A DNA stretch of 64,000 nt from an uncultured Nitrososphaerota archaeon (GCA_963718895.1 CAVRAG010000008.1:1408001-1472000), one strand, 5' to 3'; counted from the first letter of the stretch, positions 1 through 64,000 are shown. Notes: generated from the letters alone by a model not told the origin. Numbers and translations: made by a program.

Positions 1-1
1 G

Positions 2-349
2 AAACAGAGAGACATCCTGAGCGTTCTCACTCTCGACACACCGCGTGAACTGCTGCTTCATATGCTGGCGGAGCCCGGCTCTAGCCAAGATGCGCTCGTA
101 CTGACGGCCGGAGTCTCCCAGCCCACGGTCTCCTGGCACCTGAAGAGGCTCATCCAACTGGGAATCGTGCAGAAGGAGCAGGTCGGCCGAACCTCGGTAT
201 ACCGCGTCGCCGACGGCAGCGCCAAAGACATAGCTCTCTTCATGATGAACTACCATCCGACGGTCTGGGAGAGATGGTCCAGCAGGATGGCGGACATCTT
301 TATCACCTATTCCGATGCGGAACAGGGAGGAGAGAAGCCGAGAAAATGA
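2..349 (+). CDS. winged-HTH transcriptional regulator, 5' truncated by window edge
   Basis: Frame open from base 2; HTH-like segment SQDAL...VSQPTVSWHLKRLIQLGIV followed by wing GRTSVY. Confidence 0.75.
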   Translation, partial: KQRDILSVLTLDTPRELLLHMLAEPGSSQDALVLTAGVSQPTVSWHLKRLIQLGIVQKEQVGRTSVYRVADGSAKDIALFMMNYHPTVWERWSSRMADIFITYSDAEQGGEKPRK

Positions 350-669
350 TCTGGCACGCACCACTCCTGCTCATCTCTCCTCTCGTCAACTTCGACCAAG
401 GGTTCGAGACCGAGGAATTCCTAAACGCGGCGGTGGGCCTGTTCGCGCTTCTGCTCCTCGCGCTGTCGATCTCTGCGTACCGGAAGACCCGCCTGAGGAG
501 ACTGCTGATCGTCTCCGTCGCATTTGGTCTGTTCGCCGTGGACGTCGCGATAAGGCAGCTGGACGTCTTCGTCTTCGCTGTCGGCCTGCAAACAGACCAG
601 ATCATCACGACGGTGATGGAGTTCTTCACACTTCTGCTCTTCTTCCTCGCCGTCGTCGTGAAGCGCTGA
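346..669 (+). CDS. small 3-TM membrane protein, translationally coupled to the regulator
   Basis: ATGA overlap at 346-349; three hydrophobic segments; AYRKTRLRRLL loop. Confidence 0.7.
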   Translation: MIWHAPLLLISPLVNFDQGFETEEFLNAAVGLFALLLLALSISAYRKTRLRRLLIVSVAFGLFAVDVAIRQLDVFVFAVGLQTDQIITTVMEFFTLLLFFLAVVVKR

Positions 670-708
670 AGATCTAGGGCCGACTATAGAGAATTGCACC
701 ACAACTCA

Positions 709-715
709 TTATAAA
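709..715 (+). promoter_or_regulatory. archaeal TATA box
   Basis: TTATAAA about 30 nt upstream of ATG 746. Confidence 0.5.
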
Positions 716-745
716 TCCGGAGTCGAGACCGAAAGCTGATTAGCA

Positions 746-1036
746 ATGAGGCTCACCCCTCCAGTCAGACTCAACAACAAGCTCTCGAGGCTCTCGATCC
801 TCGCGCTCGTCGGGCTGGTCGCCTTCGCCGCGGTCGTCCTCTTCGTCAACCCGTTTGGCACCCGACCGGGCGTCAGTGCGGCCGTCCAAGGTGGCGCCTC
901 ATCTCCATCCGGTTCCGCCGGACAGGTGGGTGCCGGGTCGCCCGGCTCCCTCCTCACGACCACTCCCGGCAGCGGGTCAGGGTCGGGAGGGACGCACCAC
1001 CATGATGATGACGGGAATTTCACCGGCGACTCCTAG
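746..1036 (+). CDS. membrane-anchored Gly/Ser-rich protein with His/Asp tail
   Basis: N-terminal hydrophobic helix, low-complexity linker, ends HHHDDDGNFTGDS. Confidence 0.65.
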   Translation: MRLTPPVRLNNKLSRLSILALVGLVAFAAVVLFVNPFGTRPGVSAAVQGGASSPSGSAGQVGAGSPGSLLTTTPGSGSGSGGTHHHDDDGNFTGDS

Positions 1037-1082
1037 CCGGTGAGGCGAAGCCGGTGCTCTGATTGAATGGATCGCTTATCGT

Positions 1083-1583
1083 GTGAAGGGGAGCTGCTTG
1101 GTGCTCATACTCCTCGGAGACGTGTTTGGGTACGCCGCCCTCGCCCTAGTCATCTTCAGCGCTGCGTTCATGCTCGTCAGGAGGCGGATCCTCAAGTACA
1201 CGAAGAACCTGACCCTGCTCAGGAAGATCCACATCTACGCCGCGACCTTGGCCGGCCTCTTCATAGTCCTGCACGTCGCCTACTTCGTCAGCTACCCGGT
1301 CAGCAGCGCGGTCCTCCTGGGTTACGGCTCGGCCGCGATGGCGGTCTTCGTGTGGGTCACAGGGACGGCTTTCCTCGAGAGGCTCAGAGACTCGCTCTTC
1401 TACCATGGCGCAATGTCCCTCTCGACCATTGGACTGATGGTGGTCCACTCGGCCGGGGCGGGTGTTAACATCCCGGTCGCGGTGGCAGAAGTCACGCTAT
1501 TCGCGGTCGCGTGCCTCGGCCTCGTCAAGGCCTGGGAGCACCTCTCTGCTGTCATGCCACCGAGGGGGGCTAAGTCTCGTTGA
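1083..1583 (+). CDS. putative di-heme b membrane protein (ferric reductase-like TM / cytochrome b-like)
   Basis: About 5 TM helices; two Hx13H pairs (HIYAATLAGLFIVLH, HGAMSLSTIGLMVVH); overlaps Rieske gene; exact start uncertain. Confidence 0.65.
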   Translation: MKGSCLVLILLGDVFGYAALALVIFSAAFMLVRRRILKYTKNLTLLRKIHIYAATLAGLFIVLHVAYFVSYPVSSAVLLGYGSAAMAVFVWVTGTAFLERLRDSLFYHGAMSLSTIGLMVVHSAGAGVNIPVAVAEVTLFAVACLGLVKAWEHLSAVMPPRGAKSR

Positions 1584-2083
1584 ACCGAAGGGAATTCATA
1601 AAGAGGTTCGTCGTCTCGGGGTTTCTGCTGGGGACCACGGTCGCCGCGGCATACGAGATGCTTCTGAGGTCCGCTGCGGGGCAAGAACAGTCCGTCTCTC
1701 TCATACAGCAGTCCTCGACTCAGGTCGGGGGTGGGTCCGTGAGCACGAGCCAGGTTCAGACCCCCGCCGGATACGTCTTCGTGACCGCGATGGGGAACCT
1801 GGCCGGAAAGACCTCCGCGTACTTCCAGCATCCAACTTCCGGTCTCTCGCTGCTCATCAGCTTGGGCGGCCAGTGGAAGGCCTTCAGCGCGACCTGCACT
1901 CACCAGCCCTGCACGGTCCAGTATGGTACCGGATCTTCGATCAGATGTCCGTGCCACGGCGCGACTTTCAGCACCAGCAACGGAAGCGTGCTCGGAGGAC
2001 CCGCGCCCAGGCCGCTGCCTGAGTACGGCGTCCAGACAGACAGCAGCGGGAACCTCTTCGTGAGCACGTCGGCGATCAACTGA
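1580..2083 (+). CDS. Tat-exported Rieske [2Fe-2S] protein
   Basis: NRREF twin-arginine signal; CTHQPC and CPCHGATF motifs; GPAPRPL. Confidence 0.92.
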   Translation: MNRREFIKRFVVSGFLLGTTVAAAYEMLLRSAAGQEQSVSLIQQSSTQVGGGSVSTSQVQTPAGYVFVTAMGNLAGKTSAYFQHPTSGLSLLISLGGQWKAFSATCTHQPCTVQYGTGSSIRCPCHGATFSTSNGSVLGGPAPRPLPEYGVQTDSSGNLFVSTSAIN

Positions 2084-2100
2084 GACCGCCTCGCTTGGCG

Positions 2101-2123
2101 GTGTTCGCCGCGTCTCTGCTGGG
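2101..2123 (+). repeat. degenerate copy of the 23-bp dispersed motif
   Basis: gtgttcgccgcgtctctgctggg, 16/23 to consensus, intergenic. Confidence 0.5.
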
Positions 2124-2163
2124 AGACTGAAGCAATCGGCTAAGAACCCCGCCCGAGCCCATA

Positions 2164-2976
2164 ATGGATAAAAACGGAGGGGGAATTCGAGGCTTCCAGG
2201 TATTCAGCTTGCCATTCTGTCAGTCGTGTGGGGTGCAGGTGGAGAACGATGCCACCTTCTGCGGGGAGTGCGGGCGAGCCCTGAAATCGCCGGTGGGATT
2301 GACGCCACCCTCTAGCGTCCCGGTCCAGCAGCCTGCTCCTCAGCACTCCCAGCCCAGGAACCCCGGGCCGCCCTGGAGCACCGCCCTCGTACTGCAGAGT
2401 GGGGAGAGCGTGGCCTCCTACTGGGAAGCTGACCGCGAGATCGCTCAGGTGGGCGTGGTAAACGGTCGGAGTCAGATGGTCAAGGTGAGAGTCAAGGGTT
2501 ATCTGGTCCTGACCAGCCAGAGAATCATCTTCGTGAAGCAGCGCGGCGTCTTCGGCAAATCCTATCACATCGACACCTCAATCCCCCTGGAGGACCTGAG
2601 AGGGCTCTCCATGGGTGGGCTGATGATGAAGTATGTCTCGCTGGCCGATGCAGGTGACGAGAAGGTCTTCCACGTCCGCGGGGTAGGCGAACCCCAGTTT
2701 CCGGACTTCAGGGCCATGGTCCAGACACAGGTGGGCAACCGGCAGAAAGCGATGGACGCCGAGAGGAGGAGGGAGCACGTCCACATCATGCTGGACTTCA
2801 GCTTCCTGCGAGACTACATGAGCAAGGGTGGCCTCTCGCTCCAGGTCGTGAAGTGCCCCCAGTGCGGAGCGCCCATGACCCTTCCGCAGGAGGGAAACCG
2901 GGTGAAGTGCGACCACTGCGGCAGCACGGTGTTCGCCGAGGACATCATGGACAGGGTGAAGGAGCTGATCGGGTAG
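2164..2976 (+). CDS. zinc-ribbon / PH-like domain protein
   Basis: N-terminal CQSC..CGEC; GYLVLTSQRIIF PH-like strand; C-terminal CPQC..CDHC. Confidence 0.75.
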   Translation: MDKNGGGIRGFQVFSLPFCQSCGVQVENDATFCGECGRALKSPVGLTPPSSVPVQQPAPQHSQPRNPGPPWSTALVLQSGESVASYWEADREIAQVGVVNGRSQMVKVRVKGYLVLTSQRIIFVKQRGVFGKSYHIDTSIPLEDLRGLSMGGLMMKYVSLADAGDEKVFHVRGVGEPQFPDFRAMVQTQVGNRQKAMDAERRREHVHIMLDFSFLRDYMSKGGLSLQVVKCPQCGAPMTLPQEGNRVKCDHCGSTVFAEDIMDRVKELIG

Positions 2977-3013
2977 CAGATGCCCTGTAGCGAGAGGGGC
3001 CGATGGTAGGGTC

Positions 3014-3220
3014 TTGTCAACCAAGATTGAGGTCGGGGAGGAGACCCGCGCCGGGCTAAACCGCTACGCCTCCGCCATGAAGCAGAGGCTCGGTAGGAGG
3101 GTCACCTTCGACGAGGTGATAAGAGAGCTCCTGGAGAAGGAGGCTCAGAGACGGCCTGATTCTCCGATGCCAGAACGGCCGAGAGGGTGGCGCAGGGGCA
3201 AGGGCCTCCATCGAAGCTGA
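3014..3220 (+). CDS. small RHH / VapB-like DNA-binding protein with no adjacent toxin
   Basis: TKIEVGEETRAGL...VTFDEVIRELL pattern typical of archaeal antitoxin-like proteins. Confidence 0.55.
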   Translation: MSTKIEVGEETRAGLNRYASAMKQRLGRRVTFDEVIRELLEKEAQRRPDSPMPERPRGWRRGKGLHRS

Positions 3221-3268
3221 GTTCAGGCTCGGTCCGTGAAACGACTCGACCGTAGGCATTATCGAATA

Positions 3269-4614
3269 TCAGCGCGGTGCCACTGCTGTCAACTGAGGCT
3301 CCGGCACACGGGACAAGACGGGACGGAACTTCGCCCGAAGTCTTTCGGGCTTTTCGTAACTGATATTGACGACGGCGCCCCCACCCAGTTCCATCTTCAG
3401 CAACCGGACGAACTCGGCTGCGCCGGCGTGGCTCTCAGGGTCGTCGACGAATACTCTGAGAGTGAAGAGGTCCAGGGTCTCCTGCAGGAGCTGGACGCGT
3501 GGTAGGGCCTCGATGCCGTGCATCATCGTCATGATCTGTTTCGGAGAGATGGTTTCTCCGTTCCCGAGCCTGACTCAATCCACTGTTCTTCCCTCAACCG
3601 AGCGCAAGAGCGGAAGTGTTCTTCCACAGGAGCAGATCTCGTCCGATAGAACTCCGAGGTCGCCGAGCCTGTAGCGAATGATGGGCATCGCACCGTTCAG
3701 CAGTCCGGTCACCACTATCTCGCCCTGCTCGCCCGGTGAGGCGGGTTGTCCGTCCTTCAGCACCTCCACGATCAGCGAATCGGCGTTCACGTGCAATCCG
3801 CTCGCCGCAGTGCATTCGGCAGCGATCAGACCGACCTCGTTCGCCCCGTAGCAGCTGTAGACCCTGCATCCGAAGACCTTCTCGAAGTAGCGTCTGCTCG
3901 GCTCGTCCAACGGTTCGCCCCCGAGCGAGATGGCCCTGGGGTGGATTCCCGTCACGCCTCGTGCGACGACGGCGTCGGCCAGCATCCTGATGTAGGTGGG
4001 ACTTCCCCAGAGGAGATCGGGCCTGTGGCCGACAATCTGAGGCAGCACCTCTTCGATGCTGTACCCCATGTAGAGAATCTTGTTGAAGTAGTCTGAGATC
4101 CGGCCGGCGACCGGAGAGAAGAGGCCGAGCACGGTTCTCCGCCTTGGTCTGGGCTCGGCGTCCGGAGGGTCCGGGTCGTTGCCCGGGAGGGCGAAGAGTA
4201 TCACGGCGGTCCGGGTCATCGCCCCGAGGGCCTGCAGGCGCCTGACCCTGTACAGCCCGAGTGAATAGAAGTAGTCGGCGAACTCCTTGCTGTAGAAGAC
4301 GGGTAGCGGACCGCCCGTCGTGCCCGAGGTCGGCATCTTCAGGCATTTCTTTGGGTCCTCTGTCAGCCGGTCGTGCAGCGGCCCCTGCAGCAGGTCTTCC
4401 TTGGCGCAGACCGGGATCTTCGGAAGTCGCTCAGTCGGGTCACGTCGCCGGGCCCAAGGCCGGCTCCGTCAAGCCACTCGTGCCAGAACCGGGCATTGTC
4501 GTAGGCGTGGCGGACGATTGCTCTGAGCCTCCTCTCTTGAAGTTTCTCCATCTCTGCATGCGGCATGTGCTCGGCGAAGGGAGACCCTCGCTGCGCGAGA
4601 ATCCGGAGGAGCAA
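3269..4614 (-). pseudogene. phenylacetate-CoA ligase (PaaK/CapK-like) family gene, disrupted
   Basis: TSGTTG, YGANE, IRYRLGD and EGR motifs; 1-nt frameshift near 4423 and in-frame TGA at 3575-3577 with the frame continuing to 3269. Confidence 0.8.
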
Positions 4615-4683
4615 TCGGCCCTACTGTCGGCCCGAGTTATTTTAGCTCTTCTGGAGCCCGGTCCTGCCCGGACCGGGGCAGGC

Positions 4684-5490
4684 CTACCTCTGTGGCACCG
4701 CCGTTTCGAGGAACGGGACCACAATCGACGCCACAGCGGGGGAGTCGAAGATGTTGTAGTGCGTGACGCCGGGCAGGATCGCGAGCCGCGCGCTTGACAT
4801 CCCTGACCCGTCCCAGCCGGCATCCTTTCTGCCACCGCCAAGGAGCTCGAAGAACTCCACGGAGTGCGCCGTGCGGACGCTGTCGGCATCTCCGACGATC
4901 AACATGGTGGGCACCTTCAACGCAGCCACCTCCTTGGACCAGTTGTAGTCCTGACGAAGCAGGACCCCCAGCTTGGTGAAGAGGACAGGCCAGTCCTGCA
5001 CCCTCGGCGCGATCCGAGAGTAGAGCTCGTACATCGGGGTCCCCTTCATCCCCTCGGCCGACTCGGCGCTGCTCTGCGCCATCGCCGCCAGGACCTCGGG
5101 ATACCATCCGTCACGCCTGAAGGCGGTGGACACGAGGACGAGCTTCCTCACCACCTCAGGATGCTGGATGGCGGTCCGCAGAGCGACGCCGCCCCCGAGG
5201 GAATAGCCCATGACGTCCGCGTTCTCGAACCGGAGATGGCGTATCAAGGCGGCGATATCGTCTGCCATCAGCTCGAAGCCGAGCGGGCGGTCTATGTCTG
5301 CGGTGCGTCCGTGGCCTTGCAGGTCCGCAGCCACGACCTGGCGCGTCTCCGAGAGAAGCGGTATGAGCTGGCCGAACATCTCGGTCGCTCCGGCACCGCC
5401 GTGAAGCAGAATGAGCGGCTCCCCCGAGCCGTGAATCTCGTAGTACATCTCCAGGCCGTTCACAGGGAAGTAGCCTCTGGTCGGAGCCAT
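4684..5490 (-). CDS. alpha/beta hydrolase
   Basis: LLHGG oxyanion motif; GYSLGG nucleophile elbow; C-terminal His (GVTHY). Confidence 0.9.
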   Translation of the reverse strand: MAPTRGYFPVNGLEMYYEIHGSGEPLILLHGGAGATEMFGQLIPLLSETRQVVAADLQGHGRTADIDRPLGFELMADDIAALIRHLRFENADVMGYSLGGGVALRTAIQHPEVVRKLVLVSTAFRRDGWYPEVLAAMAQSSAESAEGMKGTPMYELYSRIAPRVQDWPVLFTKLGVLLRQDYNWSKEVAALKVPTMLIVGDADSVRTAHSVEFFELLGGGRKDAGWDGSGMSSARLAILPGVTHYNIFDSPAVASIVVPFLETAVPQR

Positions 5491-5586
5491 GTGGGCTTCC
5501 GGGCACGTCCGAATCAATAAAGATTTGGTTTCGGATGTAGATCGATCTTGCCCCGTGATTCGTCTGGCATGCTGCTCGATGGTTCA

Positions 5587-5609
5587 GGATTCATCGCACC
5601 TCATCCGAT
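5587..5609 (+). repeat. degenerate copy of the 23-bp dispersed motif
   Basis: ggattcatcgcacctcatccgat, 16/23, intergenic. Confidence 0.5.
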
Positions 5610-5618
5610 GCCCGTAAG

Positions 5619-6206
5619 CTAGCCGGGAGCTTGGCCCTCGGCAAAGTTGAAACCTGCGGACTCGAGGACGTCCTCGTGGGACCTCGCAATCTCTGACCTC
5701 CTCGTATGGCTGATGTCCACAAAGGCGAGCTCCTTCCAGGCGAAAGCCTTCGGGAGCTCCTCGGCCGAGAGCTCACCCCTGAAGATGAATTCTAGGTCCC
5801 AGTGGCTCGGCAGGTCAGGGAACCTCCTCGGGGTGTAGGTCTCGGACACGACGATGGGCTCCGCCAGCGGCACACCTTCAAGCTCAAGCTGCTCCCTCAG
5901 TATGCGCCTCGCCGCTTCTTGCGGCGGTTCCTTGAGTAGCAGATGAGAGGACGGGATCATCCACCCCCTGGAGTGCACTTCGACTCTCTCTGGGTCGAGC
6001 GCGCCCATGTGATCCCACATCGCCTCGGGGTTTAGGTGGCCGAGGAGGACCTTGTTCCGATTCCCAGTTTCTGTGAGCACCACGAATGCCGAAAGGCACA
6101 TGCCGCCCTCCGGAATCTCCCGCACTGTGAGCGGGCTCGCGTCGGGTTTGCCGGAGACGGTTGAATTCCCTGCGTTGAAGCGGGCGAACCTTCTGTCTGT
6201 GGTCAT
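5619..6206 (-). CDS. NUDIX-fold protein with degenerate Nudix box
   Basis: WMIPSSHLLLKEPPQEAARRILREQL; HWDLEF; the long upstream ORF extension overlaps the next gene and is not used. Confidence 0.75.
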   Translation of the reverse strand: MTTDRRFARFNAGNSTVSGKPDASPLTVREIPEGGMCLSAFVVLTETGNRNKVLLGHLNPEAMWDHMGALDPERVEVHSRGWMIPSSHLLLKEPPQEAARRILREQLELEGVPLAEPIVVSETYTPRRFPDLPSHWDLEFIFRGELSAEELPKAFAWKELAFVDISHTRRSEIARSHEDVLESAGFNFAEGQAPG

Positions 6207-6484
6207 ATGCTGCGAGGAGCACGCGCTTGGATTAATCTGCTTCGAAGGCCTGACGCGCGGGACGGGTTGGGATGGTCGGTCCGGGAGCCGTGAACGAGCA
6301 GGATTGGGTCCGTTGTCACCGCTCAGCTCGTAAAACAGCCCGACTCCGTTAGCCTCTGACCGGCAGGTCGAGCCGCCTCCCGACATCGAGTGGTTGGTCG
6401 TTGCGTCCCCGGAAAACGGTTCGGCGAGATTGTTTTCATCGCGTCTACATCTTCGCTCCTGTCGGACCGAGGTGCACGTCGATG

Positions 6485-7789
6485 CTACGCCGATTCTATG
6501 GCTCTCTTGCCGGCGAGTGCGTGCGGTTCCAGAGAGTCTGACAGTCTTTCGAGGGAGGCACCGACCGACGCGAGGTCGGACCCCGTCGGTGCCCGGGCAG
6601 CCAGCCCACGGCAGTGCTCGGCAAGTCCGGTCGCCCTCTCGTGCAGCAGTATCCAGGCCGCGTGCCTGTGGGGAAGAAGGTACTCCTTGCGGTACATCTC
6701 GAACGATGGTCCCGCGGTCTGACCGGGGTGATGCTCCCCCAGAGGCAAGGACGTCAGCAACTTCCCGAGAGGCCTCAGGACCTGAGACATCACCGTGACG
6801 GCTGAATCGCTTAGCGTTTGCAGCTCCGTCCCCGTGGTCTCCGTGTGGATGAAGAACCTGCACAGGAGTTGGAGCGCGAGCTCATAGCTCGCATTGAATA
6901 GATTGGATATGTCGACCGTGAAGGGGTCGGTTATCTTGGCCATCTTCCCCATGTCCACCTGCGACCTGACGCACGACGGGATCGCAGGACGGGCAGGTTC
7001 GAAGCTCGGGTCCTGCCGCTTGAACTCCAGGTACTCGTTCAGGACAACGTAGAACTTCCCAAAATGGGCTGTCTTCCAGTTTCCTCGTGCGCCCTCGCCT
7101 TCGGTGATGATCGTCTCGATCGCCCGCTTTGAAGATGCCAGGTCCGTGACAGGCACGAGCTCCGGCCATCCGAAGTACTCCCGGGTCGCCTGCGACCGGG
7201 CTGAGCCGATGAAGAGGTTGCGTTCGCCGAGCTTTTGGGCCATGCGGACGAAGCCGTCCTCCAGCCCTCGATAGAGGTGTCCCACCGTAGAAAAGTCCTG
7301 CGCCTCAGGGACGATTTCGTCGCCGGCCTTGTTCGGGACGGCCGCCGAGTGCAGGTCGAATCCGGGGGCATCATCCAGATCCAGATCGAGCTTTTCAGGT
7401 CGTTCAAGGAAGAGGAAGTGGCGGAGCGCTCTCTCTCCGAAGGGAAGGAGAGCGAGCTGGACGCCGGGAGCGAAGTACTTCGCTGGATGCGGAAAGTTAG
7501 GGCGTGCGAAATAGGGAGCCGCCCCTATCGATGTGAGGAGGTTGTTGACGAGGGCCAGGTGCAGCATCTCCTGAATCGCGACGCCTGATACGACTCGGTC
7601 CCAGCGCCTGACGGCCTCGGACTGGTGGGCGCTCAAGCCTTCGTCGGGACGGTCCTTCAGGGTGAAGGAGGCGAACAAGTATCCGCACATTATCATGTGC
7701 TCGAGCGCGGCAGCTTCCGAGAGCATGAATACGAGCTCCTCTCTGGTCTCAATGACTATGGGACCTTCCTTTGCAGCTTGGCTTGTCAC
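6485..7789 (-). CDS. ferritin-like domain protein (VioB-type ferritin-like family)
   Basis: LEHMIMCGYLFA, QEMLHLALVNNLL, IITEGEG, AHFGKF. Confidence 0.8.
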   Translation of the reverse strand: MTSQAAKEGPIVIETREELVFMLSEAAALEHMIMCGYLFASFTLKDRPDEGLSAHQSEAVRRWDRVVSGVAIQEMLHLALVNNLLTSIGAAPYFARPNFPHPAKYFAPGVQLALLPFGERALRHFLFLERPEKLDLDLDDAPGFDLHSAAVPNKAGDEIVPEAQDFSTVGHLYRGLEDGFVRMAQKLGERNLFIGSARSQATREYFGWPELVPVTDLASSKRAIETIITEGEGARGNWKTAHFGKFYVVLNEYLEFKRQDPSFEPARPAIPSCVRSQVDMGKMAKITDPFTVDISNLFNASYELALQLLCRFFIHTETTGTELQTLSDSAVTVMSQVLRPLGKLLTSLPLGEHHPGQTAGPSFEMYRKEYLLPHRHAAWILLHERATGLAEHCRGLAARAPTGSDLASVGASLERLSDSLEPHALAGKRAIESA

Positions 7790-7892
7790 GCGTTCGTGAC
7801 GATGCGTTGAGTGGATAAAAGTCTATCAGGCAAGTGGTATCCTCTGGGATGAATCTGTGCTCCATCTGTGTGAATTGGGGCTTCAGAGCCAA

Positions 7893-7899
7893 TATATAA
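7893..7899 (+). promoter_or_regulatory. archaeal TATA box
   Basis: TATATAA just upstream of ATG 7922. Confidence 0.5.
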
Positions 7900-7921
7900 C
7901 GCGCCCTCCAAAACACAACGA

Positions 7922-9016
7922 ATGATTCTAGGACGCCGCCGCTTCGCCCTATCGGTCGCCGCTCTAATCTCCTTTGGCATGCTTTCCGGTCTCGCGATTC
8001 CTTTCGCTGCCGCGACCACGTGTGCACCAGGCCACTTTTGCGGGACTCTCTACTACACTCAGATAGGTGCGGGAGTGAACACGCTCTCGTTTGATTACAA
8101 CTCTATCAGCCCCAGTGTCGCTTGGGGAACTCCGACGGTCGTCATTGGATCCCTCCCCGGAGGGGCAGACGGCCTCGCATTCGACTCGCATCTCGGAACC
8201 CCGGTTCCCGACCTGCTCGTGGGGCTCAACGGCGGCGGAGGTACCTCGATTAACGTCGTCGATCCCAACTCGGCCACGCTCGTGACGTCGGAGACCACCG
8301 ATGGCCAGGTCCCATCTCACGTGATGGTAGACCCGTCAGGGAACACTGGGTACACGACGGCCGACCCAGGCACTGTGGTGTCAATACCGCTCAACCCGCT
8401 CGGGCCTGGGACTTCCCATGCGCTCACCGGTGACGATGGCACCACTACCGGATCGGGCTTCGGCGTCGACACTATCGTCTGGAGCGACGCAACCCACGCG
8501 TTCTACACGTCGGACCACTCCGGCGACTTCGGCGGAGGCGGCGACGTTGGGACCATCAACCTCTCGACATTCGTAACGACCTGCTTCAAGGCTCCAAGCG
8601 GCGCATGTATGTACTACCCCGGCGCTCACGGGATGGCCTATGACCCCTTCACCGGCGACCTGTTCATCTTTGGTGCCACGCACATAACGCAGCTCGATAC
8701 GTCCGGCAACGTCATCTCGGACCTGACCGTCCCTGGTGCTCAGTTCGACCAGGGGACAGTTGACGGAAACGGGCACCTGCTCGTCGCCGACAACAACGGC
8801 CACATCCTCTTCGACGACTACTCCGTCACCAAATCGCTGACTGGCTCGTTCCACACGGAGCTCGCCGTATCGTCGCCCGACGACGTGGCACCGCTCATAG
8901 GTCCGGGATCTCCCGTCACCTCGGCCCCAGAGTTCCCGATCGGAATTCTGGCGCTGTTCGTGGTCGCGGTGCCCGCGATGCTTCTCCTGAGGGCCCGGCT
9001 CTCGACGAAGCCTTAG
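7922..9016 (+). CDS. secreted beta-propeller-like surface protein with PEF-CTERM sorting signal
   Basis: Signal peptide; DGLAFD / HGMAYDP / DQGTVD blades; APEFP + TM + basic tail. Confidence 0.8.
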   Translation: MILGRRRFALSVAALISFGMLSGLAIPFAAATTCAPGHFCGTLYYTQIGAGVNTLSFDYNSISPSVAWGTPTVVIGSLPGGADGLAFDSHLGTPVPDLLVGLNGGGGTSINVVDPNSATLVTSETTDGQVPSHVMVDPSGNTGYTTADPGTVVSIPLNPLGPGTSHALTGDDGTTTGSGFGVDTIVWSDATHAFYTSDHSGDFGGGGDVGTINLSTFVTTCFKAPSGACMYYPGAHGMAYDPFTGDLFIFGATHITQLDTSGNVISDLTVPGAQFDQGTVDGNGHLLVADNNGHILFDDYSVTKSLTGSFHTELAVSSPDDVAPLIGPGSPVTSAPEFPIGILALFVVAVPAMLLLRARLSTKP

Positions 9017-9154
9017 GCCCAGGGCCGAGGCAGCGGTCAGTCGACTCCTGCGCTCCACCTGCTTCGCCCCACCCGCCGGCCACGGGGAGGTACGAGGATT
9101 GGCGTCCGCACTTGACGAGAACATTTGAATAGGTTTTGATCCTGCTCCGCGCCA

Positions 9155-9976
9155 TTGCCCCTGGTCTACGCCTGCATAGCCCCTCACGGGGACGAGATGG
9201 TCCAGGAACTCGTTGGGGATAAGCCGGGCTTCGCCGTCGAGACAGCCAAAGGGATGATAAGGCTGACAGCCGAGATGAAGAGATCCAGGCCCGATACCAT
9301 TGTGATAGCGACGCCCCACAACCTGAGGCTGATGGGGAGGATAGGGGTTGTGACGGCCGAGAACTCTTCCGGCAGGGTGGGAGTAGGGGACAGGTCGATA
9401 GCCCTTGAAGCCAAGTGCGACACCGAGATGGCGATGGAACTTATCTCGGCTGGGCGGGAGGTACACATTCCAGTGGTCGGCGCTAACTATGGGACTGCGT
9501 CGGGGCCTCTCTCGAACCTGGCCATGGACTGGGGCACGCTGATTCCGCTCTGGTTCTTCCTCAGGCACAACCGGCTCAAGAGCAGGATTGTCATCGTGAC
9601 CCCGTCCCGCGAGATGCCACTGAAACAGAACTACGGCTTCGGCGTGAAGGTCGCGCAGGTGGCGGAGAGGTCGGAGAAGCGGGTCGCCTTCGTCGCCAGC
9701 TCCGATCAAGCCCATACCCACAACAAGAGGGGGCCCTACGGCCACTCCAAGGAGGCCGCGGTCTACGACAGGAAGGTCATCGAAGCAATCGAGGGTAACA
9801 GGCTCTCCGACATCATGAAGTTCAAGTCTTCCATGGTGAGCGAGGCTAGGGCCGATAGCCTGTGGCAGATGGTCGTGCTCGCGGGCGTCCTGGAGGAGGT
9901 CCCGATGACAGGAAGGGTCTACTCCTACGAGGTTGCCACTTACTTCGGGATGCTGTGTGCCGGTTACACTAGGTAG
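9155..9976 (+). CDS. LigB/MEMO-like class III extradiol dioxygenase family protein
   Basis: IAPHG, IATPHN, DWGTLIPL, VASSDQAH, SYEVATYFGM. Confidence 0.8.
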   Translation: MPLVYACIAPHGDEMVQELVGDKPGFAVETAKGMIRLTAEMKRSRPDTIVIATPHNLRLMGRIGVVTAENSSGRVGVGDRSIALEAKCDTEMAMELISAGREVHIPVVGANYGTASGPLSNLAMDWGTLIPLWFFLRHNRLKSRIVIVTPSREMPLKQNYGFGVKVAQVAERSEKRVAFVASSDQAHTHNKRGPYGHSKEAAVYDRKVIEAIEGNRLSDIMKFKSSMVSEARADSLWQMVVLAGVLEEVPMTGRVYSYEVATYFGMLCAGYTR

Positions 9977-9997
9977 GAGTGCGCTCGCAGGATTCGG

Positions 9998-11587
9998 TCA
10001 GGCCTTCGCGGCCTCGGGCGCCGAAGCAGGTGAGGCATCCGCTGGGGCTGCAGGTGCGCGCTCTGCGGACTTCTTCGGTACCTTCCCTTTGAAGAACAGG
10101 CCGAATCCGAAGGAGACGAAGATGAAAACTGCGAGAATGAGGAAGATCTCGTTGTACGTGGTCACGAGGCCGCTCAAGGAGGCGGCGGGCGAGGTAGCAC
10201 CCTTTGCCAGGGTCGCATAGCGCCACGTCTCGAAGGCGGTCAGCAGCGATATTCCAAGGGCTCCCCCGAGGCCCTGAAGGAAGCGGGTGAGTCCGATTGC
10301 TGCACCCACCTTGTCACTCGGAGCCTCGTTCTGGACTGCAATCGTCGGCCCCGCGAGGGAGAACCCGAGGCCGAATCCCAGAGGGATAAGCGGAAGAGCC
10401 AGTCCGCCTATGGGCAGGAACCCGTCGGCCAAGACCCACAGCTGCGTGGTAGGCGTCAGCTGCGTGAGAAAGAGCGACGCGACTGAGGCTATGGCTAGAC
10501 CCGGAGCGATTACGTTTCGGTAGGCAATCTTGGCCAGGAGCTGGCCCGAGATCGCTGCGCCGAGAACCAGCGGGACCGCAACGAAGTAGATGATGTCGCG
10601 GACGTCGTTGGCCGCGTTCGGACCACTGTTCAGGAGGACTATCCCAACGAAGACCGAGAGGAACGTGATCAGGGCGCTGAAGACGATTCCGCTGAAGAAC
10701 ATGACCCCGCTGGTCGCAGCTATGGTGCGCTGTTTCATCAGGCGGAGCGGGACGAGCGGCTCAGAGACTCGGAGTTCAAACCGGAGGAAGACGGCGAACA
10801 GCACCGCCGACCCCGCCAGGAGCGTTATGATCAGGGGATCTGTCCAGCTCAACCCCTCGTCCGAGACCTCGACGAGGGCGAACATCAGGGCGCCCACCCA
10901 TCCCGAGAGCAGCCCCGCTCCGGGGACGTCGAACCTGCCCGGATTCGTCGGACGCAGGGGCTTCAGGAAAAGCATGAGTACGATCACGGCCCCGATTCCG
11001 AATGGGAGGTTGATGTAGAAGACCCACCGCCAGGTCGTCACAGATACGATGTAGCTCCCCACGAGGGGGCCAAGGACTATGGCTAGCCCTGCTGCCCCGC
11101 TGAGGACTCCGGTGACCCGGGCACGCGTCTGGGGAGGGAACAGCACCGCGATCATTGCGATGGCGACTGGGAAGACGCCTCCGCCGCCGAACCCCTGTAT
11201 GGCACGGAAGGCGATCAGCTCGGTTAGGTTCTGGCTCAGGCCCGCGAGGGCGGAGCCCACGATGAAGATCGCAAGGCCGACGATGAAGACGTTGCGCCTG
11301 TTCGCGATGTCGGAGATCCTGGCGAAGATTGGGATGGAGATAGTCGAAGAGATTAGGTATCCGCCCGCCACGAAGGTGACCCCGTTGACCTGGTGCAGGT
11401 CGAAGGCGATTGTCGGGAGGACGGTGGCGACGACGAGGCCGTCCATCGCTCCCATCAGGATGGCGAGGAAGACCCCCACGAGAACGAGGACCGCCGGAGC
11501 GCCTGTGAGGTGCTGGGAAGTGGGAGGGTCGCTCGCCTTTGCGGTCTCCTCCACGGCATCTGGGGCAGACCACCCGGTAGCGTCCAT
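9998..11587 (-). CDS. MFS drug:H+ antiporter, 14-TM EmrB/QacA type
   Basis: MDGLVVATVLP, RAIQGFGGG, WRWVFYINLP. Confidence 0.9.
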   Translation of the reverse strand: MDATGWSAPDAVEETAKASDPPTSQHLTGAPAVLVLVGVFLAILMGAMDGLVVATVLPTIAFDLHQVNGVTFVAGGYLISSTISIPIFARISDIANRRNVFIVGLAIFIVGSALAGLSQNLTELIAFRAIQGFGGGGVFPVAIAMIAVLFPPQTRARVTGVLSGAAGLAIVLGPLVGSYIVSVTTWRWVFYINLPFGIGAVIVLMLFLKPLRPTNPGRFDVPGAGLLSGWVGALMFALVEVSDEGLSWTDPLIITLLAGSAVLFAVFLRFELRVSEPLVPLRLMKQRTIAATSGVMFFSGIVFSALITFLSVFVGIVLLNSGPNAANDVRDIIYFVAVPLVLGAAISGQLLAKIAYRNVIAPGLAIASVASLFLTQLTPTTQLWVLADGFLPIGGLALPLIPLGFGLGFSLAGPTIAVQNEAPSDKVGAAIGLTRFLQGLGGALGISLLTAFETWRYATLAKGATSPAASLSGLVTTYNEIFLILAVFIFVSFGFGLFFKGKVPKKSAERAPAAPADASPASAPEAAKA

Positions 11588-11683
11588 GATTGGAGCGGGT
11601 GGGGCGGCCGAGATTAGCCTTGTAGCGCGTATGCGCGCCTATCGGCAAAAATGTCTATACGGAGCCGCTACGGATGAAGAGGT

Positions 11684-12331
11684 ATGCGCAGGGTGACCAT
11701 AGAGCTGGACCTCGATGAGATGAGCAAGTTCGAGAACAACCCCATGCTCGAGAAGATCAAGAGCCTCGAGATACTCCAGTTCCTCAAGGACGGCCCCGAG
11801 GAGTTCGCTGCCATCTTCAGAATCGAGTTCGAGGACCAGACGGCCAAGGTCGAGGACTTCATAGATGACGACATACTCGATCTGCAGATGCTCGACCATG
11901 AGAAGAACGGGGCGTACATCTATTTCATCAAGAGCAAGCCAGCGGCGCATCCCTCAATCCAGTTCGACCCGTTCGCCGCAGGAGGGTACCTCTCCGTCCC
12001 GTTCGAGATAAGGGACGGAAGGGCGAGGATGAGCTACCTCGGGAGCGGTAAGCAGGTGAAGACTTTCCTCGATGGCATCGAGAAGGCTGGCGTCAAGTAT
12101 CGCGTGGCGCGGGTCTCTGACGCTAAGTTCCCCCAGGACTCGCCGCTCAGCCGGCTGACGGAGAAGCAGAGAAGGGTCCTGGTCGCCGCCTACAGGCTGG
12201 GCTACTATGACGAGCCGAGGAGGATAAGCTCGCTGGAACTGGCTAGGAGGATGAAGGTCGGGAGCTCGACGCTGATCAACCACAGGAGGAGGGCTGAGAG
12301 GCGCCTGCTCGCAGAACTCGTCGGCAGATGA
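11684..12331 (+). CDS. HTH-10 (bacterio-opsin activator-like) regulator
   Basis: LTEKQRRVLVAAYRLGYYDEPRRI...HRRRAE. Confidence 0.88.
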   Translation: MRRVTIELDLDEMSKFENNPMLEKIKSLEILQFLKDGPEEFAAIFRIEFEDQTAKVEDFIDDDILDLQMLDHEKNGAYIYFIKSKPAAHPSIQFDPFAAGGYLSVPFEIRDGRARMSYLGSGKQVKTFLDGIEKAGVKYRVARVSDAKFPQDSPLSRLTEKQRRVLVAAYRLGYYDEPRRISSLELARRMKVGSSTLINHRRRAERRLLAELVGR

Positions 12332-12355
12332 AGAGGAGCGGGCCAGCCCATCAGC

Positions 12356-12380
12356 GCGCGAGGCTTATCGCGCCTCGCGC
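12356..12380. repeat. 9-bp GC hairpin whose right side resembles the dispersed motif
   Basis: gcgcgaggc-ttatcgc-gcctcgcgc; aggcttatcgcgcctc matches 12/16. Confidence 0.4.
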
Positions 12381-12441
12381 ATCATTTGGACGGAGTCCAT
12401 GGCCCGAAAGCTTAAGTGCACAATGACTCGCGGCTATTATC

Positions 12442-12537
12442 ATGTCGCTCGAAATCGGTGAGTTGGACGATGACGAGTACGAAGCTGACTATGAGGCGGA
12501 AGGTCTGGACGAAGACACCGATGACGACGACATCTGA
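12442..12537 (+). CDS. 31-aa hyper-acidic microprotein (below ORF-track cutoff)
   Basis: MSLEIGELDDDEYEADYEAEGLDEDTDDDDI; BRE/TATA-like CGAAAGCTTAAG at 12405-12416. Confidence 0.55.
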   Translation: MSLEIGELDDDEYEADYEAEGLDEDTDDDDI

Positions 12538-12631
12538 GTTGCGACAGCGCTAGACAGTCAAATCGACCCACGGTTAGAGGTGCTGGACGATTGTCGAGGA
12601 GAGGTTGACCCGTCCCTCCGCCAGAAAGAGT

Positions 12632-13768
12632 CTAGGTGAGGGAACCCACGATGGCGTTTGAGAACCTGCCCAGTATTGCGCCGCTCCCATCGAAGGGCTG
12701 ATTCGTCAGGACGACGCAGGCAAGCGAGCTCTCAGGGTCGGCCCAGCAGAGGGTCCCGGTCGCCCCCCAGTGCCCGAACGTCCCGGGCGAGACGAGGTCT
12801 CCGAAGACAGAGTTGGACGGCGACTTCAGCTGCCATCCGAGTCCCCAGGGATGGTCGCGTCTGACGCTCTCCGGAATCGGCAGGAACGTCTCCACTTGGT
12901 TGCTCGTCATGGCCCGCACGGTCGCCGGGCTGAGAATCTGCCTGTCGCCCGAGGTTCCTCGGTTCAGGAACGCGTTCAGGAATCTCGACAGGTCGGTCGC
13001 CGTTGAGAACATCCCTCCCCATGGGTACCCGAGGCTCCAGAGGTATCGGCTGTTCCAGTTCCAGTCCGTGGCGTCCGCCCCTCCGTACTGGAAGCCTCCA
13101 GGGGGGATGTTTACCTGGCTTACCCTCTCCGACTTGGACCAGTTGACCCCGAGCGACGAATCGACCATGCTGAGGGGCTGGAATATCTCGCGCTGCATGA
13201 AGTCGGCGAGAGGCATCCCCGTGACGTGCTGGACGATATCCATCAGCATGGCCATCCCGCAGCTCTGATAGCTGAAGCTCGTGCCGGGCTCGAAGAGGAG
13301 CGGGGTCCTGTAGATCTTGCGGAGGAAGTCGTCGAGGGTCGCGTGGTGTGACCTCAGCTCCATGTTCTCCGGGAGCTGGTCTGGCAGCCCGCTGGTGTGG
13401 GTGAGGAGGTGGCGCACCAAGACTCTGTCCCTCTGGCCCCCATCGCCGAACTCCGGCACGATGGAGCAGACGGGGTCATCTAGGCGCAGGCTTCCCTTCT
13501 CCACCAGCATCATCGCGGCCGTGGAGGTCACCGGTTTGGTCAACGAGGCAATCAGGAATATCGTGTCGGCCTGGACCGGAAGGTCTTCCTTGATCGACCT
13601 CCTCCCAAAGGCCTGCGGTTCCAGCGGTTCCCCGTCCTTGCTTATCCGGACCGCACACCCCATGATCCTTCCCTCTTCGACGGCTCTTCGCAGGATCGTG
13701 TAGGCCACCTCCAGTCGTTTCGATGATAGGCCCATCTGCTCGGGCTCGCTGGTCAGTCTGGGTTGCAC
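12632..13768 (-). CDS. serine hydrolase, class C beta-lactamase-like
   Basis: ASLTK (SxxK), LLTHTSG, FSYQS, FGHWGATG; GTG start chosen from a TATA box near 13800. Confidence 0.88.
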   Translation of the reverse strand: MQPRLTSEPEQMGLSSKRLEVAYTILRRAVEEGRIMGCAVRISKDGEPLEPQAFGRRSIKEDLPVQADTIFLIASLTKPVTSTAAMMLVEKGSLRLDDPVCSIVPEFGDGGQRDRVLVRHLLTHTSGLPDQLPENMELRSHHATLDDFLRKIYRTPLLFEPGTSFSYQSCGMAMLMDIVQHVTGMPLADFMQREIFQPLSMVDSSLGVNWSKSERVSQVNIPPGGFQYGGADATDWNWNSRYLWSLGYPWGGMFSTATDLSRFLNAFLNRGTSGDRQILSPATVRAMTSNQVETFLPIPESVRRDHPWGLGWQLKSPSNSVFGDLVSPGTFGHWGATGTLCWADPESSLACVVLTNQPFDGSGAILGRFSNAIVGSLT

Positions 13769-13878
13769 ATCCGCGAGCCTCCGCAGACGGAGCGACGCTA
13801 TATATCGTGCGGCCCGTGGACGCCCATCCGTCACCGCCTGCCGCGCTCTCATGTGTACAGGGCGCATGAAGGGGAGCG

Positions 13879-13897
13879 AGTTTCGTCGCGCCTCCTC
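13879..13897 (+). repeat. copy of the dispersed motif
   Basis: agtttcgtcgcgcctcctc, 14/19, between divergent genes. Confidence 0.55.
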
Positions 13898-13933
13898 GCG
13901 CACCCTTAAGAATCATGCGGGTCACCTGAGGAC

Positions 13934-14452
13934 ATGCGAAGGTACGCCGTCTTTGGTCCTGCCGACCGTTATCCCCCTGCGCCGGGAGGGGGCATGTGCA
14001 TCAGCGTCTTCGCCATAGTGAGACGCGAAGGGAAGCTGCTGATGGGCGTCCCCAAGGGCAAGCGGAGATGGATCTCCGACTGGGTCCCCGCCTGGGGCAG
14101 CTACACGAAGGAAGACCTGGACTCGGAGTTCAAGCGGTGGCGCCTCCCGTCGGGCTACCTGCTTGAAGGCGAGCACCCAGACCAGACAATCAAGCGTGTC
14201 ATGAAGGAGTAGTTGCGGGTCAGGAGCTTCGCAGTGTCGTCCTCCCGCGTCCTGTCATACGCCACGCCGAGCGACTGGTACCCCGGGAACGTCCACTGGG
14301 ACCTCGTGTTCGCCTACGAGGTCAACGTCAGAGGACCAATCAAGAAGCCTCCATGGTGGAATGAGCTCAGGTTCCTCGCCAGGTCCGAGTTGCAAAGCGT
14401 CGAGTTCGGCTGGAACGACGACTTCATGAGAGACCTCAAGCTGGTCGGGTAG
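13934..14452 (+). pseudogene. NUDIX-fold gene split by an in-frame TAG
   Basis: 13934-14212 and 14213-14452 share a frame; TAG 14210-14212 aligns with Gln of paralog 5619-6206 (VMKE*L vs ILREQL). Confidence 0.8.
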
Positions 14453-14505
14453 GGCGCGCTGCGCCGGCGCGGTTATATTTCGGGCGAACGCGGCCACGTC
14501 GCTCG

Positions 14506-15507
14506 ATGCGCAGTCAGAAGCTCGCAGCTCCTCTCGTGGCCACCCTCCTGTTGGTCTCGTTCCTCAGCCTGGTCTCCCCCGCTCACGCCGCGACCCAGCC
14601 TCCCGTCGACGTGAAGACCGGGGCCTACGTCCTGAACATCTACAACTTCAACGTTGGGCAGGGCACGTTCTCGGCCGACTTCTATCTCTGGTTCTCTTGG
14701 TATGGGAACTTTTCCTACGACAGCGCATCGCCCACGACGCCCGTTCCCGGCGGTTTCGAGCTCATGAACGGCGTAGTCACCAAGTCGACGCTCATCGAGT
14801 CAGACCAGAATCTGAGCGGCAGCGGATACAACTATCTGATCTACAGGATTCAGGCATCGATGACGGATCCGATCAACCTGCAGAACTACCCGTTCGACCA
14901 CCACAACCTCACCATCGAGATTGAGGACCAGGACAACAACGAGCAGACCCTCGTCTACACCGCCGATTCCCAGAGCCGCATCGATCCGTCGGTCAAGCTG
15001 CAGGGCTGGCAGCTCCAGACGTCGCCGGTCAACGCGACCGTCATCAGCCACTTCTATAACACGACGTTCGGCGACCCGGTCCAGAACTACACCGAGACCT
15101 ATTCCAGGTTCGAGATCTCGATAGCTATTCAGAGGCCCCTGCTCTCTTCGGTCGCGGAGACCTTCATCCCCATCCTGCTCATCCTGATAGTCGCAATGAT
15201 CTCCTTCCTCATCAAGCCGACCGAGTTCGGAGCCAGGCTGGGGCTGAACGTGACGACGCTTCTCACGGCGGTAGCGTTCCAGATCAACCTGACGAACGGC
15301 ATCCCGCAGTTCGGGTTCCTCACTCTGGCAGACAGACTGATGATTAGCCTCTACATCATACTGACCTACTCGTTGTTCATGACTGTGAGTCTGGCGGCCA
15401 TAAAGGGCGAGAGAGGGACGCGCGCGGTCAAGCGCCTCAACGACGCCAGCGCGATCATCATGCCGATGGTGATGCTGGTGCTCCTAGTCCTCGATTTCGT
15501 CCTGTGA
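14506..15507 (+). CDS. pentameric ligand-gated ion channel (GLIC/ELIC-like, Pro-loop)
   Basis: Signal peptide; FSADFYLWFSW; NYPFD loop; pre-M1 QR; four TM helices with M1 Pro, M2 ARLGLNVTTLLT, IPQFGFLTLAD. Confidence 0.9.
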   Translation: MRSQKLAAPLVATLLLVSFLSLVSPAHAATQPPVDVKTGAYVLNIYNFNVGQGTFSADFYLWFSWYGNFSYDSASPTTPVPGGFELMNGVVTKSTLIESDQNLSGSGYNYLIYRIQASMTDPINLQNYPFDHHNLTIEIEDQDNNEQTLVYTADSQSRIDPSVKLQGWQLQTSPVNATVISHFYNTTFGDPVQNYTETYSRFEISIAIQRPLLSSVAETFIPILLILIVAMISFLIKPTEFGARLGLNVTTLLTAVAFQINLTNGIPQFGFLTLADRLMISLYIILTYSLFMTVSLAAIKGERGTRAVKRLNDASAIIMPMVMLVLLVLDFVL

Positions 15508-15588
15508 AGGAAGCCCGGGGGGGAACGTCGGACCTTCCTCAATGTGTAAGGAACGACGCGGCGGAGACCCCGGCGAGGCTGGGAAGTC

Positions 15589-15852
15589 TTGTCTAACCCT
15601 CAGACCGGGACAGAGGGCCAACCCGGGGCCTCTGAGACCGATGAGAGCCGTACCCGCCTGCAATAGCGGCTGAAAGGGCTCAGGATAGACCACATCGCCT
15701 ACAATCGCGCGGCCACCCATTTCAGCCAAAGGAGCAGGGCGCTGGGTCCGGCGGTGACGGTCCTCACCGTTCTTGCCGGCACCAGCCTGTTCACCGGCCT
15801 TTCCTCACCCTCCAACCTCCAGGCGGTCGTGCTCGTCGCCGGAGCGGTCTAG
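15589..15852 (+). pseudogene. SLATT-like 2-TM effector remnant
   Basis: RLQ*RLKGLRIDHIAYNRAATHFSQRSRALGPAVTVLTVLAGTSLFTGL...GAV*; two TAG stops. Confidence 0.5.
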
Positions 15853-15859
15853 CTCGCCA

Positions 15860-16631
15860 TCATATTTGAGGAGTTTGTGCGGCAGTGGGCTCGAGGTCGT
15901 TAGGGTAGTAGCCGATCAATCGGACCCCGTCCACTTCAACGTCCAGGTTGACCTGCCATCTGCGGACGCCGCTCTCCGTCGCCCTCCTTGATGCATCGAC
16001 GGATCCTCCCGTTGTAGCGGTCCCTCGGCGGGGGCTTGAAGGGCGCCGCGTTGTAGAGATAGCACATTGCAATCACGGCCTTCTTCCCGCCCTGCAGTGC
16101 TGCAGACAGCTCGGTCATGTGCCTGATCAGCCTATCGAAGGAATTGAACCGTGAATGGTCAGCCTTCTCGACCGTCCCGGTCGGTAGCATGATGAGGGGA
16201 GACTTGACCTCGACGTAGGTCTCTCCCACCAGGAAGTCGATGCGGGAGTTTCCCACCTTCACCTCTCTGCGGATGCTGCCAGAGGCCATCCTGCTCAGAA
16301 GCCCTCTTTCAAGGAAGAACTCGATGTACCTGTTTGCCGCATTCTGGTTTATCCCGACCCAGTGTCTCTGCGCCGTTGCGGTACGGTCGAAGGATATCGC
16401 CTGGACGGTCCCCTGGGTCTTCCCCGTCCCACCCGTCGACCGGGAGAAGAGGCAGGGCAGCGAGGAAATCCTCGCGTCTCCCAGGCGGCCGGTGGTAGGG
16501 CAGTGGCACCTAATCGTCTTCCTACCCGCCTTGACAAGCATGATGAAGCGGTTGGGCCTGGAAGTCACGATGCCCTCCTCAAGGGGTCTTGGGAACCGGA
16601 ACACGTCCCGTTCCTCGGCGGCGGATTCCAA
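15860..16631 (-). pseudogene. sfsA: SfsA family nuclease with a +1 frameshift near the 3' end
   Basis: RPNRF, HCPTTGRL, RIDF, YVEVKS; an extra base near 16001 shifts the C-terminus into the 15860-16072 frame. Confidence 0.8.
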
Positions 16632-16858
16632 CGGCCGCTCATGCGTCGAGCCGCTTGATAGATTCTTGGATGGTGTCGTTAGAGCGGAGGCTGCCCCGCA
16701 GGACATAGCGTTAAGTAGCTCAGCGTCGTCTCCGCCGACAGATCCAGAAGGCGACGGCCGGGACCTTCGACCCGCTGTTTGAGGAGTTCGTCTCGAAGGT
16801 TCTGGCTGAGAAGTAGACCGTAACGCGTAAATGGATGGCGTTCGCTTGAGGTGGCCGA

Positions 16859-16948
16859 TTGGCAGCCGCAAAGAAACGGGCTAAGAAGCCGCAGAAGAAG
16901 ACAAAGAGCAGCGGAAAGAAGTACGGGATTCTCATAAACGAAAAGTGA
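16859..16948 (+). CDS. 29-aa Lys-rich microprotein
   Basis: MAAAKKRAKKPQKKTKSSGKKYGILINEK from a TTG start; GAGGTG Shine-Dalgarno just upstream. Confidence 0.45.
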   Translation: MAAAKKRAKKPQKKTKSSGKKYGILINEK

Positions 16949-17133
16949 GACTGTAAGATATCTCGCCCACTCGGCGCGGGCTACTCGCAGCCCGGGGGCT
17001 TGTCTACTATGTTCTCTAGACCGGTTTCCGCCCTTTTTGGACAACGCTCGTTCGTGGTGCTGCAACCACCTGATGCCGGTGTGGTGGAGGCGATCTCGGT
17101 TGCCGCTTATTAGCCCCCGCGCAGTCTTCCGGC

Positions 17134-17307
17134 ATGTCAAGGCCCGAGGACTGCAAACTCTGCGAGAAGGAAGGTTCAGTTCTCTCGATCACGGGCATGC
17201 AGATTCCCGTCGGTGAGAGGTGTTACACGAAGCTCGTCAACAAGGACGTGGTCTGGCAGCCGGAGACCAAGCTGAAGAAGCTGGAGGAGGCGCTGGAGAT
17301 AGGATAG
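17134..17307 (+). CDS. 57-aa putative zinc-binding microprotein
   Basis: MSRPEDCKLCEKEG...PVGERCYTKL...LEEALEIG; TATA-like CTTATTA at 17106. Confidence 0.6.
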   Translation: MSRPEDCKLCEKEGSVLSITGMQIPVGERCYTKLVNKDVVWQPETKLKKLEEALEIG

Positions 17308-17325
17308 GATCGGCCCGGACGCTCG

Positions 17326-17547
17326 TCAGAGAATCGCTGCGCCGATGCCGACGAGGACCGTCCCGAGTATCAAGAGGACGGCGGACACGTGGGCGAGCTG
17401 TCGCTTCTGCACCTCTTCTCTTCTTACCAGCCCGGCTATGCCAATTATCATGGCCAGCTCCACCATAGAGAGCTGCGCGTCGAAGAGCATCTTGAGGAAG
17501 ACCGTGTCAGCGCCTGACCCGCCGAGCATGGCCAGGAGAGTCAGCAT
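17326..17547 (-). CDS. small 2-TM membrane protein
   Basis: Two hydrophobic segments separated by RREEVQKR. Confidence 0.45.
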   Translation of the reverse strand: MLTLLAMLGGSGADTVFLKMLFDAQLSMVELAMIIGIAGLVRREEVQKRQLAHVSAVLLILGTVLVGIGAAIL

Positions 17548-17670
17548 AGTGGGGCCGTGCCTGAGACCGCGGCTGCCAGGACGTCGTAGTGCTGGTCGTG
17601 GTATGGCGGCGCGGCCAATCTACCCGTGATTGTGCGAATCCTGATAGAAACTTTGGTTGGTTCCGCTGGT

Positions 17671-20600
17671 CTAGACCTGCTCCGTTCCGCATTTGGGGCA
17701 GCGCAGGGAACCCAGCTCTATCGCAGCGCCGCAGTTACTGCATAGCTGAGTCAGATGCTGCGCGGGCGAGTCGGGCGGTATCGCGTGTCTGAGCCGCCTT
17801 CCCGGGGCGACTACCACGGCGACGATGATGACCACGGCGGCCGCAAGCGCAGCTAGCATGAAAGTCGGGTAGCTGGCTAGGACCTTGGCGTGGTCCGCAC
17901 CAGCCAGCGCGGCGTCGCCGCTGACCTTCGTGGCGGCCCCGAAGTATGAGATTGAGGCCGTGTAGTTGCCGATTGGGATCTCCCGGAGAGTGACGGTGCC
18001 CTTGCTGTCGGTCGTCAACGCGATGGTGGTACCGTTGACCAGCGTCACCGATACCTTGGCTCCGGAAATCGGAAGTCCCAGATAGTCCGTGACCGTCAGG
18101 GTCCCGCTGTAGACTCTGGTAGCGATGGTCTGGCTCACCGGAGCACTCACGGTGTAGACGGTCTGGCCCGCAGGCTTCACGTCGGTACCCTCCCACTCGA
18201 CCTGGTAGATCTGGAATCTGGTGCCGTTGTCGAGCCACGTCCCGGACGACGGGACGCTCGCTACCGGAGAAGTCCCGGAGTAAATCTGGACCAAGGTCGG
18301 GACTATGGTGCCCGTCCCGGCGCCGTCCGTGAACTGCAGGGTCACCAGGTCCTGCGTCACCGCCTCGAAGGCCAGGGTGTGAGGTCCGTTGAAGATGATA
18401 GCCGGGGTCGTGAAGCTGCCGGAGTCGGCTCTCGTGACGTTGGTCTCGAGCGAGTCGAGCGTGAACGCGATGAGGTTCTGCCTGACCTCGCTGTTAACGA
18501 TGTCCCAGGTGTAGCCGGTAGTCGCCGTGAGCGTCGTTCCGGAGTCGTAGAACGAGTCGTGTGTCGGCGATGCGAGCGAGAGCGAGACGTTGTTCCCTCC
18601 CGGGAGAGCGAACGAGTACTGGGTGACGGAGGATATCGTGATGGTCTCAGGTCCGCTCATGGTGAGGGATACCGGAAATGTCCCGGCGCCCGACCTTGGA
18701 ATCTCTGTGTTTACGGCGCTCCCGCCTACGGCGTAACCCACGGCATTGGTTCTGGTGCCCGAGGCATTGTTCCAGGAGTGGTAGAAGTAGATGGTCACGG
18801 GGGTCCCGCTATCGTACCACCCTGCGTCCCCGGCTATCGAGGCGACCGTCCCCGTCGCGATCGAGCCGGTGCTGGCGACTAGGCGATACTGCACCGTCGT
18901 CACCGCTGTGACGGACTGGGGGGAGGAGAGCTGGACGGCGGCGAGCACGTCCACGGGGCCGGCCGTCGATGTACCCTTCGGAATCCCGTTCAGCGAATAG
19001 GAGAGCAGCCTCTCGCCGGCGCCTGCGGTGCGGTTCCAGACGCCGTCTAGCACCAGGCTCACGCTGGTCCCCTGGTCATACCAGTACCTGTCGCCGGTTA
19101 TCGAAGGAGACGTAATCGACGAGAGGGCGCCGGTCGCCGATGCGTCCAAGGTGACCTGATACTGCTGCACGGAGTTAATCGAGAGCTGACGGGCCGAGTT
19201 CATCGTTATGGATATCGAGACCGTCCCGGCCGTCGGCTTCACGGCGACGGGGGTGCCGCCATCGATGGAGTAGGAGGTCACCCTCTCTCCCGAACCCGAT
19301 CCCCGTCCGAAGACGCCCGGCACCGAGAGCTGCGCGGTCGAGCTGCTGTTGTACCACTGGGAGCTGGCCGTCCCGCCGCTCACGGAGAGGAAGAACTGGT
19401 GGTTGTAGCCGAAAGAGAGTGCTGATGAGGCCTGGACTGTCCCCTGAGTGGTCTGGGCGTACCAGCGCTCCCCAGAAGAGGAACCCGACAGCGTCTGAGG
19501 GACGGAGTACGGCGAATCGCCGTCCGCCCAGAGGGTCTTCTTTACGGCGGTCAGCTGAACCGATGCCGGGTTTCCGAAGCTCGTGTAGGACAGGCCCGGG
19601 CCCGCAGTCGGCGACCCTCCGCCTATCAGAGAGAAGCTGACGGTCAGGAGGAACTGATGATAGAAGACGTCGGAGACCGTAACCTGTGCCTTCATGACAC
19701 CGGATGTCGTCCCCGTCGTCGCCCATCGTTCGCTGGAACTGGAGGAGGAGAGGGGGTTCGAGATCGAGTACGTCGACCCGATGTCGAACCATTCGGTCGC
19801 GGGGCTCGACTGGAGCGGCAGGGTCGAGTTCGCCCCGAACGAGGTCCCTGTGACCGTCGGCGGGTTCGGAGACCCTCCCGAGACGCTGTAGGTTATCCCG
19901 AGCGAGTACTGGTGAACGTACGTGAGGGACACGGGCCCCGTCTTGTTGACCACCGCGGTGGACGACTGGACGGCCCACCTCTCACTCAGCGTCGAGCCAG
20001 GCAGCGTGGGTGAGTAGCTGCACGAGAGCCCGGAGTCGACCCAGTTCGAGGAGCTCAGCGGAACGCTGATCTGGACGCCGTACTGGGCGCAGGTGATTGC
20101 AGGTGCGCCGGCCGCGGTCCCCGCGCCTTTGGCGACGTAACCTGGTGTGACATAGAACTGATGGTAGTAGAGGATGGGCGACGGTATCTGGTTTGCAGAG
20201 GAGACGGTCCACTGCGAGGTCTGTGGAGACCATTGTTCTCCTGACCTGCTGGGTATCTGGCCTACAATAGAGACCTGTGATCCACGCGCCACCCATATTG
20301 TCTGCGTCGTGGAGTGCAGCGTGGGCCCTTCGAGGGTCTCCGAGGACACGGGAGAGGCGACCGCTGGCGCCGTATAGTAGTCCAGCATTGGGTTCGAGAT
20401 TATCGATCCATCAGAAGTCGCGTAGCTCGCGGACTGCACGAGAAGATCGTAGTAGTAGTAGGTCGCTGGGGAGCCTGCAGCGATTGAGACATTCCCACCC
20501 TGCGAATCCAGGGCCCACTTCTCGGTCGAAGTCGACCCGGTGGATACAGAAGAGATTGTAACAGAAGATCCGGCATCGGTCGGAAGCACCACGTTCTCGC

Positions 20601-20811
20601 CCTGGACATAGGCTGTCGACGTCTCGCCGTTCAACGTGTAAAAGACAGCAAACGAGTTCGAGGCGGAAAGCGGACTAGAAAGGGGCGCGGGAAGAAGTGT
20701 TATCGAAGTCGTCCCGGTCACGGTTTGGGCATGTGCAGACGCGGCGCCGCTCAGGAGAACTAGGCAGGCGAGAAGCACGAACAGTGACGGAAGCTTAAGT
20801 CGTGCAAGCAT
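17671..20811 (-). CDS. 1046-aa cell-surface protein with tandem beta-sandwich repeats, TM anchor and cytoplasmic zinc ribbon
   Basis: Signal peptide; repeated ERW...YHQ[FY]xL[TS]V and WYD..T units; carboxypeptidase-regulatory-like domain; TM; CSNC..CPKC. Confidence 0.85.
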   Translation of the reverse strand: MLARLKLPSLFVLLACLVLLSGAASAHAQTVTGTTSITLLPAPLSSPLSASNSFAVFYTLNGETSTAYVQGENVVLPTDAGSSVTISSVSTGSTSTEKWALDSQGGNVSIAAGSPATYYYYDLLVQSASYATSDGSIISNPMLDYYTAPAVASPVSSETLEGPTLHSTTQTIWVARGSQVSIVGQIPSRSGEQWSPQTSQWTVSSANQIPSPILYYHQFYVTPGYVAKGAGTAAGAPAITCAQYGVQISVPLSSSNWVDSGLSCSYSPTLPGSTLSERWAVQSSTAVVNKTGPVSLTYVHQYSLGITYSVSGGSPNPPTVTGTSFGANSTLPLQSSPATEWFDIGSTYSISNPLSSSSSSERWATTGTTSGVMKAQVTVSDVFYHQFLLTVSFSLIGGGSPTAGPGLSYTSFGNPASVQLTAVKKTLWADGDSPYSVPQTLSGSSSGERWYAQTTQGTVQASSALSFGYNHQFFLSVSGGTASSQWYNSSSTAQLSVPGVFGRGSGSGERVTSYSIDGGTPVAVKPTAGTVSISITMNSARQLSINSVQQYQVTLDASATGALSSITSPSITGDRYWYDQGTSVSLVLDGVWNRTAGAGERLLSYSLNGIPKGTSTAGPVDVLAAVQLSSPQSVTAVTTVQYRLVASTGSIATGTVASIAGDAGWYDSGTPVTIYFYHSWNNASGTRTNAVGYAVGGSAVNTEIPRSGAGTFPVSLTMSGPETITISSVTQYSFALPGGNNVSLSLASPTHDSFYDSGTTLTATTGYTWDIVNSEVRQNLIAFTLDSLETNVTRADSGSFTTPAIIFNGPHTLAFEAVTQDLVTLQFTDGAGTGTIVPTLVQIYSGTSPVASVPSSGTWLDNGTRFQIYQVEWEGTDVKPAGQTVYTVSAPVSQTIATRVYSGTLTVTDYLGLPISGAKVSVTLVNGTTIALTTDSKGTVTLREIPIGNYTASISYFGAATKVSGDAALAGADHAKVLASYPTFMLAALAAAVVIIVAVVVAPGRRLRHAIPPDSPAQHLTQLCSNCGAAIELGSLRCPKCGTEQV

Positions 20812-21261
20812 GTCAATCCATCTAACCTGTTCCCTTCCACGACGAGCGAGCCTGAAATCTCGATATATAACGATGTTTCAGGCGATTATTGTGGCATCCG
20901 GCTACGTTTGGAGCCGTCCGAGCAACTGCCGACGGGGCACCAGGCTAGACGCGCCACCGTCTCTAAGGGGCGCCTCTGAAGGGCGGACTCGGGACCCTTT
21001 GGAGGCTCTACCTCTTCTTCAGAACGATCATCGCGCCCCTCACGGTCGCCCTAGGGCGTCCGAACTTCGACCTGGCGTCAGCACCTCGCCCGCTCTGCTT
21101 TCCGCGTCCTCGATCCTCTTTTACATCTCTCCTAGCGCGCCCTGGATGTCGCCGATGAGGTCGGCTTCTATGGTGTGGGGCATCCGGAGCCCAGCCTCCT
21201 GGGCGGTTTTTGGAGATGTGGGCTTCGGCCGCTTTGCAGTGGGCCGCTGGCACCGGCTGCG

Positions 21262-21555
21262 TTATGCCAGTTCCTTCATGCCCTCAAGACTGTCAGCGAA
21301 GCTGCCGAGCGGATGGACCTCACGGTCCATAAGGAAGTTGGCTGGCGAATTGAAGAATATCTCGCCCATCTCCTCCAAGGTCTTGGTCTCCAGCACGTAG
21401 CCGTTTGCCAGGATGTCCAAGCATGGGCCTCCTATCATCTTGCCCTTCTTCTCGAGCTTGGCCATATACTTCAGGTATTCCACGCCCACCTTAGCGGACT
21501 CCTTTGAGTTCATGTTGACTCCTGTCCGGAGCCTTTCCATCACGAAGAATCGCAT
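21262..21555 (-). CDS. YciI / muconolactone isomerase-like dimeric alpha+beta barrel protein
   Basis: MRFFV...LEKKGKMIGGP...EVHPL; TATA box near 21580. Confidence 0.6.
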   Translation of the reverse strand: MRFFVMERLRTGVNMNSKESAKVGVEYLKYMAKLEKKGKMIGGPCLDILANGYVLETKTLEEMGEIFFNSPANFLMDREVHPLGSFADSLEGMKELA

Positions 21556-21751
21556 GGCAAATCGCGCCGGCCCCGAATGATAAAGGTTTGCCGGATGCTT
21601 CATTCCACAGGTTTTTCGTCGGGAAACCACGCCGGATGGGCTTCTGGCCGAGAGGAGCTCATTCGGGCCGAGATGCACGGGTGTTACGGCTCACCGCTCA
21701 CTCTCAAGTGTAAGGTCTTATCCTGACGACAAGTCTCCGCTGCCGAGGGCC

Positions 21752-22702
21752 TTGGGCAACGTCCTTGTCACGGGGGCAGCGGGACAGATCGGCTCTGAAC
21801 TGGTGGTGGAACTTCGCAGAGAGTACTCTGATCGGGCTGTGGTCGCAGCCGACCTGTCGCCGAAGCTATCCTCCGGAGTCCAAGAGCAGAGTCCCAACGT
21901 AATCTTGGACGTAACCGACGGGGCCCAGATGATCAGAATCTTTGAAGAGCGCGAAGTGGACACGGTCTACCATCTGGCAGGAGTCCTCTCCGCAACCGGC
22001 GAGCAGAAGCCACGCCTCGCATGGGACACGAACATTGGTGGCCTCTACAACGTACTGGAGGCTGCGCGAACGAGGGACGCGAGGGTGTTCTGGCCCAGCT
22101 CCATCGCGGTATTCGGTCCCGGTTCTCCTCGAGTGAAGACCCCGCAGAACACCGTGATGATCCCGAGCACCATCTACGGGGCTACCAAGGTGGCGGGCGA
22201 GCTTCTGTGCAACTACTACTATCACAGGTTCGGCGTGGATGTCAGGAGCGTCAGGTATCCCGGCATAGTCAGCAGCGAAACCCTTCCCGGCGGGGGGACG
22301 ACCGACTACGCCTCCCGCATGTGCTACGAGGCAATCGAGAGAGGGCAGTACAGCTGCTTCGTGAGGCAGGAGACAACGCTCCCGATGATGTATATGCCTG
22401 ACGCGATAAAGGCCGCGCTCACCATCATGGAGGCTGAATCAGGGAAGGTTAGGAACAGGACAGCGTACAACCTCACTGCCATGAGTTTCTCCGCGGGGGA
22501 GCTCGCGGAAGAGATACGCAAGCACATTCCGAACTTCAGGTGCACCTTCGAACCGGACTTCAGGCAGGCGATAGCGGATTCGTGGCCCATCTCAATCGAT
22601 GACTCCCTCGCGCGGGCGCATTGGGGGTGGGATTCCGACTACGACCTCGGCTCGATGACCGCGGACATGCTGAACGTACTGGGCAAGAGAATCGGAAAGT
22701 AG
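21752..22702 (+). CDS. tdh: L-threonine 3-dehydrogenase (SDR / epimerase type)
   Basis: GAAGQIG, YGATK, PGGGTTDY; directly upstream of kbl. Confidence 0.88.
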   Translation: MGNVLVTGAAGQIGSELVVELRREYSDRAVVAADLSPKLSSGVQEQSPNVILDVTDGAQMIRIFEEREVDTVYHLAGVLSATGEQKPRLAWDTNIGGLYNVLEAARTRDARVFWPSSIAVFGPGSPRVKTPQNTVMIPSTIYGATKVAGELLCNYYYHRFGVDVRSVRYPGIVSSETLPGGGTTDYASRMCYEAIERGQYSCFVRQETTLPMMYMPDAIKAALTIMEAESGKVRNRTAYNLTAMSFSAGELAEEIRKHIPNFRCTFEPDFRQAIADSWPISIDDSLARAHWGWDSDYDLGSMTADMLNVLGKRIGK

Positions 22703-22753
22703 CGAGGTGTCGGGGTCTCGCTTAATAGCCTCGCCTCGGGCGATTTTTGCGAG

Positions 22754-23953
22754 TTGGCTGAGAGAGACCCTGTGGCATTTCTGAAAGAAGAGTACCAAGC
22801 TCTCGTGCGCGAGGACCTGGATTGGAAGATCAGGACGCTCGACGGGCCGAGCTCTTCCTGGTGCACCGTCGAGGGCAAGAAGGTGCTAATGCTCTGTTCC
22901 AACAACTATCTGGGACTAAGCAACCACCCCCGTCTCAAGAAAGCCGCGACGGAGGCGATCGCCACGCATGGGGCGGGCTCGGGCTCCGTCAGGCCAATCG
23001 CCGGAACGATGGACCTTCACGTCGCTCTGGAGAGACGGCTGGCCGCCTTCAAGGGCGCTGACGCATCGCTGGTCTATCAGACGGGCTTCGCCGCCAACGC
23101 TGGCCTGATTCCCCAACTGGTGGGAGAGGCAGACCTCATCGTGAGCGACGAGCTGAACCACGGGAGCATAATCGATGGGATAAGGCTGGCCCGCGCGGGG
23201 AGGTCGGTCTACAAGCACGCCGACGTAGACGACCTCCGCAGGGTTCTCGAGGAAGCGGAGACGCACTCTCCTCCCTACAGAAGAATCCTGGTCATCACCG
23301 ATGGGGTCTTCTCGATGGACGGCGACGTGGCGCCCCTGGACAGAATCGCCGGACTGGCGCACGACCACGGAGCGATGCTCTACGTGGACGATGCGCACGG
23401 CGAGGGGGTGCTCGGAGATGGCGGACGCGGCATAGTCTCGCACTTCAAGCTAGGGAGGGACAGGGTGCAGGTGGAGATGGGCACGTTCTCCAAGGCGTTC
23501 GGGGTGGTCGGAGGGCACATCTCAGGTTCGCGCGACCTCGTCGACTTCGCTTACAACAAGTCCAGGACCTGGCTCCTCAGCGGTTCTCACCCTCCTGCCG
23601 TCGTGGCGGCGTGCATCGCGGCCATTGATGTGCTTGAGACGGAGCCTCAGCACGTCCAGCGGCTCTGGGAGAACACCAGGTACTTCAAGAAGGAGATGAG
23701 GGCTCTGGGATTCGACTTGGGTCAGAGCGAGACGCCCATCACGCCGGTCATGGTAGGGGACAGCGGCCTGGCCAGCGCGCTGAGCTCCAGGCTCTTCGAG
23801 GAGAGCGTCTTCGCCCTACCGATAGTCCATCCCATGGTCGCCAAGGGAAAGGCGAGAATCAGGACCATGATGAACGCGGCACTATCTCGCGAAGACCTCG
23901 ACTTTGCGATCTCCAAGTTCCGGAAGGTGGGCAGCCAGCTCCGGATTATCTAG
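22754..23953 (+). CDS. kbl: glycine C-acetyltransferase (2-amino-3-ketobutyrate CoA ligase)
   Basis: SNNYLGL, NHGSIIDG, DGVFSMDG, DDAHG, GTFSKAFG, ARIR. Confidence 0.88.
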   Translation: MAERDPVAFLKEEYQALVREDLDWKIRTLDGPSSSWCTVEGKKVLMLCSNNYLGLSNHPRLKKAATEAIATHGAGSGSVRPIAGTMDLHVALERRLAAFKGADASLVYQTGFAANAGLIPQLVGEADLIVSDELNHGSIIDGIRLARAGRSVYKHADVDDLRRVLEEAETHSPPYRRILVITDGVFSMDGDVAPLDRIAGLAHDHGAMLYVDDAHGEGVLGDGGRGIVSHFKLGRDRVQVEMGTFSKAFGVVGGHISGSRDLVDFAYNKSRTWLLSGSHPPAVVAACIAAIDVLETEPQHVQRLWENTRYFKKEMRALGFDLGQSETPITPVMVGDSGLASALSSRLFEESVFALPIVHPMVAKGKARIRTMMNAALSREDLDFAISKFRKVGSQLRII

Positions 23954-24018
23954 TCGAGCGCCCCCGGCGTCGATTGGTTTAAGGTCGGGCGCGCCCGTCG
24001 GACTCCTGTGCTAGCGAA

Positions 24019-24846
24019 TTGGCCCTGACGATAGCGTCGACCAGCAAGCTCAACTCGGGGGTGGAGATGCCCCTCCTCGGGCTCGGCGTCTACCAGACAC
24101 CCCCCGGAAAGGCGACTGAGGAGGCCGTGAAGTTCGCTCTGAAGATCGGGTACAGGCACATCGATACCGCGAGCCTGTACGGAAACGAAGAGAGCGTCGG
24201 GCTCGCTGTGAGAGGCAGCGGGGTGCCCCGCGACCAGGTCTTCGTCACCACCAAGCTCTGGAACAGTGACCACGGCTACGACTCCGCCCTTCGTGCCTGC
24301 GAAAAGAGCCTGCGCCGGCTCGGGATCGGCTACATCGACCTCTACCTGATCCACTGGCCCGTATCGCAGCTTAGGGAGGAGTCGTGGAAGGCGCTCCTAG
24401 AGCTGCAGCGGCGCGGCTCGTGCCGCGCAATAGGCGTGAGCAACTACACGGTGAGGCACCTCGACGAGCTGCTCGAAGGCTCGAAGGTGGTCCCCGACGT
24501 CGACCAGGTCGAGTTCAACCCCTTCCTCTACCAGGAAGAGCTCCTCCGGTTCTGCAAGGGAAAGGGAATACAGCTCGAGGCCTACAGCCCTCTGACCAGG
24601 GGGCACAGACTCCGTCACCCCGCTGTGCTCGAGGTCGCCCGGACATACTCCACGAGTCCGGCCCAGATCATGATCCGGTGGGGCCTGCAGCACGGCCTCG
24701 TGGTCATCCCGAAGTCGGCTCGTCCCGAGAGGATAAGGGAGAACTCGGAGGTCTTCGATTTTGAGATCTCCCCTGCCGACATGTCCAGGCTCGACTCGCT
24801 CGGCGAGAACCTGCACACAGACTGGGACCCTACCGACGCGGTCTGA
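24019..24846 (+). CDS. aldo/keto reductase
   Basis: GYRHIDTA, TTKLWN, DLYLIHWP, IGVSN, IPKS. Confidence 0.93.
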   Translation: MALTIASTSKLNSGVEMPLLGLGVYQTPPGKATEEAVKFALKIGYRHIDTASLYGNEESVGLAVRGSGVPRDQVFVTTKLWNSDHGYDSALRACEKSLRRLGIGYIDLYLIHWPVSQLREESWKALLELQRRGSCRAIGVSNYTVRHLDELLEGSKVVPDVDQVEFNPFLYQEELLRFCKGKGIQLEAYSPLTRGHRLRHPAVLEVARTYSTSPAQIMIRWGLQHGLVVIPKSARPERIRENSEVFDFEISPADMSRLDSLGENLHTDWDPTDAV

Positions 24847-24970
24847 GACCGCGGAGACGGCGTCCGGCCTTTCGTCTCCTCAGAGAGCGGTGGGAGAATC
24901 CGGTAGTTCGCAAGCTCTTACCGTTGTTTCACTATCCGACTTTTATAGAAAGATTGCTCAAAATTGAATC

Positions 24971-25981
24971 ATGACCATAATCAAGGCCGCCTCCGTTCTC
25001 GTAGCTTCTGTTCTGACTGTCGGCATATTAGGAATCTTTGTCATGTCGGCAGCCTCGGGCGCTCCAGGGATTTCACTAGATTCTTCAGCCGCGACGAGTT
25101 GCAATGGCTGCGTGTCGCAGTCTGTCCACGTGTCGGTCAAGTCGGGCGACATCGTGGTGACGCTCGTAGCATTGAGCCCCCAGAGCGTCTACGCGAGGAT
25201 CAACGGTGCCAAGTATGATGCGGGATTCCTCGGTTCACTTACTTCACCAGGTATGACCTTCCAGCAGCGATTCGCTTACACGAGGAACCCTGGCAGTGGT
25301 GACGGGACGCTCGCGTGGGAAGAGTACGCGATTGCGGCGGTTACAGGAACAGTCACGATAACGGGGACGGTCAACAGCACAATGGCCGCGTGGAGCATGA
25401 TAGCTTACAGCATAACCGGAGCAAACAACACAAATCCTTTCGACTCAAGTCCTTCCCTCCCCTCATCCGATTTCAACGACTGCAATCAGACCGACGGGTG
25501 CAGCGTGTACTATTCCAACAATAATGCGAACGACATGGTGCTGGCGATGATAGGAAGTCAGGGAGGGCCGGGCATCACTCCTCCCCCTGGATACACGATG
25601 ATAGCTCAAAGCAATCCGAACGGATGGATGACGAGTGGCGCTTCCTACCTCGTCCTCTCTTCGTCTCAGAACCACGTCTCATCGGGAAACTGGGCACTCA
25701 ACCCAGGTGAGTCAGCAATCTGGTTCGTCGATGCAATCCAAGCAAGTTCGTCGTTCACCACGTCAACAACATCAACAACGTCTACTTCCTCGACCTCAAC
25801 GGCTTCGACATCTTCCACTACCTCTACGAACTCGACTTCCACCACCAGTTCAACGAGTTCAACCACGACAACAACCATCTCGACGACAACGACGTCAACC
25901 CTGACGACCATGACAAGCACCTGCACGGTCACTTTCACCATGAACAGCACACAGGTGCTCGGATGGCAGGGAACTTGCTAG
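24971..25981 (+). CDS. secreted protein with long Ser/Thr-rich tail
   Basis: Signal peptide, TATA TTTTATA at 24941, Ser/Thr tract about 25750-25920. Confidence 0.75.
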   Translation: MTIIKAASVLVASVLTVGILGIFVMSAASGAPGISLDSSAATSCNGCVSQSVHVSVKSGDIVVTLVALSPQSVYARINGAKYDAGFLGSLTSPGMTFQQRFAYTRNPGSGDGTLAWEEYAIAAVTGTVTITGTVNSTMAAWSMIAYSITGANNTNPFDSSPSLPSSDFNDCNQTDGCSVYYSNNNANDMVLAMIGSQGGPGITPPPGYTMIAQSNPNGWMTSGASYLVLSSSQNHVSSGNWALNPGESAIWFVDAIQASSSFTTSTTSTTSTSSTSTASTSSTTSTNSTSTTSSTSSTTTTTISTTTTSTLTTMTSTCTVTFTMNSTQVLGWQGTC

Positions 25982-25984
25982 GCA

Positions 25985-26012
25985 GGGGGTTCGATTCTCT
26001 TCCGGGGCACCA
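25985..26012 (+). other. tRNA 3'-end fragment (att-like remnant)
   Basis: GGGGG-TTCGATT-CTCTT T-arm-like, then CCGGGGC-A-CCA; no matching 5' half upstream. Confidence 0.55.
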
Positions 26013-26081
26013 ATGGCAGGACTCGGTGCATTCTAGAGCATCCGAAAGGATGATAAGAACAGAAGCCCTCGTTAGCGCCGG

Positions 26082-26387
26082 ATGCGCTACTTTCTCTTCC
26101 CCAGAAAGGCCGCGGCCTACAGGATAGGCCAGCTGATCGCATCTGCCGCCGATGAGGTGGCGGGTAGTCAAGACAAGACAGGGACGGCAAGCATCGAAAA
26201 GGAGGGTTTCTTGAAGGCGGTCATCCAAGGAACGACCCAGGGTAGGCCCGGAGGTATCGCCGGATATTCGATGAAGGAAATGGATCCGCGCGTTCAGCCT
26301 ACCGCAAAGAAGTTGGTCAACCTAAGCAAGAATGACCCGAAACTGTTCAGTCTCGTGATGAAGGAGTTGGAACGGCGAGCTGTATAG
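26082..26387 (+). CDS. hypothetical protein, possibly a fragment
   Basis: Open frame with protein-like composition in a lower-GC patch. Confidence 0.4.
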   Translation: MRYFLFPRKAAAYRIGQLIASAADEVAGSQDKTGTASIEKEGFLKAVIQGTTQGRPGGIAGYSMKEMDPRVQPTAKKLVNLSKNDPKLFSLVMKELERRAV

Positions 26388-26415
26388 CCTCTCTCCCTCT
26401 GATTACAGCTCCCTG

Positions 26416-26667
26416 GTGACGTTGGCAACCTTCATGGCATCGTTTCAAAGCCCGTTCACGGCCTATCTGGCGGAGTCCAAGGGAAGCCGTTCGTACCTGT
26501 TCCCGGAATTGGCCTCGTTCGCCTGTCTCGCTCTCTCTGCTCTCCTCGGCGTAATCGAGAACCCGATATCGCTGTACATTTTGACCCTCGGAATCGCTCT
26601 TGCCCTGTGGACCTACCTCACTCTCTTCTTCGAGGAGTCAAAAGTGTCTCTGTTTACAGACTCGTAA
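26416..26667 (+). CDS. hypothetical small membrane protein
   Basis: Two hydrophobic stretches. Confidence 0.3.
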   Translation: MTLATFMASFQSPFTAYLAESKGSRSYLFPELASFACLALSALLGVIENPISLYILTLGIALALWTYLTLFFEESKVSLFTDS

Positions 26668-26741
26668 GCGCTCGAGAGATTCCGATTGTTCCGTGTCCAT
26701 GTGCTGGAACGTTTTTAGGTTTGGTCGAACGGAGACCAATC

Positions 26742-27158
26742 ATGAGTGCCGGTAACTTTAACGCACAGACAATCGCCGAGTTCCGCAAGAACAAGGGAAA
26801 GGTCGGCGGCTACTTCGCAGGGGCGCCGTTGCTGCTGCTACACACAGTCGGGAAGAAGACCGGGAAGGCTCACGTCACCCCGGTGATGTACCTCAAGGAC
26901 GGAGACAGGTACATCGTCTTCGGGTCGAAGGCGGGTCATGACTTCCATCCCCACTGGTTCCTCAACCTCAAGGCCAGCCCTGACGTAAAGGCCGAGATCG
27001 GGGACGAGACGCTCAATCTGCACGCCGTGGAAATCACGGGAGCTGAACGGGACGCCCTCTACAAGCGCCAGGTCGCCGCGTTCCCTACGTTCGGCGAATA
27101 CGAGCTTAAGACCAAGAGGAAGATCCCAGTCATCGCCCTCACCAAGAGAGAGAAGTGA
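26742..27158 (+). CDS. deazaflavin (F420)-dependent nitroreductase family protein
   Basis: FNAQTIAEFR, LLLHTVGKKTG, SKAG..HPHWFLNL, RKIPV. Confidence 0.9.
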   Translation: MSAGNFNAQTIAEFRKNKGKVGGYFAGAPLLLLHTVGKKTGKAHVTPVMYLKDGDRYIVFGSKAGHDFHPHWFLNLKASPDVKAEIGDETLNLHAVEITGAERDALYKRQVAAFPTFGEYELKTKRKIPVIALTKREK

Positions 27159-27201
27159 GCGGCATTGGGGGCGCATTTGCGCGTCCCGGCAGACTTCGGC
27201 T

Positions 27202-27594
27202 CTACTCTCCCGCGTCGTTCTTCTTCATCCGGGCCTTGACCAGCCTCTTGATGAGCAGGACGGGAATCTTCTCGTTCAGAGGAAGGTGGACGGCCGACTT
27301 CGTCGTCGTGTAGCCTGCCAGCTCCCTCCTGTGTTCCTCTATCACGGGAGGACGTAGGTAGAGTCCAATGTGCGCGGTCTGAAGACCGAACCACGCAAGC
27401 CGCCCCTTGTAGTTGTAGTAGGGCATCCTGTAGCTGATGCTCTCAACGGCGGTCGGTGCGGCCGACCTTATCGCCGCCCTGACTTCCTTCAGTTTGCCCT
27501 GGATCTCCTCTGGTGCTGCAGAGATGTAGGCGTCCACCTCCGGTGCGCTCTTCATGGCTCGCTTCTGGGTTGCGGGTCTCTTAGCCTTTGACAC
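27202..27594 (-). CDS. DUF1801 / YdhG-like protein
   Basis: VDAYI, ESISYRMPYY, HIGLY, TTKSAVHLP. Confidence 0.85.
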   Translation of the reverse strand: MSKAKRPATQKRAMKSAPEVDAYISAAPEEIQGKLKEVRAAIRSAAPTAVESISYRMPYYNYKGRLAWFGLQTAHIGLYLRPPVIEEHRRELAGYTTTKSAVHLPLNEKIPVLLIKRLVKARMKKNDAGE

Positions 27595-28037
27595 AGAGAC
27601 CAGGCTTGCGCGCCGATGAGGGGTTTCCCGAGCCGAGTGGCCACCTCCGCAGGAGGATGACTGCGACGAGGACCGTCCCCGCGACCAGAGTCGCGGACCA
27701 GCCGAATTCAGGGACTCCGACAGTCGTGGTCGTGGTGGTCGTAGTGCTGCAGGTGGTCGTGGTGGACTCGGGGTTCTGCACGATCGGTCTCGATGACGTG
27801 TTGACGGAAGTCTTGGCCAAGTGCGCTAGTGCCTAGCTGCGGTGAGATGGGGTCGCTCGCGTTGACGAGTATCGGCGCGCTGTTGGAGACTCCCGCGCCT
27901 GCGGCCGATGACTCCATCGACAGGACCTCCAACCCTCCGGTGTCGACCTGAACCGGGATGATGAACGTCGCCGTCTGTCCCGCGGCGAACGTGGCGCTAC
28001 CCGTGATTTTAGTATAAAAGCGCGGGCCCGGTATCAC
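27581..28037 (-). pseudogene. C-terminal remnant of a PEF-CTERM surface protein, frameshifted
   Basis: Thr tract + VPEFG + TM + RR in frame 27581-27820; upstream beta-rich frame differs; no signal peptide. Confidence 0.55.
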
Positions 28038-28118
28038 GCGTCTTGCCGGTATCGTTCAGTTATCGGGTTCTCGGAGCGTCGCATGCACGTCTCCTGAAGC
28101 CGCGCCTCTGTCATCCCG

Positions 28119-29079
28119 TCAGAACCGCTTTGACTTGTCGACCACGTTGATGAGGGGCCTGCCGTGTTCGAACCTTTCGCAGTTCTCGACGAGGATTTGG
28201 GTCCTGCGTTCCGGGACGCGATAGGAGTCGGTCTTGGCTGCCATGTGGGGCGTTATCAACACGTTCGTCATCGACCACAGAGGGTTGTCAGGGGGCAGCG
28301 GCTCCTGTTCGAATACGTCCAGGGCAGCACCGGCGATCTTCTTGGCCGTGAGCGCCTCGATGAGGTCCTGGAGGACCACGCACTTCCCGCGCCCGACGTT
28401 GACGAGGAACGAACCGGGCTTCAATAGGTTCAGCCTCCTCGCATCTATCATCCGAATGGTCTCCGGAGTCTCCGGGGTGATCAAAGATCAGGAAGTCCGC
28501 CTGGGGTAGGAGGGTGTCTAGGGCGTCTGGTGGATACACCGCCGTGACGAATGGGGGAGGGCTCTTCACCCGTGGGTCGATGCCTGTCACGGTCATGCCG
28601 AAGGCCGCGCACAGGCGCGCGGTCTCTGCTCCGATGCCTCCGAGGCCGACTATGAGCGCCTTGGACTCCGGAAGGTATGTGGCGGTCTTGACGGGTCCCC
28701 ATTCGGCCTTCTGTTGCAAGCGGGCATACTCGGGCAGATTGCGGGAGAGGGCGAGAACGAAGGCAAGGGCGTGGGCGGCGACATGGTCGTTGTAGATGCC
28801 CCGGAAGTTGGTCACAGTGACGTCGCTCTTGAGGAGGGCTTCGTGCCAGAACGACGGGTCCGGGCTCGCTGCATTGCACTGGATCCAGCGCAACTTTCTC
28901 GCGCGGGAGAAGAGTCCGGGAGTGACAAACCCGTAGGCACAGTCGGCGTCCTGGATGTAGGTCTCTGCTTCCTCTGGGGTCCTGAATGCCTCTACCTCTG
29001 CACCCGGGACCGCCTCTCTGATCTCCTTGGGCCACTCCTCCTGACCCTCGGGGGGGAGAATCGCCATCTTGAACGGCAT
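28119..29079 (-). pseudogene. D-2-hydroxyacid dehydrogenase with a +1 frameshift
   Basis: GLGGIG, NVGRG, LDVFEQEP, TPH; extra T near 28484. Confidence 0.82.
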
Positions 29080-29143
29080 TATGGCCGAACTCATCTCCAA
29101 AGTGCTCTATATTGTTCATGGTAGACCCGTCTTGCCGACAACA

Positions 29144-29166
29144 GGGTCCATCGCGTCTCATCCGGT
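29144..29166 (+). repeat. copy of the dispersed motif
   Basis: gggtccatcgcgtctcatccggt, 17/23. Confidence 0.6.
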
Positions 29167-29641
29167 GCGGTTTCGAAGACGAATGATTCCTGAGAGCCAT
29201 AAATATGGCTCGCACTTAGGGAATCCTGAAACAGGCCCAAGTCCTTCGCAGCGAAACAATAATACTACTTCGAGGCACTGCGCAATGCTCGCTAGCTGTC
29301 CTGTGCCACGCCGCAATCCGGGCAGTACGCAGCCTCCCTAGGCATGCGCGCCGCAGTTCGCACAGAACTTGGTGCCTGCCTGCGTTGACCGGGGCGCCGC
29401 GGGCGGGTGAGATCGGGCCACCAGTTCTCTCATTCCGCTCAATCCCACGCTCACACTGTCTTCCGTCCTCCCGCGGTTCAGAACCTGGAACCGGGCGGTC
29501 GAACTCACTCTTGCGATGCAGGTTCCCAGCGACGAATGGTCATTCTCGACGATTACCTTCACAGTCTCCCCGAGCGTCCCGATGGACGAGTTTGTGTCCC
29601 GGCAATCCCTTCGACCAGCGCTTAACTAGCCTGACCTGCAA

Positions 29642-30082
29642 TTGCGGGCCGTGAATCAGAAGCCTCTGTTCGCTGTGGAGCTGAAGCCCTTCGAACCCCA
29701 CACCGTGCGCAGCGGGAGAGGGCACAGGAACGTGAAGAGGCAGCTGCATGAAGCGATCATGAGGGCGGTGGACGGCGACGAAATCGGCGCGGCCCGGGAG
29801 AAAGTCAGAGACAAGATTCTGAGGATCGACGTCGAGTTCCGGCTCTGGAAGGGGTCCGAAAGGACGACCAACACGAGGGTGAAGAAGGACCTCGACAACC
29901 TACTGAAGCCCGTCCTGGACGTCCTGCAGACAAGCCTGAACACCCAGAAGACCGAACCGGGCCTAGACCTGATAGAGGGAGACGAACGCGTTCACGAAAT
30001 CAACGCCAGGAAAATCATCGTAGACGATGAGAAGGACGAGGGGATCCGGATAGTCATCCTTGAGCACTGGTTGTCCCGCTAG
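29642..30082 (+). CDS. RusA-like Holliday junction endonuclease
   Basis: DLDNLLKPVLD matches the RusA DxDNxxKxxxD motif. Confidence 0.75.
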   Translation: MRAVNQKPLFAVELKPFEPHTVRSGRGHRNVKRQLHEAIMRAVDGDEIGAAREKVRDKILRIDVEFRLWKGSERTTNTRVKKDLDNLLKPVLDVLQTSLNTQKTEPGLDLIEGDERVHEINARKIIVDDEKDEGIRIVILEHWLSR

Positions 30083-30105
30083 CGCGCTTCCTTTGGGAGA
30101 GCAAT

Positions 30106-30747
30106 CTACCAGCCGTTCCAGTGTATCATGCTGGAGAGTGGCTTGCGCGGCCCCGGCCTGAAGGCAGTTCCTTTTGCATAGGCGACGGGAACCAGGGCCG
30201 CCTGCGTCACTTGCTCGAAGGGTATGCCGAGCAGCCTTGCGGCTTCCTCCTCGGAGCTGAGATGGAACGTTGTGTACACCGAGCCGAGACCTCTGGCTCT
30301 CAGGGCGAGCATGAAGCTCCATGTGGCCGGGACTATCGAGCCCCACGTCGCGGCCTGAGCCTGTGCGGGGAGCCCTTCCGTGCGTCCGTTGAAGCAGGGG
30401 ATCACGTGCACAGGTACCTCATGGACATGGTCGACTAGGTACCTGGCAGACGCCCTCAACCGCGTCCGTTCTGCTTCCCGCTTCGGGTCACCGCCCGTTG
30501 GCGGGGAGTTTTCAGAGAAGTACGATTCGGCGCCCTTGCGATAGAGGACCGCGAGCTGCGCCCGCTTGACCGGATCGGTCACGACGACGAAGTGCCAGCG
30601 TTGCGCGTTAGATCCGCTCGGCGCCTGCTGTGCCAGCCCGATGCATTCCTCGATCACTTCCCGTTCGACCGGACGGGTGAGGTCCAGCCTCCGCCTTACG
30701 GCGCGCGTAGTCGTGAGCAGTTCGTCGGGGGTGAGGTCCAACGGCAA
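30106..30747 (-). CDS. nitroreductase family protein
   Basis: TTRAVR, APSGSNAQRWHF, ALRARGLGS. Confidence 0.9.
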   Translation of the reverse strand: MPLDLTPDELLTTTRAVRRRLDLTRPVEREVIEECIGLAQQAPSGSNAQRWHFVVVTDPVKRAQLAVLYRKGAESYFSENSPPTGGDPKREAERTRLRASARYLVDHVHEVPVHVIPCFNGRTEGLPAQAQAATWGSIVPATWSFMLALRARGLGSVYTTFHLSSEEEAARLLGIPFEQVTQAALVPVAYAKGTAFRPGPRKPLSSMIHWNGW

Positions 30748-30815
30748 GGAGCTTTTTGTCTCGGGATGATTCTTTATCCTTTGCGAACGCTCCCGTGAAC
30801 GGGTTGAAGATGTGG

Positions 30816-30838
30816 GGGTTCACTGCGCTCCGTTTGGG
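30816..30838 (+). repeat. copy of the dispersed motif
   Basis: gggttcactgcgc-tccgtttggg. Confidence 0.65.
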
Positions 30839-30882
30839 ACACCTCGCCCGCGCTTCAGAATTGGCCAGCGGCGGAGATTCCA

Positions 30883-32058
30883 TCATGAATCCTTTCCCTT
30901 TCCTCTCAGAAGGATGAGCGGTATCGCCAGGACGACGACGATGGTGCTTCCGACGAGCCATGCGGACGGGTAGCCGTAGTCGAGGACTATCACCGAGAAG
31001 GAGAGAGGGGACGCGAAGGAGCCCACGAGCGAGAAGGAGTCGACGAACCCGACCGTGAAGCTCTCCATCTCCCGAGTAGGCGACCTGTCCCGGGCTGCGG
31101 AGAACCCCACCGTGAAGAAGATTCCCGTCGCCAGGCCCACCGCCAGCACGGCGGTGATCGCAGAGGGGACGGAGTCCAACGCAGCAGCCCCCACCCCCAA
31201 GCCCATGAGAGCAATCCCCGAGAGGAGTATGCGCTTCTCGCTTCGCCCCCTGTCGTAGAGCCTTCCGAAGAAAGGGCTCGACAGTAGAGGGAGAACGTAG
31301 GTCAGCCCACCTATGAGCCCGGCGGTCTCCGCCCCCAGACCCAGGTGTTGCTCTAGGTAGTAGACCATGAAGTTGCCGACGACGGCCGTCGCACCCCCCG
31401 CCCCCAGGAAGGCGATGCCGATGACGAGGACCTGCCTGTTGAAGACTACCCTCCTCAGGGCCGACATCATGCGGATCGGCTCTGTCAGAGGGGCATCGGA
31501 AGGGAGCAGCCAGATCACGACGAGGGTGGAGAACAGACAGAGCGCCCCGCCTATGAGGACGCTCTCTCTCCACCCAAGAAGCAGGCTCAGGATAGCCCAC
31601 CCGAAGACGCCGACTCCGCCGCCTATCGAGAACGATGTCGAGACCAGCGCGGCCCCAAGCCCCGTGGACCCGGGCCTCAGGTTCCTGATCAGGAGGACAA
31701 CTATCGGGGGGAAGCAGAACCCAAGGCCCATCCCCGCGAAGAATCTTAGCGCTATCAGGACGTCGAAGGTGGGAGACGCCGCAGCAGCCAGCGCTGATGC
31801 CGAAGTGATTAGCCCTCCGATGATGAGGAGCTTCTTCGCGCCCACGCGGAACGCGAGCAGCCCGCCGGGCAGCTCGAAGAGACCGTAGGCTACGAAGAAG
31901 CCCGAGGAGAGAAGTCCGAGTCCGTAGAGGTTCTGGTGGAACTCGAGCGATATCGGAAGGTTGAGAGCGGCGATGTTGGTCTGGACGATCGACACGAAGA
32001 CGTTCATCGCAACCAGCGCCACAACGACCGGAACATGCGTCTGGCTGCTCGAAGCCAT
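30883..32058 (-). CDS. MFS transporter, 12 TM
   Basis: GGLLAFRVGAKK and GRLYDRG motif A copies; RFFAGMG. Confidence 0.88.
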   Translation of the reverse strand: MASSSQTHVPVVVALVAMNVFVSIVQTNIAALNLPISLEFHQNLYGLGLLSSGFFVAYGLFELPGGLLAFRVGAKKLLIIGGLITSASALAAAASPTFDVLIALRFFAGMGLGFCFPPIVVLLIRNLRPGSTGLGAALVSTSFSIGGGVGVFGWAILSLLLGWRESVLIGGALCLFSTLVVIWLLPSDAPLTEPIRMMSALRRVVFNRQVLVIGIAFLGAGGATAVVGNFMVYYLEQHLGLGAETAGLIGGLTYVLPLLSSPFFGRLYDRGRSEKRILLSGIALMGLGVGAAALDSVPSAITAVLAVGLATGIFFTVGFSAARDRSPTREMESFTVGFVDSFSLVGSFASPLSFSVIVLDYGYPSAWLVGSTIVVVLAIPLILLRGKGKDS

Positions 32059-32096
32059 CCGCCCCCCTTCTCAATTTCTTGAGTTAAAAGAGCAAA

Positions 32097-32117
32097 GGGT
32101 TCGCGAGCCTCTCCGGG
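32097..32117 (+). repeat. degenerate copy of the dispersed motif
   Basis: gggttcgc-gagcctc-tccggg. Confidence 0.4.
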
Positions 32118-32219
32118 CGAAGGACCTCCGGCACGCCTGGCTCATCTAGAATCCGTGCTACGTCCAGAGCACGGGCGCCCTCGCACCACATTTAATAGAG
32201 TGATTGAGAAAATCACTCC

Positions 32220-32486
32220 ATGGCAAAAGACCATGCGGACGAACTCAAGGGGAAGATAACCGAGCTGCGAGACATCCTGGATGGTTTCGGAGACGCTAGA
32301 CGCGATCTGAACCAGGTACTGAAGTTCATCCATCAGCCGGGATGGACGACCCCCGCAGAATTCGCTCTGGTGGAAGCGGTGCTCAGCGCGGAGAAGAAAT
32401 ACGCTCTCGCGACGCTCCAGCTCAACAGGGCCTTCGTCTCGGCCGCCTCGAAGGTAGAACTGAACCCGCAGCCCCTGCCCCCCTAG
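32220..32486 (+). CDS. 88-aa helical protein ending in LNPQPLPP
   Basis: TATA TTTAATA at 32191; IHQPGWTTPAEF core; C-terminal ELNPQPLPP. Confidence 0.75.
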   Translation: MAKDHADELKGKITELRDILDGFGDARRDLNQVLKFIHQPGWTTPAEFALVEAVLSAEKKYALATLQLNRAFVSAASKVELNPQPLPP

Positions 32487-32796
32487 AACAGCATCCACGT
32501 GGATGAGCGGATCATCTCCGCAGAGCGGACTTCGTTCCACTCATTCACCTCCTCCAACGACGTGAAGAACGACGGCAGGCTAGTTGGCGGTCAGGGTCCA
32601 ATACGCAGGAGCTAGGAAGTCGGGTTCCTGTTAGGGTCGCGCAAACCCGAGTCGGGTTCCACGGTCTGGAACAGCTTGTCCGTCATGTACGGCTGCGTTC
32701 ATATTGCTAAGTCTCATTGGTCCTGACAAGGGCGCATCCCGTCCTCATATCTGACTGGAACCTAGGCCTGCTAGCCAAACGAATATGTAGGAGGGT

Positions 32797-33699
32797 GTGG
32801 CATCGGAGGGCATGTCCGAGGGGCGGGGAATCGTCCAGGAACTGAGCCTCGGCGACGTCATCTCAAAGACCTTCGAATACTATCGGCGCGACTTCACCAA
32901 ATATGTGATGCTCTTCGCGGTGGTGGAGGCGATCATAGGGGTCCTCAGCACGCTGGTACGGCGCTCTATCGTTCTGCCAGCCATTCCCCAGAATGCGGTA
33001 GCCCAACAGTACGTGAACTGGGCGCCCGGGTTCTTCGGAGCCTTGGCCGAACTGATCGCCCTGACAGCGATCATAACCTTGGTCTTCTATCCTGTCGCCT
33101 ACGGAAGCGCAATCAAGATGGCATCTGAGGCGATCCAGAGTGGCCAGACGGCCGTCGGCGCGTCGGTCCGGTTTACCGTATCAAGGCTGGTCTGGTTCTG
33201 GTTGGTGGGAATCGTCGTCGGCATCATCGTATTCATAGGGTTCATCGCGCTCATAGTCCCGGGGATAATCCTGGCCATAATGTTCACCCTGGTGCTTCCG
33301 GCCATCGTGATCGAGAATCCCGGCTTCGACAGCCTGGGAAGGAGCCGCAAACTCGTCAGCAAGAGGTGGCTGAAGACTTTCGCCCTCATCATCGTCCTTG
33401 CGATAATGGTCGGGATAGGGAGCGTCATCGTAGGCGTGATCAGCTCGCCCTTCGGCGTCGGAAGCACGGTAGTGAGCAGCATCCTCTCGGCCTTCTACCT
33501 TCCTCTGGTCCCGATAGCGCTGGCGGTCTACTACTACTCGAACGTCGCGAGAATCACCCCACTCGAGGCGAGCACTTCTCCGATGATCTCCGGAACCACG
33601 GTGCAACCAGCGATGATGAAGTTCTGTCCCAGTTGTGGGGCGCAGCTGCCCTCGACCGCGATGTTCTGCCCCAACTGTGGGGCAAAGCAGCCCGTCTGA
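32797..33699 (+). CDS. multi-pass membrane protein with C-terminal zinc ribbon
   Basis: Several TM segments; IVPGIIL...SLGRSRKLV; CPSC..CPNC. Confidence 0.85.
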   Translation: MASEGMSEGRGIVQELSLGDVISKTFEYYRRDFTKYVMLFAVVEAIIGVLSTLVRRSIVLPAIPQNAVAQQYVNWAPGFFGALAELIALTAIITLVFYPVAYGSAIKMASEAIQSGQTAVGASVRFTVSRLVWFWLVGIVVGIIVFIGFIALIVPGIILAIMFTLVLPAIVIENPGFDSLGRSRKLVSKRWLKTFALIIVLAIMVGIGSVIVGVISSPFGVGSTVVSSILSAFYLPLVPIALAVYYYSNVARITPLEASTSPMISGTTVQPAMMKFCPSCGAQLPSTAMFCPNCGAKQPV

Positions 33700-33757
33700 A
33701 CTGACTTCCCTTCAGGTCGTTCTCATCGAGAGTATCCTCTTGACAGGTCGCGCAAGG

Positions 33758-33780
33758 AGGTTCGTTGCGCCTCCGCCGGG
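33758..33780 (+). repeat. strong copy of the dispersed motif
   Basis: aggttcgttgcgcctccgccggg, 21/23, between convergent genes. Confidence 0.85.
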
Positions 33781-33798
33781 TTTGCTACCTCGGGCGGT

Positions 33799-34680
33799 CT
33801 ACCCTTCGCCGAGCGCCTCGATCTGCTTCCTCATCGAGGCAGTCGTGGCCGAGAGCTGGTCCAAGGCGAGTCTGGCCGCACCCGCCCGCAACCCGGGAGA
33901 GACCTTGGCGACCGCGTCGACCAGTTCGAGGGTTGCGATGAGCTCGCCCACCCACTCAGGTCCAGGGTCCGGTCCGTGTCCCCACCACGATACTATCCAC
34001 CACCACGGGTTGTAGATGCTCGGGACGGTCGGTGGCTTGACTGTGACGTGAGACTCCTGGTAGATGGCGACGGCCATGCCGAGGGTCCCCTGTGGGACGT
34101 TCAGCGCCGTGTCGCCCGTCAACATGAAGGCTCCGTTCAGGACCCATTTTGAGAACGGTTCGGGGGTCGAGACGACCGACGTGCTGGCGACCAGAGTCTC
34201 GGCCGCTGTCGTAGGTACGACTCCGACCACGTTTGCGTTACCGGTCAGGCTGGGGTCACTGGTCACGGTGACGAAGGTGTCGTCGATGAACCGTCCCAGG
34301 TTCGCCGAGAAGGCGTCGTCGATGATTTCAGGTCCGCCTCCGCCGGTACCCGGTCCGCTCGTGGGGAAGTACCAGGCCGTGATCGTCAAGGGTGAAGTAC
34401 CCACGGTCTGGGTGAACGCCACCGGCGGCAGCACCTGTCCGTTCGTGCCGTCGGTCACGCTCCAGAACATGAGGTTAGCCATGCCACTGCCGCTCATGAT
34501 GGTGTACGGTAGTTGAGGGAAGAAGGGCGGAGTGGTGACGCCGCCTGCCGGCACATCGCCTCCGGCCATCGGCGCCAGAGCCAGATCGATGGAGGTGTTC
34601 CGCGGCTGTCGGTGATGACCTCCGGGGAGAAACATCTTGTAGTATACGGCTACGTTCGTCAAATTTCGAGCCGACATCAT
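33799..34680 (-). CDS. hypothetical protein
   Basis: TATA near 34700; beta-rich body, NPWWWIVSWWGHGPDPGPEW, helical tail. Confidence 0.7.
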   Translation of the reverse strand: MMSARNLTNVAVYYKMFLPGGHHRQPRNTSIDLALAPMAGGDVPAGGVTTPPFFPQLPYTIMSGSGMANLMFWSVTDGTNGQVLPPVAFTQTVGTSPLTITAWYFPTSGPGTGGGGPEIIDDAFSANLGRFIDDTFVTVTSDPSLTGNANVVGVVPTTAAETLVASTSVVSTPEPFSKWVLNGAFMLTGDTALNVPQGTLGMAVAIYQESHVTVKPPTVPSIYNPWWWIVSWWGHGPDPGPEWVGELIATLELVDAVAKVSPGLRAGAARLALDQLSATTASMRKQIEALGEG

Positions 34681-34861
34681 GTTATCACCATTGTTATATA
34701 AGCCTAACGAGGTTGTTAATGCAAAATCTGAAAACGTGCGCTCTTTGCCATCGATCCCAGGCACTTGTTGGGCCTCAGCCGGTCCACCCAATCCACGAGT
34801 TGGGCTGTGGCTGGAGCTCCCGGAGCGGCCTGTCTTGGTGCAGTAGCAAATCTCTTTTTAC

Positions 34862-35098
34862 TTAGCGCACCTCGACCGGTAGAACGGACATCATCCGCGA
34901 GTACAGGAACCAGCTGACCACGACCAGCATGAAGCTGAAGACGAAGACCGCGATGTCGGTCCCGAGGGCCTCCGGGGTCTGCGGCAGGTTCCCGATGAGC
35001 ACCAGCGAACCAATGGAGAGCGCGAGACCGAAGACGATGTCAGAGAGGCCTTCTATCCTAACCTTGATCCGCGGGATGCCGACCGGCTCCTCGGGCAA
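34862..35098 (-). pseudogene. truncated TMEM175-family K+ channel
   Basis: RIEGLSDIVFGLALS resembles the RxxxFSD signature; stops after two helices. Confidence 0.6.
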
Positions 35099-35191
35099 GC
35101 GCGAGAAAGCAGCGGGGTGATTTTTTATCCTAGGAGAGGGCAGATACCCAAGGGGAATTGTTAAAATCTCTGCGCTGAACTCTCAACACTG

Positions 35192-35725
35192 TTGCTTTCC
35201 CTAGGCGCTTCGGCTCCCAAGTTCGAGCATCTTCTGTCGGCGGACGGGAGGAGGTACTCGCTTGATTCGTTCAGAGAGAAGCCGGTCCTTGTGGTGGTCT
35301 TCTCCTGCAACCACTGCCCTTACGTCAAGGACTATGAGGGAAGGATGGTCGAGATTCAGGCCGAGTACGCCTCCAGGGGAGTCCAGGTGGTCGCGATAAA
35401 TTCGAACGACGACAAGGCCTACCCCCAGGACAGCTACCCCGAGATGGTCAAGCGGGCGAGAGAGAAAGGGTTCAACTTCGTCTATCTTCGAGACGCCGAC
35501 CAGAGCACCGTGGATGCCTACGGGGCGGTCTGCACGCCGCACGTCTTCCTTTTCGACGCGAAGAGGATCCTTCGCTACAGGGGTCGGATAGACGACTCGA
35601 GGGACGCGTCGAGGGTCAAGAGCCCCGACCTGAGAAACGCCATCGAGGAAGTGATTCGGGGAGTCCCCGTGGCGAACCCTGACACGAGGCCTTTCGGCTG
35701 CAGTATCAAGTTCTTCCAGGGTTAG
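35192..35725 (+). CDS. thioredoxin-like / AhpC-TSA family protein
   Basis: CNHCPYV, INSND, YRGRID, GCSIK. Confidence 0.9.
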   Translation: MLSLGASAPKFEHLLSADGRRYSLDSFREKPVLVVVFSCNHCPYVKDYEGRMVEIQAEYASRGVQVVAINSNDDKAYPQDSYPEMVKRAREKGFNFVYLRDADQSTVDAYGAVCTPHVFLFDAKRILRYRGRIDDSRDASRVKSPDLRNAIEEVIRGVPVANPDTRPFGCSIKFFQG

Positions 35726-35758
35726 CTCCAGTCTCGTTAGAGAAGCGGCGGAACACTA

Positions 35759-36889
35759 ATGAATCGGCGCGTGTCATCGCGCTTGGGAAGAGCTTTGGTA
35801 GCTCGACGAATTCTCTTTTCGCGGGAGCTGACTAGCACAGATGTTCACGAGAACCTGAGGGACGCCATCCTGGCCGAGAATCAGGGATATGACTGTCTTT
35901 GGATTCCCGACCACCTGACTGACATACCTCCGCCGACCGTGGTGCTGGACGCCTGGACTGCTCTCAGCTACGTCGGGTCGCACACCAAGAGGATCAGGGT
36001 GGCCTCGGGCGTCACGGATACCCAGAGGATACACCCGGCCAAGACGGCGAACATCGTCGCGACGCTGGACCACATCACGAACGGGCGCGCGGTCCTCGGG
36101 ATCGGCGCCGGCGAGGTGATGAACACCAAGCCCTACGGAATCCAATGGGAATCGAGCGAGGTGCGGATAAAGCGAGTGGAAGAGGCGATAAGGATGATAA
36201 GGCTCCTCTGGTCCTCGTCGTACAGCAAGCCCGTGAGCTTCGATGGGGACTACTATCGACTTGACAAGGCCCATCTCGACCTGCCGCCAGTCCAGAAGCC
36301 CTCCCCTCCCATCTATGTGGGAGCCTACTCATCCTCAAAGATGCTCGCGATTGCCGGAGAGCTCGCAGACGGCTGGTATCCCGCATTCTACTATACCGTC
36401 GGCAGCTATCGAGAGAAACTGAAGGTCATCAGAGACGCAGCGGCGAGGGCGGGCAGGAGCTTCGACTCCATAGACAGAATGGCATACGTGCCAATCGTGA
36501 TTGGTGAGAAGTCTCCATCCTTGATGAGGGACCTCAAAAAGTACCTGAAGAGGCAGATGATCATGAACAGGTACCTGTTCAAGATACTCGGGGTGGAGGA
36601 CGCGCTCGACTCCGTCCCCAAGGAGCTGAACTATCAGCTCATCGCCCCGACCCTGGGCTATTCCAAGATGATAGACAGGGTTGTGAGCAAACTCCAAATC
36701 CCGGACGAGGCTCTCGAGAAAGGATTGGACGAGATGTTGGCCATCGGGACACCCGACCAGTGCATACAGTCGCTCGAAAGGTTCGTGAAGGCGGGCGCGA
36801 CACACATCTGCGTGAACCTCCCGCTCGGTGGGAGGGAAGACTACCGCTCGATCGCGAGCGAGATAATCCCCCGGTTCAGAGAGCCCTGA
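35759..36889 (+). CDS. LLM-class (luciferase-like) flavin/F420 oxidoreductase
   Basis: WIPDH, ATLDHITNGRAVLGIGAG, ELADGW. Confidence 0.88.
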   Translation: MNRRVSSRLGRALVARRILFSRELTSTDVHENLRDAILAENQGYDCLWIPDHLTDIPPPTVVLDAWTALSYVGSHTKRIRVASGVTDTQRIHPAKTANIVATLDHITNGRAVLGIGAGEVMNTKPYGIQWESSEVRIKRVEEAIRMIRLLWSSSYSKPVSFDGDYYRLDKAHLDLPPVQKPSPPIYVGAYSSSKMLAIAGELADGWYPAFYYTVGSYREKLKVIRDAAARAGRSFDSIDRMAYVPIVIGEKSPSLMRDLKKYLKRQMIMNRYLFKILGVEDALDSVPKELNYQLIAPTLGYSKMIDRVVSKLQIPDEALEKGLDEMLAIGTPDQCIQSLERFVKAGATHICVNLPLGGREDYRSIASEIIPRFREP

Positions 36890-36894
36890 GGAGA

Positions 36895-37230
36895 CTATTT
36901 CTCGATCTTCTTGCCGCCCAGCATTACCAGCGTGTTGCCGTCTCCTACCTTTGCCCAGCCATCGATGACTTTCTTGAAGCCCTCGCTCTGTGTCGTCTTT
37001 ATCCACTCCCCGAAGTCCTTCACGTCGATGATCTCGAAGACCTGAAAGGGATGGTTCTTCTTCGCGGACACGCCGCTGCCCTGGACATGGTCCGTCACTT
37101 CGAAGACCTCGAACTTCTCGACCACCTTCTGTTTCGGCGTGATGTTCTGGTCGATTTCCCTTGAGAACCTCCTGTACTGCGCGATGGTAGCCCCCGGCTT
37201 CAGCTTGTAGATGACGACGACTTTTGGCAT
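36895..37230 (-). CDS. EthD / REDY-like (HapK) dimeric barrel protein
   Basis: YKLKPG...YRRFSREID...FEIIDV. Confidence 0.6.
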   Translation of the reverse strand: MPKVVVIYKLKPGATIAQYRRFSREIDQNITPKQKVVEKFEVFEVTDHVQGSGVSAKKNHPFQVFEIIDVKDFGEWIKTTQSEGFKKVIDGWAKVGDGNTLVMLGGKKIEK

Positions 37231-37363
37231 GATATAATTATCTCCGGCGAGACCTATTCAGTCTTCTGAACTGGTGTGCAGAGTCTCCGTTGCTTGCCAT
37301 GAAACCTCATCCTGAAGGTTTCCAGCCCGGCTGAGACTCTCCAATCGAGGCCAGCCTTTAGAC

Positions 37364-38530
37364 TCAGGACTTCCCGAGCCTCCTGAAGAGGAGAACGCCC
37401 ACCGAAAGAATCACCAGGCTGCTTGCAGAAACCACCGCGAGGTCGGTAAGCACGGATTGGCTGGTCGCCGCTGCGCCCCTGGTGAAGAGGGATGTGAGAG
37501 CGTCTGTGACGTAGTAGGCGGGGACGAACCGGCCCGCAGCCTGTGCCGTCGACGAGAGTGCCGTACCCACGAACGTGCCGAGGAAGAGCTGCGGCATCAG
37601 GAAGACGAACGATATGCCCGTGGCCGCGCCCGCCGTCTTCGATATGGCGGCAGTGATCAGTCCGAAACCGATGTTGCACATGGCGAATATCGTCACGATG
37701 AGGAACCCCACGACCAGGCCGGAGAGGTCCGCGACGGGGTGGTAACCCAACGCATAGACGCAGAGGAACACCAGCAGGGCTTGCACCAGGCCGATGACGA
37801 GGTACGACAGCACGGAGCCTGCAATCAGGTCTGCGCTGGTAGCCGGGGTCACGGCTATCCTGCTCAGGAGGCCGCTCTCCCTCTCTCCGGTGTACGACTG
37901 GGCCACCATCATGATCATGTAGATCGAGGCGAAGGCGAAGAGCCCCGGCGCGAACGTAGCGAACATCGACGACGCCTGGACCTTTACCATCGATGGGCTC
38001 GATACGTCGACCGGCACCGCGGGGGCAGGAGAAGACATGCCGAGAACCCCGTCCTTTAGAGCCTGGTCCACGATTGAGGGGATGACCTGGGCCGAGAGCA
38101 GGGAGCCTCTGTCCAGGTAGAGGGGAACGGTGCAGTTGACCCATCTGCTGGGCGAACCAGGGGAGGCCCTGAACGAGCTGACGCTAGCGTCGAACTGAGA
38201 AGGGAGCGAGAGGACCCCCTGTACCTTCCCCTGGCTCAGGGCCGACTGCGCAGTCTGATTGTCCGAGTAGTACTGGACCCTGATCACGCCGGTCGCCTCG
38301 AGGGCCTGGGCGAACTGATGCGAAGGTGTCGAGTTGCCGCCGACCCCGAGGTCGACGACCGCGAGGTTGTATGTCGTCGATTGCGAGCCACCGCCGACGG
38401 CTCCGAACGAGGTTCCGAACGCTATCGTCAGAATCACCGGGAAGAGGATGATCATGAACAGGAACGCGGGTTCCCTGAACATCCTCTTCCATTCCTTGTT
38501 GGAGAGCGCCAGGGCGCGGCGGAGCCTCAT
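37364..38530 (-). CDS. ABC-2 type transporter permease
   Basis: KEWKRMFRE, extracellular loop, ERESGLLSRI, TM helices. Confidence 0.88.
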   Translation of the reverse strand: MRLRRALALSNKEWKRMFREPAFLFMIILFPVILTIAFGTSFGAVGGGSQSTTYNLAVVDLGVGGNSTPSHQFAQALEATGVIRVQYYSDNQTAQSALSQGKVQGVLSLPSQFDASVSSFRASPGSPSRWVNCTVPLYLDRGSLLSAQVIPSIVDQALKDGVLGMSSPAPAVPVDVSSPSMVKVQASSMFATFAPGLFAFASIYMIMMVAQSYTGERESGLLSRIAVTPATSADLIAGSVLSYLVIGLVQALLVFLCVYALGYHPVADLSGLVVGFLIVTIFAMCNIGFGLITAAISKTAGAATGISFVFLMPQLFLGTFVGTALSSTAQAAGRFVPAYYVTDALTSLFTRGAAATSQSVLTDLAVVSASSLVILSVGVLLFRRLGKS

Positions 38531-38532
38531 CT

Positions 38533-39297
38533 CTATGACCCCTCCCTGATTCTTCTCCCTGTTAGCTGGATGAAGACGTCCTCGAGGTCTCTTGCCCCGT
38601 TTCTCGACCTGAGCTCGGCCGGGGATCCCAGAGCGATCAGCTTCCCATGGTCGATTATCCCGACCCTGTCGCACAGCTCCTCGGCCTCCTCCATGTAGTG
38701 CGTCGAGAGAAGGACCGTCCTGCCCTGGTCTCTCAGCTCCGCTATGAAGTCCCAAATCGCCCGGCGAGACTGCGGGTCCATCCCGACGGTGGGCTCGTCC
38801 AGCAGGATGATCTTGGGGTCGTGGACGAGTGCCATGGCGATGCTCACCCTGCGCTTCATCCCGCCGCTATACTTGCTCGTCCTCCTGCCGCCCTCGTCCA
38901 GCAGGCCAACCTTCTCCATCATCCTGTCGACCCGGGCGTCCAGCGTCTCCTTCGGGACGGAGCAGAGCTCCCCGAAGAGCTTCACGTTCTCCCTCCCGGT
39001 CAGGTACGGATAGACAGCCGTCTCCTGCGGGGAGACTCCCATGATTCCCCTAGCCTTGACACCGTCGGTCCCGACGTCGAACTGACCCACCCTGACCGAC
39101 CCCGCGGTCGGCTTCAGGAGGCCCGTGAGGCACTTCATGGTCGTGGTCTTCCCTGAGCCATTCGGCCCGAGCAGCCCGAAGACCTCGGCTTCGTGGATTG
39201 AGATTGAAAGGTCGTCGACGGCCGTGACGTCTGCGAACATCTTCGTCAGGTTCTCTATCACCACGGCATCTCTTACCACAGCGGTCTCCCTTTGCAT
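38533..39297 (-). CDS. ABC transporter ATP-binding protein
   Basis: GPNGSGKT, YSGGM, LLDEP, STH. Confidence 0.95.
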   Translation of the reverse strand: MQRETAVVRDAVVIENLTKMFADVTAVDDLSISIHEAEVFGLLGPNGSGKTTTMKCLTGLLKPTAGSVRVGQFDVGTDGVKARGIMGVSPQETAVYPYLTGRENVKLFGELCSVPKETLDARVDRMMEKVGLLDEGGRRTSKYSGGMKRRVSIAMALVHDPKIILLDEPTVGMDPQSRRAIWDFIAELRDQGRTVLLSTHYMEEAEELCDRVGIIDHGKLIALGSPAELRSRNGARDLEDVFIQLTGRRIREGS

Positions 39298-39428
39298 GGC
39301 ACCGCCGTCTGTCTCTCGGTTGTTATTTTCACGTCAATGGGACGGGAGAAGAACCGGACAGAACCCTTCGCTCAGAAGGGCGATCCTTCAACCGCGTGGT
39401 TGATATCTCGGAACACGGGTGAAGAGGG

Positions 39429-40343
39429 TCAGCCGACGGCCGGGGTCGCTCTTTCGTCCTCGAGACTGAGCTTGTCCACCCACGTGTCGAATATGTAGCC
39501 GATCTGCAGGACGTTCACCATGACAGACTCGACGCCCCTGGCCTTGCCCATTTCTTCCCTCAGGTCATCCATCTGCCTCATCGAGTTAGTCCACAGAAAC
39601 AGGGTTAGCTCGTTGGGGAGGTTGCTGAACATGACTTCGATCAGCACGTTCTGCGAGAAGCTCTGCCTGAAGGTTGACAGGACCTCCGCCCTGCTGGCGC
39701 CCCGTGCGATCTTGACGTGGCCGACGGCGATGATGTCGTTCGAGGCGTCGGGGTACCATTCCAGCGAGAAGTCCACCAGATGGTTCTCGACCATCCTCTC
39801 CAGGCGTCTGTGGACGGTCTTCGTCGAGGCCCGGACCTCGGCCGCGACGTCGCTTAGCGGCTTGCGCGAATCCTTGTGGAGAGACGCCAGAATCCGGTAG
39901 TCGAGCTGATACAGCCTCGGGCTTGGGAGCGGACCGGTCGACTGCGACATTACCCCCACCGTGGGCTCGTCTATCTCGCCCTCCTTCCTGACGAAGGAGA
40001 CGTACGAGTCCAGTTGGGAAAGGTCCCTGAGGTATCCCCCCACGTAGAGGTAGCCGCCTCCCGAGTTGGCCACCCAGTAGGTCGAGTCGTTGTCCCTGAG
40101 CCTGAGGTGAGCCTTGCTGGGAAGGTCTGCCCCGGACCTCCCGAAGACCCATACGGTGGTCGCCTTGAGAGAGCTCAGACTCACCCGCGCAGTGAAGGTG
40201 CGTATTATGCCAATCTCGATCAGCGCCTTGATCCTTTTGTGAACTGCGTTGATGGACAGCCCCAGCCGGCCAGCGAGCTCGTGGTATGGAGCCCTGGAGT
40301 CGGACAACAGGAACAGGCACAGCTTGATGTCGGTGCTGTCCAT
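39429..40343 (-). CDS. tandem Lrp/AsnC transcriptional regulator
   Basis: Two HTH units (DSRAPYHELA..., DSRKPLSDVA...). Confidence 0.88.
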   Translation of the reverse strand: MDSTDIKLCLFLLSDSRAPYHELAGRLGLSINAVHKRIKALIEIGIIRTFTARVSLSSLKATTVWVFGRSGADLPSKAHLRLRDNDSTYWVANSGGGYLYVGGYLRDLSQLDSYVSFVRKEGEIDEPTVGVMSQSTGPLPSPRLYQLDYRILASLHKDSRKPLSDVAAEVRASTKTVHRRLERMVENHLVDFSLEWYPDASNDIIAVGHVKIARGASRAEVLSTFRQSFSQNVLIEVMFSNLPNELTLFLWTNSMRQMDDLREEMGKARGVESVMVNVLQIGYIFDTWVDKLSLEDERATPAVG

Positions 40344-40467
40344 CTTGCTTCGAGAAGCGGCGCGAATGCACCTTGGGTAAAGGTCTTTCGAGCACCACGA
40401 CGAGGTTCTCCTCCCCGCCTGGGCTTGGCCGCAGGGAAATCTTACTTAGGGCGAAGTCCATGGCCGT

Positions 40468-41004
40468 GTGATGCTCAATCCGACTGCGAGAAAGAACCTG
40501 CTTTCGAAGGCCGAGCGCTGGGTCCAAAAGGCGGAGAAAGAGCAAGACCAGTTCGACAAGTACGTGTCGTATTTCATCTCATTCAAGATTCTCTATGACA
40601 GCTATGCGAAGGAGATGAACGCGAGCGCCGACCTCAGCCTCGGAGACAGCAGGAGGGCGGTAGAGATCATGGACCTTGTCCCAGACAAGGAGGCGCTACT
40701 CAAGAATCTGAGGGACCCGTTGCGGGACTGCCTGGCGATTATTCCGGCGTTCAGGGAGGAGTATTGGGGACGACCTCACCCGGTGCCCATCGCCAGCCGG
40801 CTCAGGGAGGCGTTCTACAGCGACAACGCACCGGATACGGTCGAGTATCTCTTGAAGTGGCTGTACAAGGTGAGATGCAACGTCGTCCACGGGGGGGAGA
40901 ACTACGACGAGAAACTGGACAGGAAGATTCTCGGCTACAGCAACACTCTAATCGCGGAAATTCTGTCGGTCGTCCTCCCGGAATACAGACGAAGATTCAC
41001 CTGA
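40468..41004 (+). CDS. HEPN-domain protein (putative RNase)
   Basis: YKVRCNVVHGG is an Rx4H motif; helical protein. Confidence 0.7.
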   Translation: MMLNPTARKNLLSKAERWVQKAEKEQDQFDKYVSYFISFKILYDSYAKEMNASADLSLGDSRRAVEIMDLVPDKEALLKNLRDPLRDCLAIIPAFREEYWGRPHPVPIASRLREAFYSDNAPDTVEYLLKWLYKVRCNVVHGGENYDEKLDRKILGYSNTLIAEILSVVLPEYRRRFT

Positions 41005-41011
41005 AAAAGCG

Positions 41012-41034
41012 GATTTCGTCGCGCCTCCACCAGG
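41012..41034 (+). repeat. copy of the dispersed motif
   Basis: gatttcgtcgcgcctccaccagg, 17/23, 7 nt after the HEPN stop. Confidence 0.7.
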
Positions 41035-41212
41035 GCGTATCAGAGTCGGGCGCAGGCAACCCTGGATCGCTCTTGAGTCTCGAAGGTCAAATCCCGCTCA
41101 GAAGAGGAACCTCAGATCTTCTTTGTCATAAGAGATCGAGCCCGGCCGACGGCATCTCTGCGAAGGCTCTCTCAGGTACGCTTAGGTACCGGGAGCTCTA
41201 TGACGGCCCGAG

Positions 41213-41572
41213 TTGGCGCCCGCCATGGAACGGGTCAAGGATGAGAAGTTCATCTATCTTACCACGAAGGGCAGGAAGACCGGAAGGCCTCACACCGTGG
41301 AACTCTGGTTCGCTCTCGCCGAAGAAAGAGTCTTCTTGTCTCACGAGGGGGAGCGCACCGACTGGATGAAGAACCTTGCGAAAGAGGACGCCGTCAGCAT
41401 CAGGATAGGTGGAATCGCATCTGCTGCGAACGCACGGGTCGCTGAAGGGAGCGCGAGGGAACTCGGCAAGAAGATGCTGTACGAGAAGTACTACGGCAGA
41501 GCGAGCAAGGAGGTCATAGACGATTGGTTCGACCTCTCGATCGTCCTGGAGTTGACTCCTTTCACGCCCTAG
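41213..41572 (+). CDS. deazaflavin-dependent nitroreductase / split-barrel protein
   Basis: YLTTKGRKTGRPH, DWMKNL. Confidence 0.8.
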   Translation: MAPAMERVKDEKFIYLTTKGRKTGRPHTVELWFALAEERVFLSHEGERTDWMKNLAKEDAVSIRIGGIASAANARVAEGSARELGKKMLYEKYYGRASKEVIDDWFDLSIVLELTPFTP

Positions 41573-41617
41573 CGTATCTCCTTCTGCGACTTCGAAGAGG
41601 TACCGGGCAAGGCGTAA

Positions 41618-41640
41618 GGATCCATTGCGCCTCTGCCAGT
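41618..41640 (+). repeat. copy of the dispersed motif with a clear dyad
   Basis: aggcgtaa-ggatcca-ttgcgcctctgccagt, 18/23, between convergent genes. Confidence 0.8.
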
Positions 41641-41653
41641 CCCGTTTGGTGGT

Positions 41654-42007
41654 TCAGACGATGATCTGGTGTCGGTTGAACGAGTCAAGTCCTGCCTCTT
41701 CAGGGTTCACCTTCTCTAGGCTCTCTCGTGCTTTTCTCGCAGCGAACGCAATCGCTTCGTCCTCCGAATGGTCGTTGCACGCCACCACCCAGCTGCCGCC
41801 CAGCTCATTCAGATCGGCGTGATAATAGTTGGACCCGTTGTTGGTCTTTCCACAAATCTCGCACGCGAGCAGCTCGTCGTCATCTGAGACTCGAGTCAAT
41901 GTGGTTCTCAGAGTGCGTTCGTACTGAACCGTGTCTCTTAAGGATGGTGGTACTTTTGGCCCATAATCTTGTCTTATTCGCGTTCCTGGGTTGATTTTTT
42001 TGGGCAT
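41654..42007 (-). CDS. hypothetical zinc-finger protein
   Basis: CEIC...CNDH; lower GC. Confidence 0.5.
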   Translation of the reverse strand: MPKKINPGTRIRQDYGPKVPPSLRDTVQYERTLRTTLTRVSDDDELLACEICGKTNNGSNYYHADLNELGGSWVVACNDHSEDEAIAFAARKARESLEKVNPEEAGLDSFNRHQIIV

Positions 42008-42043
42008 CCGAGATAGTCGTCCAGCGACTGAATCCCAGGAGCT

Positions 42044-43012
42044 CTAGCTGCTCCCTTCCGCCCTCCGCAGGACTCGGAGCGCGTTGAGGGTGATCCATTT
42101 GCTGGGCTTGCCAGGTTCCTCAAGTGCGAAGGCCTTCGGCTTCTTCCGAAGGTCGTAGTCGGCTCCCGCGCCGACGTCGGGGTGGACCTTCTCGAGGAGC
42201 CAGGTTCCATCAGCCCGGCGCTTCTCTTTCAGGATGTCGAGGGCCGGCCGGAGCCGTCTGTCACCTCCATACCCGAGGCTTGTCACGACGTCGAGTCCTA
42301 CCAGGAGGTCGTAGTAGTAGTGATTCGGGTAGTGGAAGCGGAACCAGGGAAGGTACTTCTCCCCGCCGTCGTCGAACAACCGTCTCTCCAGATAGAACTC
42401 CGCGCCCTTCTCGATCGAGTTCCTGACCCTTCTCGTCCGTCTCGATTCCGGGAGAGCCGAATATGCCGCGAGCGCCTCCCAGCAGTCGAGCGTGCCCCTG
42501 TCAGACTTGAAGCAGTGCCAGCCCCCATCCTCTTTTTGGTCCTCAATCAGCCGGTCGAAGAGCTTCCTCACCCTCGGGTCGTCTCCGTACCCGAAACGGG
42601 TCATGTAGCGAGCGGTGTTCCCGACTATGCAGACCTCGTCCTTGAAGATGTTCTCCTTCTTGTCGTCCATCCACTCCCTGAAGAACAACTCTGCGGTCTT
42701 CGCTATTCTGGGGTCATCCTTCGTCAGACCGAGGTCGGAGAGAACGAGCGCCATCCAGTTCGTCGCGGTGTACTTCGGGCCGTAGAGGGACCCGTTCGAC
42801 CTTGTCTGCCAGCGCCCGTCCGGCTTCTGTCTCCTAAGGATGTCGGAGGCCCAGCCCTTCTTCTGGATGTCCGAGTGTGCGGCGATTGCCTGTGGGTCGT
42901 TCCTTCGCCGCCCCATAAGGTCGGTGAGGGCGAAGTAGCGGACCGACGGCTGGTCGTCCTCCAACAGCCAGTCCATCACCCGGGACTCTGTTCTCTGGTC
43001 TGCTTCTTTCAA
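42044..43012 (-). CDS. prenyltransferase / squalene-oxidase-repeat alpha-alpha barrel protein
   Basis: QKPDGRW, QKEDGGW and RADGTW QW-like repeats; KPSKWITLNAL. Confidence 0.78.
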   Translation of the reverse strand: MKEADQRTESRVMDWLLEDDQPSVRYFALTDLMGRRRNDPQAIAAHSDIQKKGWASDILRRQKPDGRWQTRSNGSLYGPKYTATNWMALVLSDLGLTKDDPRIAKTAELFFREWMDDKKENIFKDEVCIVGNTARYMTRFGYGDDPRVRKLFDRLIEDQKEDGGWHCFKSDRGTLDCWEALAAYSALPESRRTRRVRNSIEKGAEFYLERRLFDDGGEKYLPWFRFHYPNHYYYDLLVGLDVVTSLGYGGDRRLRPALDILKEKRRADGTWLLEKVHPDVGAGADYDLRKKPKAFALEEPGKPSKWITLNALRVLRRAEGSS

Positions 43013-43080
43013 TCTGCCAGATTACGACGTGGCTGGATAATTAAGTAATTTCCGCCTTGAGCGGGGAGCTCGAGAACGTC

Positions 43081-43099
43081 GGGTGCATCACGCCGGCGC
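43081..43099 (+). repeat. degenerate copy of the dispersed motif
   Basis: gggtgcatcacgccggcgc, 14/19. Confidence 0.45.
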
Positions 43100-43241
43100 G
43101 CGCCCTTAACGGCCGTTGATTCCCTTTGTTATCAGGGGTATCTCGGTCAATTGACTGATGCGGAAGTCTGGATCTCCTTCTTTCGTTTCGTTCTCTGTCT
43201 GAATCAGGATTGACGTCATGCCGGCGGCCTTCGCTCCGTCC

Positions 43242-44636
43242 TCAATGACGGAACGCACCAGCCGACTCGGTATCGCGGACCGGCACGGCCTGCTTCTGCA
43301 GATGTGGGAGCTGGCGCTTCATGTCCGTAATCAGCATGTCCGCGAGGTCGTGGCTGAACCCTGCTCTTACGACGACGCGCAGCACGGCCAGGTCCGTGCG
43401 GTTCTTCGGGAACGTATAGGCGGGCAGAGTCCAGCCGCGCTCGCGGAGCGCGCTTGACACGTCGAACACGGTGTAGTTCTTGACACTCTCCTTCAGCTTG
43501 AATGCGAACACGGGCAGCTCGTCGCCCCTTGTGACGAGCTCGAACATGCCCAGCTTCTCGATCTCTCCCGAGAGATACGTGGCCACGTCCCGGGCGTATT
43601 GCTGGACCCTTGTGTAGCCTCCGAAACCGAGACGGAGGAAGTTGTAGTACTGCAAGACGATCTGCGATCCCGGCCGCGAGAAGTTGAGCGCGAAGGTCGG
43701 CATGTTGCCCCCAAGGTAGTTGACCTTGAAGATGAGGTCCTCTGGTAGCGCCTCAGCGTCCCGCCACAGGATCCACCCGACCCCAGGATACACGAGGCCG
43801 TACTTGTGTCCGGACGTGTTGATGGAAGCCACGCGCGGGAGGCGGAAGTCCCACTCGAGCTCTCTGTCCAGAAAGGGGGCGATCATGCCGCCCGACGCGG
43901 CATCGACGTGCACCGGAACATCGATCCCGGTCCTTGCCTGGAACCCGTCGAGAGCCTTGCAGATCTCCTTGATCGGCTCGTATGACCCGTCATACGTCGA
44001 ACCCATTATGGCGACGACGCCGATGGTGTCCTCATCGCAGAGCTTGACGGCCTCTTTGGCATCGAGGTGGAAGCGGTCGCCCTCCATGGGCACCAGGCGC
44101 ATCTCGACGTCCCAGTAGTTGCAGAACTTCTCCCAGCAGACCTGCACGTTGATGCCCATCACCATGTTGGGTCTGTCGGCGGGCTTTCCCTGGGCCCTTC
44201 TCTTGTGCTGCCAGCGACGCTTGAGCGCCAGACCCCCGAGCATCGCCGCCTCGCTCGAACCGGTCGTGGAGCACCCGGTGGCTCTGGTCACGTCAGGAGA
44301 GTGAAACAGGTGGGCGAGCATGTTGACGCAGCGCATCTCGAGCTCTGCGGTCTGGGGATACTCGTCCTTGTCGATCATGTTCTTGTCGTATGTCTCCGCG
44401 TAGAGCTTCTGGGCCTGCGGTTCCATCCAGGTGCCGACAAAGGTCGCCAGATTCAGTCTGGCATCACCGTCTAGCAGCAGCTCGTCATGAACTATCTGAT
44501 ATGCTATGTTGGGATCCATGCTATCGGCCGGCATCTCGTTTCTCGGGACCGGCTTCAATCCCTCCCCAACGAATACAGGGTCCAGCGACAGGTTCCGCTT
44601 TCCGGTTCGGGGATTCTTCGGGTGCATGAGAGGCAT
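43242..44636 (-). CDS. gadB: glutamate decarboxylase
   Basis: NLATFV, DKDEYPQ, GSSEA, HVDAASGG, SGHKYG (PLP Lys), LNFSRP. Confidence 0.93.
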   Translation of the reverse strand: MPLMHPKNPRTGKRNLSLDPVFVGEGLKPVPRNEMPADSMDPNIAYQIVHDELLLDGDARLNLATFVGTWMEPQAQKLYAETYDKNMIDKDEYPQTAELEMRCVNMLAHLFHSPDVTRATGCSTTGSSEAAMLGGLALKRRWQHKRRAQGKPADRPNMVMGINVQVCWEKFCNYWDVEMRLVPMEGDRFHLDAKEAVKLCDEDTIGVVAIMGSTYDGSYEPIKEICKALDGFQARTGIDVPVHVDAASGGMIAPFLDRELEWDFRLPRVASINTSGHKYGLVYPGVGWILWRDAEALPEDLIFKVNYLGGNMPTFALNFSRPGSQIVLQYYNFLRLGFGGYTRVQQYARDVATYLSGEIEKLGMFELVTRGDELPVFAFKLKESVKNYTVFDVSSALRERGWTLPAYTFPKNRTDLAVLRVVVRAGFSHDLADMLITDMKRQLPHLQKQAVPVRDTESAGAFRH

Positions 44637-44719
44637 TAGTACGCCTCCTCAGCTGTGGGGAGCTGGGCAAAAAAGTTACTTGGTCTACAACTCTGAAGGG
44701 GTTGTTTTGCCATGCGTGA

Positions 44720-44741
44720 GGGTTCATTGCGCCTCGCCGGG
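44720..44741 (+). repeat. strong copy of the dispersed motif
   Basis: gggttcattgcgcctc-gccggg, between divergent genes. Confidence 0.85.
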
Positions 44742-44791
44742 AATCCCGAAATGCAAAGGGTAAAAGCGCAGGCCGGCGCTGATGCCGGTCG

Positions 44792-46492
44792 ATGGGGAAG
44801 CTAGAGTCGGGCGCGCTCGGACTCCTGGCGGCGGACTACTGGCAGCAGAGGTTGGCGGACGAGCCGCTCATGGCGACAGCTCTCGGGGACAGGAGATATG
44901 ACGGCAGGCTCCCCGACATCTCGCCGGAAGGCCGCGCCGCGATCAGGGAGCGGTACGAGGCGGTCGTCCGGAGGTGCGAGGACATCGGGGAGGACGCGCT
45001 GGCTCCGTCCGAGCGGCTAACGAGGACGGCCCTCCTGGTCGACGCCCGCTCGCAGATCGACTACAGCCTTTGCGACCTCGACGACTGGACGGTTGACCCG
45101 CTGCAGGGCCCGCAGGTCCTTCTGATGAACGTCGAGTCCTTCCAGCCGGTTAGGACCACGGAGGAGGGGAGGGCGATGGTCATGCGGTGGCGGGCCATCG
45201 GGCCGTACATGGAGCGGCACCTGGCGAACCTCGAGGCCGGGGCGGCCTCCGGGAAGTTCGCGGTGAGGGCGGGGGTCGAGAAGGTCCTCGACGAGCTCCA
45301 GGACCTGCTGGCGAGGCCTGATCCGGAGTGGGCCCTTCTGAGGCCGCTGCGGGACGGCCATCCGGACTGGCCTGAAGAGGAAAGGCGAGCGTTCAGAGAG
45401 GGGCTGACCGGGGCCGTGAGGGAGACCGCGCGCCCCGTCTTCGCACGGTATCTGGAGTTCCTGAAGTCCGTCGTGCTTCCCCGGGCGCGGCCGCAGGAGC
45501 GCCCAGGGATATCCGACATACCCGGCGGCAGGGAGGACTACGCCAGGCTTATCAGGGTCCACACGTCCCTCGACCTGACCCCCGAGGAGCTGCACCAGAC
45601 AGGACTGAACGAGGTGGCGAGGATCAACGGGGAGATGGAGGCGCTCGGGGAGAAGGTGTTCGGGACCGGGGACAGGAAAGAGATACTGAACCGGCTCAGG
45701 ACCGACCGCTTACTGTACTTCTCGGATGGTGGAGAGGTGGAGGCCAAGGCCAGAGCGGCGCTCGCCAGGGCGAGCGCGGCCATCGGTGCGTGGTTCGGCA
45801 GGCTCCCGAAGACCCCCTGCGAGGTCGTGAGGATGGAGGCGCACGAGGAGAAGCACTCCACCATCGCGTACTACCGCCCCCCGGCCGCGGACGGTTCAAG
45901 GCCGGGAAGGTACTACATCAACACGTCCGCGCCCGACACCAGGCCGAGATACGAGGCGGAGGCTCTGGCCTATCACGAGTCCGTGCCGGGGCACCACCTG
46001 CAGATAGCGATAGCCCAGGAGCTGGAGGGGATACCGGAGTTCAGGAAGAACGGCGGGGTGACCGCATTTGTCGAGGGGTGGGGGCTCTACTCGGAGCGCC
46101 TCGCCGACGAGATGGGCCTGTACTCGTCCGACCTGGACAGGATTGGGATACTCTCGTACGACGCGTGGCGGGCCTGCCGGCTGGTGGTCGACACCGGGAT
46201 GCACGCCCTCGACTGGTCCAGGAGCCAGGCCATCGACTACATGACGCAGAACACCGCCCTGGCCGCGAACAACATCGCCAACGAGGTGGACAGGTACATC
46301 ACCTGGCCCGGCCAGGCGCTGGCCTATAAGACGGGACAGCTCGAGATGATGAGGCTCCGCCGCGAGGCCGCAGGCAGCCTCGGGGACAGGTTCGACATCC
46401 GCTCCTTCCATGACGCCCTGCTGGACAGCGGGGCCGTACCGCTGACGGCTCTCCGGCAGATTATCAGAGGATACGCGGGCTCCAGCAGGTAG
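44792..46492 (+). CDS. DUF885 family protein (putative metallopeptidase)
   Basis: HESVPGHHLQ, EGWGLYSE, RLVVDTG, EVDRY, PGQALAYK. Confidence 0.92.
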   Translation: MGKLESGALGLLAADYWQQRLADEPLMATALGDRRYDGRLPDISPEGRAAIRERYEAVVRRCEDIGEDALAPSERLTRTALLVDARSQIDYSLCDLDDWTVDPLQGPQVLLMNVESFQPVRTTEEGRAMVMRWRAIGPYMERHLANLEAGAASGKFAVRAGVEKVLDELQDLLARPDPEWALLRPLRDGHPDWPEEERRAFREGLTGAVRETARPVFARYLEFLKSVVLPRARPQERPGISDIPGGREDYARLIRVHTSLDLTPEELHQTGLNEVARINGEMEALGEKVFGTGDRKEILNRLRTDRLLYFSDGGEVEAKARAALARASAAIGAWFGRLPKTPCEVVRMEAHEEKHSTIAYYRPPAADGSRPGRYYINTSAPDTRPRYEAEALAYHESVPGHHLQIAIAQELEGIPEFRKNGGVTAFVEGWGLYSERLADEMGLYSSDLDRIGILSYDAWRACRLVVDTGMHALDWSRSQAIDYMTQNTALAANNIANEVDRYITWPGQALAYKTGQLEMMRLRREAAGSLGDRFDIRSFHDALLDSGAVPLTALRQIIRGYAGSSR

Positions 46493-46507
46493 AGACTTCC
46501 TGGGGTT

Positions 46508-46524
46508 GGGCCAATTGCGCCCCC
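46508..46524 (+). repeat. degenerate copy of the dispersed motif
   Basis: gggccaattgcgccccc, 13/17. Confidence 0.45.
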
Positions 46525-46719
46525 TTTGGAATCCAGGTCGCTGACCCATAGCCATGGCGCGTCAATCGCGGGGCTTCTACTGTTCAGCCTACCAATCAGA
46601 AGTGATGCACTGACAGGTGTGGGCTCTCGAGGGACTACGCTTCTAGATTCCTCTAGCAGAAAGCCCGCGGACAAAGATAGACTAGGTCTATGTCTCCCGA
46701 GAGGATACATGCTTCGGCA

Positions 46720-47193
46720 ATGAAACTGGGAAGGAAGCGGGCGCCTGCGGTTGCCGGCATTGCCTCAGTCGCACTCGTCGCAATCTTATTGACATTTCTT
46801 CCCCAGACCGGAGGCCTTTCTAACGGACAGTGCAAAGGTCTTCCCGGTTGCCCCTTCTCCGTCGAAGGCGACATCTTCATCGCAACCGCCGTGGGCGGGG
46901 GCATGATCACCCTTACTGTCACAAACTACTCGAACTACCCCCTTTCAAACATCACGTTCTCGGGGATCACGCCCAACGTCGACGGCCTGACAGTCTTCAC
47001 GCCGTTCGCCTGCAACGGCAGAGTGGTCAGTTCTGCGAACCTCCTGCAGTTCGGAGGAAACTCCACGGGGTACTACTCCTTCACCTGGGGTGGGAGCGTC
47101 TCTACGACCTACACGCTGGTCGTGACGGCCACCATGACAAACGGCCAGGTCGTGACCTGGCAGGCCAGCGCCGTCTCCTACTCATGGTCTTAG
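46720..47193 (+). CDS. membrane-anchored, possibly pilin-like protein
   Basis: Basic N-terminus (GRKRA) + hydrophobic helix; beta-rich body; YTLVVTATMTNG. Confidence 0.6.
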   Translation: MKLGRKRAPAVAGIASVALVAILLTFLPQTGGLSNGQCKGLPGCPFSVEGDIFIATAVGGGMITLTVTNYSNYPLSNITFSGITPNVDGLTVFTPFACNGRVVSSANLLQFGGNSTGYYSFTWGGSVSTTYTLVVTATMTNGQVVTWQASAVSYSWS

Positions 47194-47388
47194 TCGCTCC
47201 TCGTAGGAGGGGAGGCTCTCTCGGTCAGGAGTTCGCCTTCGACCTGACCAAATGCTCCGCGGCCGAAGAGGGCATGCTGCTCCGGTTACCCCTGCTTTGA
47301 TGGCGTCGTCGTCCGTGCTCCAAATCACAGCGGCGGTCTTCTCGAGACGAGGAGTAAGCGTATTAGCCAGTGATGGGGAGAACGGGCC

Positions 47389-47619
47389 ATGAAGAAGGCG
47401 TTCGTCTTGGTCAACGTGGAGTTGGGCTCGGATGACGAAGTGGAATCCAAACTGAAGGAGATCCAGCCCGGCTTGGGAGTCTATCAGGTCTACGGCGTGT
47501 ACGACCTCGTGGTCGAGGTCCATGCCGAATCGGACAAGGAACTCAAGGACGTCATATTCTCGATGATCCGCTCCCTGAATCACGTGAAGTCGACGCTTAC
47601 GCTCTCTGTGGTCGAATGA
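47389..47619 (+). CDS. stand-alone Lrp/AsnC ligand-binding (RAM) domain
   Basis: AFVLVNV, VYGVYDLVV, IRSLNHVKSTLTL. Confidence 0.9.
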   Translation: MKKAFVLVNVELGSDDEVESKLKEIQPGLGVYQVYGVYDLVVEVHAESDKELKDVIFSMIRSLNHVKSTLTLSVVE

Positions 47620-47677
47620 CGGGGCATCACTGTCATCTTACCAATGTTTTTTACGTTCCACTGACCCCAGCGAAGGG

Positions 47678-48220
47678 ATGACTCACCAGGGGCCGCCCCC
47701 GACCCGGGACGAGAAGGTGGTGAACCTCATGACGAACTACACAATGCTCTTCGCGAGCATGTTCGAGGATGTCTTTGCCGACCTAGTGGCCAAGATGGCT
47801 GAGGTGACCGTGGGGATGGGCGACGCAATTGCGGGTGCGATGTCGGAAGGTCTCTCCGGCGGCTCTCACGAGGGTGCGGTAGCAAAGAAATCGGAGGAGA
47901 AAGTCCAGCCGGAAATCGGGGCCCAGGCCTCGGAGGAGATCAAGAAGATGTTCTCAGGACTCAGGGATCAGGTGTCCTCGAAGATGCACGAGAACAGTCC
48001 CGAGTTCAAGGCCTACCTCACGAATCCGGCCTTCGACCAGGGCATCGCGATAGTGGAGAAGTATGACTTCGGCCGGCTGAGGATCACGGAGAAACTGGGC
48101 GACGGGGACCTGGCCTCTTACCTCCTCCTTCTCAAGTCGGGCGACGAAACGTTGGGGAAGATGTTCCAGGAGCTGGGTCAGTGGCAAGAAGGTCTTCCCA
48201 AACCCCCGGTCAGAGACTGA
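47678..48220 (+). CDS. hypothetical helical protein
   Basis: Clean ORF with coding-like codon usage. Confidence 0.65.
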   Translation: MTHQGPPPTRDEKVVNLMTNYTMLFASMFEDVFADLVAKMAEVTVGMGDAIAGAMSEGLSGGSHEGAVAKKSEEKVQPEIGAQASEEIKKMFSGLRDQVSSKMHENSPEFKAYLTNPAFDQGIAIVEKYDFGRLRITEKLGDGDLASYLLLLKSGDETLGKMFQELGQWQEGLPKPPVRD

Positions 48221-48251
48221 GCAACTCGGAATTCTGTCGAGACGATGCGTT

Positions 48252-48274
48252 GGGCTGATTGCGCCTCCGCCGGG
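48252..48274 (+). repeat. strong copy of the dispersed motif
   Basis: gggctgattgcgcctccgccggg, 21/23, between convergent genes. Confidence 0.85.
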
Positions 48275-48325
48275 GCATTCATGCAAAGGTCGGACAGTTG
48301 CTGCCAGACGGTGATTCACGCTTGA

Positions 48326-50260
48326 CTAGGCCTGGGCCCGAATCGTCCTTTCCAACTTTTCCATCAGTCTGGCGTATCGCGGATCCGCCTTTGACTTGGC
48401 GAAGAGAGGGCAATACATGACGTATCCGTACTGCAGGACGTGCTGGTCGGTTGCCTTATTCATGTAGACGAAGTAGGAATCGAGGTCGCCCAGGGCGTAG
48501 TGGATGTACCCGATGTCGCTGAGGTTGGTGGCGCCAATCCAGTTCTCCTCAATCTTCTTGATGGCCTGGAGCGCGCCGTCCCTGTCCCCCGTCTGCGCAG
48601 CTATGAAACCGCCCATCCAGGTCACCCAACGATGTGTGGGCTCGAACTTCCCTGCCATAGCGAAATACTCCTTCGCCTTCGCGATGTCTCCGTTGTAGAG
48701 GTAGTACTCTGTCATTGCCCTGTACGTCCCCGCCGGTGCCACCTGGGCGGTCCTCTCCCAGAACGAAAGCGCTTCGCTCTCTCTTCCCAGGTAGAAGTAG
48801 AAGCGTCCGACCCGCTCGACGTAGCGGGGGGTCACCGGGTCCAAGCGGTAGCAGGCCTCGGCCAGCCTTAGTCCCTCGTCTCTGTCGCCTTTCAAGAGGA
48901 CTATGTTGGACAGTATGTTGTACGTCTCCGCGATGTTTGGGTTTAGCTCCACGGCCCGCTTCGCTTCGGCTTCGCTGCCTGGGACATCGTCCTCCTGGAA
49001 GTAGATCCGCGCAAGACCTGCGTGGGCTTCGGCGAGCTCGGGGTCCAGCTGGATCGCCTTCGTCAAAGCGAGCTCGGCCTTCGGAATCACCCGCTCATAG
49101 GAGTCGTGGCCATAGGTCAAGAGCAGCAGGAAGCACTCCGCCAGCCCGACGTAGGCCTTCGCAAAGGAAGGGTCGAGCGCCGCCGCTTTCTCAAAGAGCC
49201 CCACGGCCTGGGTGAGGGAGTGCTGGGTACCCTCCCGGACCAGCTCTCTTCCCCGCAGGTAGTATGTGTAGGCCTCGGTGTTCTCAGTCGCCTTCTTCTC
49301 GATGACTCGCTTCTCCGAGTCGACGAGCCTGATCTTGAGCTCCCCGGCCACCTTCTCTGCGATCTCCGACTGGATGGCGAAGATGTCCTCCAGCTGCCTG
49401 TCGTAGTTCTGGGCCCAGAGGTGCCCCTCGGTCGCAGCGTCGATGAGCTGCGCGGTGATCCTCACCCTGCTTCCCGCCTTCCTCACGCTTCCCTCTATCA
49501 GGCTCCCGGCGTTCAGCTCCTTCCCCACCTCCGATGCGCCTTTGGGAGAGCCCTTGTACTTCATCACCGAGGTCCTCGCGATGACGGTCAGCTGCCTCAC
49601 GCTCGAGAGGGACGTGATGAGCTCTTCTGTCATGCCGTCCGCGAAGTATCCTTCTTCGGGGTCGGAGCTCAGGTTGGCGAAGGGGAGGACTGCGATGCGC
49701 TTCTTATCCAGGCCGGTTCCAGGTGCCTCCTGCCTCTCCCAGGGAAAGACGATGCGGAAGACCTCGACGGCCTCCCCGACGTTCTTCAGCTCCTTCCTGC
49801 CGATGCTGACGAGCTGGAAGTCGGACTTGTTCCTTATCTGGTCGTGGACCTGCTCGGTGACGCACACGCCTCCAGGAAGGGCGAGAGGCTCGATCCTCGA
49901 GGCCAGGTTGACGGCGTCGCCGTAGACGTCCCCCTGACTGTGGATGACGTCTCCCAGGTGGACGCCTATGCGAAGCATGAACTTGGTCTCGACCGACCGG
50001 CCGGAGTTCGCCTCGTGCAGAGACTGTTGAATATCGAAGGCGCACCTGACCGCCTCGAGGGCGCTGCCGAACTCCACCAGAAACGCATCTCCGATGGTCT
50101 TGACTTCTTTTCCGTTGTGCCTGGGGAAGAACGGTCTGACAAGGCGGCGCTGCTCCTCGAGGAGCTCCATGGCGAGCGCCTCGTCCTTCTGTGTGAGGGA
50201 GGTGTAGCCCACGATGTCGGTGAACATTATTGCAGCGAGTTTTCGCTCGCCTTCTGGCAT
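48326..50260 (-). CDS. class III adenylate cyclase + TolB-like + TPR protein
   Basis: FTDIVGYT, KTIGD, DVYGDAVNLASR; IAVLPF..DGMTEELI; TPR repeats. Confidence 0.92.
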   Translation of the reverse strand: MPEGERKLAAIMFTDIVGYTSLTQKDEALAMELLEEQRRLVRPFFPRHNGKEVKTIGDAFLVEFGSALEAVRCAFDIQQSLHEANSGRSVETKFMLRIGVHLGDVIHSQGDVYGDAVNLASRIEPLALPGGVCVTEQVHDQIRNKSDFQLVSIGRKELKNVGEAVEVFRIVFPWERQEAPGTGLDKKRIAVLPFANLSSDPEEGYFADGMTEELITSLSSVRQLTVIARTSVMKYKGSPKGASEVGKELNAGSLIEGSVRKAGSRVRITAQLIDAATEGHLWAQNYDRQLEDIFAIQSEIAEKVAGELKIRLVDSEKRVIEKKATENTEAYTYYLRGRELVREGTQHSLTQAVGLFEKAAALDPSFAKAYVGLAECFLLLLTYGHDSYERVIPKAELALTKAIQLDPELAEAHAGLARIYFQEDDVPGSEAEAKRAVELNPNIAETYNILSNIVLLKGDRDEGLRLAEACYRLDPVTPRYVERVGRFYFYLGRESEALSFWERTAQVAPAGTYRAMTEYYLYNGDIAKAKEYFAMAGKFEPTHRWVTWMGGFIAAQTGDRDGALQAIKKIEENWIGATNLSDIGYIHYALGDLDSYFVYMNKATDQHVLQYGYVMYCPLFAKSKADPRYARLMEKLERTIRAQA

Positions 50261-50372
50261 TCAGACCGCAACTGGCTCGTACCGTGTAAAAGCTTTTCGC
50301 GCCTGGCGGAGAACGTAGAGGGTCTCCGGACGCTGCTTGGTTCGCAGTTCCGAGGAATGTCATCACTGTATG

Positions 50373-50394
50373 GGGTTCATTGCTCTCCGCCAGG
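50373..50394 (+). repeat. strong copy of the dispersed motif
   Basis: gggttcattgc-tctccgccagg. Confidence 0.8.
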
Positions 50395-50487
50395 ACGGAT
50401 TCTCAGCCCACTGTGAGTTTGATGTCCCCCAAATGACGAATGGTGACTTGGCAAAAGATTAACTATTATGGCTTCGCTGAGTATTCA

Positions 50488-50976
50488 ATGGACGTTACAC
50501 GAGTCTCCAAGACGATCAATGCGCCATTGCGCTACGTATACAACTGGTGCACCGACTTCCGTGAAGACGACCCCAAGATCACAGGCTCCAAGAGCCAGAG
50601 GAAGATTGTTGAGAAGACACGAAGGAGGGTAATCTACGTCCAGATCTACGTCGGAGCAGACGCCACCCAGAAGATGGAGGTTGACATTGTCACACTGAAG
50701 CCTCCGACTTCATGGCATCTTGACGCCTTCGGGGAGGAGGAAGACGAAACGGGCGAGTACCGCCTCAAGAGTCTGGGGAAGAACAAGACCAGAATCGACA
50801 TGGTCTTCAAGGACAAGTGGAAGAACATCGCGAGGGTCCCATTAGCAGAGGAGAGCGTGAAGCGCACGAACGAAGTGTGGGACAAGTATGTGGCCTCGCT
50901 CGAGAAGGAATACAACTCGAAGGGCAAGTTACGGACGCACAATCATTCGTTCATGTTGACTGGGCCTCTGTCATAG
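50488..50976 (+). CDS. SRPBCC / START-like protein
   Basis: INAPLRYVYNWCTDF, central beta-strands, C-terminal helix. Confidence 0.65.
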   Translation: MDVTRVSKTINAPLRYVYNWCTDFREDDPKITGSKSQRKIVEKTRRRVIYVQIYVGADATQKMEVDIVTLKPPTSWHLDAFGEEEDETGEYRLKSLGKNKTRIDMVFKDKWKNIARVPLAEESVKRTNEVWDKYVASLEKEYNSKGKLRTHNHSFMLTGPLS

Positions 50977-50998
50977 AGTTCGTGGCGCCTCCACCAGT
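50976..50998 (+). repeat. copy of the dispersed motif
   Basis: gagttcgtggcgcctccaccagt, 17/23, abuts the stop codon. Confidence 0.7.
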
Positions 50999-51200
50999 GC
51001 GTTCAGCTCGGGCCTATCTGCGTGTCCCATCGCCGCACGGACAACGGAGATGTTGAGCCGACCGAACAATAGAACCGGGACGCCTGACAGGCGGCGGAAT
51101 CTTGATGCGGCAAAGGCATCTCTTCGTGAACGATTGAGACAGGTGGGTGGCTTCGCAGGCTTAAATAACGAGCGTGGCAATTCGCCGCGATTCTCCAGTC

Positions 51201-52307
51201 ATGAGACCTCTTCTCATAGGACTGAACTCGGCGTCAGAACAATACACCCCCCTGGACCTGATCAAACGCGGTCTCGGCGCTCATCAATCTGGTTTTGACT
51301 CCTTTTGGATTTCGGACCACTTCCATCCCTGGTTCCACACCGGGGCGCACAGCAGCTTTGCCTGGGAGGTAATCGCTGCAATGACCGCCAGGAGCGACAG
51401 GCTCGTCATGGGCACGAGCGTCACTGCGCCGCTGTTCAGATACAATCCTGCGATAGTGGCCCAGGCGTTCTCCACCCTCTCCTACCTGGCCCCCGGGAGG
51501 ATCTGGCTCGGCATGGCAACGGGAGAGGGGTTGAACGAGGTGCCCTGCGGGTACCAGTGGCCTAGCTCGCACGCGGAGAGGATCAGGAGGCTGAGGGAGG
51601 CGACGATCATCGTAAGACTCCTCTGGACGAAGGAGTTCATCACGTTCAAGGGAGAGCATTACAGCCTGCACAAGGCCAATCTTTACGACAAACCGCAGAT
51701 ACCGATTCCGATACACCTCTCCGGGTTCGGTCCCCACTCTGCGGAACTCGCGGGGGAGCTGGGCGATGGCCTCATGACGGTCGGGCCCGTAGACCCGACG
51801 AGAGCCAGAGAAGTCCTGTTTCCGGCGGTCGAGAGGGGGGCAAGGCTGAGCGGCCGCAAGCTGGACGACATCGAGAAATCGATGGTGCTCGGACTCGGCT
51901 TTCATACAGACCGGGAGAAAGCCATAGACGCGCTGCTCCCGTGGCGGGGGTCGATGCTCCCTGTATTCGCCGATTCGGAGGTTCATGATCCGCGAGTCAT
52001 CGAGGAGAACGGGAATCGCGTCGGAAGAGATACGATAGAGAAACACATGGTCATCGCGACCTCTCCAGAGGACGTGATCTCCGCGGTCGAGCGGCATGTC
52101 AAGCTGGGGTTCGACCATATAGGTCTGGCCATCTCCGGAGACCTGCCAGCCTTTCTCGACGCCGCGAAGCGGAAGATCCTGCCATACTTCCGCGAGGAAT
52201 ACAAAGACAGAAGGTTCAACGGCGAGTATCGCGGCCGATATGATTGGGAAAATCTGAAGAGGATTCTGGACGCAAAGGACCTTGGTCACAAGGTCAGGTT
52301 GCCGTGA
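51201..52307 (+). CDS. F420-dependent LLM oxidoreductase, G6PDH-like subfamily
   Basis: SEQY, ISDHFHPW, GTSVTAP, GEGLNE. Confidence 0.88.
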   Translation: MRPLLIGLNSASEQYTPLDLIKRGLGAHQSGFDSFWISDHFHPWFHTGAHSSFAWEVIAAMTARSDRLVMGTSVTAPLFRYNPAIVAQAFSTLSYLAPGRIWLGMATGEGLNEVPCGYQWPSSHAERIRRLREATIIVRLLWTKEFITFKGEHYSLHKANLYDKPQIPIPIHLSGFGPHSAELAGELGDGLMTVGPVDPTRAREVLFPAVERGARLSGRKLDDIEKSMVLGLGFHTDREKAIDALLPWRGSMLPVFADSEVHDPRVIEENGNRVGRDTIEKHMVIATSPEDVISAVERHVKLGFDHIGLAISGDLPAFLDAAKRKILPYFREEYKDRRFNGEYRGRYDWENLKRILDAKDLGHKVRLP

Positions 52308-52435
52308 CCATTTTCCCGAGTCGTCCTGCTCCTCAATCTCATCGAGACTGACTTGGCTGTGGGTCGACACATCTCTAGATTAGGTTGGAGCCTCTTGACA
52401 ATGCTTGGCTTCATCAGAGATTTCGGGCTGTCCTA

Positions 52436-52451
52436 GGGCTCATTGCGCCTC
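52436..52451 (+). repeat. copy of the dispersed motif (left part)
   Basis: gggctcattgcgcctc, 15/16, overlaps the GNAT stop codon. Confidence 0.8.
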
Positions 52452-53007
52452 AGGGGCGTTGCGTGGCATAGGTGGATAAATCGAGCCGCCAGTCATTGCA
52501 GCGCATGTGATGGCCGGGCGGGTACTCGAGGTCGAGCTCGCCGAGGAGTTCAAAGCCCAACTTTCTGCAGACGCCGTTGGAGGGGGCGTTGTCCACCGAC
52601 GGGGACGCGTGCACGAACCTGTTCCGCCCCTGTGAGCAAGCCTTCTCCATCGCCAACGAGGCACCTTTCGTGGCCACCCCCCGCCGCTGAAACTCCGGGA
52701 GCACGCTCCAGCCGACCTCCCAGACGGTCTCGTCCTTCAGCGGTCTCTCCCAGTACACGACCGAGCCCGCGGGAGCTGCTTCGCTCCCCAGCGTGACCAC
52801 GAAGACATGGGTCGTATCGGAGCCTGCGGCCTGAAGGTAACGGGCATGCCGCTTGCGAAGCTGCTCTGGTGTCTCCGGACCGCCGAGGTGTGTCATCATG
52901 GCCGGGTCGCCAAGCAGGCGCTCGAGCAACCAGAAGTCGCGTTCTGAGTAAGGTCTCAGAGCGACCTGCACCGGACCACCGAGATCCGCCGGACGGGACG
53001 CGACCAC
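52450..53007 (-). CDS. GNAT acetyltransferase, RimJ/RimL type
   Basis: EVGWSVLPEFQRRGVAT, NAPSNGVCRKLGF; TATA near 53035. Confidence 0.88.
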   Translation of the reverse strand: MVASRPADLGGPVQVALRPYSERDFWLLERLLGDPAMMTHLGGPETPEQLRKRHARYLQAAGSDTTHVFVVTLGSEAAPAGSVVYWERPLKDETVWEVGWSVLPEFQRRGVATKGASLAMEKACSQGRNRFVHASPSVDNAPSNGVCRKLGFELLGELDLEYPPGHHMRCNDWRLDLSTYATQRP

Positions 53008-53053
53008 ACCCGATAAAGAGAGTTTGCCGGTATTAAATTGGCCGCAGCGCCCT

Positions 53054-53076
53054 GGGTTCATAGCGCCTCCGCCGGG
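53054..53076 (+). repeat. best-conserved copy of the dispersed motif
   Basis: gggttcatagcgcctccgccggg, 22/23. Confidence 0.88.
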
Positions 53077-53089
53077 GATTACGGGCAGC

Positions 53090-53479
53090 CTAGATTTGGA
53101 AATGCTTCACGCGTATTTCTGTGACCTTCGTCAGAGCTTCGTCGGTGGTCAGAAGAGTCGCACCGAGCCTCTCTGTCAGAGCTGCGGCAAGGGCATCCGC
53201 CAATGATAGGTGGCTGTACCTGCATTTGTTCAATCCAGCAGACTCCGCCAGCTCCCCTTCTGCAACGACTTCCTCCAGAATGGTCTGCGTCTGATGAAAG
53301 CGGACCATGGCCGTCTCCCGGCCGAACTTCTGGCAGACCTTGTAGTAGAACTCCGCCAGGTTCGTCGAGGCGACATAGCCGTGGGCTCCGCCATCCTGAA
53401 TCTTTGCGAAGAACGGTTTGATTCGCTCGTCTCCCGCGTAGAACAGGGAGAGAGCGCCTGTGTCAATCACATACTTCAT
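53090..53479 (-). CDS. vapC: VapC PIN-domain toxin
   Basis: VIDT, NLAEF, LSLADA, LLTTD. Confidence 0.9.
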   Translation of the reverse strand: MKYVIDTGALSLFYAGDERIKPFFAKIQDGGAHGYVASTNLAEFYYKVCQKFGRETAMVRFHQTQTILEEVVAEGELAESAGLNKCRYSHLSLADALAAALTERLGATLLTTDEALTKVTEIRVKHFQI

Positions 53480-53724
53480 GGCTCGCGCGCCTCTCGCCTG
53501 TGTTCCTCCTTGAGCTCCCGGACGGCTTCCCTGAGGGCCTGGCTGCGTTCTCTGTCGATTCCGAACAGGGCGTCGATGGCGGGCACAGGAACCAGGACGA
53601 TCTCGGAGTCCTTCTCGATGAAGACTATCTTGCTGCCTGGCTTAATCCTGTAACGGGCCCTGAGGCGGGCCGGGATGTTTACCATGCTCTTGCTGGTCAC
53701 GGTAGCTGTTTCAGGCATAACCAT
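53476..53724 (-). CDS. vapB: AbrB/MazE-type antitoxin
   Basis: VTSKSMVNIPARLRARYRIKPG; 4-nt overlap with vapC. Confidence 0.88.
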   Translation of the reverse strand: MVMPETATVTSKSMVNIPARLRARYRIKPGSKIVFIEKDSEIVLVPVPAIDALFGIDRERSQALREAVRELKEEHRREAREP

Positions 53725-53760
53725 GCGAATTCACGAAAACCATGTATTAAAGCATACACA

Positions 53761-53780
53761 TGGTTCAGTCCCTTCGCCGG
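53761..53780 (+). repeat. degenerate copy of the dispersed motif
   Basis: tggttcagt--cccttcgccgg. Confidence 0.45.
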
Positions 53781-53872
53781 TCCATTTCATACACAAGTCG
53801 GACCACCCGGTGCGACGTACGGTGGTGGCCTGCCAAGAAAGTCTAAAAGTCTGAGCGTCAGATTCGCGTCTC

Positions 53873-54808
53873 ATGAGACAGCTTGACGCCCTCAAGTCGC
53901 CGCGGTTCACCCAGATCTCGACTTTTGCGAGACTCCCGCACACTCAGAATCTGAGGGGGGTGAGAGCGTGCTTCGTCGGGGTGCCCTTTGACGATGCTGT
54001 GACCTACAGGACGGGCGCGAGGTTCGGTCCCAGTTCGATCAGGCAGGCCTCGAGACTGTTGAGGCCGTACAACCCGTTTCTCGACGTATACCCGTTCGAT
54101 GAACTGAACGCCTGCGACTATGGCGACGTCAACATCATTCCAGGGTACACCGAAGACACGATGAAACTGGTCCAAGAGGAACTTACTACTCTTGCGAGGA
54201 AGACAGTTCCGTTCATAGCTGGAGGCGACCACTCGATAACGCTGCCGGTGCTTCGGACGATGCGCGCGATCCATGGAAAGGTCAACCTCGTCCACCTCGA
54301 CTCTCACTACGACTTTTGGAACAGCTACTGGGGGAAGAAGTACACGCACGGGACATGGCTCAGGAGAGCTTTGGAGGAGGGTCTGCTGAAAGAGGTCTTC
54401 CAGGTCGGGATCAGGGCCTCGCTCTTCTCGAAGGAAGACGTCAGAGATTCGGAGAGACTGAAAATCCACAGCTTCAACATCCGTGAAACGAAGCACAATC
54501 AGGCTAGAATCATCAGGGACATCAACGCCCTGAAGGGGAAGACCTACGTGTCGTTGGACATCGATGTCACGGACCCTGCCTTCGCGCCGGGGACAGGCAC
54601 TCCGGAAGTGGGGGGCCTCTCCAGCTTTGAACTGGTCGAGTTCGTGAGGTCCATGAAGCTCGATCTCGTCGGTTTCGACGTGGTCGAGGTCTCTCCACCG
54701 TACGATCTCAGCGAACTGACAAGCATGCTCGCCGCAAACCTGCTGTATGAGGGGATGAGCCTGCTGGCCAAGAACTCGGCCCGGAAAGGGCCGCGAAGCA
54801 AGAGTTAG
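53873..54808 (+). CDS. speB: agmatinase (ureohydrolase family)
   Basis: GARFGP, GGDHS, DSHYD, SLDID, PGTGTP. Confidence 0.88.
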   Translation: MRQLDALKSPRFTQISTFARLPHTQNLRGVRACFVGVPFDDAVTYRTGARFGPSSIRQASRLLRPYNPFLDVYPFDELNACDYGDVNIIPGYTEDTMKLVQEELTTLARKTVPFIAGGDHSITLPVLRTMRAIHGKVNLVHLDSHYDFWNSYWGKKYTHGTWLRRALEEGLLKEVFQVGIRASLFSKEDVRDSERLKIHSFNIRETKHNQARIIRDINALKGKTYVSLDIDVTDPAFAPGTGTPEVGGLSSFELVEFVRSMKLDLVGFDVVEVSPPYDLSELTSMLAANLLYEGMSLLAKNSARKGPRSKS

Positions 54809-54950
54809 CCAATCATCTCAAGGTGAAGGACTCGACAAGGGGAACTTGTGTGCTCCCGGGGGGGGTCAACCAGAGGGACGGATGTTCGACCAATCGAGTC
54901 GGCGACCTGCAAGGAGCCCTTCAGATTCAGGGAGACCTTTGCCACGCGTA

Positions 54951-54968
54951 GGCTTCATTGCGCTTCTG
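54951..54968 (+). repeat. copy of the dispersed motif
   Basis: ggcttcattgcgcttctg, 15/18. Confidence 0.7.
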
Positions 54969-55127
54969 AGCATCTCGATGAGAGCTCCTCAAGGTGGCCC
55001 TAAGACCTGACGAACATGAAGTCCATCTCGAACAATGGCAAGGGTCTGCACTCCAAAAACGACTGGTGAGCGGTATCTGGACAGACGGACGACTAGGATT
55101 GTGGTGGTGTCCCCGATCGGTGGCCGC

Positions 55128-55496
55128 TCAGGCGGAACCCTTCGCAACGAACTTGAGAGATATCGAATTGGCACAGTGCCTGGTGTTCTTTGCTGTGAAA
55201 CCCTCGTCAAGGAAGACGTGGCCCAGATGAGCACCACAGTTGGCGCACTCGATCTCCGTCCTGTCTCCGTCGGCGTCGGTAACTCTCTTGACCGAGCCCG
55301 GTATCTCGTCATCGAAGGCCGGCCACCCGCACCTCGCGTCGAACTTGTCTTCCGACCGATACAGGGGTGTCTCGCATCTCCTGCAGACATATGTCCCTGG
55401 CTTGAAGTTGTGCTCGTATTCGCCAGAGAAGGGCATCTCTGTTCCTTTGTGAACTATCACTTCTTCCTCTTCCGGAGATAGTTTGTTCATCTTCAA
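55128..55496 (-). CDS. msrB: methionine-R-sulfoxide reductase
   Basis: GTEMPF, CRRC, CGWPAF, CANCGAHLGHVF, RHCANS. Confidence 0.95.
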   Translation of the reverse strand: MKMNKLSPEEEEVIVHKGTEMPFSGEYEHNFKPGTYVCRRCETPLYRSEDKFDARCGWPAFDDEIPGSVKRVTDADGDRTEIECANCGAHLGHVFLDEGFTAKNTRHCANSISLKFVAKGSA

Positions 55497-55590
55497 TGGT
55501 CTCGCTTTCAGCTTTTCTGCGGCTCACTCTCTATTAAACGCACGTCGTGCAGCGCGGTTCTCGGAGGATGGGCAGGGATGGGCGGGTGCA

Positions 55591-55610
55591 GGGTTCATCG
55601 CGTCCCCGCC
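55591..55610 (+). repeat. copy of the dispersed motif
   Basis: gggttcatcgcgtccccgcc, 17/20. Confidence 0.75.
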
Positions 55611-55619
55611 TCACGTGGT

Positions 55620-55928
55620 CTAGGTCGTCGCGTCGGTATACCACCCGTCCGGGGAGCCGGCAAAGTTCTCCGGGCACGTGGTCGTTCGGCCGAGCCTGAA
55701 CTCGAGCCAGACCTTGTCTGTCCTCCGTGTGATCTTGACCACCTCGCCCTCCCAGGACTTCTCGGGAGTCCTCATCTCCTTGTCCACCTTGACGAAGACC
55801 GCCGGAGTATGGTCTGCCAGCCTCTCGGGGTTCATCACTGCGCCGCGGAGCATCGTGTATGGAAACGAGGAGACGTAGCCTACCCTGTCCCAGTGGTTCG
55901 GCCGGCTGGTGATCAAGACGTATCTCAA
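55620..55928 (-). CDS. hypothetical beta-rich protein
   Basis: Clean 102-aa ORF: NHWD, AVFVKV, EKSWEGEV, DGWY. Confidence 0.6.
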   Translation of the reverse strand: MRYVLITSRPNHWDRVGYVSSFPYTMLRGAVMNPERLADHTPAVFVKVDKEMRTPEKSWEGEVVKITRRTDKVWLEFRLGRTTTCPENFAGSPDGWYTDATT

Positions 55929-56129
55929 GGCGGGAGTCGCCCTCGCGGCAGGCCGGGTAGATAATGCTTCGAGGCGCTTCCAATTTCAAGGCGCGCCAGC
56001 TCCGCTGGGTTGGCAAAGATGTGGGCTTGACAATACACAGCGTTCATTGTCGGCCGGTGCAACTGGCCCGATAGGGTGCGAAAGACACCCGTCTTGGCTC
56101 AACCGGACGAACAACGGACGACTTCGGCA

Positions 56130-57758
56130 TCAGATCTGTTTCCCTATTCTTCGAAGCGCGGCTATCGAGCAGAACAGCAAGATTACTCCGACCTGGACGG
56201 CCACGAGCAGCAAGTACGAGGTAGGGAGAGATGTACTGGATGCTCCTATCGAGCTTGAGCTGGCAGACGACCCGGTTGAGGTGACGACAGAGGCGGACGA
56301 GGAGGCGGAGCTGGTCGGAGACGAGGTGGTGCTGGAGCTGGTTGTCGTGGATGTGACTGAGCTGGTGGTCGTGGATGTGGTCGACCCCGTCTTCGAACTC
56401 GTTGTTGTACTCGTTGTCTGTGCTCCAATGAGAGGCAGCGTATAGGATCCTGACTCCCGCCCCAGGTAGACATAGTTGGGGGTGCCCACTGATATGTTTG
56501 AGAACCCGTTGCCTGCATATGAGACCTGGAGGTTGTCGGCCGTCTCCCCTGTGTTTCCTCCGAAGCTGTAGTCGGACGGATATGCCGTCTGTGCGTCCGT
56601 GGTCGAGTTACCGTAGAAGAGACCTAGGGAAGCGCTGAGCTGCGTGAACTGGGTGGACTCCCCGTTCCCCTCCCCGCCGAAGACCAGCTCCGATTCGTAG
56701 AAGAGGCCGTCGGGGACTGTGGCGTTCCCTGAGACCTCGAAATAGGCGCTCTGAACGGAGGGATCGTGTATCGTTGCGTTGTCGAACCAGTTGATCGCTT
56801 GCACCGGCGCCGGCCCGTTATGAATCACCTGGACGCCGATCTGCAGCGTGACTCCCACACCCGGCACGGCAATCTCGCTCATGATCAGTGCCAGCTGTAG
56901 GGGTAGCGCGTAAGTGGTGTTCGAGGACTGGAAGGAATAGTAGTATCCAGGGTTCGCGGGGTAGGCGTACCCCCCATCCGCCGAGGTGATGGTCTTGTTG
57001 CTCAGGAACCCAGAGACGCTCCCGTTCCAGACATTGTCGGCCCATGAGACCTTCGAGGCTGCGGTGACGAAGTCGGGCGTGTTCTGAACCCAGTAGTTCT
57101 GTTGTTGACCTCCCTTCTCATTGACCACGAGGATCGAGTTCAGTTGGAGAGTCGCGCCAGAGACCGTGTCGTTATAGGATGGGGCCGACGCGTTGTAGGC
57201 TTGCAACGACGCAACGTCGGCAACGCCCACCACGTCGCTGCTCTCTACCGCGTATGGGGTTACCTTCCCAGAGTCATTGTAGAGCCCGAAGGCCGCGACG
57301 CCCGAGGGCTCGGGCGGGGTAAGCGGGTAGGCGAAGTACGGGCTGATGGGGAAGGTCTGAACGTCATAGCTCACGTTCGCGCTCCGTCCATAGGCGACGA
57401 AGAGGAGGTAGTACAGACCCTCCGAGACCTTCAAGGAGTGTTGGACAGTGGTGCCGTTCTGGAGAAATAGCGAGGCCGAGATATCGCTCACGCCGTTGTT
57501 GAAAGATGTGTACTGTGAGTTTGTCATGAGCGCGGTCGAGAGGCTCGTGTTGCTGCTCACAGCGAAGGAGATTGTCGTGAGAGTCGACGGTGCGGCGACC
57601 TCAATGGGCTGGTAGTAACCGGAGGGCAGGACCAATTGGTAGGGGAGGGGCGCGGTGGAGTGGGTAAAAGCTGCGACAGAGGCGACTGAGAATACGGGGG
57701 AGAGAAGAAGGAAGGCGAACGCTATTGACAGCCCGCCTGGTGCACGGCGCCTTTCCAT
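56130..57758 (-). CDS. thermopsin-family (A5) protease, membrane anchored
   Basis: TLQLN, YWVQN, DNVWN, ELVFGG, TGETA; Ser/Thr linker + C-terminal TM. Confidence 0.88.
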   Translation of the reverse strand: MERRRAPGGLSIAFAFLLLSPVFSVASVAAFTHSTAPLPYQLVLPSGYYQPIEVAAPSTLTTISFAVSSNTSLSTALMTNSQYTSFNNGVSDISASLFLQNGTTVQHSLKVSEGLYYLLFVAYGRSANVSYDVQTFPISPYFAYPLTPPEPSGVAAFGLYNDSGKVTPYAVESSDVVGVADVASLQAYNASAPSYNDTVSGATLQLNSILVVNEKGGQQQNYWVQNTPDFVTAASKVSWADNVWNGSVSGFLSNKTITSADGGYAYPANPGYYYSFQSSNTTYALPLQLALIMSEIAVPGVGVTLQIGVQVIHNGPAPVQAINWFDNATIHDPSVQSAYFEVSGNATVPDGLFYESELVFGGEGNGESTQFTQLSASLGLFYGNSTTDAQTAYPSDYSFGGNTGETADNLQVSYAGNGFSNISVGTPNYVYLGRESGSYTLPLIGAQTTSTTTSSKTGSTTSTTTSSVTSTTTSSSTTSSPTSSASSSASVVTSTGSSASSSSIGASSTSLPTSYLLLVAVQVGVILLFCSIAALRRIGKQI

Positions 57759-57910
57759 TGTTGTAGCTCAACCCTCAATGTATATACACACTTGGAATCG
57801 TCATCCCTCTGGCCGTTAAACGACCCTCTTCATGATGGATGCTCAGCCTGGCAGTCCTGAGCATATCGTGCTCTGTAACTTCGCTTAGCTATCGAATCTT
57901 ATCAATCGAT

Positions 57911-58765
57911 TCAGAACGCCGAGCCCGTCATGCGGTCGCTCAATTCCCACAGTTTCGTCGCTGCCGCTTCGTCGTATGACTGTTCGGACGACCTCTTTGG
58001 CTTGCACTTCTCGTAGTACTTCCCCGTGACGCCCTCGACCTCGGGCGACGATGCGAGGTAGACCGAAGTCTTCGCCCCTTCATCGGGGCTGAGCATGAAC
58101 AGAGCCGCCAGCCTCGTAAAGGGACTGAACACTCCCGCGTGAGACCAGATGTCCGTCCTGACCGCGCCCGGATGGAGGCAGTTCGCGGTGACCCCACTCC
58201 CCTGGAGCCGGCGCGCGAGTTCGTAGGTGAAGAGGATGAGGGCCAACTTCGACCTCCGGTAGGCACCGAGGCCGCCCGGTCCCATCTTCCCCCTGCCGTT
58301 GATGTTCTCGAAATCGAGTGATGCCCCATAGTGCCCACCGGAGGAGACGTTCACCACCCTCGACGGCGCACTCTTCCTGAGGGTGCTGACCAGAAGGTTC
58401 GTGAGGAGGAACTGCGAGAAGTAGTTCAGCGCCATCGTCCGCTCTATCCCGTCGTCGGTCTCCTTGTAGTCGATGAAGTCGGAACCCGCGTTGTTCAGCA
58501 GGACGTCGAGCCGGGAGCGCGTCGAGATGAACTCGGATGCGGCCCTCCGCACCTCCCTCTGGACGAGCATGTCAGCTATGATCAAATCCACGGCTCTGCC
58601 GGAGGAGGATGCGATCTCGGCGCGGGCCTTCTCGGCCTTCTCTCGGTTCCTGCAGAGCAGGGTCAGGTCGGCTCCCATCTTCGCCAACGACACCGCTGAG
58701 GCCTTGCCTATCCCAGAGTTCCCTCCGGTGATCAGGACGACCTTCCCTTCCATGGGCGAGGTCAT
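57911..58765 (-). CDS. short-chain dehydrogenase, retinol dehydrogenase-like
   Basis: TGGNSGIG, NNAG, YRRSK, HPGAVRT. Confidence 0.92.
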   Translation of the reverse strand: MTSPMEGKVVLITGGNSGIGKASAVSLAKMGADLTLLCRNREKAEKARAEIASSSGRAVDLIIADMLVQREVRRAASEFISTRSRLDVLLNNAGSDFIDYKETDDGIERTMALNYFSQFLLTNLLVSTLRKSAPSRVVNVSSGGHYGASLDFENINGRGKMGPGGLGAYRRSKLALILFTYELARRLQGSGVTANCLHPGAVRTDIWSHAGVFSPFTRLAALFMLSPDEGAKTSVYLASSPEVEGVTGKYYEKCKPKRSSEQSYDEAAATKLWELSDRMTGSAF

Positions 58766-58876
58766 TGATGTTGTTGAGGTCCGGCCGATGATAAAGGTTG
58801 AGCGAGGCCGCAATGATTCGTGACCTCCGCCCGCTTGTTTTGGCCGAGATGACGAAAGAAAGGCATGCCATGTATG

Positions 58877-58896
58877 AGGTTTGTTCCGCCTCCGCC
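58877..58896 (+). repeat. copy of the dispersed motif
   Basis: aggtttgttccgcctccgcc, 16/20. Confidence 0.65.
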
Positions 58897-58906
58897 ACGC
58901 TCCTAA

Positions 58907-59533
58907 CTACGGTATTTTGGTGTCTCGGAGCCGCCGACCCCGCGGAGATTGCAGGCCCTGTATCAGGGAGCTTAATCCATCCCTCCACACCTTCTTCGCC
59001 TCTGCCTTCTCGAGGCCCTGAAGGACGCTCACGATGACTCCATGGCGAAGCGCGACGACCACGCGGGCGACTGCGGTCGAATCGACCTCGCTAGAAATCT
59101 CCCCTTGCTCCTTGAGCCCGTCGATGAATCTTGAGATGATCTCCACATACCTGTCGTAGGTCTCTCCGACCATCTTCTGCAGGGTGGGGTTCCTCGGTGC
59201 CTCCGCGAGCGCCTCGAACATCAGGGCCCTCTCGCGCGTGTGCCTCTCCAGCTCGGCGTCCATGTGTTCCTCAGCCACCTTATGGAAGGCTCCGTCCGTA
59301 AAGCCTGACCTGAGGGCCTCCTCGAGTTCCCCGGCGTTGACGAGGCAGAGCTCCTGGAAGAGCTTCTCCTTGCTCTCGAAGTACTGGTAGACCGCGCCCT
59401 TGCTGACGCCTATGGCGCTCGCTATATCGTCCATGGTCGCCTCGTGGTATCCCTTCCGGGCGAAGACCTCGGCTGCGGTCGTGAGAATCCTCTTCTTCGC
59501 CTGCTCCTTGTACTCCGGAATCACCCTCGGCAT
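58907..59533 (-). CDS. TetR/AcrR family regulator
   Basis: FARKGYHEATMDDIA...SKGAVYQYFESKE; divergent from an MFS gene. Confidence 0.93.
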   Translation of the reverse strand: MPRVIPEYKEQAKKRILTTAAEVFARKGYHEATMDDIASAIGVSKGAVYQYFESKEKLFQELCLVNAGELEEALRSGFTDGAFHKVAEEHMDAELERHTRERALMFEALAEAPRNPTLQKMVGETYDRYVEIISRFIDGLKEQGEISSEVDSTAVARVVVALRHGVIVSVLQGLEKAEAKKVWRDGLSSLIQGLQSPRGRRLRDTKIP

Positions 59534-59638
59534 ATGTCCGCCGACGGGATTGGCGTTTATTTAAGTCTGATTCCCATGGTCGGAAAATATGCGTAAGGTA
59601 TTAATAGTTACTCTATAGTCGCTTTTGGAAGAGCGAGT

Positions 59639-61120
59639 TTGGAGACAGTCACGACGCTGAAGTCCCCTGAACTAGGCGCCAAGGGAACGTCCAACCACCA
59701 ACTCCGCACGCTTCTAGCGATGGCCAGCGTCGCGCTTCTGCTCAACTACGTCGAGACCATGGTCATCCCTGGGGTGCCCACCATCCAGAAGGATTTCTCC
59801 ACGACGTCGAGCTTGGTCTCTTGGATTACCTCGGGCTTCCTCATCGTCGGCAGTGCGGTCTCCCCGCTGATGGGGAAGCTGGGTGACAGCTACGGGAAGA
59901 AGCGGATGTTCCTCGTCGCACTCGTCTTCTACACGGCTGGTGTGGGCCTCGCCGGCTTCTCGCCCTCGATTTACTTCCTGATCGCGGCCAGGGCTGTGCA
60001 GGGCATAGGGTTCGCGGTCATCCCGCTGGCGCTGGCGATAATCTCCGAGGTCTTCCCCAAGGAGAGGATAGCCATGGCGCAGGGCATAATTAGCGCGACG
60101 TTTGCTATCGGCGCGGCCGCTGGCCTCGTGCTGGGCGCGTACATCGTCCAGGACATCGGGTGGCAGTGGGCCTTCCATTCGGCCTTCGTCGTCAGCGTCG
60201 CCCTCTTCTTTGTCATGGCCAGGGTGATACCCATTGGCTCTCAGGGTACAGGGCGGAAGGTCGACTACAGCACCATCGGCATGCTGATGGCGGGCGTCTC
60301 CCTGGCGCTGCTCTACCTGACAGAGGGACCCTACCAAGGATGGTACTCGTGGTACGACCTGGTGGCGCTTGCGACCGGGCTGGCACTGACCGTCGGCTTC
60401 TTCGTGGCGGAGGGCAGGAGGGAGAACCCCCTGATTCCGCCCAAGCTGCTGGCGATCAGGAACGTCCAGGTCGCCAACGGGGTCGGCGTCATCTCGGGGA
60501 TATCCATGTTCCTGCTCTTCTTCGCCGTGACCTACTATACACAGCTACCCAAGGCGTTCGGAGGCCTCGGACTGAGCGTCATCTCCTCCGGGCTGACCGT
60601 GGCGCCCGCGACGGTCCTGATGCTCGTCGCCGGGCCGGTGATGGGCAGGATGGTCTCGAAGGTCGGCCCCAAGCCCATAATCATCCTGGGAGCCCTGATA
60701 GGCATCGCAGGGAGCCTCCTCTTCGTCTTCAACCGGGGCACCTCCCTGGATGTGACGATAGACGCGGCTGTCTCGCTGGTCGGGGCCGTCTCCGTAATCA
60801 TACCCATCGTGAACATGGTCACCATCTCACTCCCCCGGGAGAGCGTGGCGACCGGACTCGGGCTCAACACGATGCTCAGGAACATCGGAGGCGCCCTGGG
60901 CCCAGTCCTGGCGACGACGATAATGAGCACCTACACGCTGAACGTCCCCAAGGGGCTGGCGCCGCCCGGGCTCTCCCTGCCCTCGGCCGCAGCCTTCGAC
61001 TACATCTTCTACTTGGGTGCCGCTGCCCTGGTCGTGGCAATACTGCTCTCACTGGCGGCGAAGAACTACACCTTCCCGACGCCTGAGAAGCCTGCGCTTC
61101 ACACAGAAGAAAAGCCATGA
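59639..61120 (+). CDS. MFS transporter, 14 TM
   Basis: GKLGDSYGKKR, RAVQGIG, GWQWAF. Confidence 0.92.
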   Translation: METVTTLKSPELGAKGTSNHQLRTLLAMASVALLLNYVETMVIPGVPTIQKDFSTTSSLVSWITSGFLIVGSAVSPLMGKLGDSYGKKRMFLVALVFYTAGVGLAGFSPSIYFLIAARAVQGIGFAVIPLALAIISEVFPKERIAMAQGIISATFAIGAAAGLVLGAYIVQDIGWQWAFHSAFVVSVALFFVMARVIPIGSQGTGRKVDYSTIGMLMAGVSLALLYLTEGPYQGWYSWYDLVALATGLALTVGFFVAEGRRENPLIPPKLLAIRNVQVANGVGVISGISMFLLFFAVTYYTQLPKAFGGLGLSVISSGLTVAPATVLMLVAGPVMGRMVSKVGPKPIIILGALIGIAGSLLFVFNRGTSLDVTIDAAVSLVGAVSVIIPIVNMVTISLPRESVATGLGLNTMLRNIGGALGPVLATTIMSTYTLNVPKGLAPPGLSLPSAAAFDYIFYLGAAALVVAILLSLAAKNYTFPTPEKPALHTEEKP

Positions 61121-61175
61121 TTTGTAATCGGCAGTTTTGTCCTCAAGAGAATTCGTCGATCAAGAGGAGGGGAAG

Positions 61176-61559
61176 TCATACATGAGGTTCATTGCGCTTG
61201 CCATGTCGACTCCTAGGCGTTCTTCCAGCCGTGAGCTTTCCTGCTTCCTTGAGAATCCGGATCACCTCGGTCTCATCGATATCGGCCGAAGGCTCGACGG
61301 ACACGTGGCGCATGCCCCTTCCGGTTCCTTCCAAGAGAGTGGAAGAAATTTGCGCGCCATACATCAGGTACAGGTTGACGTGCCTACTGTATTCTGCTAT
61401 GGACGCCACCCCGACTCCGTTGAACGTATAGTAGGGGACGTTCCACTTTATCGCCTCAGGGACCCCCGGCAAGGCCTTCTTCACCAATGAGCGGAGCTCC
61501 TCGAACTGGCTCCTCAGCTTCGGATCGACCTTGGAGATGTAGGCGTCAACGTCAGACAT
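61176..61559 (-). CDS. DUF1801 family protein
   Basis: VDAYI, EAIKWNVPYY, LLEGTGRGMRHV. Confidence 0.85.
   Translation of the reverse strand: MSDVDAYISKVDPKLRSQFEELRSLVKKALPGVPEAIKWNVPYYTFNGVGVASIAEYSRHVNLYLMYGAQISSTLLEGTGRGMRHVSVEPSADIDETEVIRILKEAGKLTAGRTPRSRHGKRNEPHV
61185..61198 (+). repeat. copy of the dispersed motif inside the 3' tail of the DUF1801 ORF
   Basis: aggttcattgcgct. Confidence 0.65.
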
Positions 61560-61561
61560 GG

Positions 61562-61579
61562 AGGTTCGATGCGCCTGCG
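61562..61579 (+). repeat. degenerate copy of the dispersed motif
   Basis: aggttcgatgcgcctgcg, 14/18. Confidence 0.5.
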
Positions 61580-61658
61580 TGATACTTTAGGATTCGGAAT
61601 CAGCCGGGCCCTCATGTCCCCTGCGACTGCTGTGGGTCAGGGACGGCAGCCACGTGTG

Positions 61659-61681
61659 GGATTCACTGCGCCTCCGCCGGT
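61659..61681 (+). repeat. strong copy of the dispersed motif
   Basis: ggattcactgcgcctccgccggt, 20/23. Confidence 0.85.
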
Positions 61682-61783
61682 CCGTCTCATCCAGGTTTCC
61701 TGTCCATCTCTCAGAGGTTTCAACGACATGGAACGGCGGCGATGCGATAGTTATTTATGAGGCGGGGGTCACATTAGGAACTG

Positions 61784-62200
61784 ATGCGTTCCTGTCCCTA
61801 CTGCGGCGCCGTCGTCGAGTCTGCACCCAGCGCAGGCACAGCCTCAATCGAGGAAGGCGGCAAGGTCGCAACGAGAGCGATGGAGCACTATGCTTGCCAG
61901 GCGTGCGGCCGCAAGTTCGGAGTAATCAAGGGAAGAACTGAGAGTGTGTTGATCCCGGCGAAGGTCGTGGAAGAGATGCGGACCCGCCTGGAACGGGCCC
62001 TCGCAAACAACGAATCGCTGCGGAAGAAGGCCAGCCAGCTCGCAAACGAGACCAGGAGCCTCAAGGCCTCATTGAAGACAGCTCGCGAGACGGCCTACTC
62101 CAAGTCTCTTCGGAGCAGAATGACGGAACTCGAGCGCCATGTCGAATCCCTGAGAAAAGAAAAGGGACGGCTGGAAGAGCAGCTCGCGCTGATGGGGTAA
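61784..62200 (+). CDS. zinc-finger + coiled-coil protein
   Basis: CPYC..CQAC, then a heptad-rich helix. Confidence 0.65.
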   Translation: MRSCPYCGAVVESAPSAGTASIEEGGKVATRAMEHYACQACGRKFGVIKGRTESVLIPAKVVEEMRTRLERALANNESLRKKASQLANETRSLKASLKTARETAYSKSLRSRMTELERHVESLRKEKGRLEEQLALMG

Positions 62201-62207
62201 GCCCCTA

Positions 62208-62462
62208 TCAGTTGGACTGCGGCGAGGAGAGCTCTGCGTCCGAGGACAGACGCACAACCCGATCTTCCAGCGCGGTCTTCTCTATCCTGAGTGACTGGAC
62301 CTGGCTCTCGAGCGAGGATGCGTTCCGCTCAAGTGTCTTGATAGTGATTGTCTCGTTCAGGGATTCGATGTCTCCTTGCAGTGCCGACCGTTGTTCTTCG
62401 AGATGCCTTATCCGGTCCTCGAGCTGGCTCTTGGTGTCTACGAATGGCGTTATGGTCTCCAT
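62208..62462 (-). CDS. small coiled-coil protein
   Basis: METITPF...LEDRIRHLEEQRSALQGDIESL heptads. Confidence 0.6.
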   Translation of the reverse strand: METITPFVDTKSQLEDRIRHLEEQRSALQGDIESLNETITIKTLERNASSLESQVQSLRIEKTALEDRVVRLSSDAELSSPQSN

Positions 62463-62663
62463 ATTTCCTCGGATGATGCTGGAATGACGTATGTAATACC
62501 AAGTAGGCTCGGAAAGTCTTGATTCAGTGGTGAAGTAGTGTGCAGCAACCTTTCGGAGCGGGGCTGACAAGTCCTGAACGGAGCCAGGTTGACCAATGTT
62601 GAGCTCTTGGGGCCGGCGTGTTGACCGCCTCGATTAATCCGTGACAGGCGCGGAGCTGCCAAC

Positions 62664-63011
62664 GTGCGCGAACAAGATCCGGCGATGATGCGGATGTTCA
62701 TAGACTCCGCCAAGAGAATCTCGCTGGACTACGCTCGGGTCTCTCAGGCTCTCGACTCCAGGGAGACTGCTCGAAGCCTGAGCGCCCTCACTCACCCTGT
62801 GTCGCTCAATGGTGCGATCAGGACCGCGGGCGTGGCGCTGGCCCTTGCGCCGGAACCGTTCACCACGGCTGCCGGGCTCGCGATGATTGCTGGTTCGTGC
62901 CTTATGAAGAGTCGGGAGCCCGCCAGCCTGGCAGGCCTCGAACGGGAAGCCGCGTCGGTACTGGGAGACCTCTCTTCGCTGTCCCTCGCGGACCTGTCGA
63001 TCTCGCTGTAA
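62664..63011 (+). CDS. hypothetical protein with hydrophobic hairpin
   Basis: AGVALALAPEPFTTAAGLAMIAG. Confidence 0.6.
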   Translation: MREQDPAMMRMFIDSAKRISLDYARVSQALDSRETARSLSALTHPVSLNGAIRTAGVALALAPEPFTTAAGLAMIAGSCLMKSREPASLAGLEREAASVLGDLSSLSLADLSISL

Positions 63012-63121
63012 CTTGCCGGTCTTCACATCAAGGCGGACTGATGACGCCTCACGTCGTGGGACCGGAGGAACTTGGTCCACGTGGTGCCGTGGCCTTTGAA
63101 GGCGGTGTTCCGCCGCAAAAA

Positions 63122-63138
63122 CGGTTCATTGCGCCTCC
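63122..63138 (+). repeat. strong copy of the dispersed motif
   Basis: cggttcattgcgcctcc, 16/17. Confidence 0.8.
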
Positions 63139-63823
63139 TTGAGTTGTAGGCAGATACTACACAGCAGCAAGCAGCAAAGGCTCGGCCGTGTCCCGGGCAT
63201 CGGACTGCTGTGGGAATCGTCCGAATCCTCCTGCCTGGGGTCTTCACCGTCGAGGAATCGAAGCTGCACGATTGAGGGCTTATGTCTGGGGACAGGTGCA
63301 TTGTCCTATGCCCTGCCGGCAGTCCATGCAATATGCAAGATCTCCCTCGAATGCCGCAGATCCGCCACAGGCCCCGCAAGTTGCCCCACGTGCTATCTCG
63401 CGACTCAAGAGAATGGATTCAATGTGTCCAAGCTTGGGGTTATAATAGAAGAAGGAACAATCTTCTGTTCGAGGCCTATTTTCCGGGCGAGAGTCAAATG
63501 TCTTGACTCAAGGCGCCCGTAGCCTCGGCCGCTTGGCGATGCCGAACGAAGGGCAGCCATGCAAGGGGTTATGATGCTACGAAATCTCTGGTGGTCCAGA
63601 TGTCGGGGCAGAATCGAGATCAGTGATGAGATTCGCGCCGGGTTGAACTGCAGGGCCACTTCGATGAAGTCGGAGGGCTTCGCTTCTCGAGCTATCAATG
63701 ACTTGGCTGCGATGAAAGATGAATCTGACCAAAAATGCCTGGTGGCCTGAGCCTGTGCTGCCCTCCATCAGGTCAGATACGCCTTCGCCGAGACTTCTCG
63801 CTCGCTCGAATCGGCGTCCAGTC

Positions 63824-64000
63824 CTACTGTTTCGGCGGGACGAAGGCACTTGGGTCGAAGATGGTCTGGATGGAGACGATCTTCCCGGCCCTGATCTGGT
63901 ACCACGAACACATGAACACGGTGGGTCCAGTCGTCTTCAGGTCGTATATCACGCACACGTCGTCTCCGTCAGCGAAGGCCTTCTTGATGTCATACTTCCC
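63824..64000 (-). CDS. SnoaL / NTF2-like protein, C-terminal part (runs off the window)
   Basis: GKYDIKKAFADGDDVCVIYD...GKIVSIQTIFDP; not in the ORF track. Confidence 0.75.
   Translation of the reverse strand, partial: GKYDIKKAFADGDDVCVIYDLKTTGPTVFMCSWYQIRAGKIVSIQTIFDPSAFVPPKQ

What the first reader, a model, noticed from the sequence alone, without database searches (positions are those of the whole stretch)
2101..63138. Co-oriented ~23-bp repeat bounds unrelated genes: candidate archaeal gene-cassette array without attC sites
Seen: about 26 copies of consensus GGGTTCATTGCGCCTCCGCCGGG. The strongest are at 33758, 41618, 44720, 48252, 50373, 52436, 53054, 55591, 61659 and 63122. Others are at 2101, 5587, 12361, 13879, 29144, 30816, 32097, 41012, 43081, 46508, 50976, 53761, 54951, 58877, 61185 and 61562. 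Every convincing copy is on the + strand and at a gene boundary. They sit between convergent (33758, 41618, 48252), divergent (44720, 50373) and tandem (41012, 53054) genes, so they do not behave like promoters, operators or terminators. In the right half they cut the DNA into units of mostly 1-3 functionally unrelated genes, several with a visible TATA box. Known: integron attC sites are longer palindromes with co-oriented promoterless genes, and CRISPR repeats have short regular spacers; neither fits. Inference: these are scars of repeated site-specific integration that built a tandem cassette array. The recombinase is not in this window.
Basis: partly seen in the sequence, partly recalled or inferred. 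Interest (0 to 1): 0.92.

Follow-up and report, generated by a model that had tools for sequence, protein, structure and literature searches.

The report
Gene-cassette array anchored to 23S rRNA
The repeat marks the worn far end of a 126-kb chain of about 75 swappable gene cassettes that starts at the end of this soil archaeon's 23S rRNA gene and reuses a piece of the rRNA's own processing signal as its joining site, which resembles an integron but is built from different parts.

Summary
The repeat is real, but only about half of the 26 listed copies hold up: 14 are supported, 1 is marginal and 11 are at background level. The window contains only the degenerate far end of a much larger structure. 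In the whole genome, 79 co-oriented copies span C8:1441758-1568039. The first copy lies exactly at the 3' end of the 23S rRNA gene.

The 17-nt core (GGAGGCGCAATGAACCC on the rRNA strand) is the 3' strand of the bulge-helix-bulge motif in the 23S processing stem. The right arm of the repeat is the last ~25-45 nt of 23S itself.

Four other long-read genomes of the genus (possibly also among the 22 counted next) show the same layout, with 13-55 copies, all co-oriented. The core occurs in 20 of 22 genomes of the genus. Whole cassettes recur within and between genomes with different neighbours, and homology breaks at the cores. Cargo includes toxin-antitoxin pairs, acetyltransferases, cyclases and oxidoreductases.

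I found no IntI, no attC-like hairpin and no dyad symmetry.

Best reading: serial site-specific integration at a site taken from the 23S trailer. The enzyme is unidentified. One tyrosine-recombinase clade is a weak candidate. An RNA-splicing role for the repeated half-motif is not excluded.

The parts
33758..33780 (+). Most distal convincing repeat copy. Its reverse complement is the rRNA-strand form.
   Evidence: 2 mismatches to the 23-mer. Profile hit 33725-33780, E=0.0038.
41618..41640 (+). Repeat copy.
   Evidence: Core at 3 mismatches. Profile hit 41587-41641, E=0.014.
44720..44742 (+). Repeat copy.
   Evidence: Core at 1 mismatch. Profile E=6e-7.
48252..48274 (+). Repeat copy.
   Evidence: 2 mismatches to the 23-mer. 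Profile E=1.8e-4.
50373..50395 (+). Degenerate repeat copy that includes part of the left arm.
   Evidence: Profile hit 50307-50407, E=0.0025.
50976..50992 (+). Degenerate core copy.
   Evidence: Core at 3 mismatches. No profile hit.
52436..52452 (+). Core copy without the right arm.
   Evidence: Core at 2 mismatches.
53054..53076 (+). Best copy in the window.
   Evidence: 1 mismatch to the 23-mer. Profile E=0.0011.
54951..54967 (+). Repeat copy.
   Evidence: Core at 3 mismatches. Profile hit 54905-54967, E=2.6e-4.
55591..55607 (+). Degenerate core copy.
   Evidence: Core at 3 mismatches.
58877..58899 (+). Degenerate copy with a left arm.
   Evidence: Profile hit 58812-58897, E=0.0087.
61185..61201 (+). 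Repeat copy.
   Evidence: Core at 3 mismatches. Profile E=0.021.
61659..61681 (+). Repeat copy.
   Evidence: 3 mismatches to the 23-mer. Profile E=4.2e-5.
63122..63138 (+). Repeat copy.
   Evidence: Core at 1 mismatch. Profile E=0.0033.
33758..64000 (-). Distal ~30 kb of the cassette array. The array continues to C8:1568039, the 3' end of the 23S rRNA gene. Cargo here comprises two luciferase-like monooxygenases, an ABC-2 permease, an AsnC-type regulator, a PLP decarboxylase, DUF885, an adenylate cyclase-TPR protein and a GNAT acetyltransferase.
   Evidence: Pfam scan. Array extent. The 3-gene unit at 37364-40393 is duplicated at 82% identity inside the dense array.
24019..24846 (+). Aldo/keto reductase gene that marks the conserved chromosomal flank beyond the distal end of the array.
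   Evidence: Pfam PF00248, 192.6 bits. Its DNA (80-85% identity) lies at or just beyond the distal end of the arrays in G041, G043 and G044.

Best explanation
The repeat is the joining site of a very large chromosomal gene-cassette array. The array is anchored at the 3' end of the single 23S rRNA gene of a soil archaeon. Its relatives carry titles such as Nitrososphaerales, Thaumarchaeota and 'Candidatus Gagatemarchaeum'.

Shown:
- The array runs from the 23S 3' end (C8:1568000) for 126 kb. It holds 76-79 co-oriented copies spaced at a median of about 0.9 kb.
- The 17-nt core is identical to the native 23S 3' trailer. There it forms the 3' strand of the bulge-helix-bulge (BHB) processing motif.
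- The optional right arm copies the last ~25-45 nt of 23S. The optional left arm copies further trailer sequence.
- The segments between cores move as units within and between genomes.

Inferred:
- Circular cassettes carrying an attP-like copy of this 23S-end/trailer segment are inserted and excised by a site-specific recombinase that exchanges strands inside the core. This is the way integrative elements use the 3' ends of tRNA genes.
- Repeated insertion, mostly near the 23S-proximal head, stacks cassettes. Distal sites then decay, which is why the copies in the window are poor.
- The enzyme acts in trans. One clade of tyrosine recombinases with intact R..HxxR..H..Y residues is a weak candidate. 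Its representative here is C8:1190965-1192347, outside the window.
For: Anchor and identity of the repeat:
- Rfam places the LSU rRNA at L012:8000-12001(-). The first repeat core is at C8:1567973-1567989.
- The 23S 5' leader pairs with the trailer over the core as GGGUUC-GCGC-AAG / GCGC-AAU-GAACCC. The predicted leader-trailer duplex has an energy of -114.5 kcal/mol.

Same layout in relatives:
- Every copy is co-oriented and downstream of 23S: 79/79 in G000, 41/41 in G041, 45/45 in G043, 55/55 in G045 and 13/13 in G044.
- G042 has only the native copy.

Distribution:
- The core occurs in 20 of 22 genomes of the same genus and in 2 of 2 other genera of the family. In 16 other families it is at chance level, 0-1 hits.
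- A 22-mer scan of GTDB species genomes hit at least 112 stretches. Nearly all listed titles are Nitrososphaerota MAGs or unclassified archaeal MAGs; one is bacterial.

Cassette behaviour:
- 9 duplicated segments lie inside the array; in the 5 whose boundaries I aligned, identity starts at one core and stops in the next.
- Whole-cassette matches between G000 and G041 reach 95% over 841 of 841 nt, 94% over 667 of 667 nt, 90% over 751 of 759 nt and 89% over 622 of 625 nt. Their neighbours are not homologous.
- The arms travel with their cassette.

Decay away from the head:
- Repeat score falls with distance from 23S in 3 of 5 genomes (rho -0.36 to -0.38, p 0.0005-0.018).

Candidate enzyme:
- 4 of 10 members of the clade have a same-orientation core 0.25-4.5 kb downstream of their stop codon. 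None of 23 more distant paralogs does.
- Two gene fragments in G041 also lie within 0.5 kb of solitary copies.
- A 26.7-kb island flanked by two direct copies carries this recombinase together with mobile-element genes.
- The catalytic residues are conserved in 8 of 8 aligned members.
Against: - No recombinase gene lies at either end of the main array or inside it. Pfam scans of the flanks and of the 18.7-kb gap found none. tblastn with 5 integrases against the six fetched rRNA-downstream regions (about 420 kb, five of them arrays) gave no hit.
- 6 of 10 members of the candidate clade have no repeat within 0.6-5 kb.
- The clade also occurs in families f19 and f11. G048 (f19) has no array behind its 23S.
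- G041, a single 2.25-Mb chromosome with 41 cassettes, has only fragments of this clade and one other PF00589 hit.
- The site has no dyad symmetry; 50 of 200 shuffles do as well.
- The crossover point rests on only two informative SNP pairs.
- ORF orientation is only about 60-65% co-directional by a crude coding score, unlike classical integrons.
- The genome is a MAG, 80.5% complete with 5.4% contamination.
Confidence: 0.6

Rival explanations
1. No dedicated recombinase exists. The 60-190-nt copies of the 23S end and trailer are substrates for general homologous recombination. This recombination loops cassettes out, re-inserts the circles at any copy, and duplicates or deletes units.
For: No recombinase is found in or beside the main arrays. 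The repeats are long and similar enough for homologous recombination. Arrays persist in G041, which lacks an intact candidate integrase. The site lacks dyad symmetry.
Against: Conservation is concentrated in a 17-nt core, while both arms are optional and much more variable. Many cassettes share only the core, which is too short for efficient homologous recombination. The arms stay linked to their cassette in duplicates instead of becoming mosaic. This model also does not explain how new genes acquire the site.
Confidence: 0.15
2. The repeated element works at the RNA level. Each copy is an intact 3' half of the 23S BHB splice motif, so it can pair with the single 5' half in the 16S-23S spacer, either in cis on read-through transcripts or in trans. 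The splicing endonuclease and RNA ligase could then join the rRNA-promoter leader to a chosen cassette, or release cassette-sized RNA circles. Such circles might even be copied back into DNA.
For: The core spans exactly H2'(4 nt)-central helix GCGC-bulge AAU-H1'(6 nt) of a canonical BHB. Only the 3' half is amplified; the leader half occurs once in the genome even at 3 mismatches. All copies in the main arrays share the direction of the rRNA operon. Within the core, the two most variable internal positions are bulge nucleotides 9 and 11. The two informative SNP pairs place the cassette boundary at the bulge, where cleavage is expected. BHB cleavage followed by ligation of the flanking leader and trailer is described for archaeal pre-rRNA (PMC10351888, passages read). 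Group II intron reverse transcriptases exist in the genome.
Against: Substitutions at helix positions show no bias toward pair-preserving changes: G->A occurs 35 times over 5 sites, against 45 tolerated transitions over 7 sites. The native trailer and the long-arm cassettes carry a T-rich, terminator-like run just after the core. About a third of predicted ORFs point the other way. Secondary clusters exist away from any rRNA gene and in mixed orientation. The DNA-level mobility still needs a DNA mechanism.
Confidence: 0.12
3. It is an ordinary integron or CALIN. Its attC sites and IntI were missed because this lineage's versions are divergent.
For: The array architecture, the single-gene units and the cargo (toxin-antitoxin pairs, GNAT acetyltransferases) resemble sedentary chromosomal integrons and the archaeal integrons of PMC9668308 (sections 6, 7 and passages read). 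The right arm contains GTTGGGC, which fits the R' consensus GTTRRRY as I recall it.
Against: GTTGGGC is simply the 23S 3' end, and it has no R'' partner within the unit. 8 of 8 folds are no better than shuffles. The best match to the integron-integrase model scores 33.8 bits against a cut-off of 265. The head of the array is an rRNA gene, not intI/attI.
Confidence: 0.03
4. It is a non-mobile regulatory or architectural motif, for example a terminator, promoter, operator or strand-biased chromosome signal such as KOPS or Chi.
For: There is a strong strand bias and intergenic placement.
Against: The copies are confined to a few clusters instead of following replichores. The sites sit between convergent, divergent and tandem genes. 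Units bounded by the motif are duplicated and exchanged between species.
Confidence: 0.02

Closest known systems
Sedentary chromosomal integrons (for example the Vibrio superintegron, recalled) and archaeal integrons/CALINs (Ghaly et al. 2022, PMC9668308; sections 6, 7 and passages read)
   Same: Both are long chromosomal arrays of mostly 1-3-gene cassettes separated by one homogeneous, co-oriented site. The cargo is rich in toxin-antitoxin pairs and acetyltransferases. Cassettes are shared and shuffled between related genomes. Sites are better preserved near the head of the array.
   Different: The site is not a hairpin-forming attC but a copy of the 23S rRNA 3' end and processing-stem strand. 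The array head is an rRNA gene rather than intI/attI. No IntI was found. Genes point in both directions. On one contig the array has 76-79 sites, compared with a maximum of 12 reported for archaeal integrons.
Tandem accretion of integrative elements at the 3' ends of tRNA/tmRNA genes by tyrosine recombinases (archaeal cases reviewed in PMC8371274 and PMC6563490; passages read)
   Same: The att identity block overlaps the 3' end of a conserved stable-RNA gene and the sequence just downstream. Direct repeats flank each inserted unit. Several units stack at one locus.
   Different: The target is a 23S rRNA gene and its BHB trailer; the word 'rRNA' occurs 0 times in either review. The stacked units are about 75 tiny cassettes with no integrase of their own, rather than a few plasmids or proviruses.
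Archaeal BHB-dependent pre-rRNA processing and BHB-based splicing (PMC10351888, passages read; split-tRNA trans-splicing, recalled)
   Same: The core is a canonical half of the 23S BHB: a 4-bp central helix, a 3-nt bulge and flanking helices.
   Different: Here only the 3' half is present, copied about 80-100 times between protein-coding cassettes. Nothing comparable is described in the papers I searched.
Xer/dif-dependent mobile modules (IMEX elements, pdif modules; recalled)
   Same: Short conserved chromosomal sites bound modules that carry no recombinase of their own, and a host enzyme would act in trans.
   Different: No dif-like 11-6-11 dyad is present. All sites are in direct orientation, and the site is an rRNA trailer.

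Membership tests
Integron (IntI/attC) | An integron integrase carrying the IntI-specific domain | tested here: not met
   TIGR02249 searched on the whole genome gave a best score of 33.8 bits against a cut-off of 265. The MAG is 80.5% complete, so absence is not proven.
Integron (IntI/attC) | attC site: an imperfect palindrome that folds as a single-stranded hairpin with paired R''/R' and L''/L' boxes | tested here: not met
   8 of 8 DNA folds (4 copies, both strands) gave z-scores of +0.34 to +1.64 relative to shuffles. No dyad symmetry was found. The only GTTRRRY-like word is the 23S 3' end, and it has no partner. The IntegronFinder attC model could not be run.
Integron (IntI/attC) | An array of promoterless, co-oriented cassettes downstream of attI and Pc | tested here: inconclusive
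   All sites are co-oriented. By a crude coding score, ORFs split 94 co-directional to 50 opposite in G000. The head of the array is the 23S gene.
Integrative elements at the 3' ends of stable-RNA genes (tyrosine-recombinase att sites) | An att identity block that overlaps the 3' end of the RNA gene and is repeated directly at each element boundary | tested here: met
   The right arm equals the 23S 3' end, and the core and left arm equal the trailer. Units are bounded by direct copies.
Integrative elements at the 3' ends of stable-RNA genes (tyrosine-recombinase att sites) | An integrase encoded by the element next to its att site | tested here: not met
   The main arrays gave 0 integrase hits across the six fetched rRNA-downstream regions, five of them arrays. 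The feature is met only for the 26.7-kb island at C8:1189536-1216205 and for 4 of 10 members of the candidate clade.
Xer/dif-type site | Two inverted ~11-bp arms around a 6-8-bp spacer | tested here: not met
   The best arm match was 6 of 8, which 50 of 200 shuffles equalled.
BHB-bounded archaeal intron | Both BHB halves flanking the excised segment on one transcript | tested here: not met
   Only 3' halves are repeated. The 5' (leader) half occurs once in the genome at up to 3 mismatches.
CRISPR array | Short, regular, non-coding spacers between the repeats | tested here: not met
   Spacing ranges from 316 to 18761 nt with a median of 890 nt, and the intervals contain genes.

The most novel reading that the evidence does not exclude
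The cassette system is coupled to the archaeal RNA-splicing machinery. Each of the roughly 80-100 copies is a working 3' half of the 23S bulge-helix-bulge motif. Each copy could pair with the single leader half, so that the splicing endonuclease and ligase would splice the rRNA-promoter transcript onto alternative cassettes. They could also release cassette RNA circles that seed new insertions. Under this reading the cassette boundary would be an RNA splice site rather than, or in addition to, a recombinase crossover.
Probability: 0.12. Interest if true: 0.97.

Novelty: new variant of a known kind. Interest (0 to 1): 0.85.

Why it matters
If this reading holds, a widespread group of acid-soil and peat archaea keeps about 4% of its genome (126 kb of 3.1 Mb here) in an integron-like store of exchangeable genes. 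That store is built on a different site and a different anchor from integrons.

It would be the first cassette platform tied to an rRNA operon. It would also be by far the longest contiguous cassette array reported in Archaea: 76-79 sites on one contig that also carries the 16S and 23S genes, compared with 12 in the published survey.

The finding gives a concrete sequence with which to search for the recombinase. It provides a marker for tracking gene flow among uncultured soil Thaumarchaeota. It also offers a natural test of whether an RNA-processing motif can double as a DNA recombination site or as an alternative splice acceptor.

Tried and rejected
- The integron-integrase model found nothing above its cut-off.
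- Pfam scans of ORFs at the array head, in the 18.7-kb gap, upstream of the rRNA operon and at the distal flank found no recombinase.
- tblastn with five integrases against the six fetched rRNA-downstream regions (five of them arrays) gave no hits.
- tRNA searches in the window and flanks found none.
- A viral-contig scan for the core returned 4 contigs that carry the bare 17-mer without arms and without an integrase match. I judged these to be chance hits.
- Sequencing runs: no RNA holder was listed, and two soil DNA runs held 5-6% of the sampled words. Laying them gave only short contigs sitting on repeat copies. There were no joints, so nothing can be said about excision or splicing.
- Mapping the crossover from SNP linkage over all homologous pairs was swamped by arm-only matches and left only two informative pairs.
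- The test for pair-preserving substitutions in the core showed no RNA-type signal.
- The conserved ATG just after the core opens an ORF of at least 50 aa in only 19 of 131 cassettes, so it is not a shared start codon.
- An early idea that GGAGG in the core is a ribosome-binding site was dropped for the same reason.
- The 220-aa ORF between the candidate integrase and its core looks spurious and is not conserved.
- No copy of G048's own 23S trailer lies near its integrase.
- Literature searches for an rRNA-anchored cassette array or for 23S as an archaeal integration target found nothing.
- The supplements of PMC9668308, which list the MAG with 107 attC sites, could not be read and might bear on novelty.

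Full report
**The observation**

The consensus 23-mer matches the window four times at up to 3 mismatches, always on the + strand. None of 100 shuffles gave a match. I read all 26 listed sites.

The conserved part is a 17-nt core, GGGTTCATTGCGCCTCC. It occurs 12 times in the window at up to 3 mismatches, all on +. A profile built from 56 copies outside the window recovers 11 window copies at E<=0.021 and one at E=0.93.

Of the 26 listed copies, 14 hold up, one is marginal, and 11 are no better than background. All of those left of 29 kb fall in the last group. At exactly 4 mismatches the genome has 63 hits on + and 49 on -.

**The window holds only the tail of the structure**

The window is C8:1408001-1472000 of a 3.13-Mb, 11-contig MAG. 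The MAG is 80.5% complete with 5.4% contamination.

- Genome-wide, the core at up to 3 mismatches occurs 97 times on + and 10 times on -.
- Of 107 profile hits, 87 are on C8 and all 87 are on +. About 80 of them lie in C8:1437091-1568039.
- To the right of the window the copies become denser and nearly perfect.
- Smaller clusters lie at C8:1189464-1222558 (5 copies, all +) and C4:263538-300966 (11 on +, 7 on -).

The full repeat is longer than 23 nt. It has three parts:
- an optional left arm: ...CTCTAGCC...GATGCCGTAAAGAAAGGCAGTGCCATGTATA
- the core
- an optional right arm: GCCGGGGCATTTCATCCACACGTTGGGCTATRG

**What the repeat is**

Rfam places the archaeal LSU rRNA at C8:1568000-1572001 and the SSU rRNA at 1572203-1573702, both on the minus strand. 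The first copy of the repeat has its core at 1567973-1567989, so it sits exactly on the 23S 3' end.

Read on the rRNA strand, the parts correspond as follows:
- The right arm is the last ~25-45 nt of 23S (...CTATAGCCCAACGTGTGGATGAAA).
- The core is GGAGGCGCAATGAACCC in the 3' trailer.
- The left arm is further trailer sequence, including a T-rich run.

The 23S 5' leader in the 16S-23S spacer reads GCCATGCATAGGGTTC-GCGC-AAG-CATCCGCCGGGG. It pairs with the trailer CCCCGGCGGAG-GCGC-AAT-GAACCCTACACATGGC. This gives a 4-bp helix flanked by two 3-nt bulges on opposite strands, which is a canonical bulge-helix-bulge motif. The predicted leader-trailer duplex has an energy of -114.5 kcal/mol.

BHB cleavage, circularisation of pre-rRNA and ligation of leader to trailer are described for archaea (PMC10351888, passages read). 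Only the 3' half is amplified here. The leader half occurs once in the genome even at 3 mismatches.

**The same layout in relatives**

The core at up to 2 mismatches occurs in 20 of 22 genomes of the same genus. The two without it are 57% and 76% complete. It also occurs in both other sampled genera of the family (12 copies and 1 copy). In 16 other families of the order it is at chance level, 0-1 hits. The reversed-pattern control also gave 0-1 hits.

An exact 22-mer scan of one genome per GTDB species hit at least 112 stretches. Nearly all listed titles are Nitrososphaerota, Nitrososphaerales or Thaumarchaeota MAGs or unclassified archaeal MAGs, including 'Candidatus Gagatemarchaeum stordalenia'. 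One hit on a 5.6-kb contig of an Acidimicrobiales MAG may be a binning error.

In five long-read genomes the 23S gene was located and its downstream region fetched. Every copy is co-oriented with the rRNA operon, and in the four genomes with arrays the first copy abuts the 23S end:
- G041: 41 of 41
- G043: 45 of 45
- G045: 55 of 55
- G044: 13 of 13 in the 20 kb fetched
- G042: only the native copy

Three of these handles show coordinates identical to genus handles listed earlier. They are therefore not additional to the 22 genomes above.

The native core and leader are identical in all six genomes. G065, from another genus of the family, has at least 8 copies behind its 23S. G046 (same family) has only the native copy. 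G048 (another family) has a different trailer and no repeats in the 20 kb fetched.

An aldo/keto reductase gene at window 24019-24846 lies at or just beyond the distal end of the arrays in G041, G043 and G044. It marks the old chromosomal flank.

**The units are mobile cassettes**

A self-comparison of the array finds nine duplicated segments. In the five duplicated pairs whose boundaries I aligned, identity begins at a core and ends inside the next one. The sequence beyond differs, and each arm stays with its cassette.

Between species, whole cassettes match end to end:
- G000 cassette 13 and G041 cassette 18: 95% over 841 of 841 nt
- cassettes 44 and 32: 94% over 667 of 667 nt
- cassettes 37 and 22: 90% over 751 of 759 nt
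- cassettes 61 and 28: 89% over 622 of 625 nt

All four pairs have non-homologous neighbours on both sides. Their order is only partly colinear.

Repeat quality declines with distance from 23S in three of five genomes (rho -0.36 to -0.38). There is no trend in G043, and G044 was sampled too little. This fits newer insertions near the head of the array.

**Cargo**

The window cassettes encode two luciferase-like monooxygenases, an ABC-2 permease, an AsnC-type regulator, a PLP decarboxylase, DUF885, an adenylate cyclase-TPR protein and a GNAT acetyltransferase.

In the dense array, all five small overlapping gene pairs I tested include a PIN-type toxin domain:
- three PIN toxins each paired with a MazE/AbrB-type antitoxin
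- one PIN_2 toxin whose partner matched no family
- one DUF433 plus DUF5615 pair

Larger genes include GNAT, cyclase and NHL-repeat proteins, and several have no family match.

By a crude coding score, 94 ORFs run with the rRNA operon and 50 run against it in G000. The other genomes show similar ratios. About a third of the co-directional ORFs (84 of 259) stop inside the next core or within 60 nt upstream of it.

**Not an integron in the strict sense**

- The integron-integrase model scores 33.8 bits against a cut-off of 265.
- Eight single-strand DNA folds of four copies have z-scores of +0.34 to +1.64. They fold no better than shuffles.
- The consensus has no dyad symmetry; 50 of 200 shuffles do as well.
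- The only GTTRRRY-like word is the 23S end.

The archaeal integron survey reports canonical attC sites, at most 12 on one contig, and does not mention Nitrososphaeria in its main text (PMC9668308).

**The enzyme is not identified**

No recombinase gene lies at the array head, in the 18.7-kb gap, upstream of the rRNA operon or at the distal flank. None lies inside the six fetched rRNA-downstream regions, five of them arrays.

One lead exists. A 461-aa tyrosine recombinase at C8:1190965-1192347 lies 1.4 kb from a solitary full copy of the repeat. It sits at one end of a 26.7-kb island that is flanked by two direct copies. The island also carries a second recombinase, an ArdC-like protein, nucleases and two group II intron reverse transcriptases.

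Evidence for and against this lead:
- Among its closest relatives, 4 of 10 have a same-orientation core 0.25-4.5 kb past their stop codon. None of 23 more distant paralogs does.
- Two gene fragments in G041 also lie beside solitary copies.
- The clade keeps R..HxxR..H..Y in 8 of 8 aligned members and has a shared C-terminal extension.
- Against it, six close relatives have no copy nearby.
- The clade also occurs in families that lack the repeat.
- G041 keeps 41 cassettes without an intact member of the clade.

**Mechanism**

The layout is what serial integration would leave. Circles whose attP-like segment mimics the 23S end and trailer would integrate by strand exchange inside the core. Each cassette then starts with trailer-like sequence and ends with 23S-like sequence. 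I take this as the best reading, with confidence 0.6.

General homologous recombination between the repeats is the main DNA-level rival (0.15).

The RNA reading (0.12) rests on these points:
- The core is precisely a BHB half.
- All array copies share the direction of the rRNA operon.
- The two most variable internal positions are bulge nucleotides.
- The two informative SNP pairs place the boundary at the bulge.

Against the RNA reading:
- Helix positions show no pair-preserving bias.
- A terminator-like T run follows the native core.
- Many genes face the other way.

No RNA data could be found.

**Novelty**

The following sources do not describe rRNA genes as archaeal integration targets, or any cassette array tied to an rRNA operon:
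- the family's genome paper (PMC10640624, term search)
- the survey of thaumarchaeal integrated elements (PMC6563490)
- the review of archaeal tyrosine recombinases (PMC8371274)
- four further full-text searches

I rate the finding as a new variant of a known kind: an integron-like cassette platform with a different site, anchor and, probably, enzyme. It would become categorically new if the splicing link proves real.

Noticed in passing
L012:8000-12001 (= C8:1568000-1572001), and the relatives: The 23S rRNA genes are longer than the 2987-nt Rfam model and vary widely in length: 4002 nt here and 2970-5144 nt in five relatives. This suggests insertions or introns inside 23S.
   Followed up: no
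C8:1189536-1216205 (L014, L179): A 26.7-kb island is flanked by two direct copies of the repeat. It holds two divergent tyrosine recombinases, a PLD-like nuclease, an RNase H-like/metallophosphatase protein, an ArdC-N-like protein and two group II intron RT/maturase/HNH genes of 584 aa each.
   Followed up: partly
C4:263538-300966: A second cluster of 15 repeat copies (11 on +, 4 on -; three more minus-strand hits lie elsewhere on C4) sits on a contig where the Pfam search and the integrase tblastn found recombinase matches only about 165 kb away, near C4:99 kb. It may be a rearranged piece of an array.
   Followed up: no
C8:1338882-1340213 (L002:946-2280, minus strand): This is a 444-aa tyrosine recombinase with a SAM-like N-terminal domain and a C-terminal zinc ribbon. 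Its first ~35 codons recur at three other loci (70-76% identity), which I suspect, without a test, to be tRNA-like sequence. A HerA/VirB4-like ATPase lies next to it. It is probably a separate tRNA-targeting integrated element.
   Followed up: partly
window 37364-40393 versus C8:1524412-1527443: A three-gene unit, including an ABC-2 permease and an AsnC-type regulator, is duplicated at 82% identity. One copy is in the window's tail of the array and the other is in the dense part.
   Followed up: partly
L034 (DATLTI010000252.1, 5.6-kb contig): One exact 22-mer hit lies in a MAG titled Acidimicrobiales bacterium. It may be a mis-binned archaeal contig (not checked).
   Followed up: no
C8:1488111 right arm: The 23S-like arm of one G000 cassette resembles the 23S 3' end of another species (G045 type, ...GGGTGATTATCCCC...) more than G000's own. 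This hints at transfer of cassettes between species.
   Followed up: no
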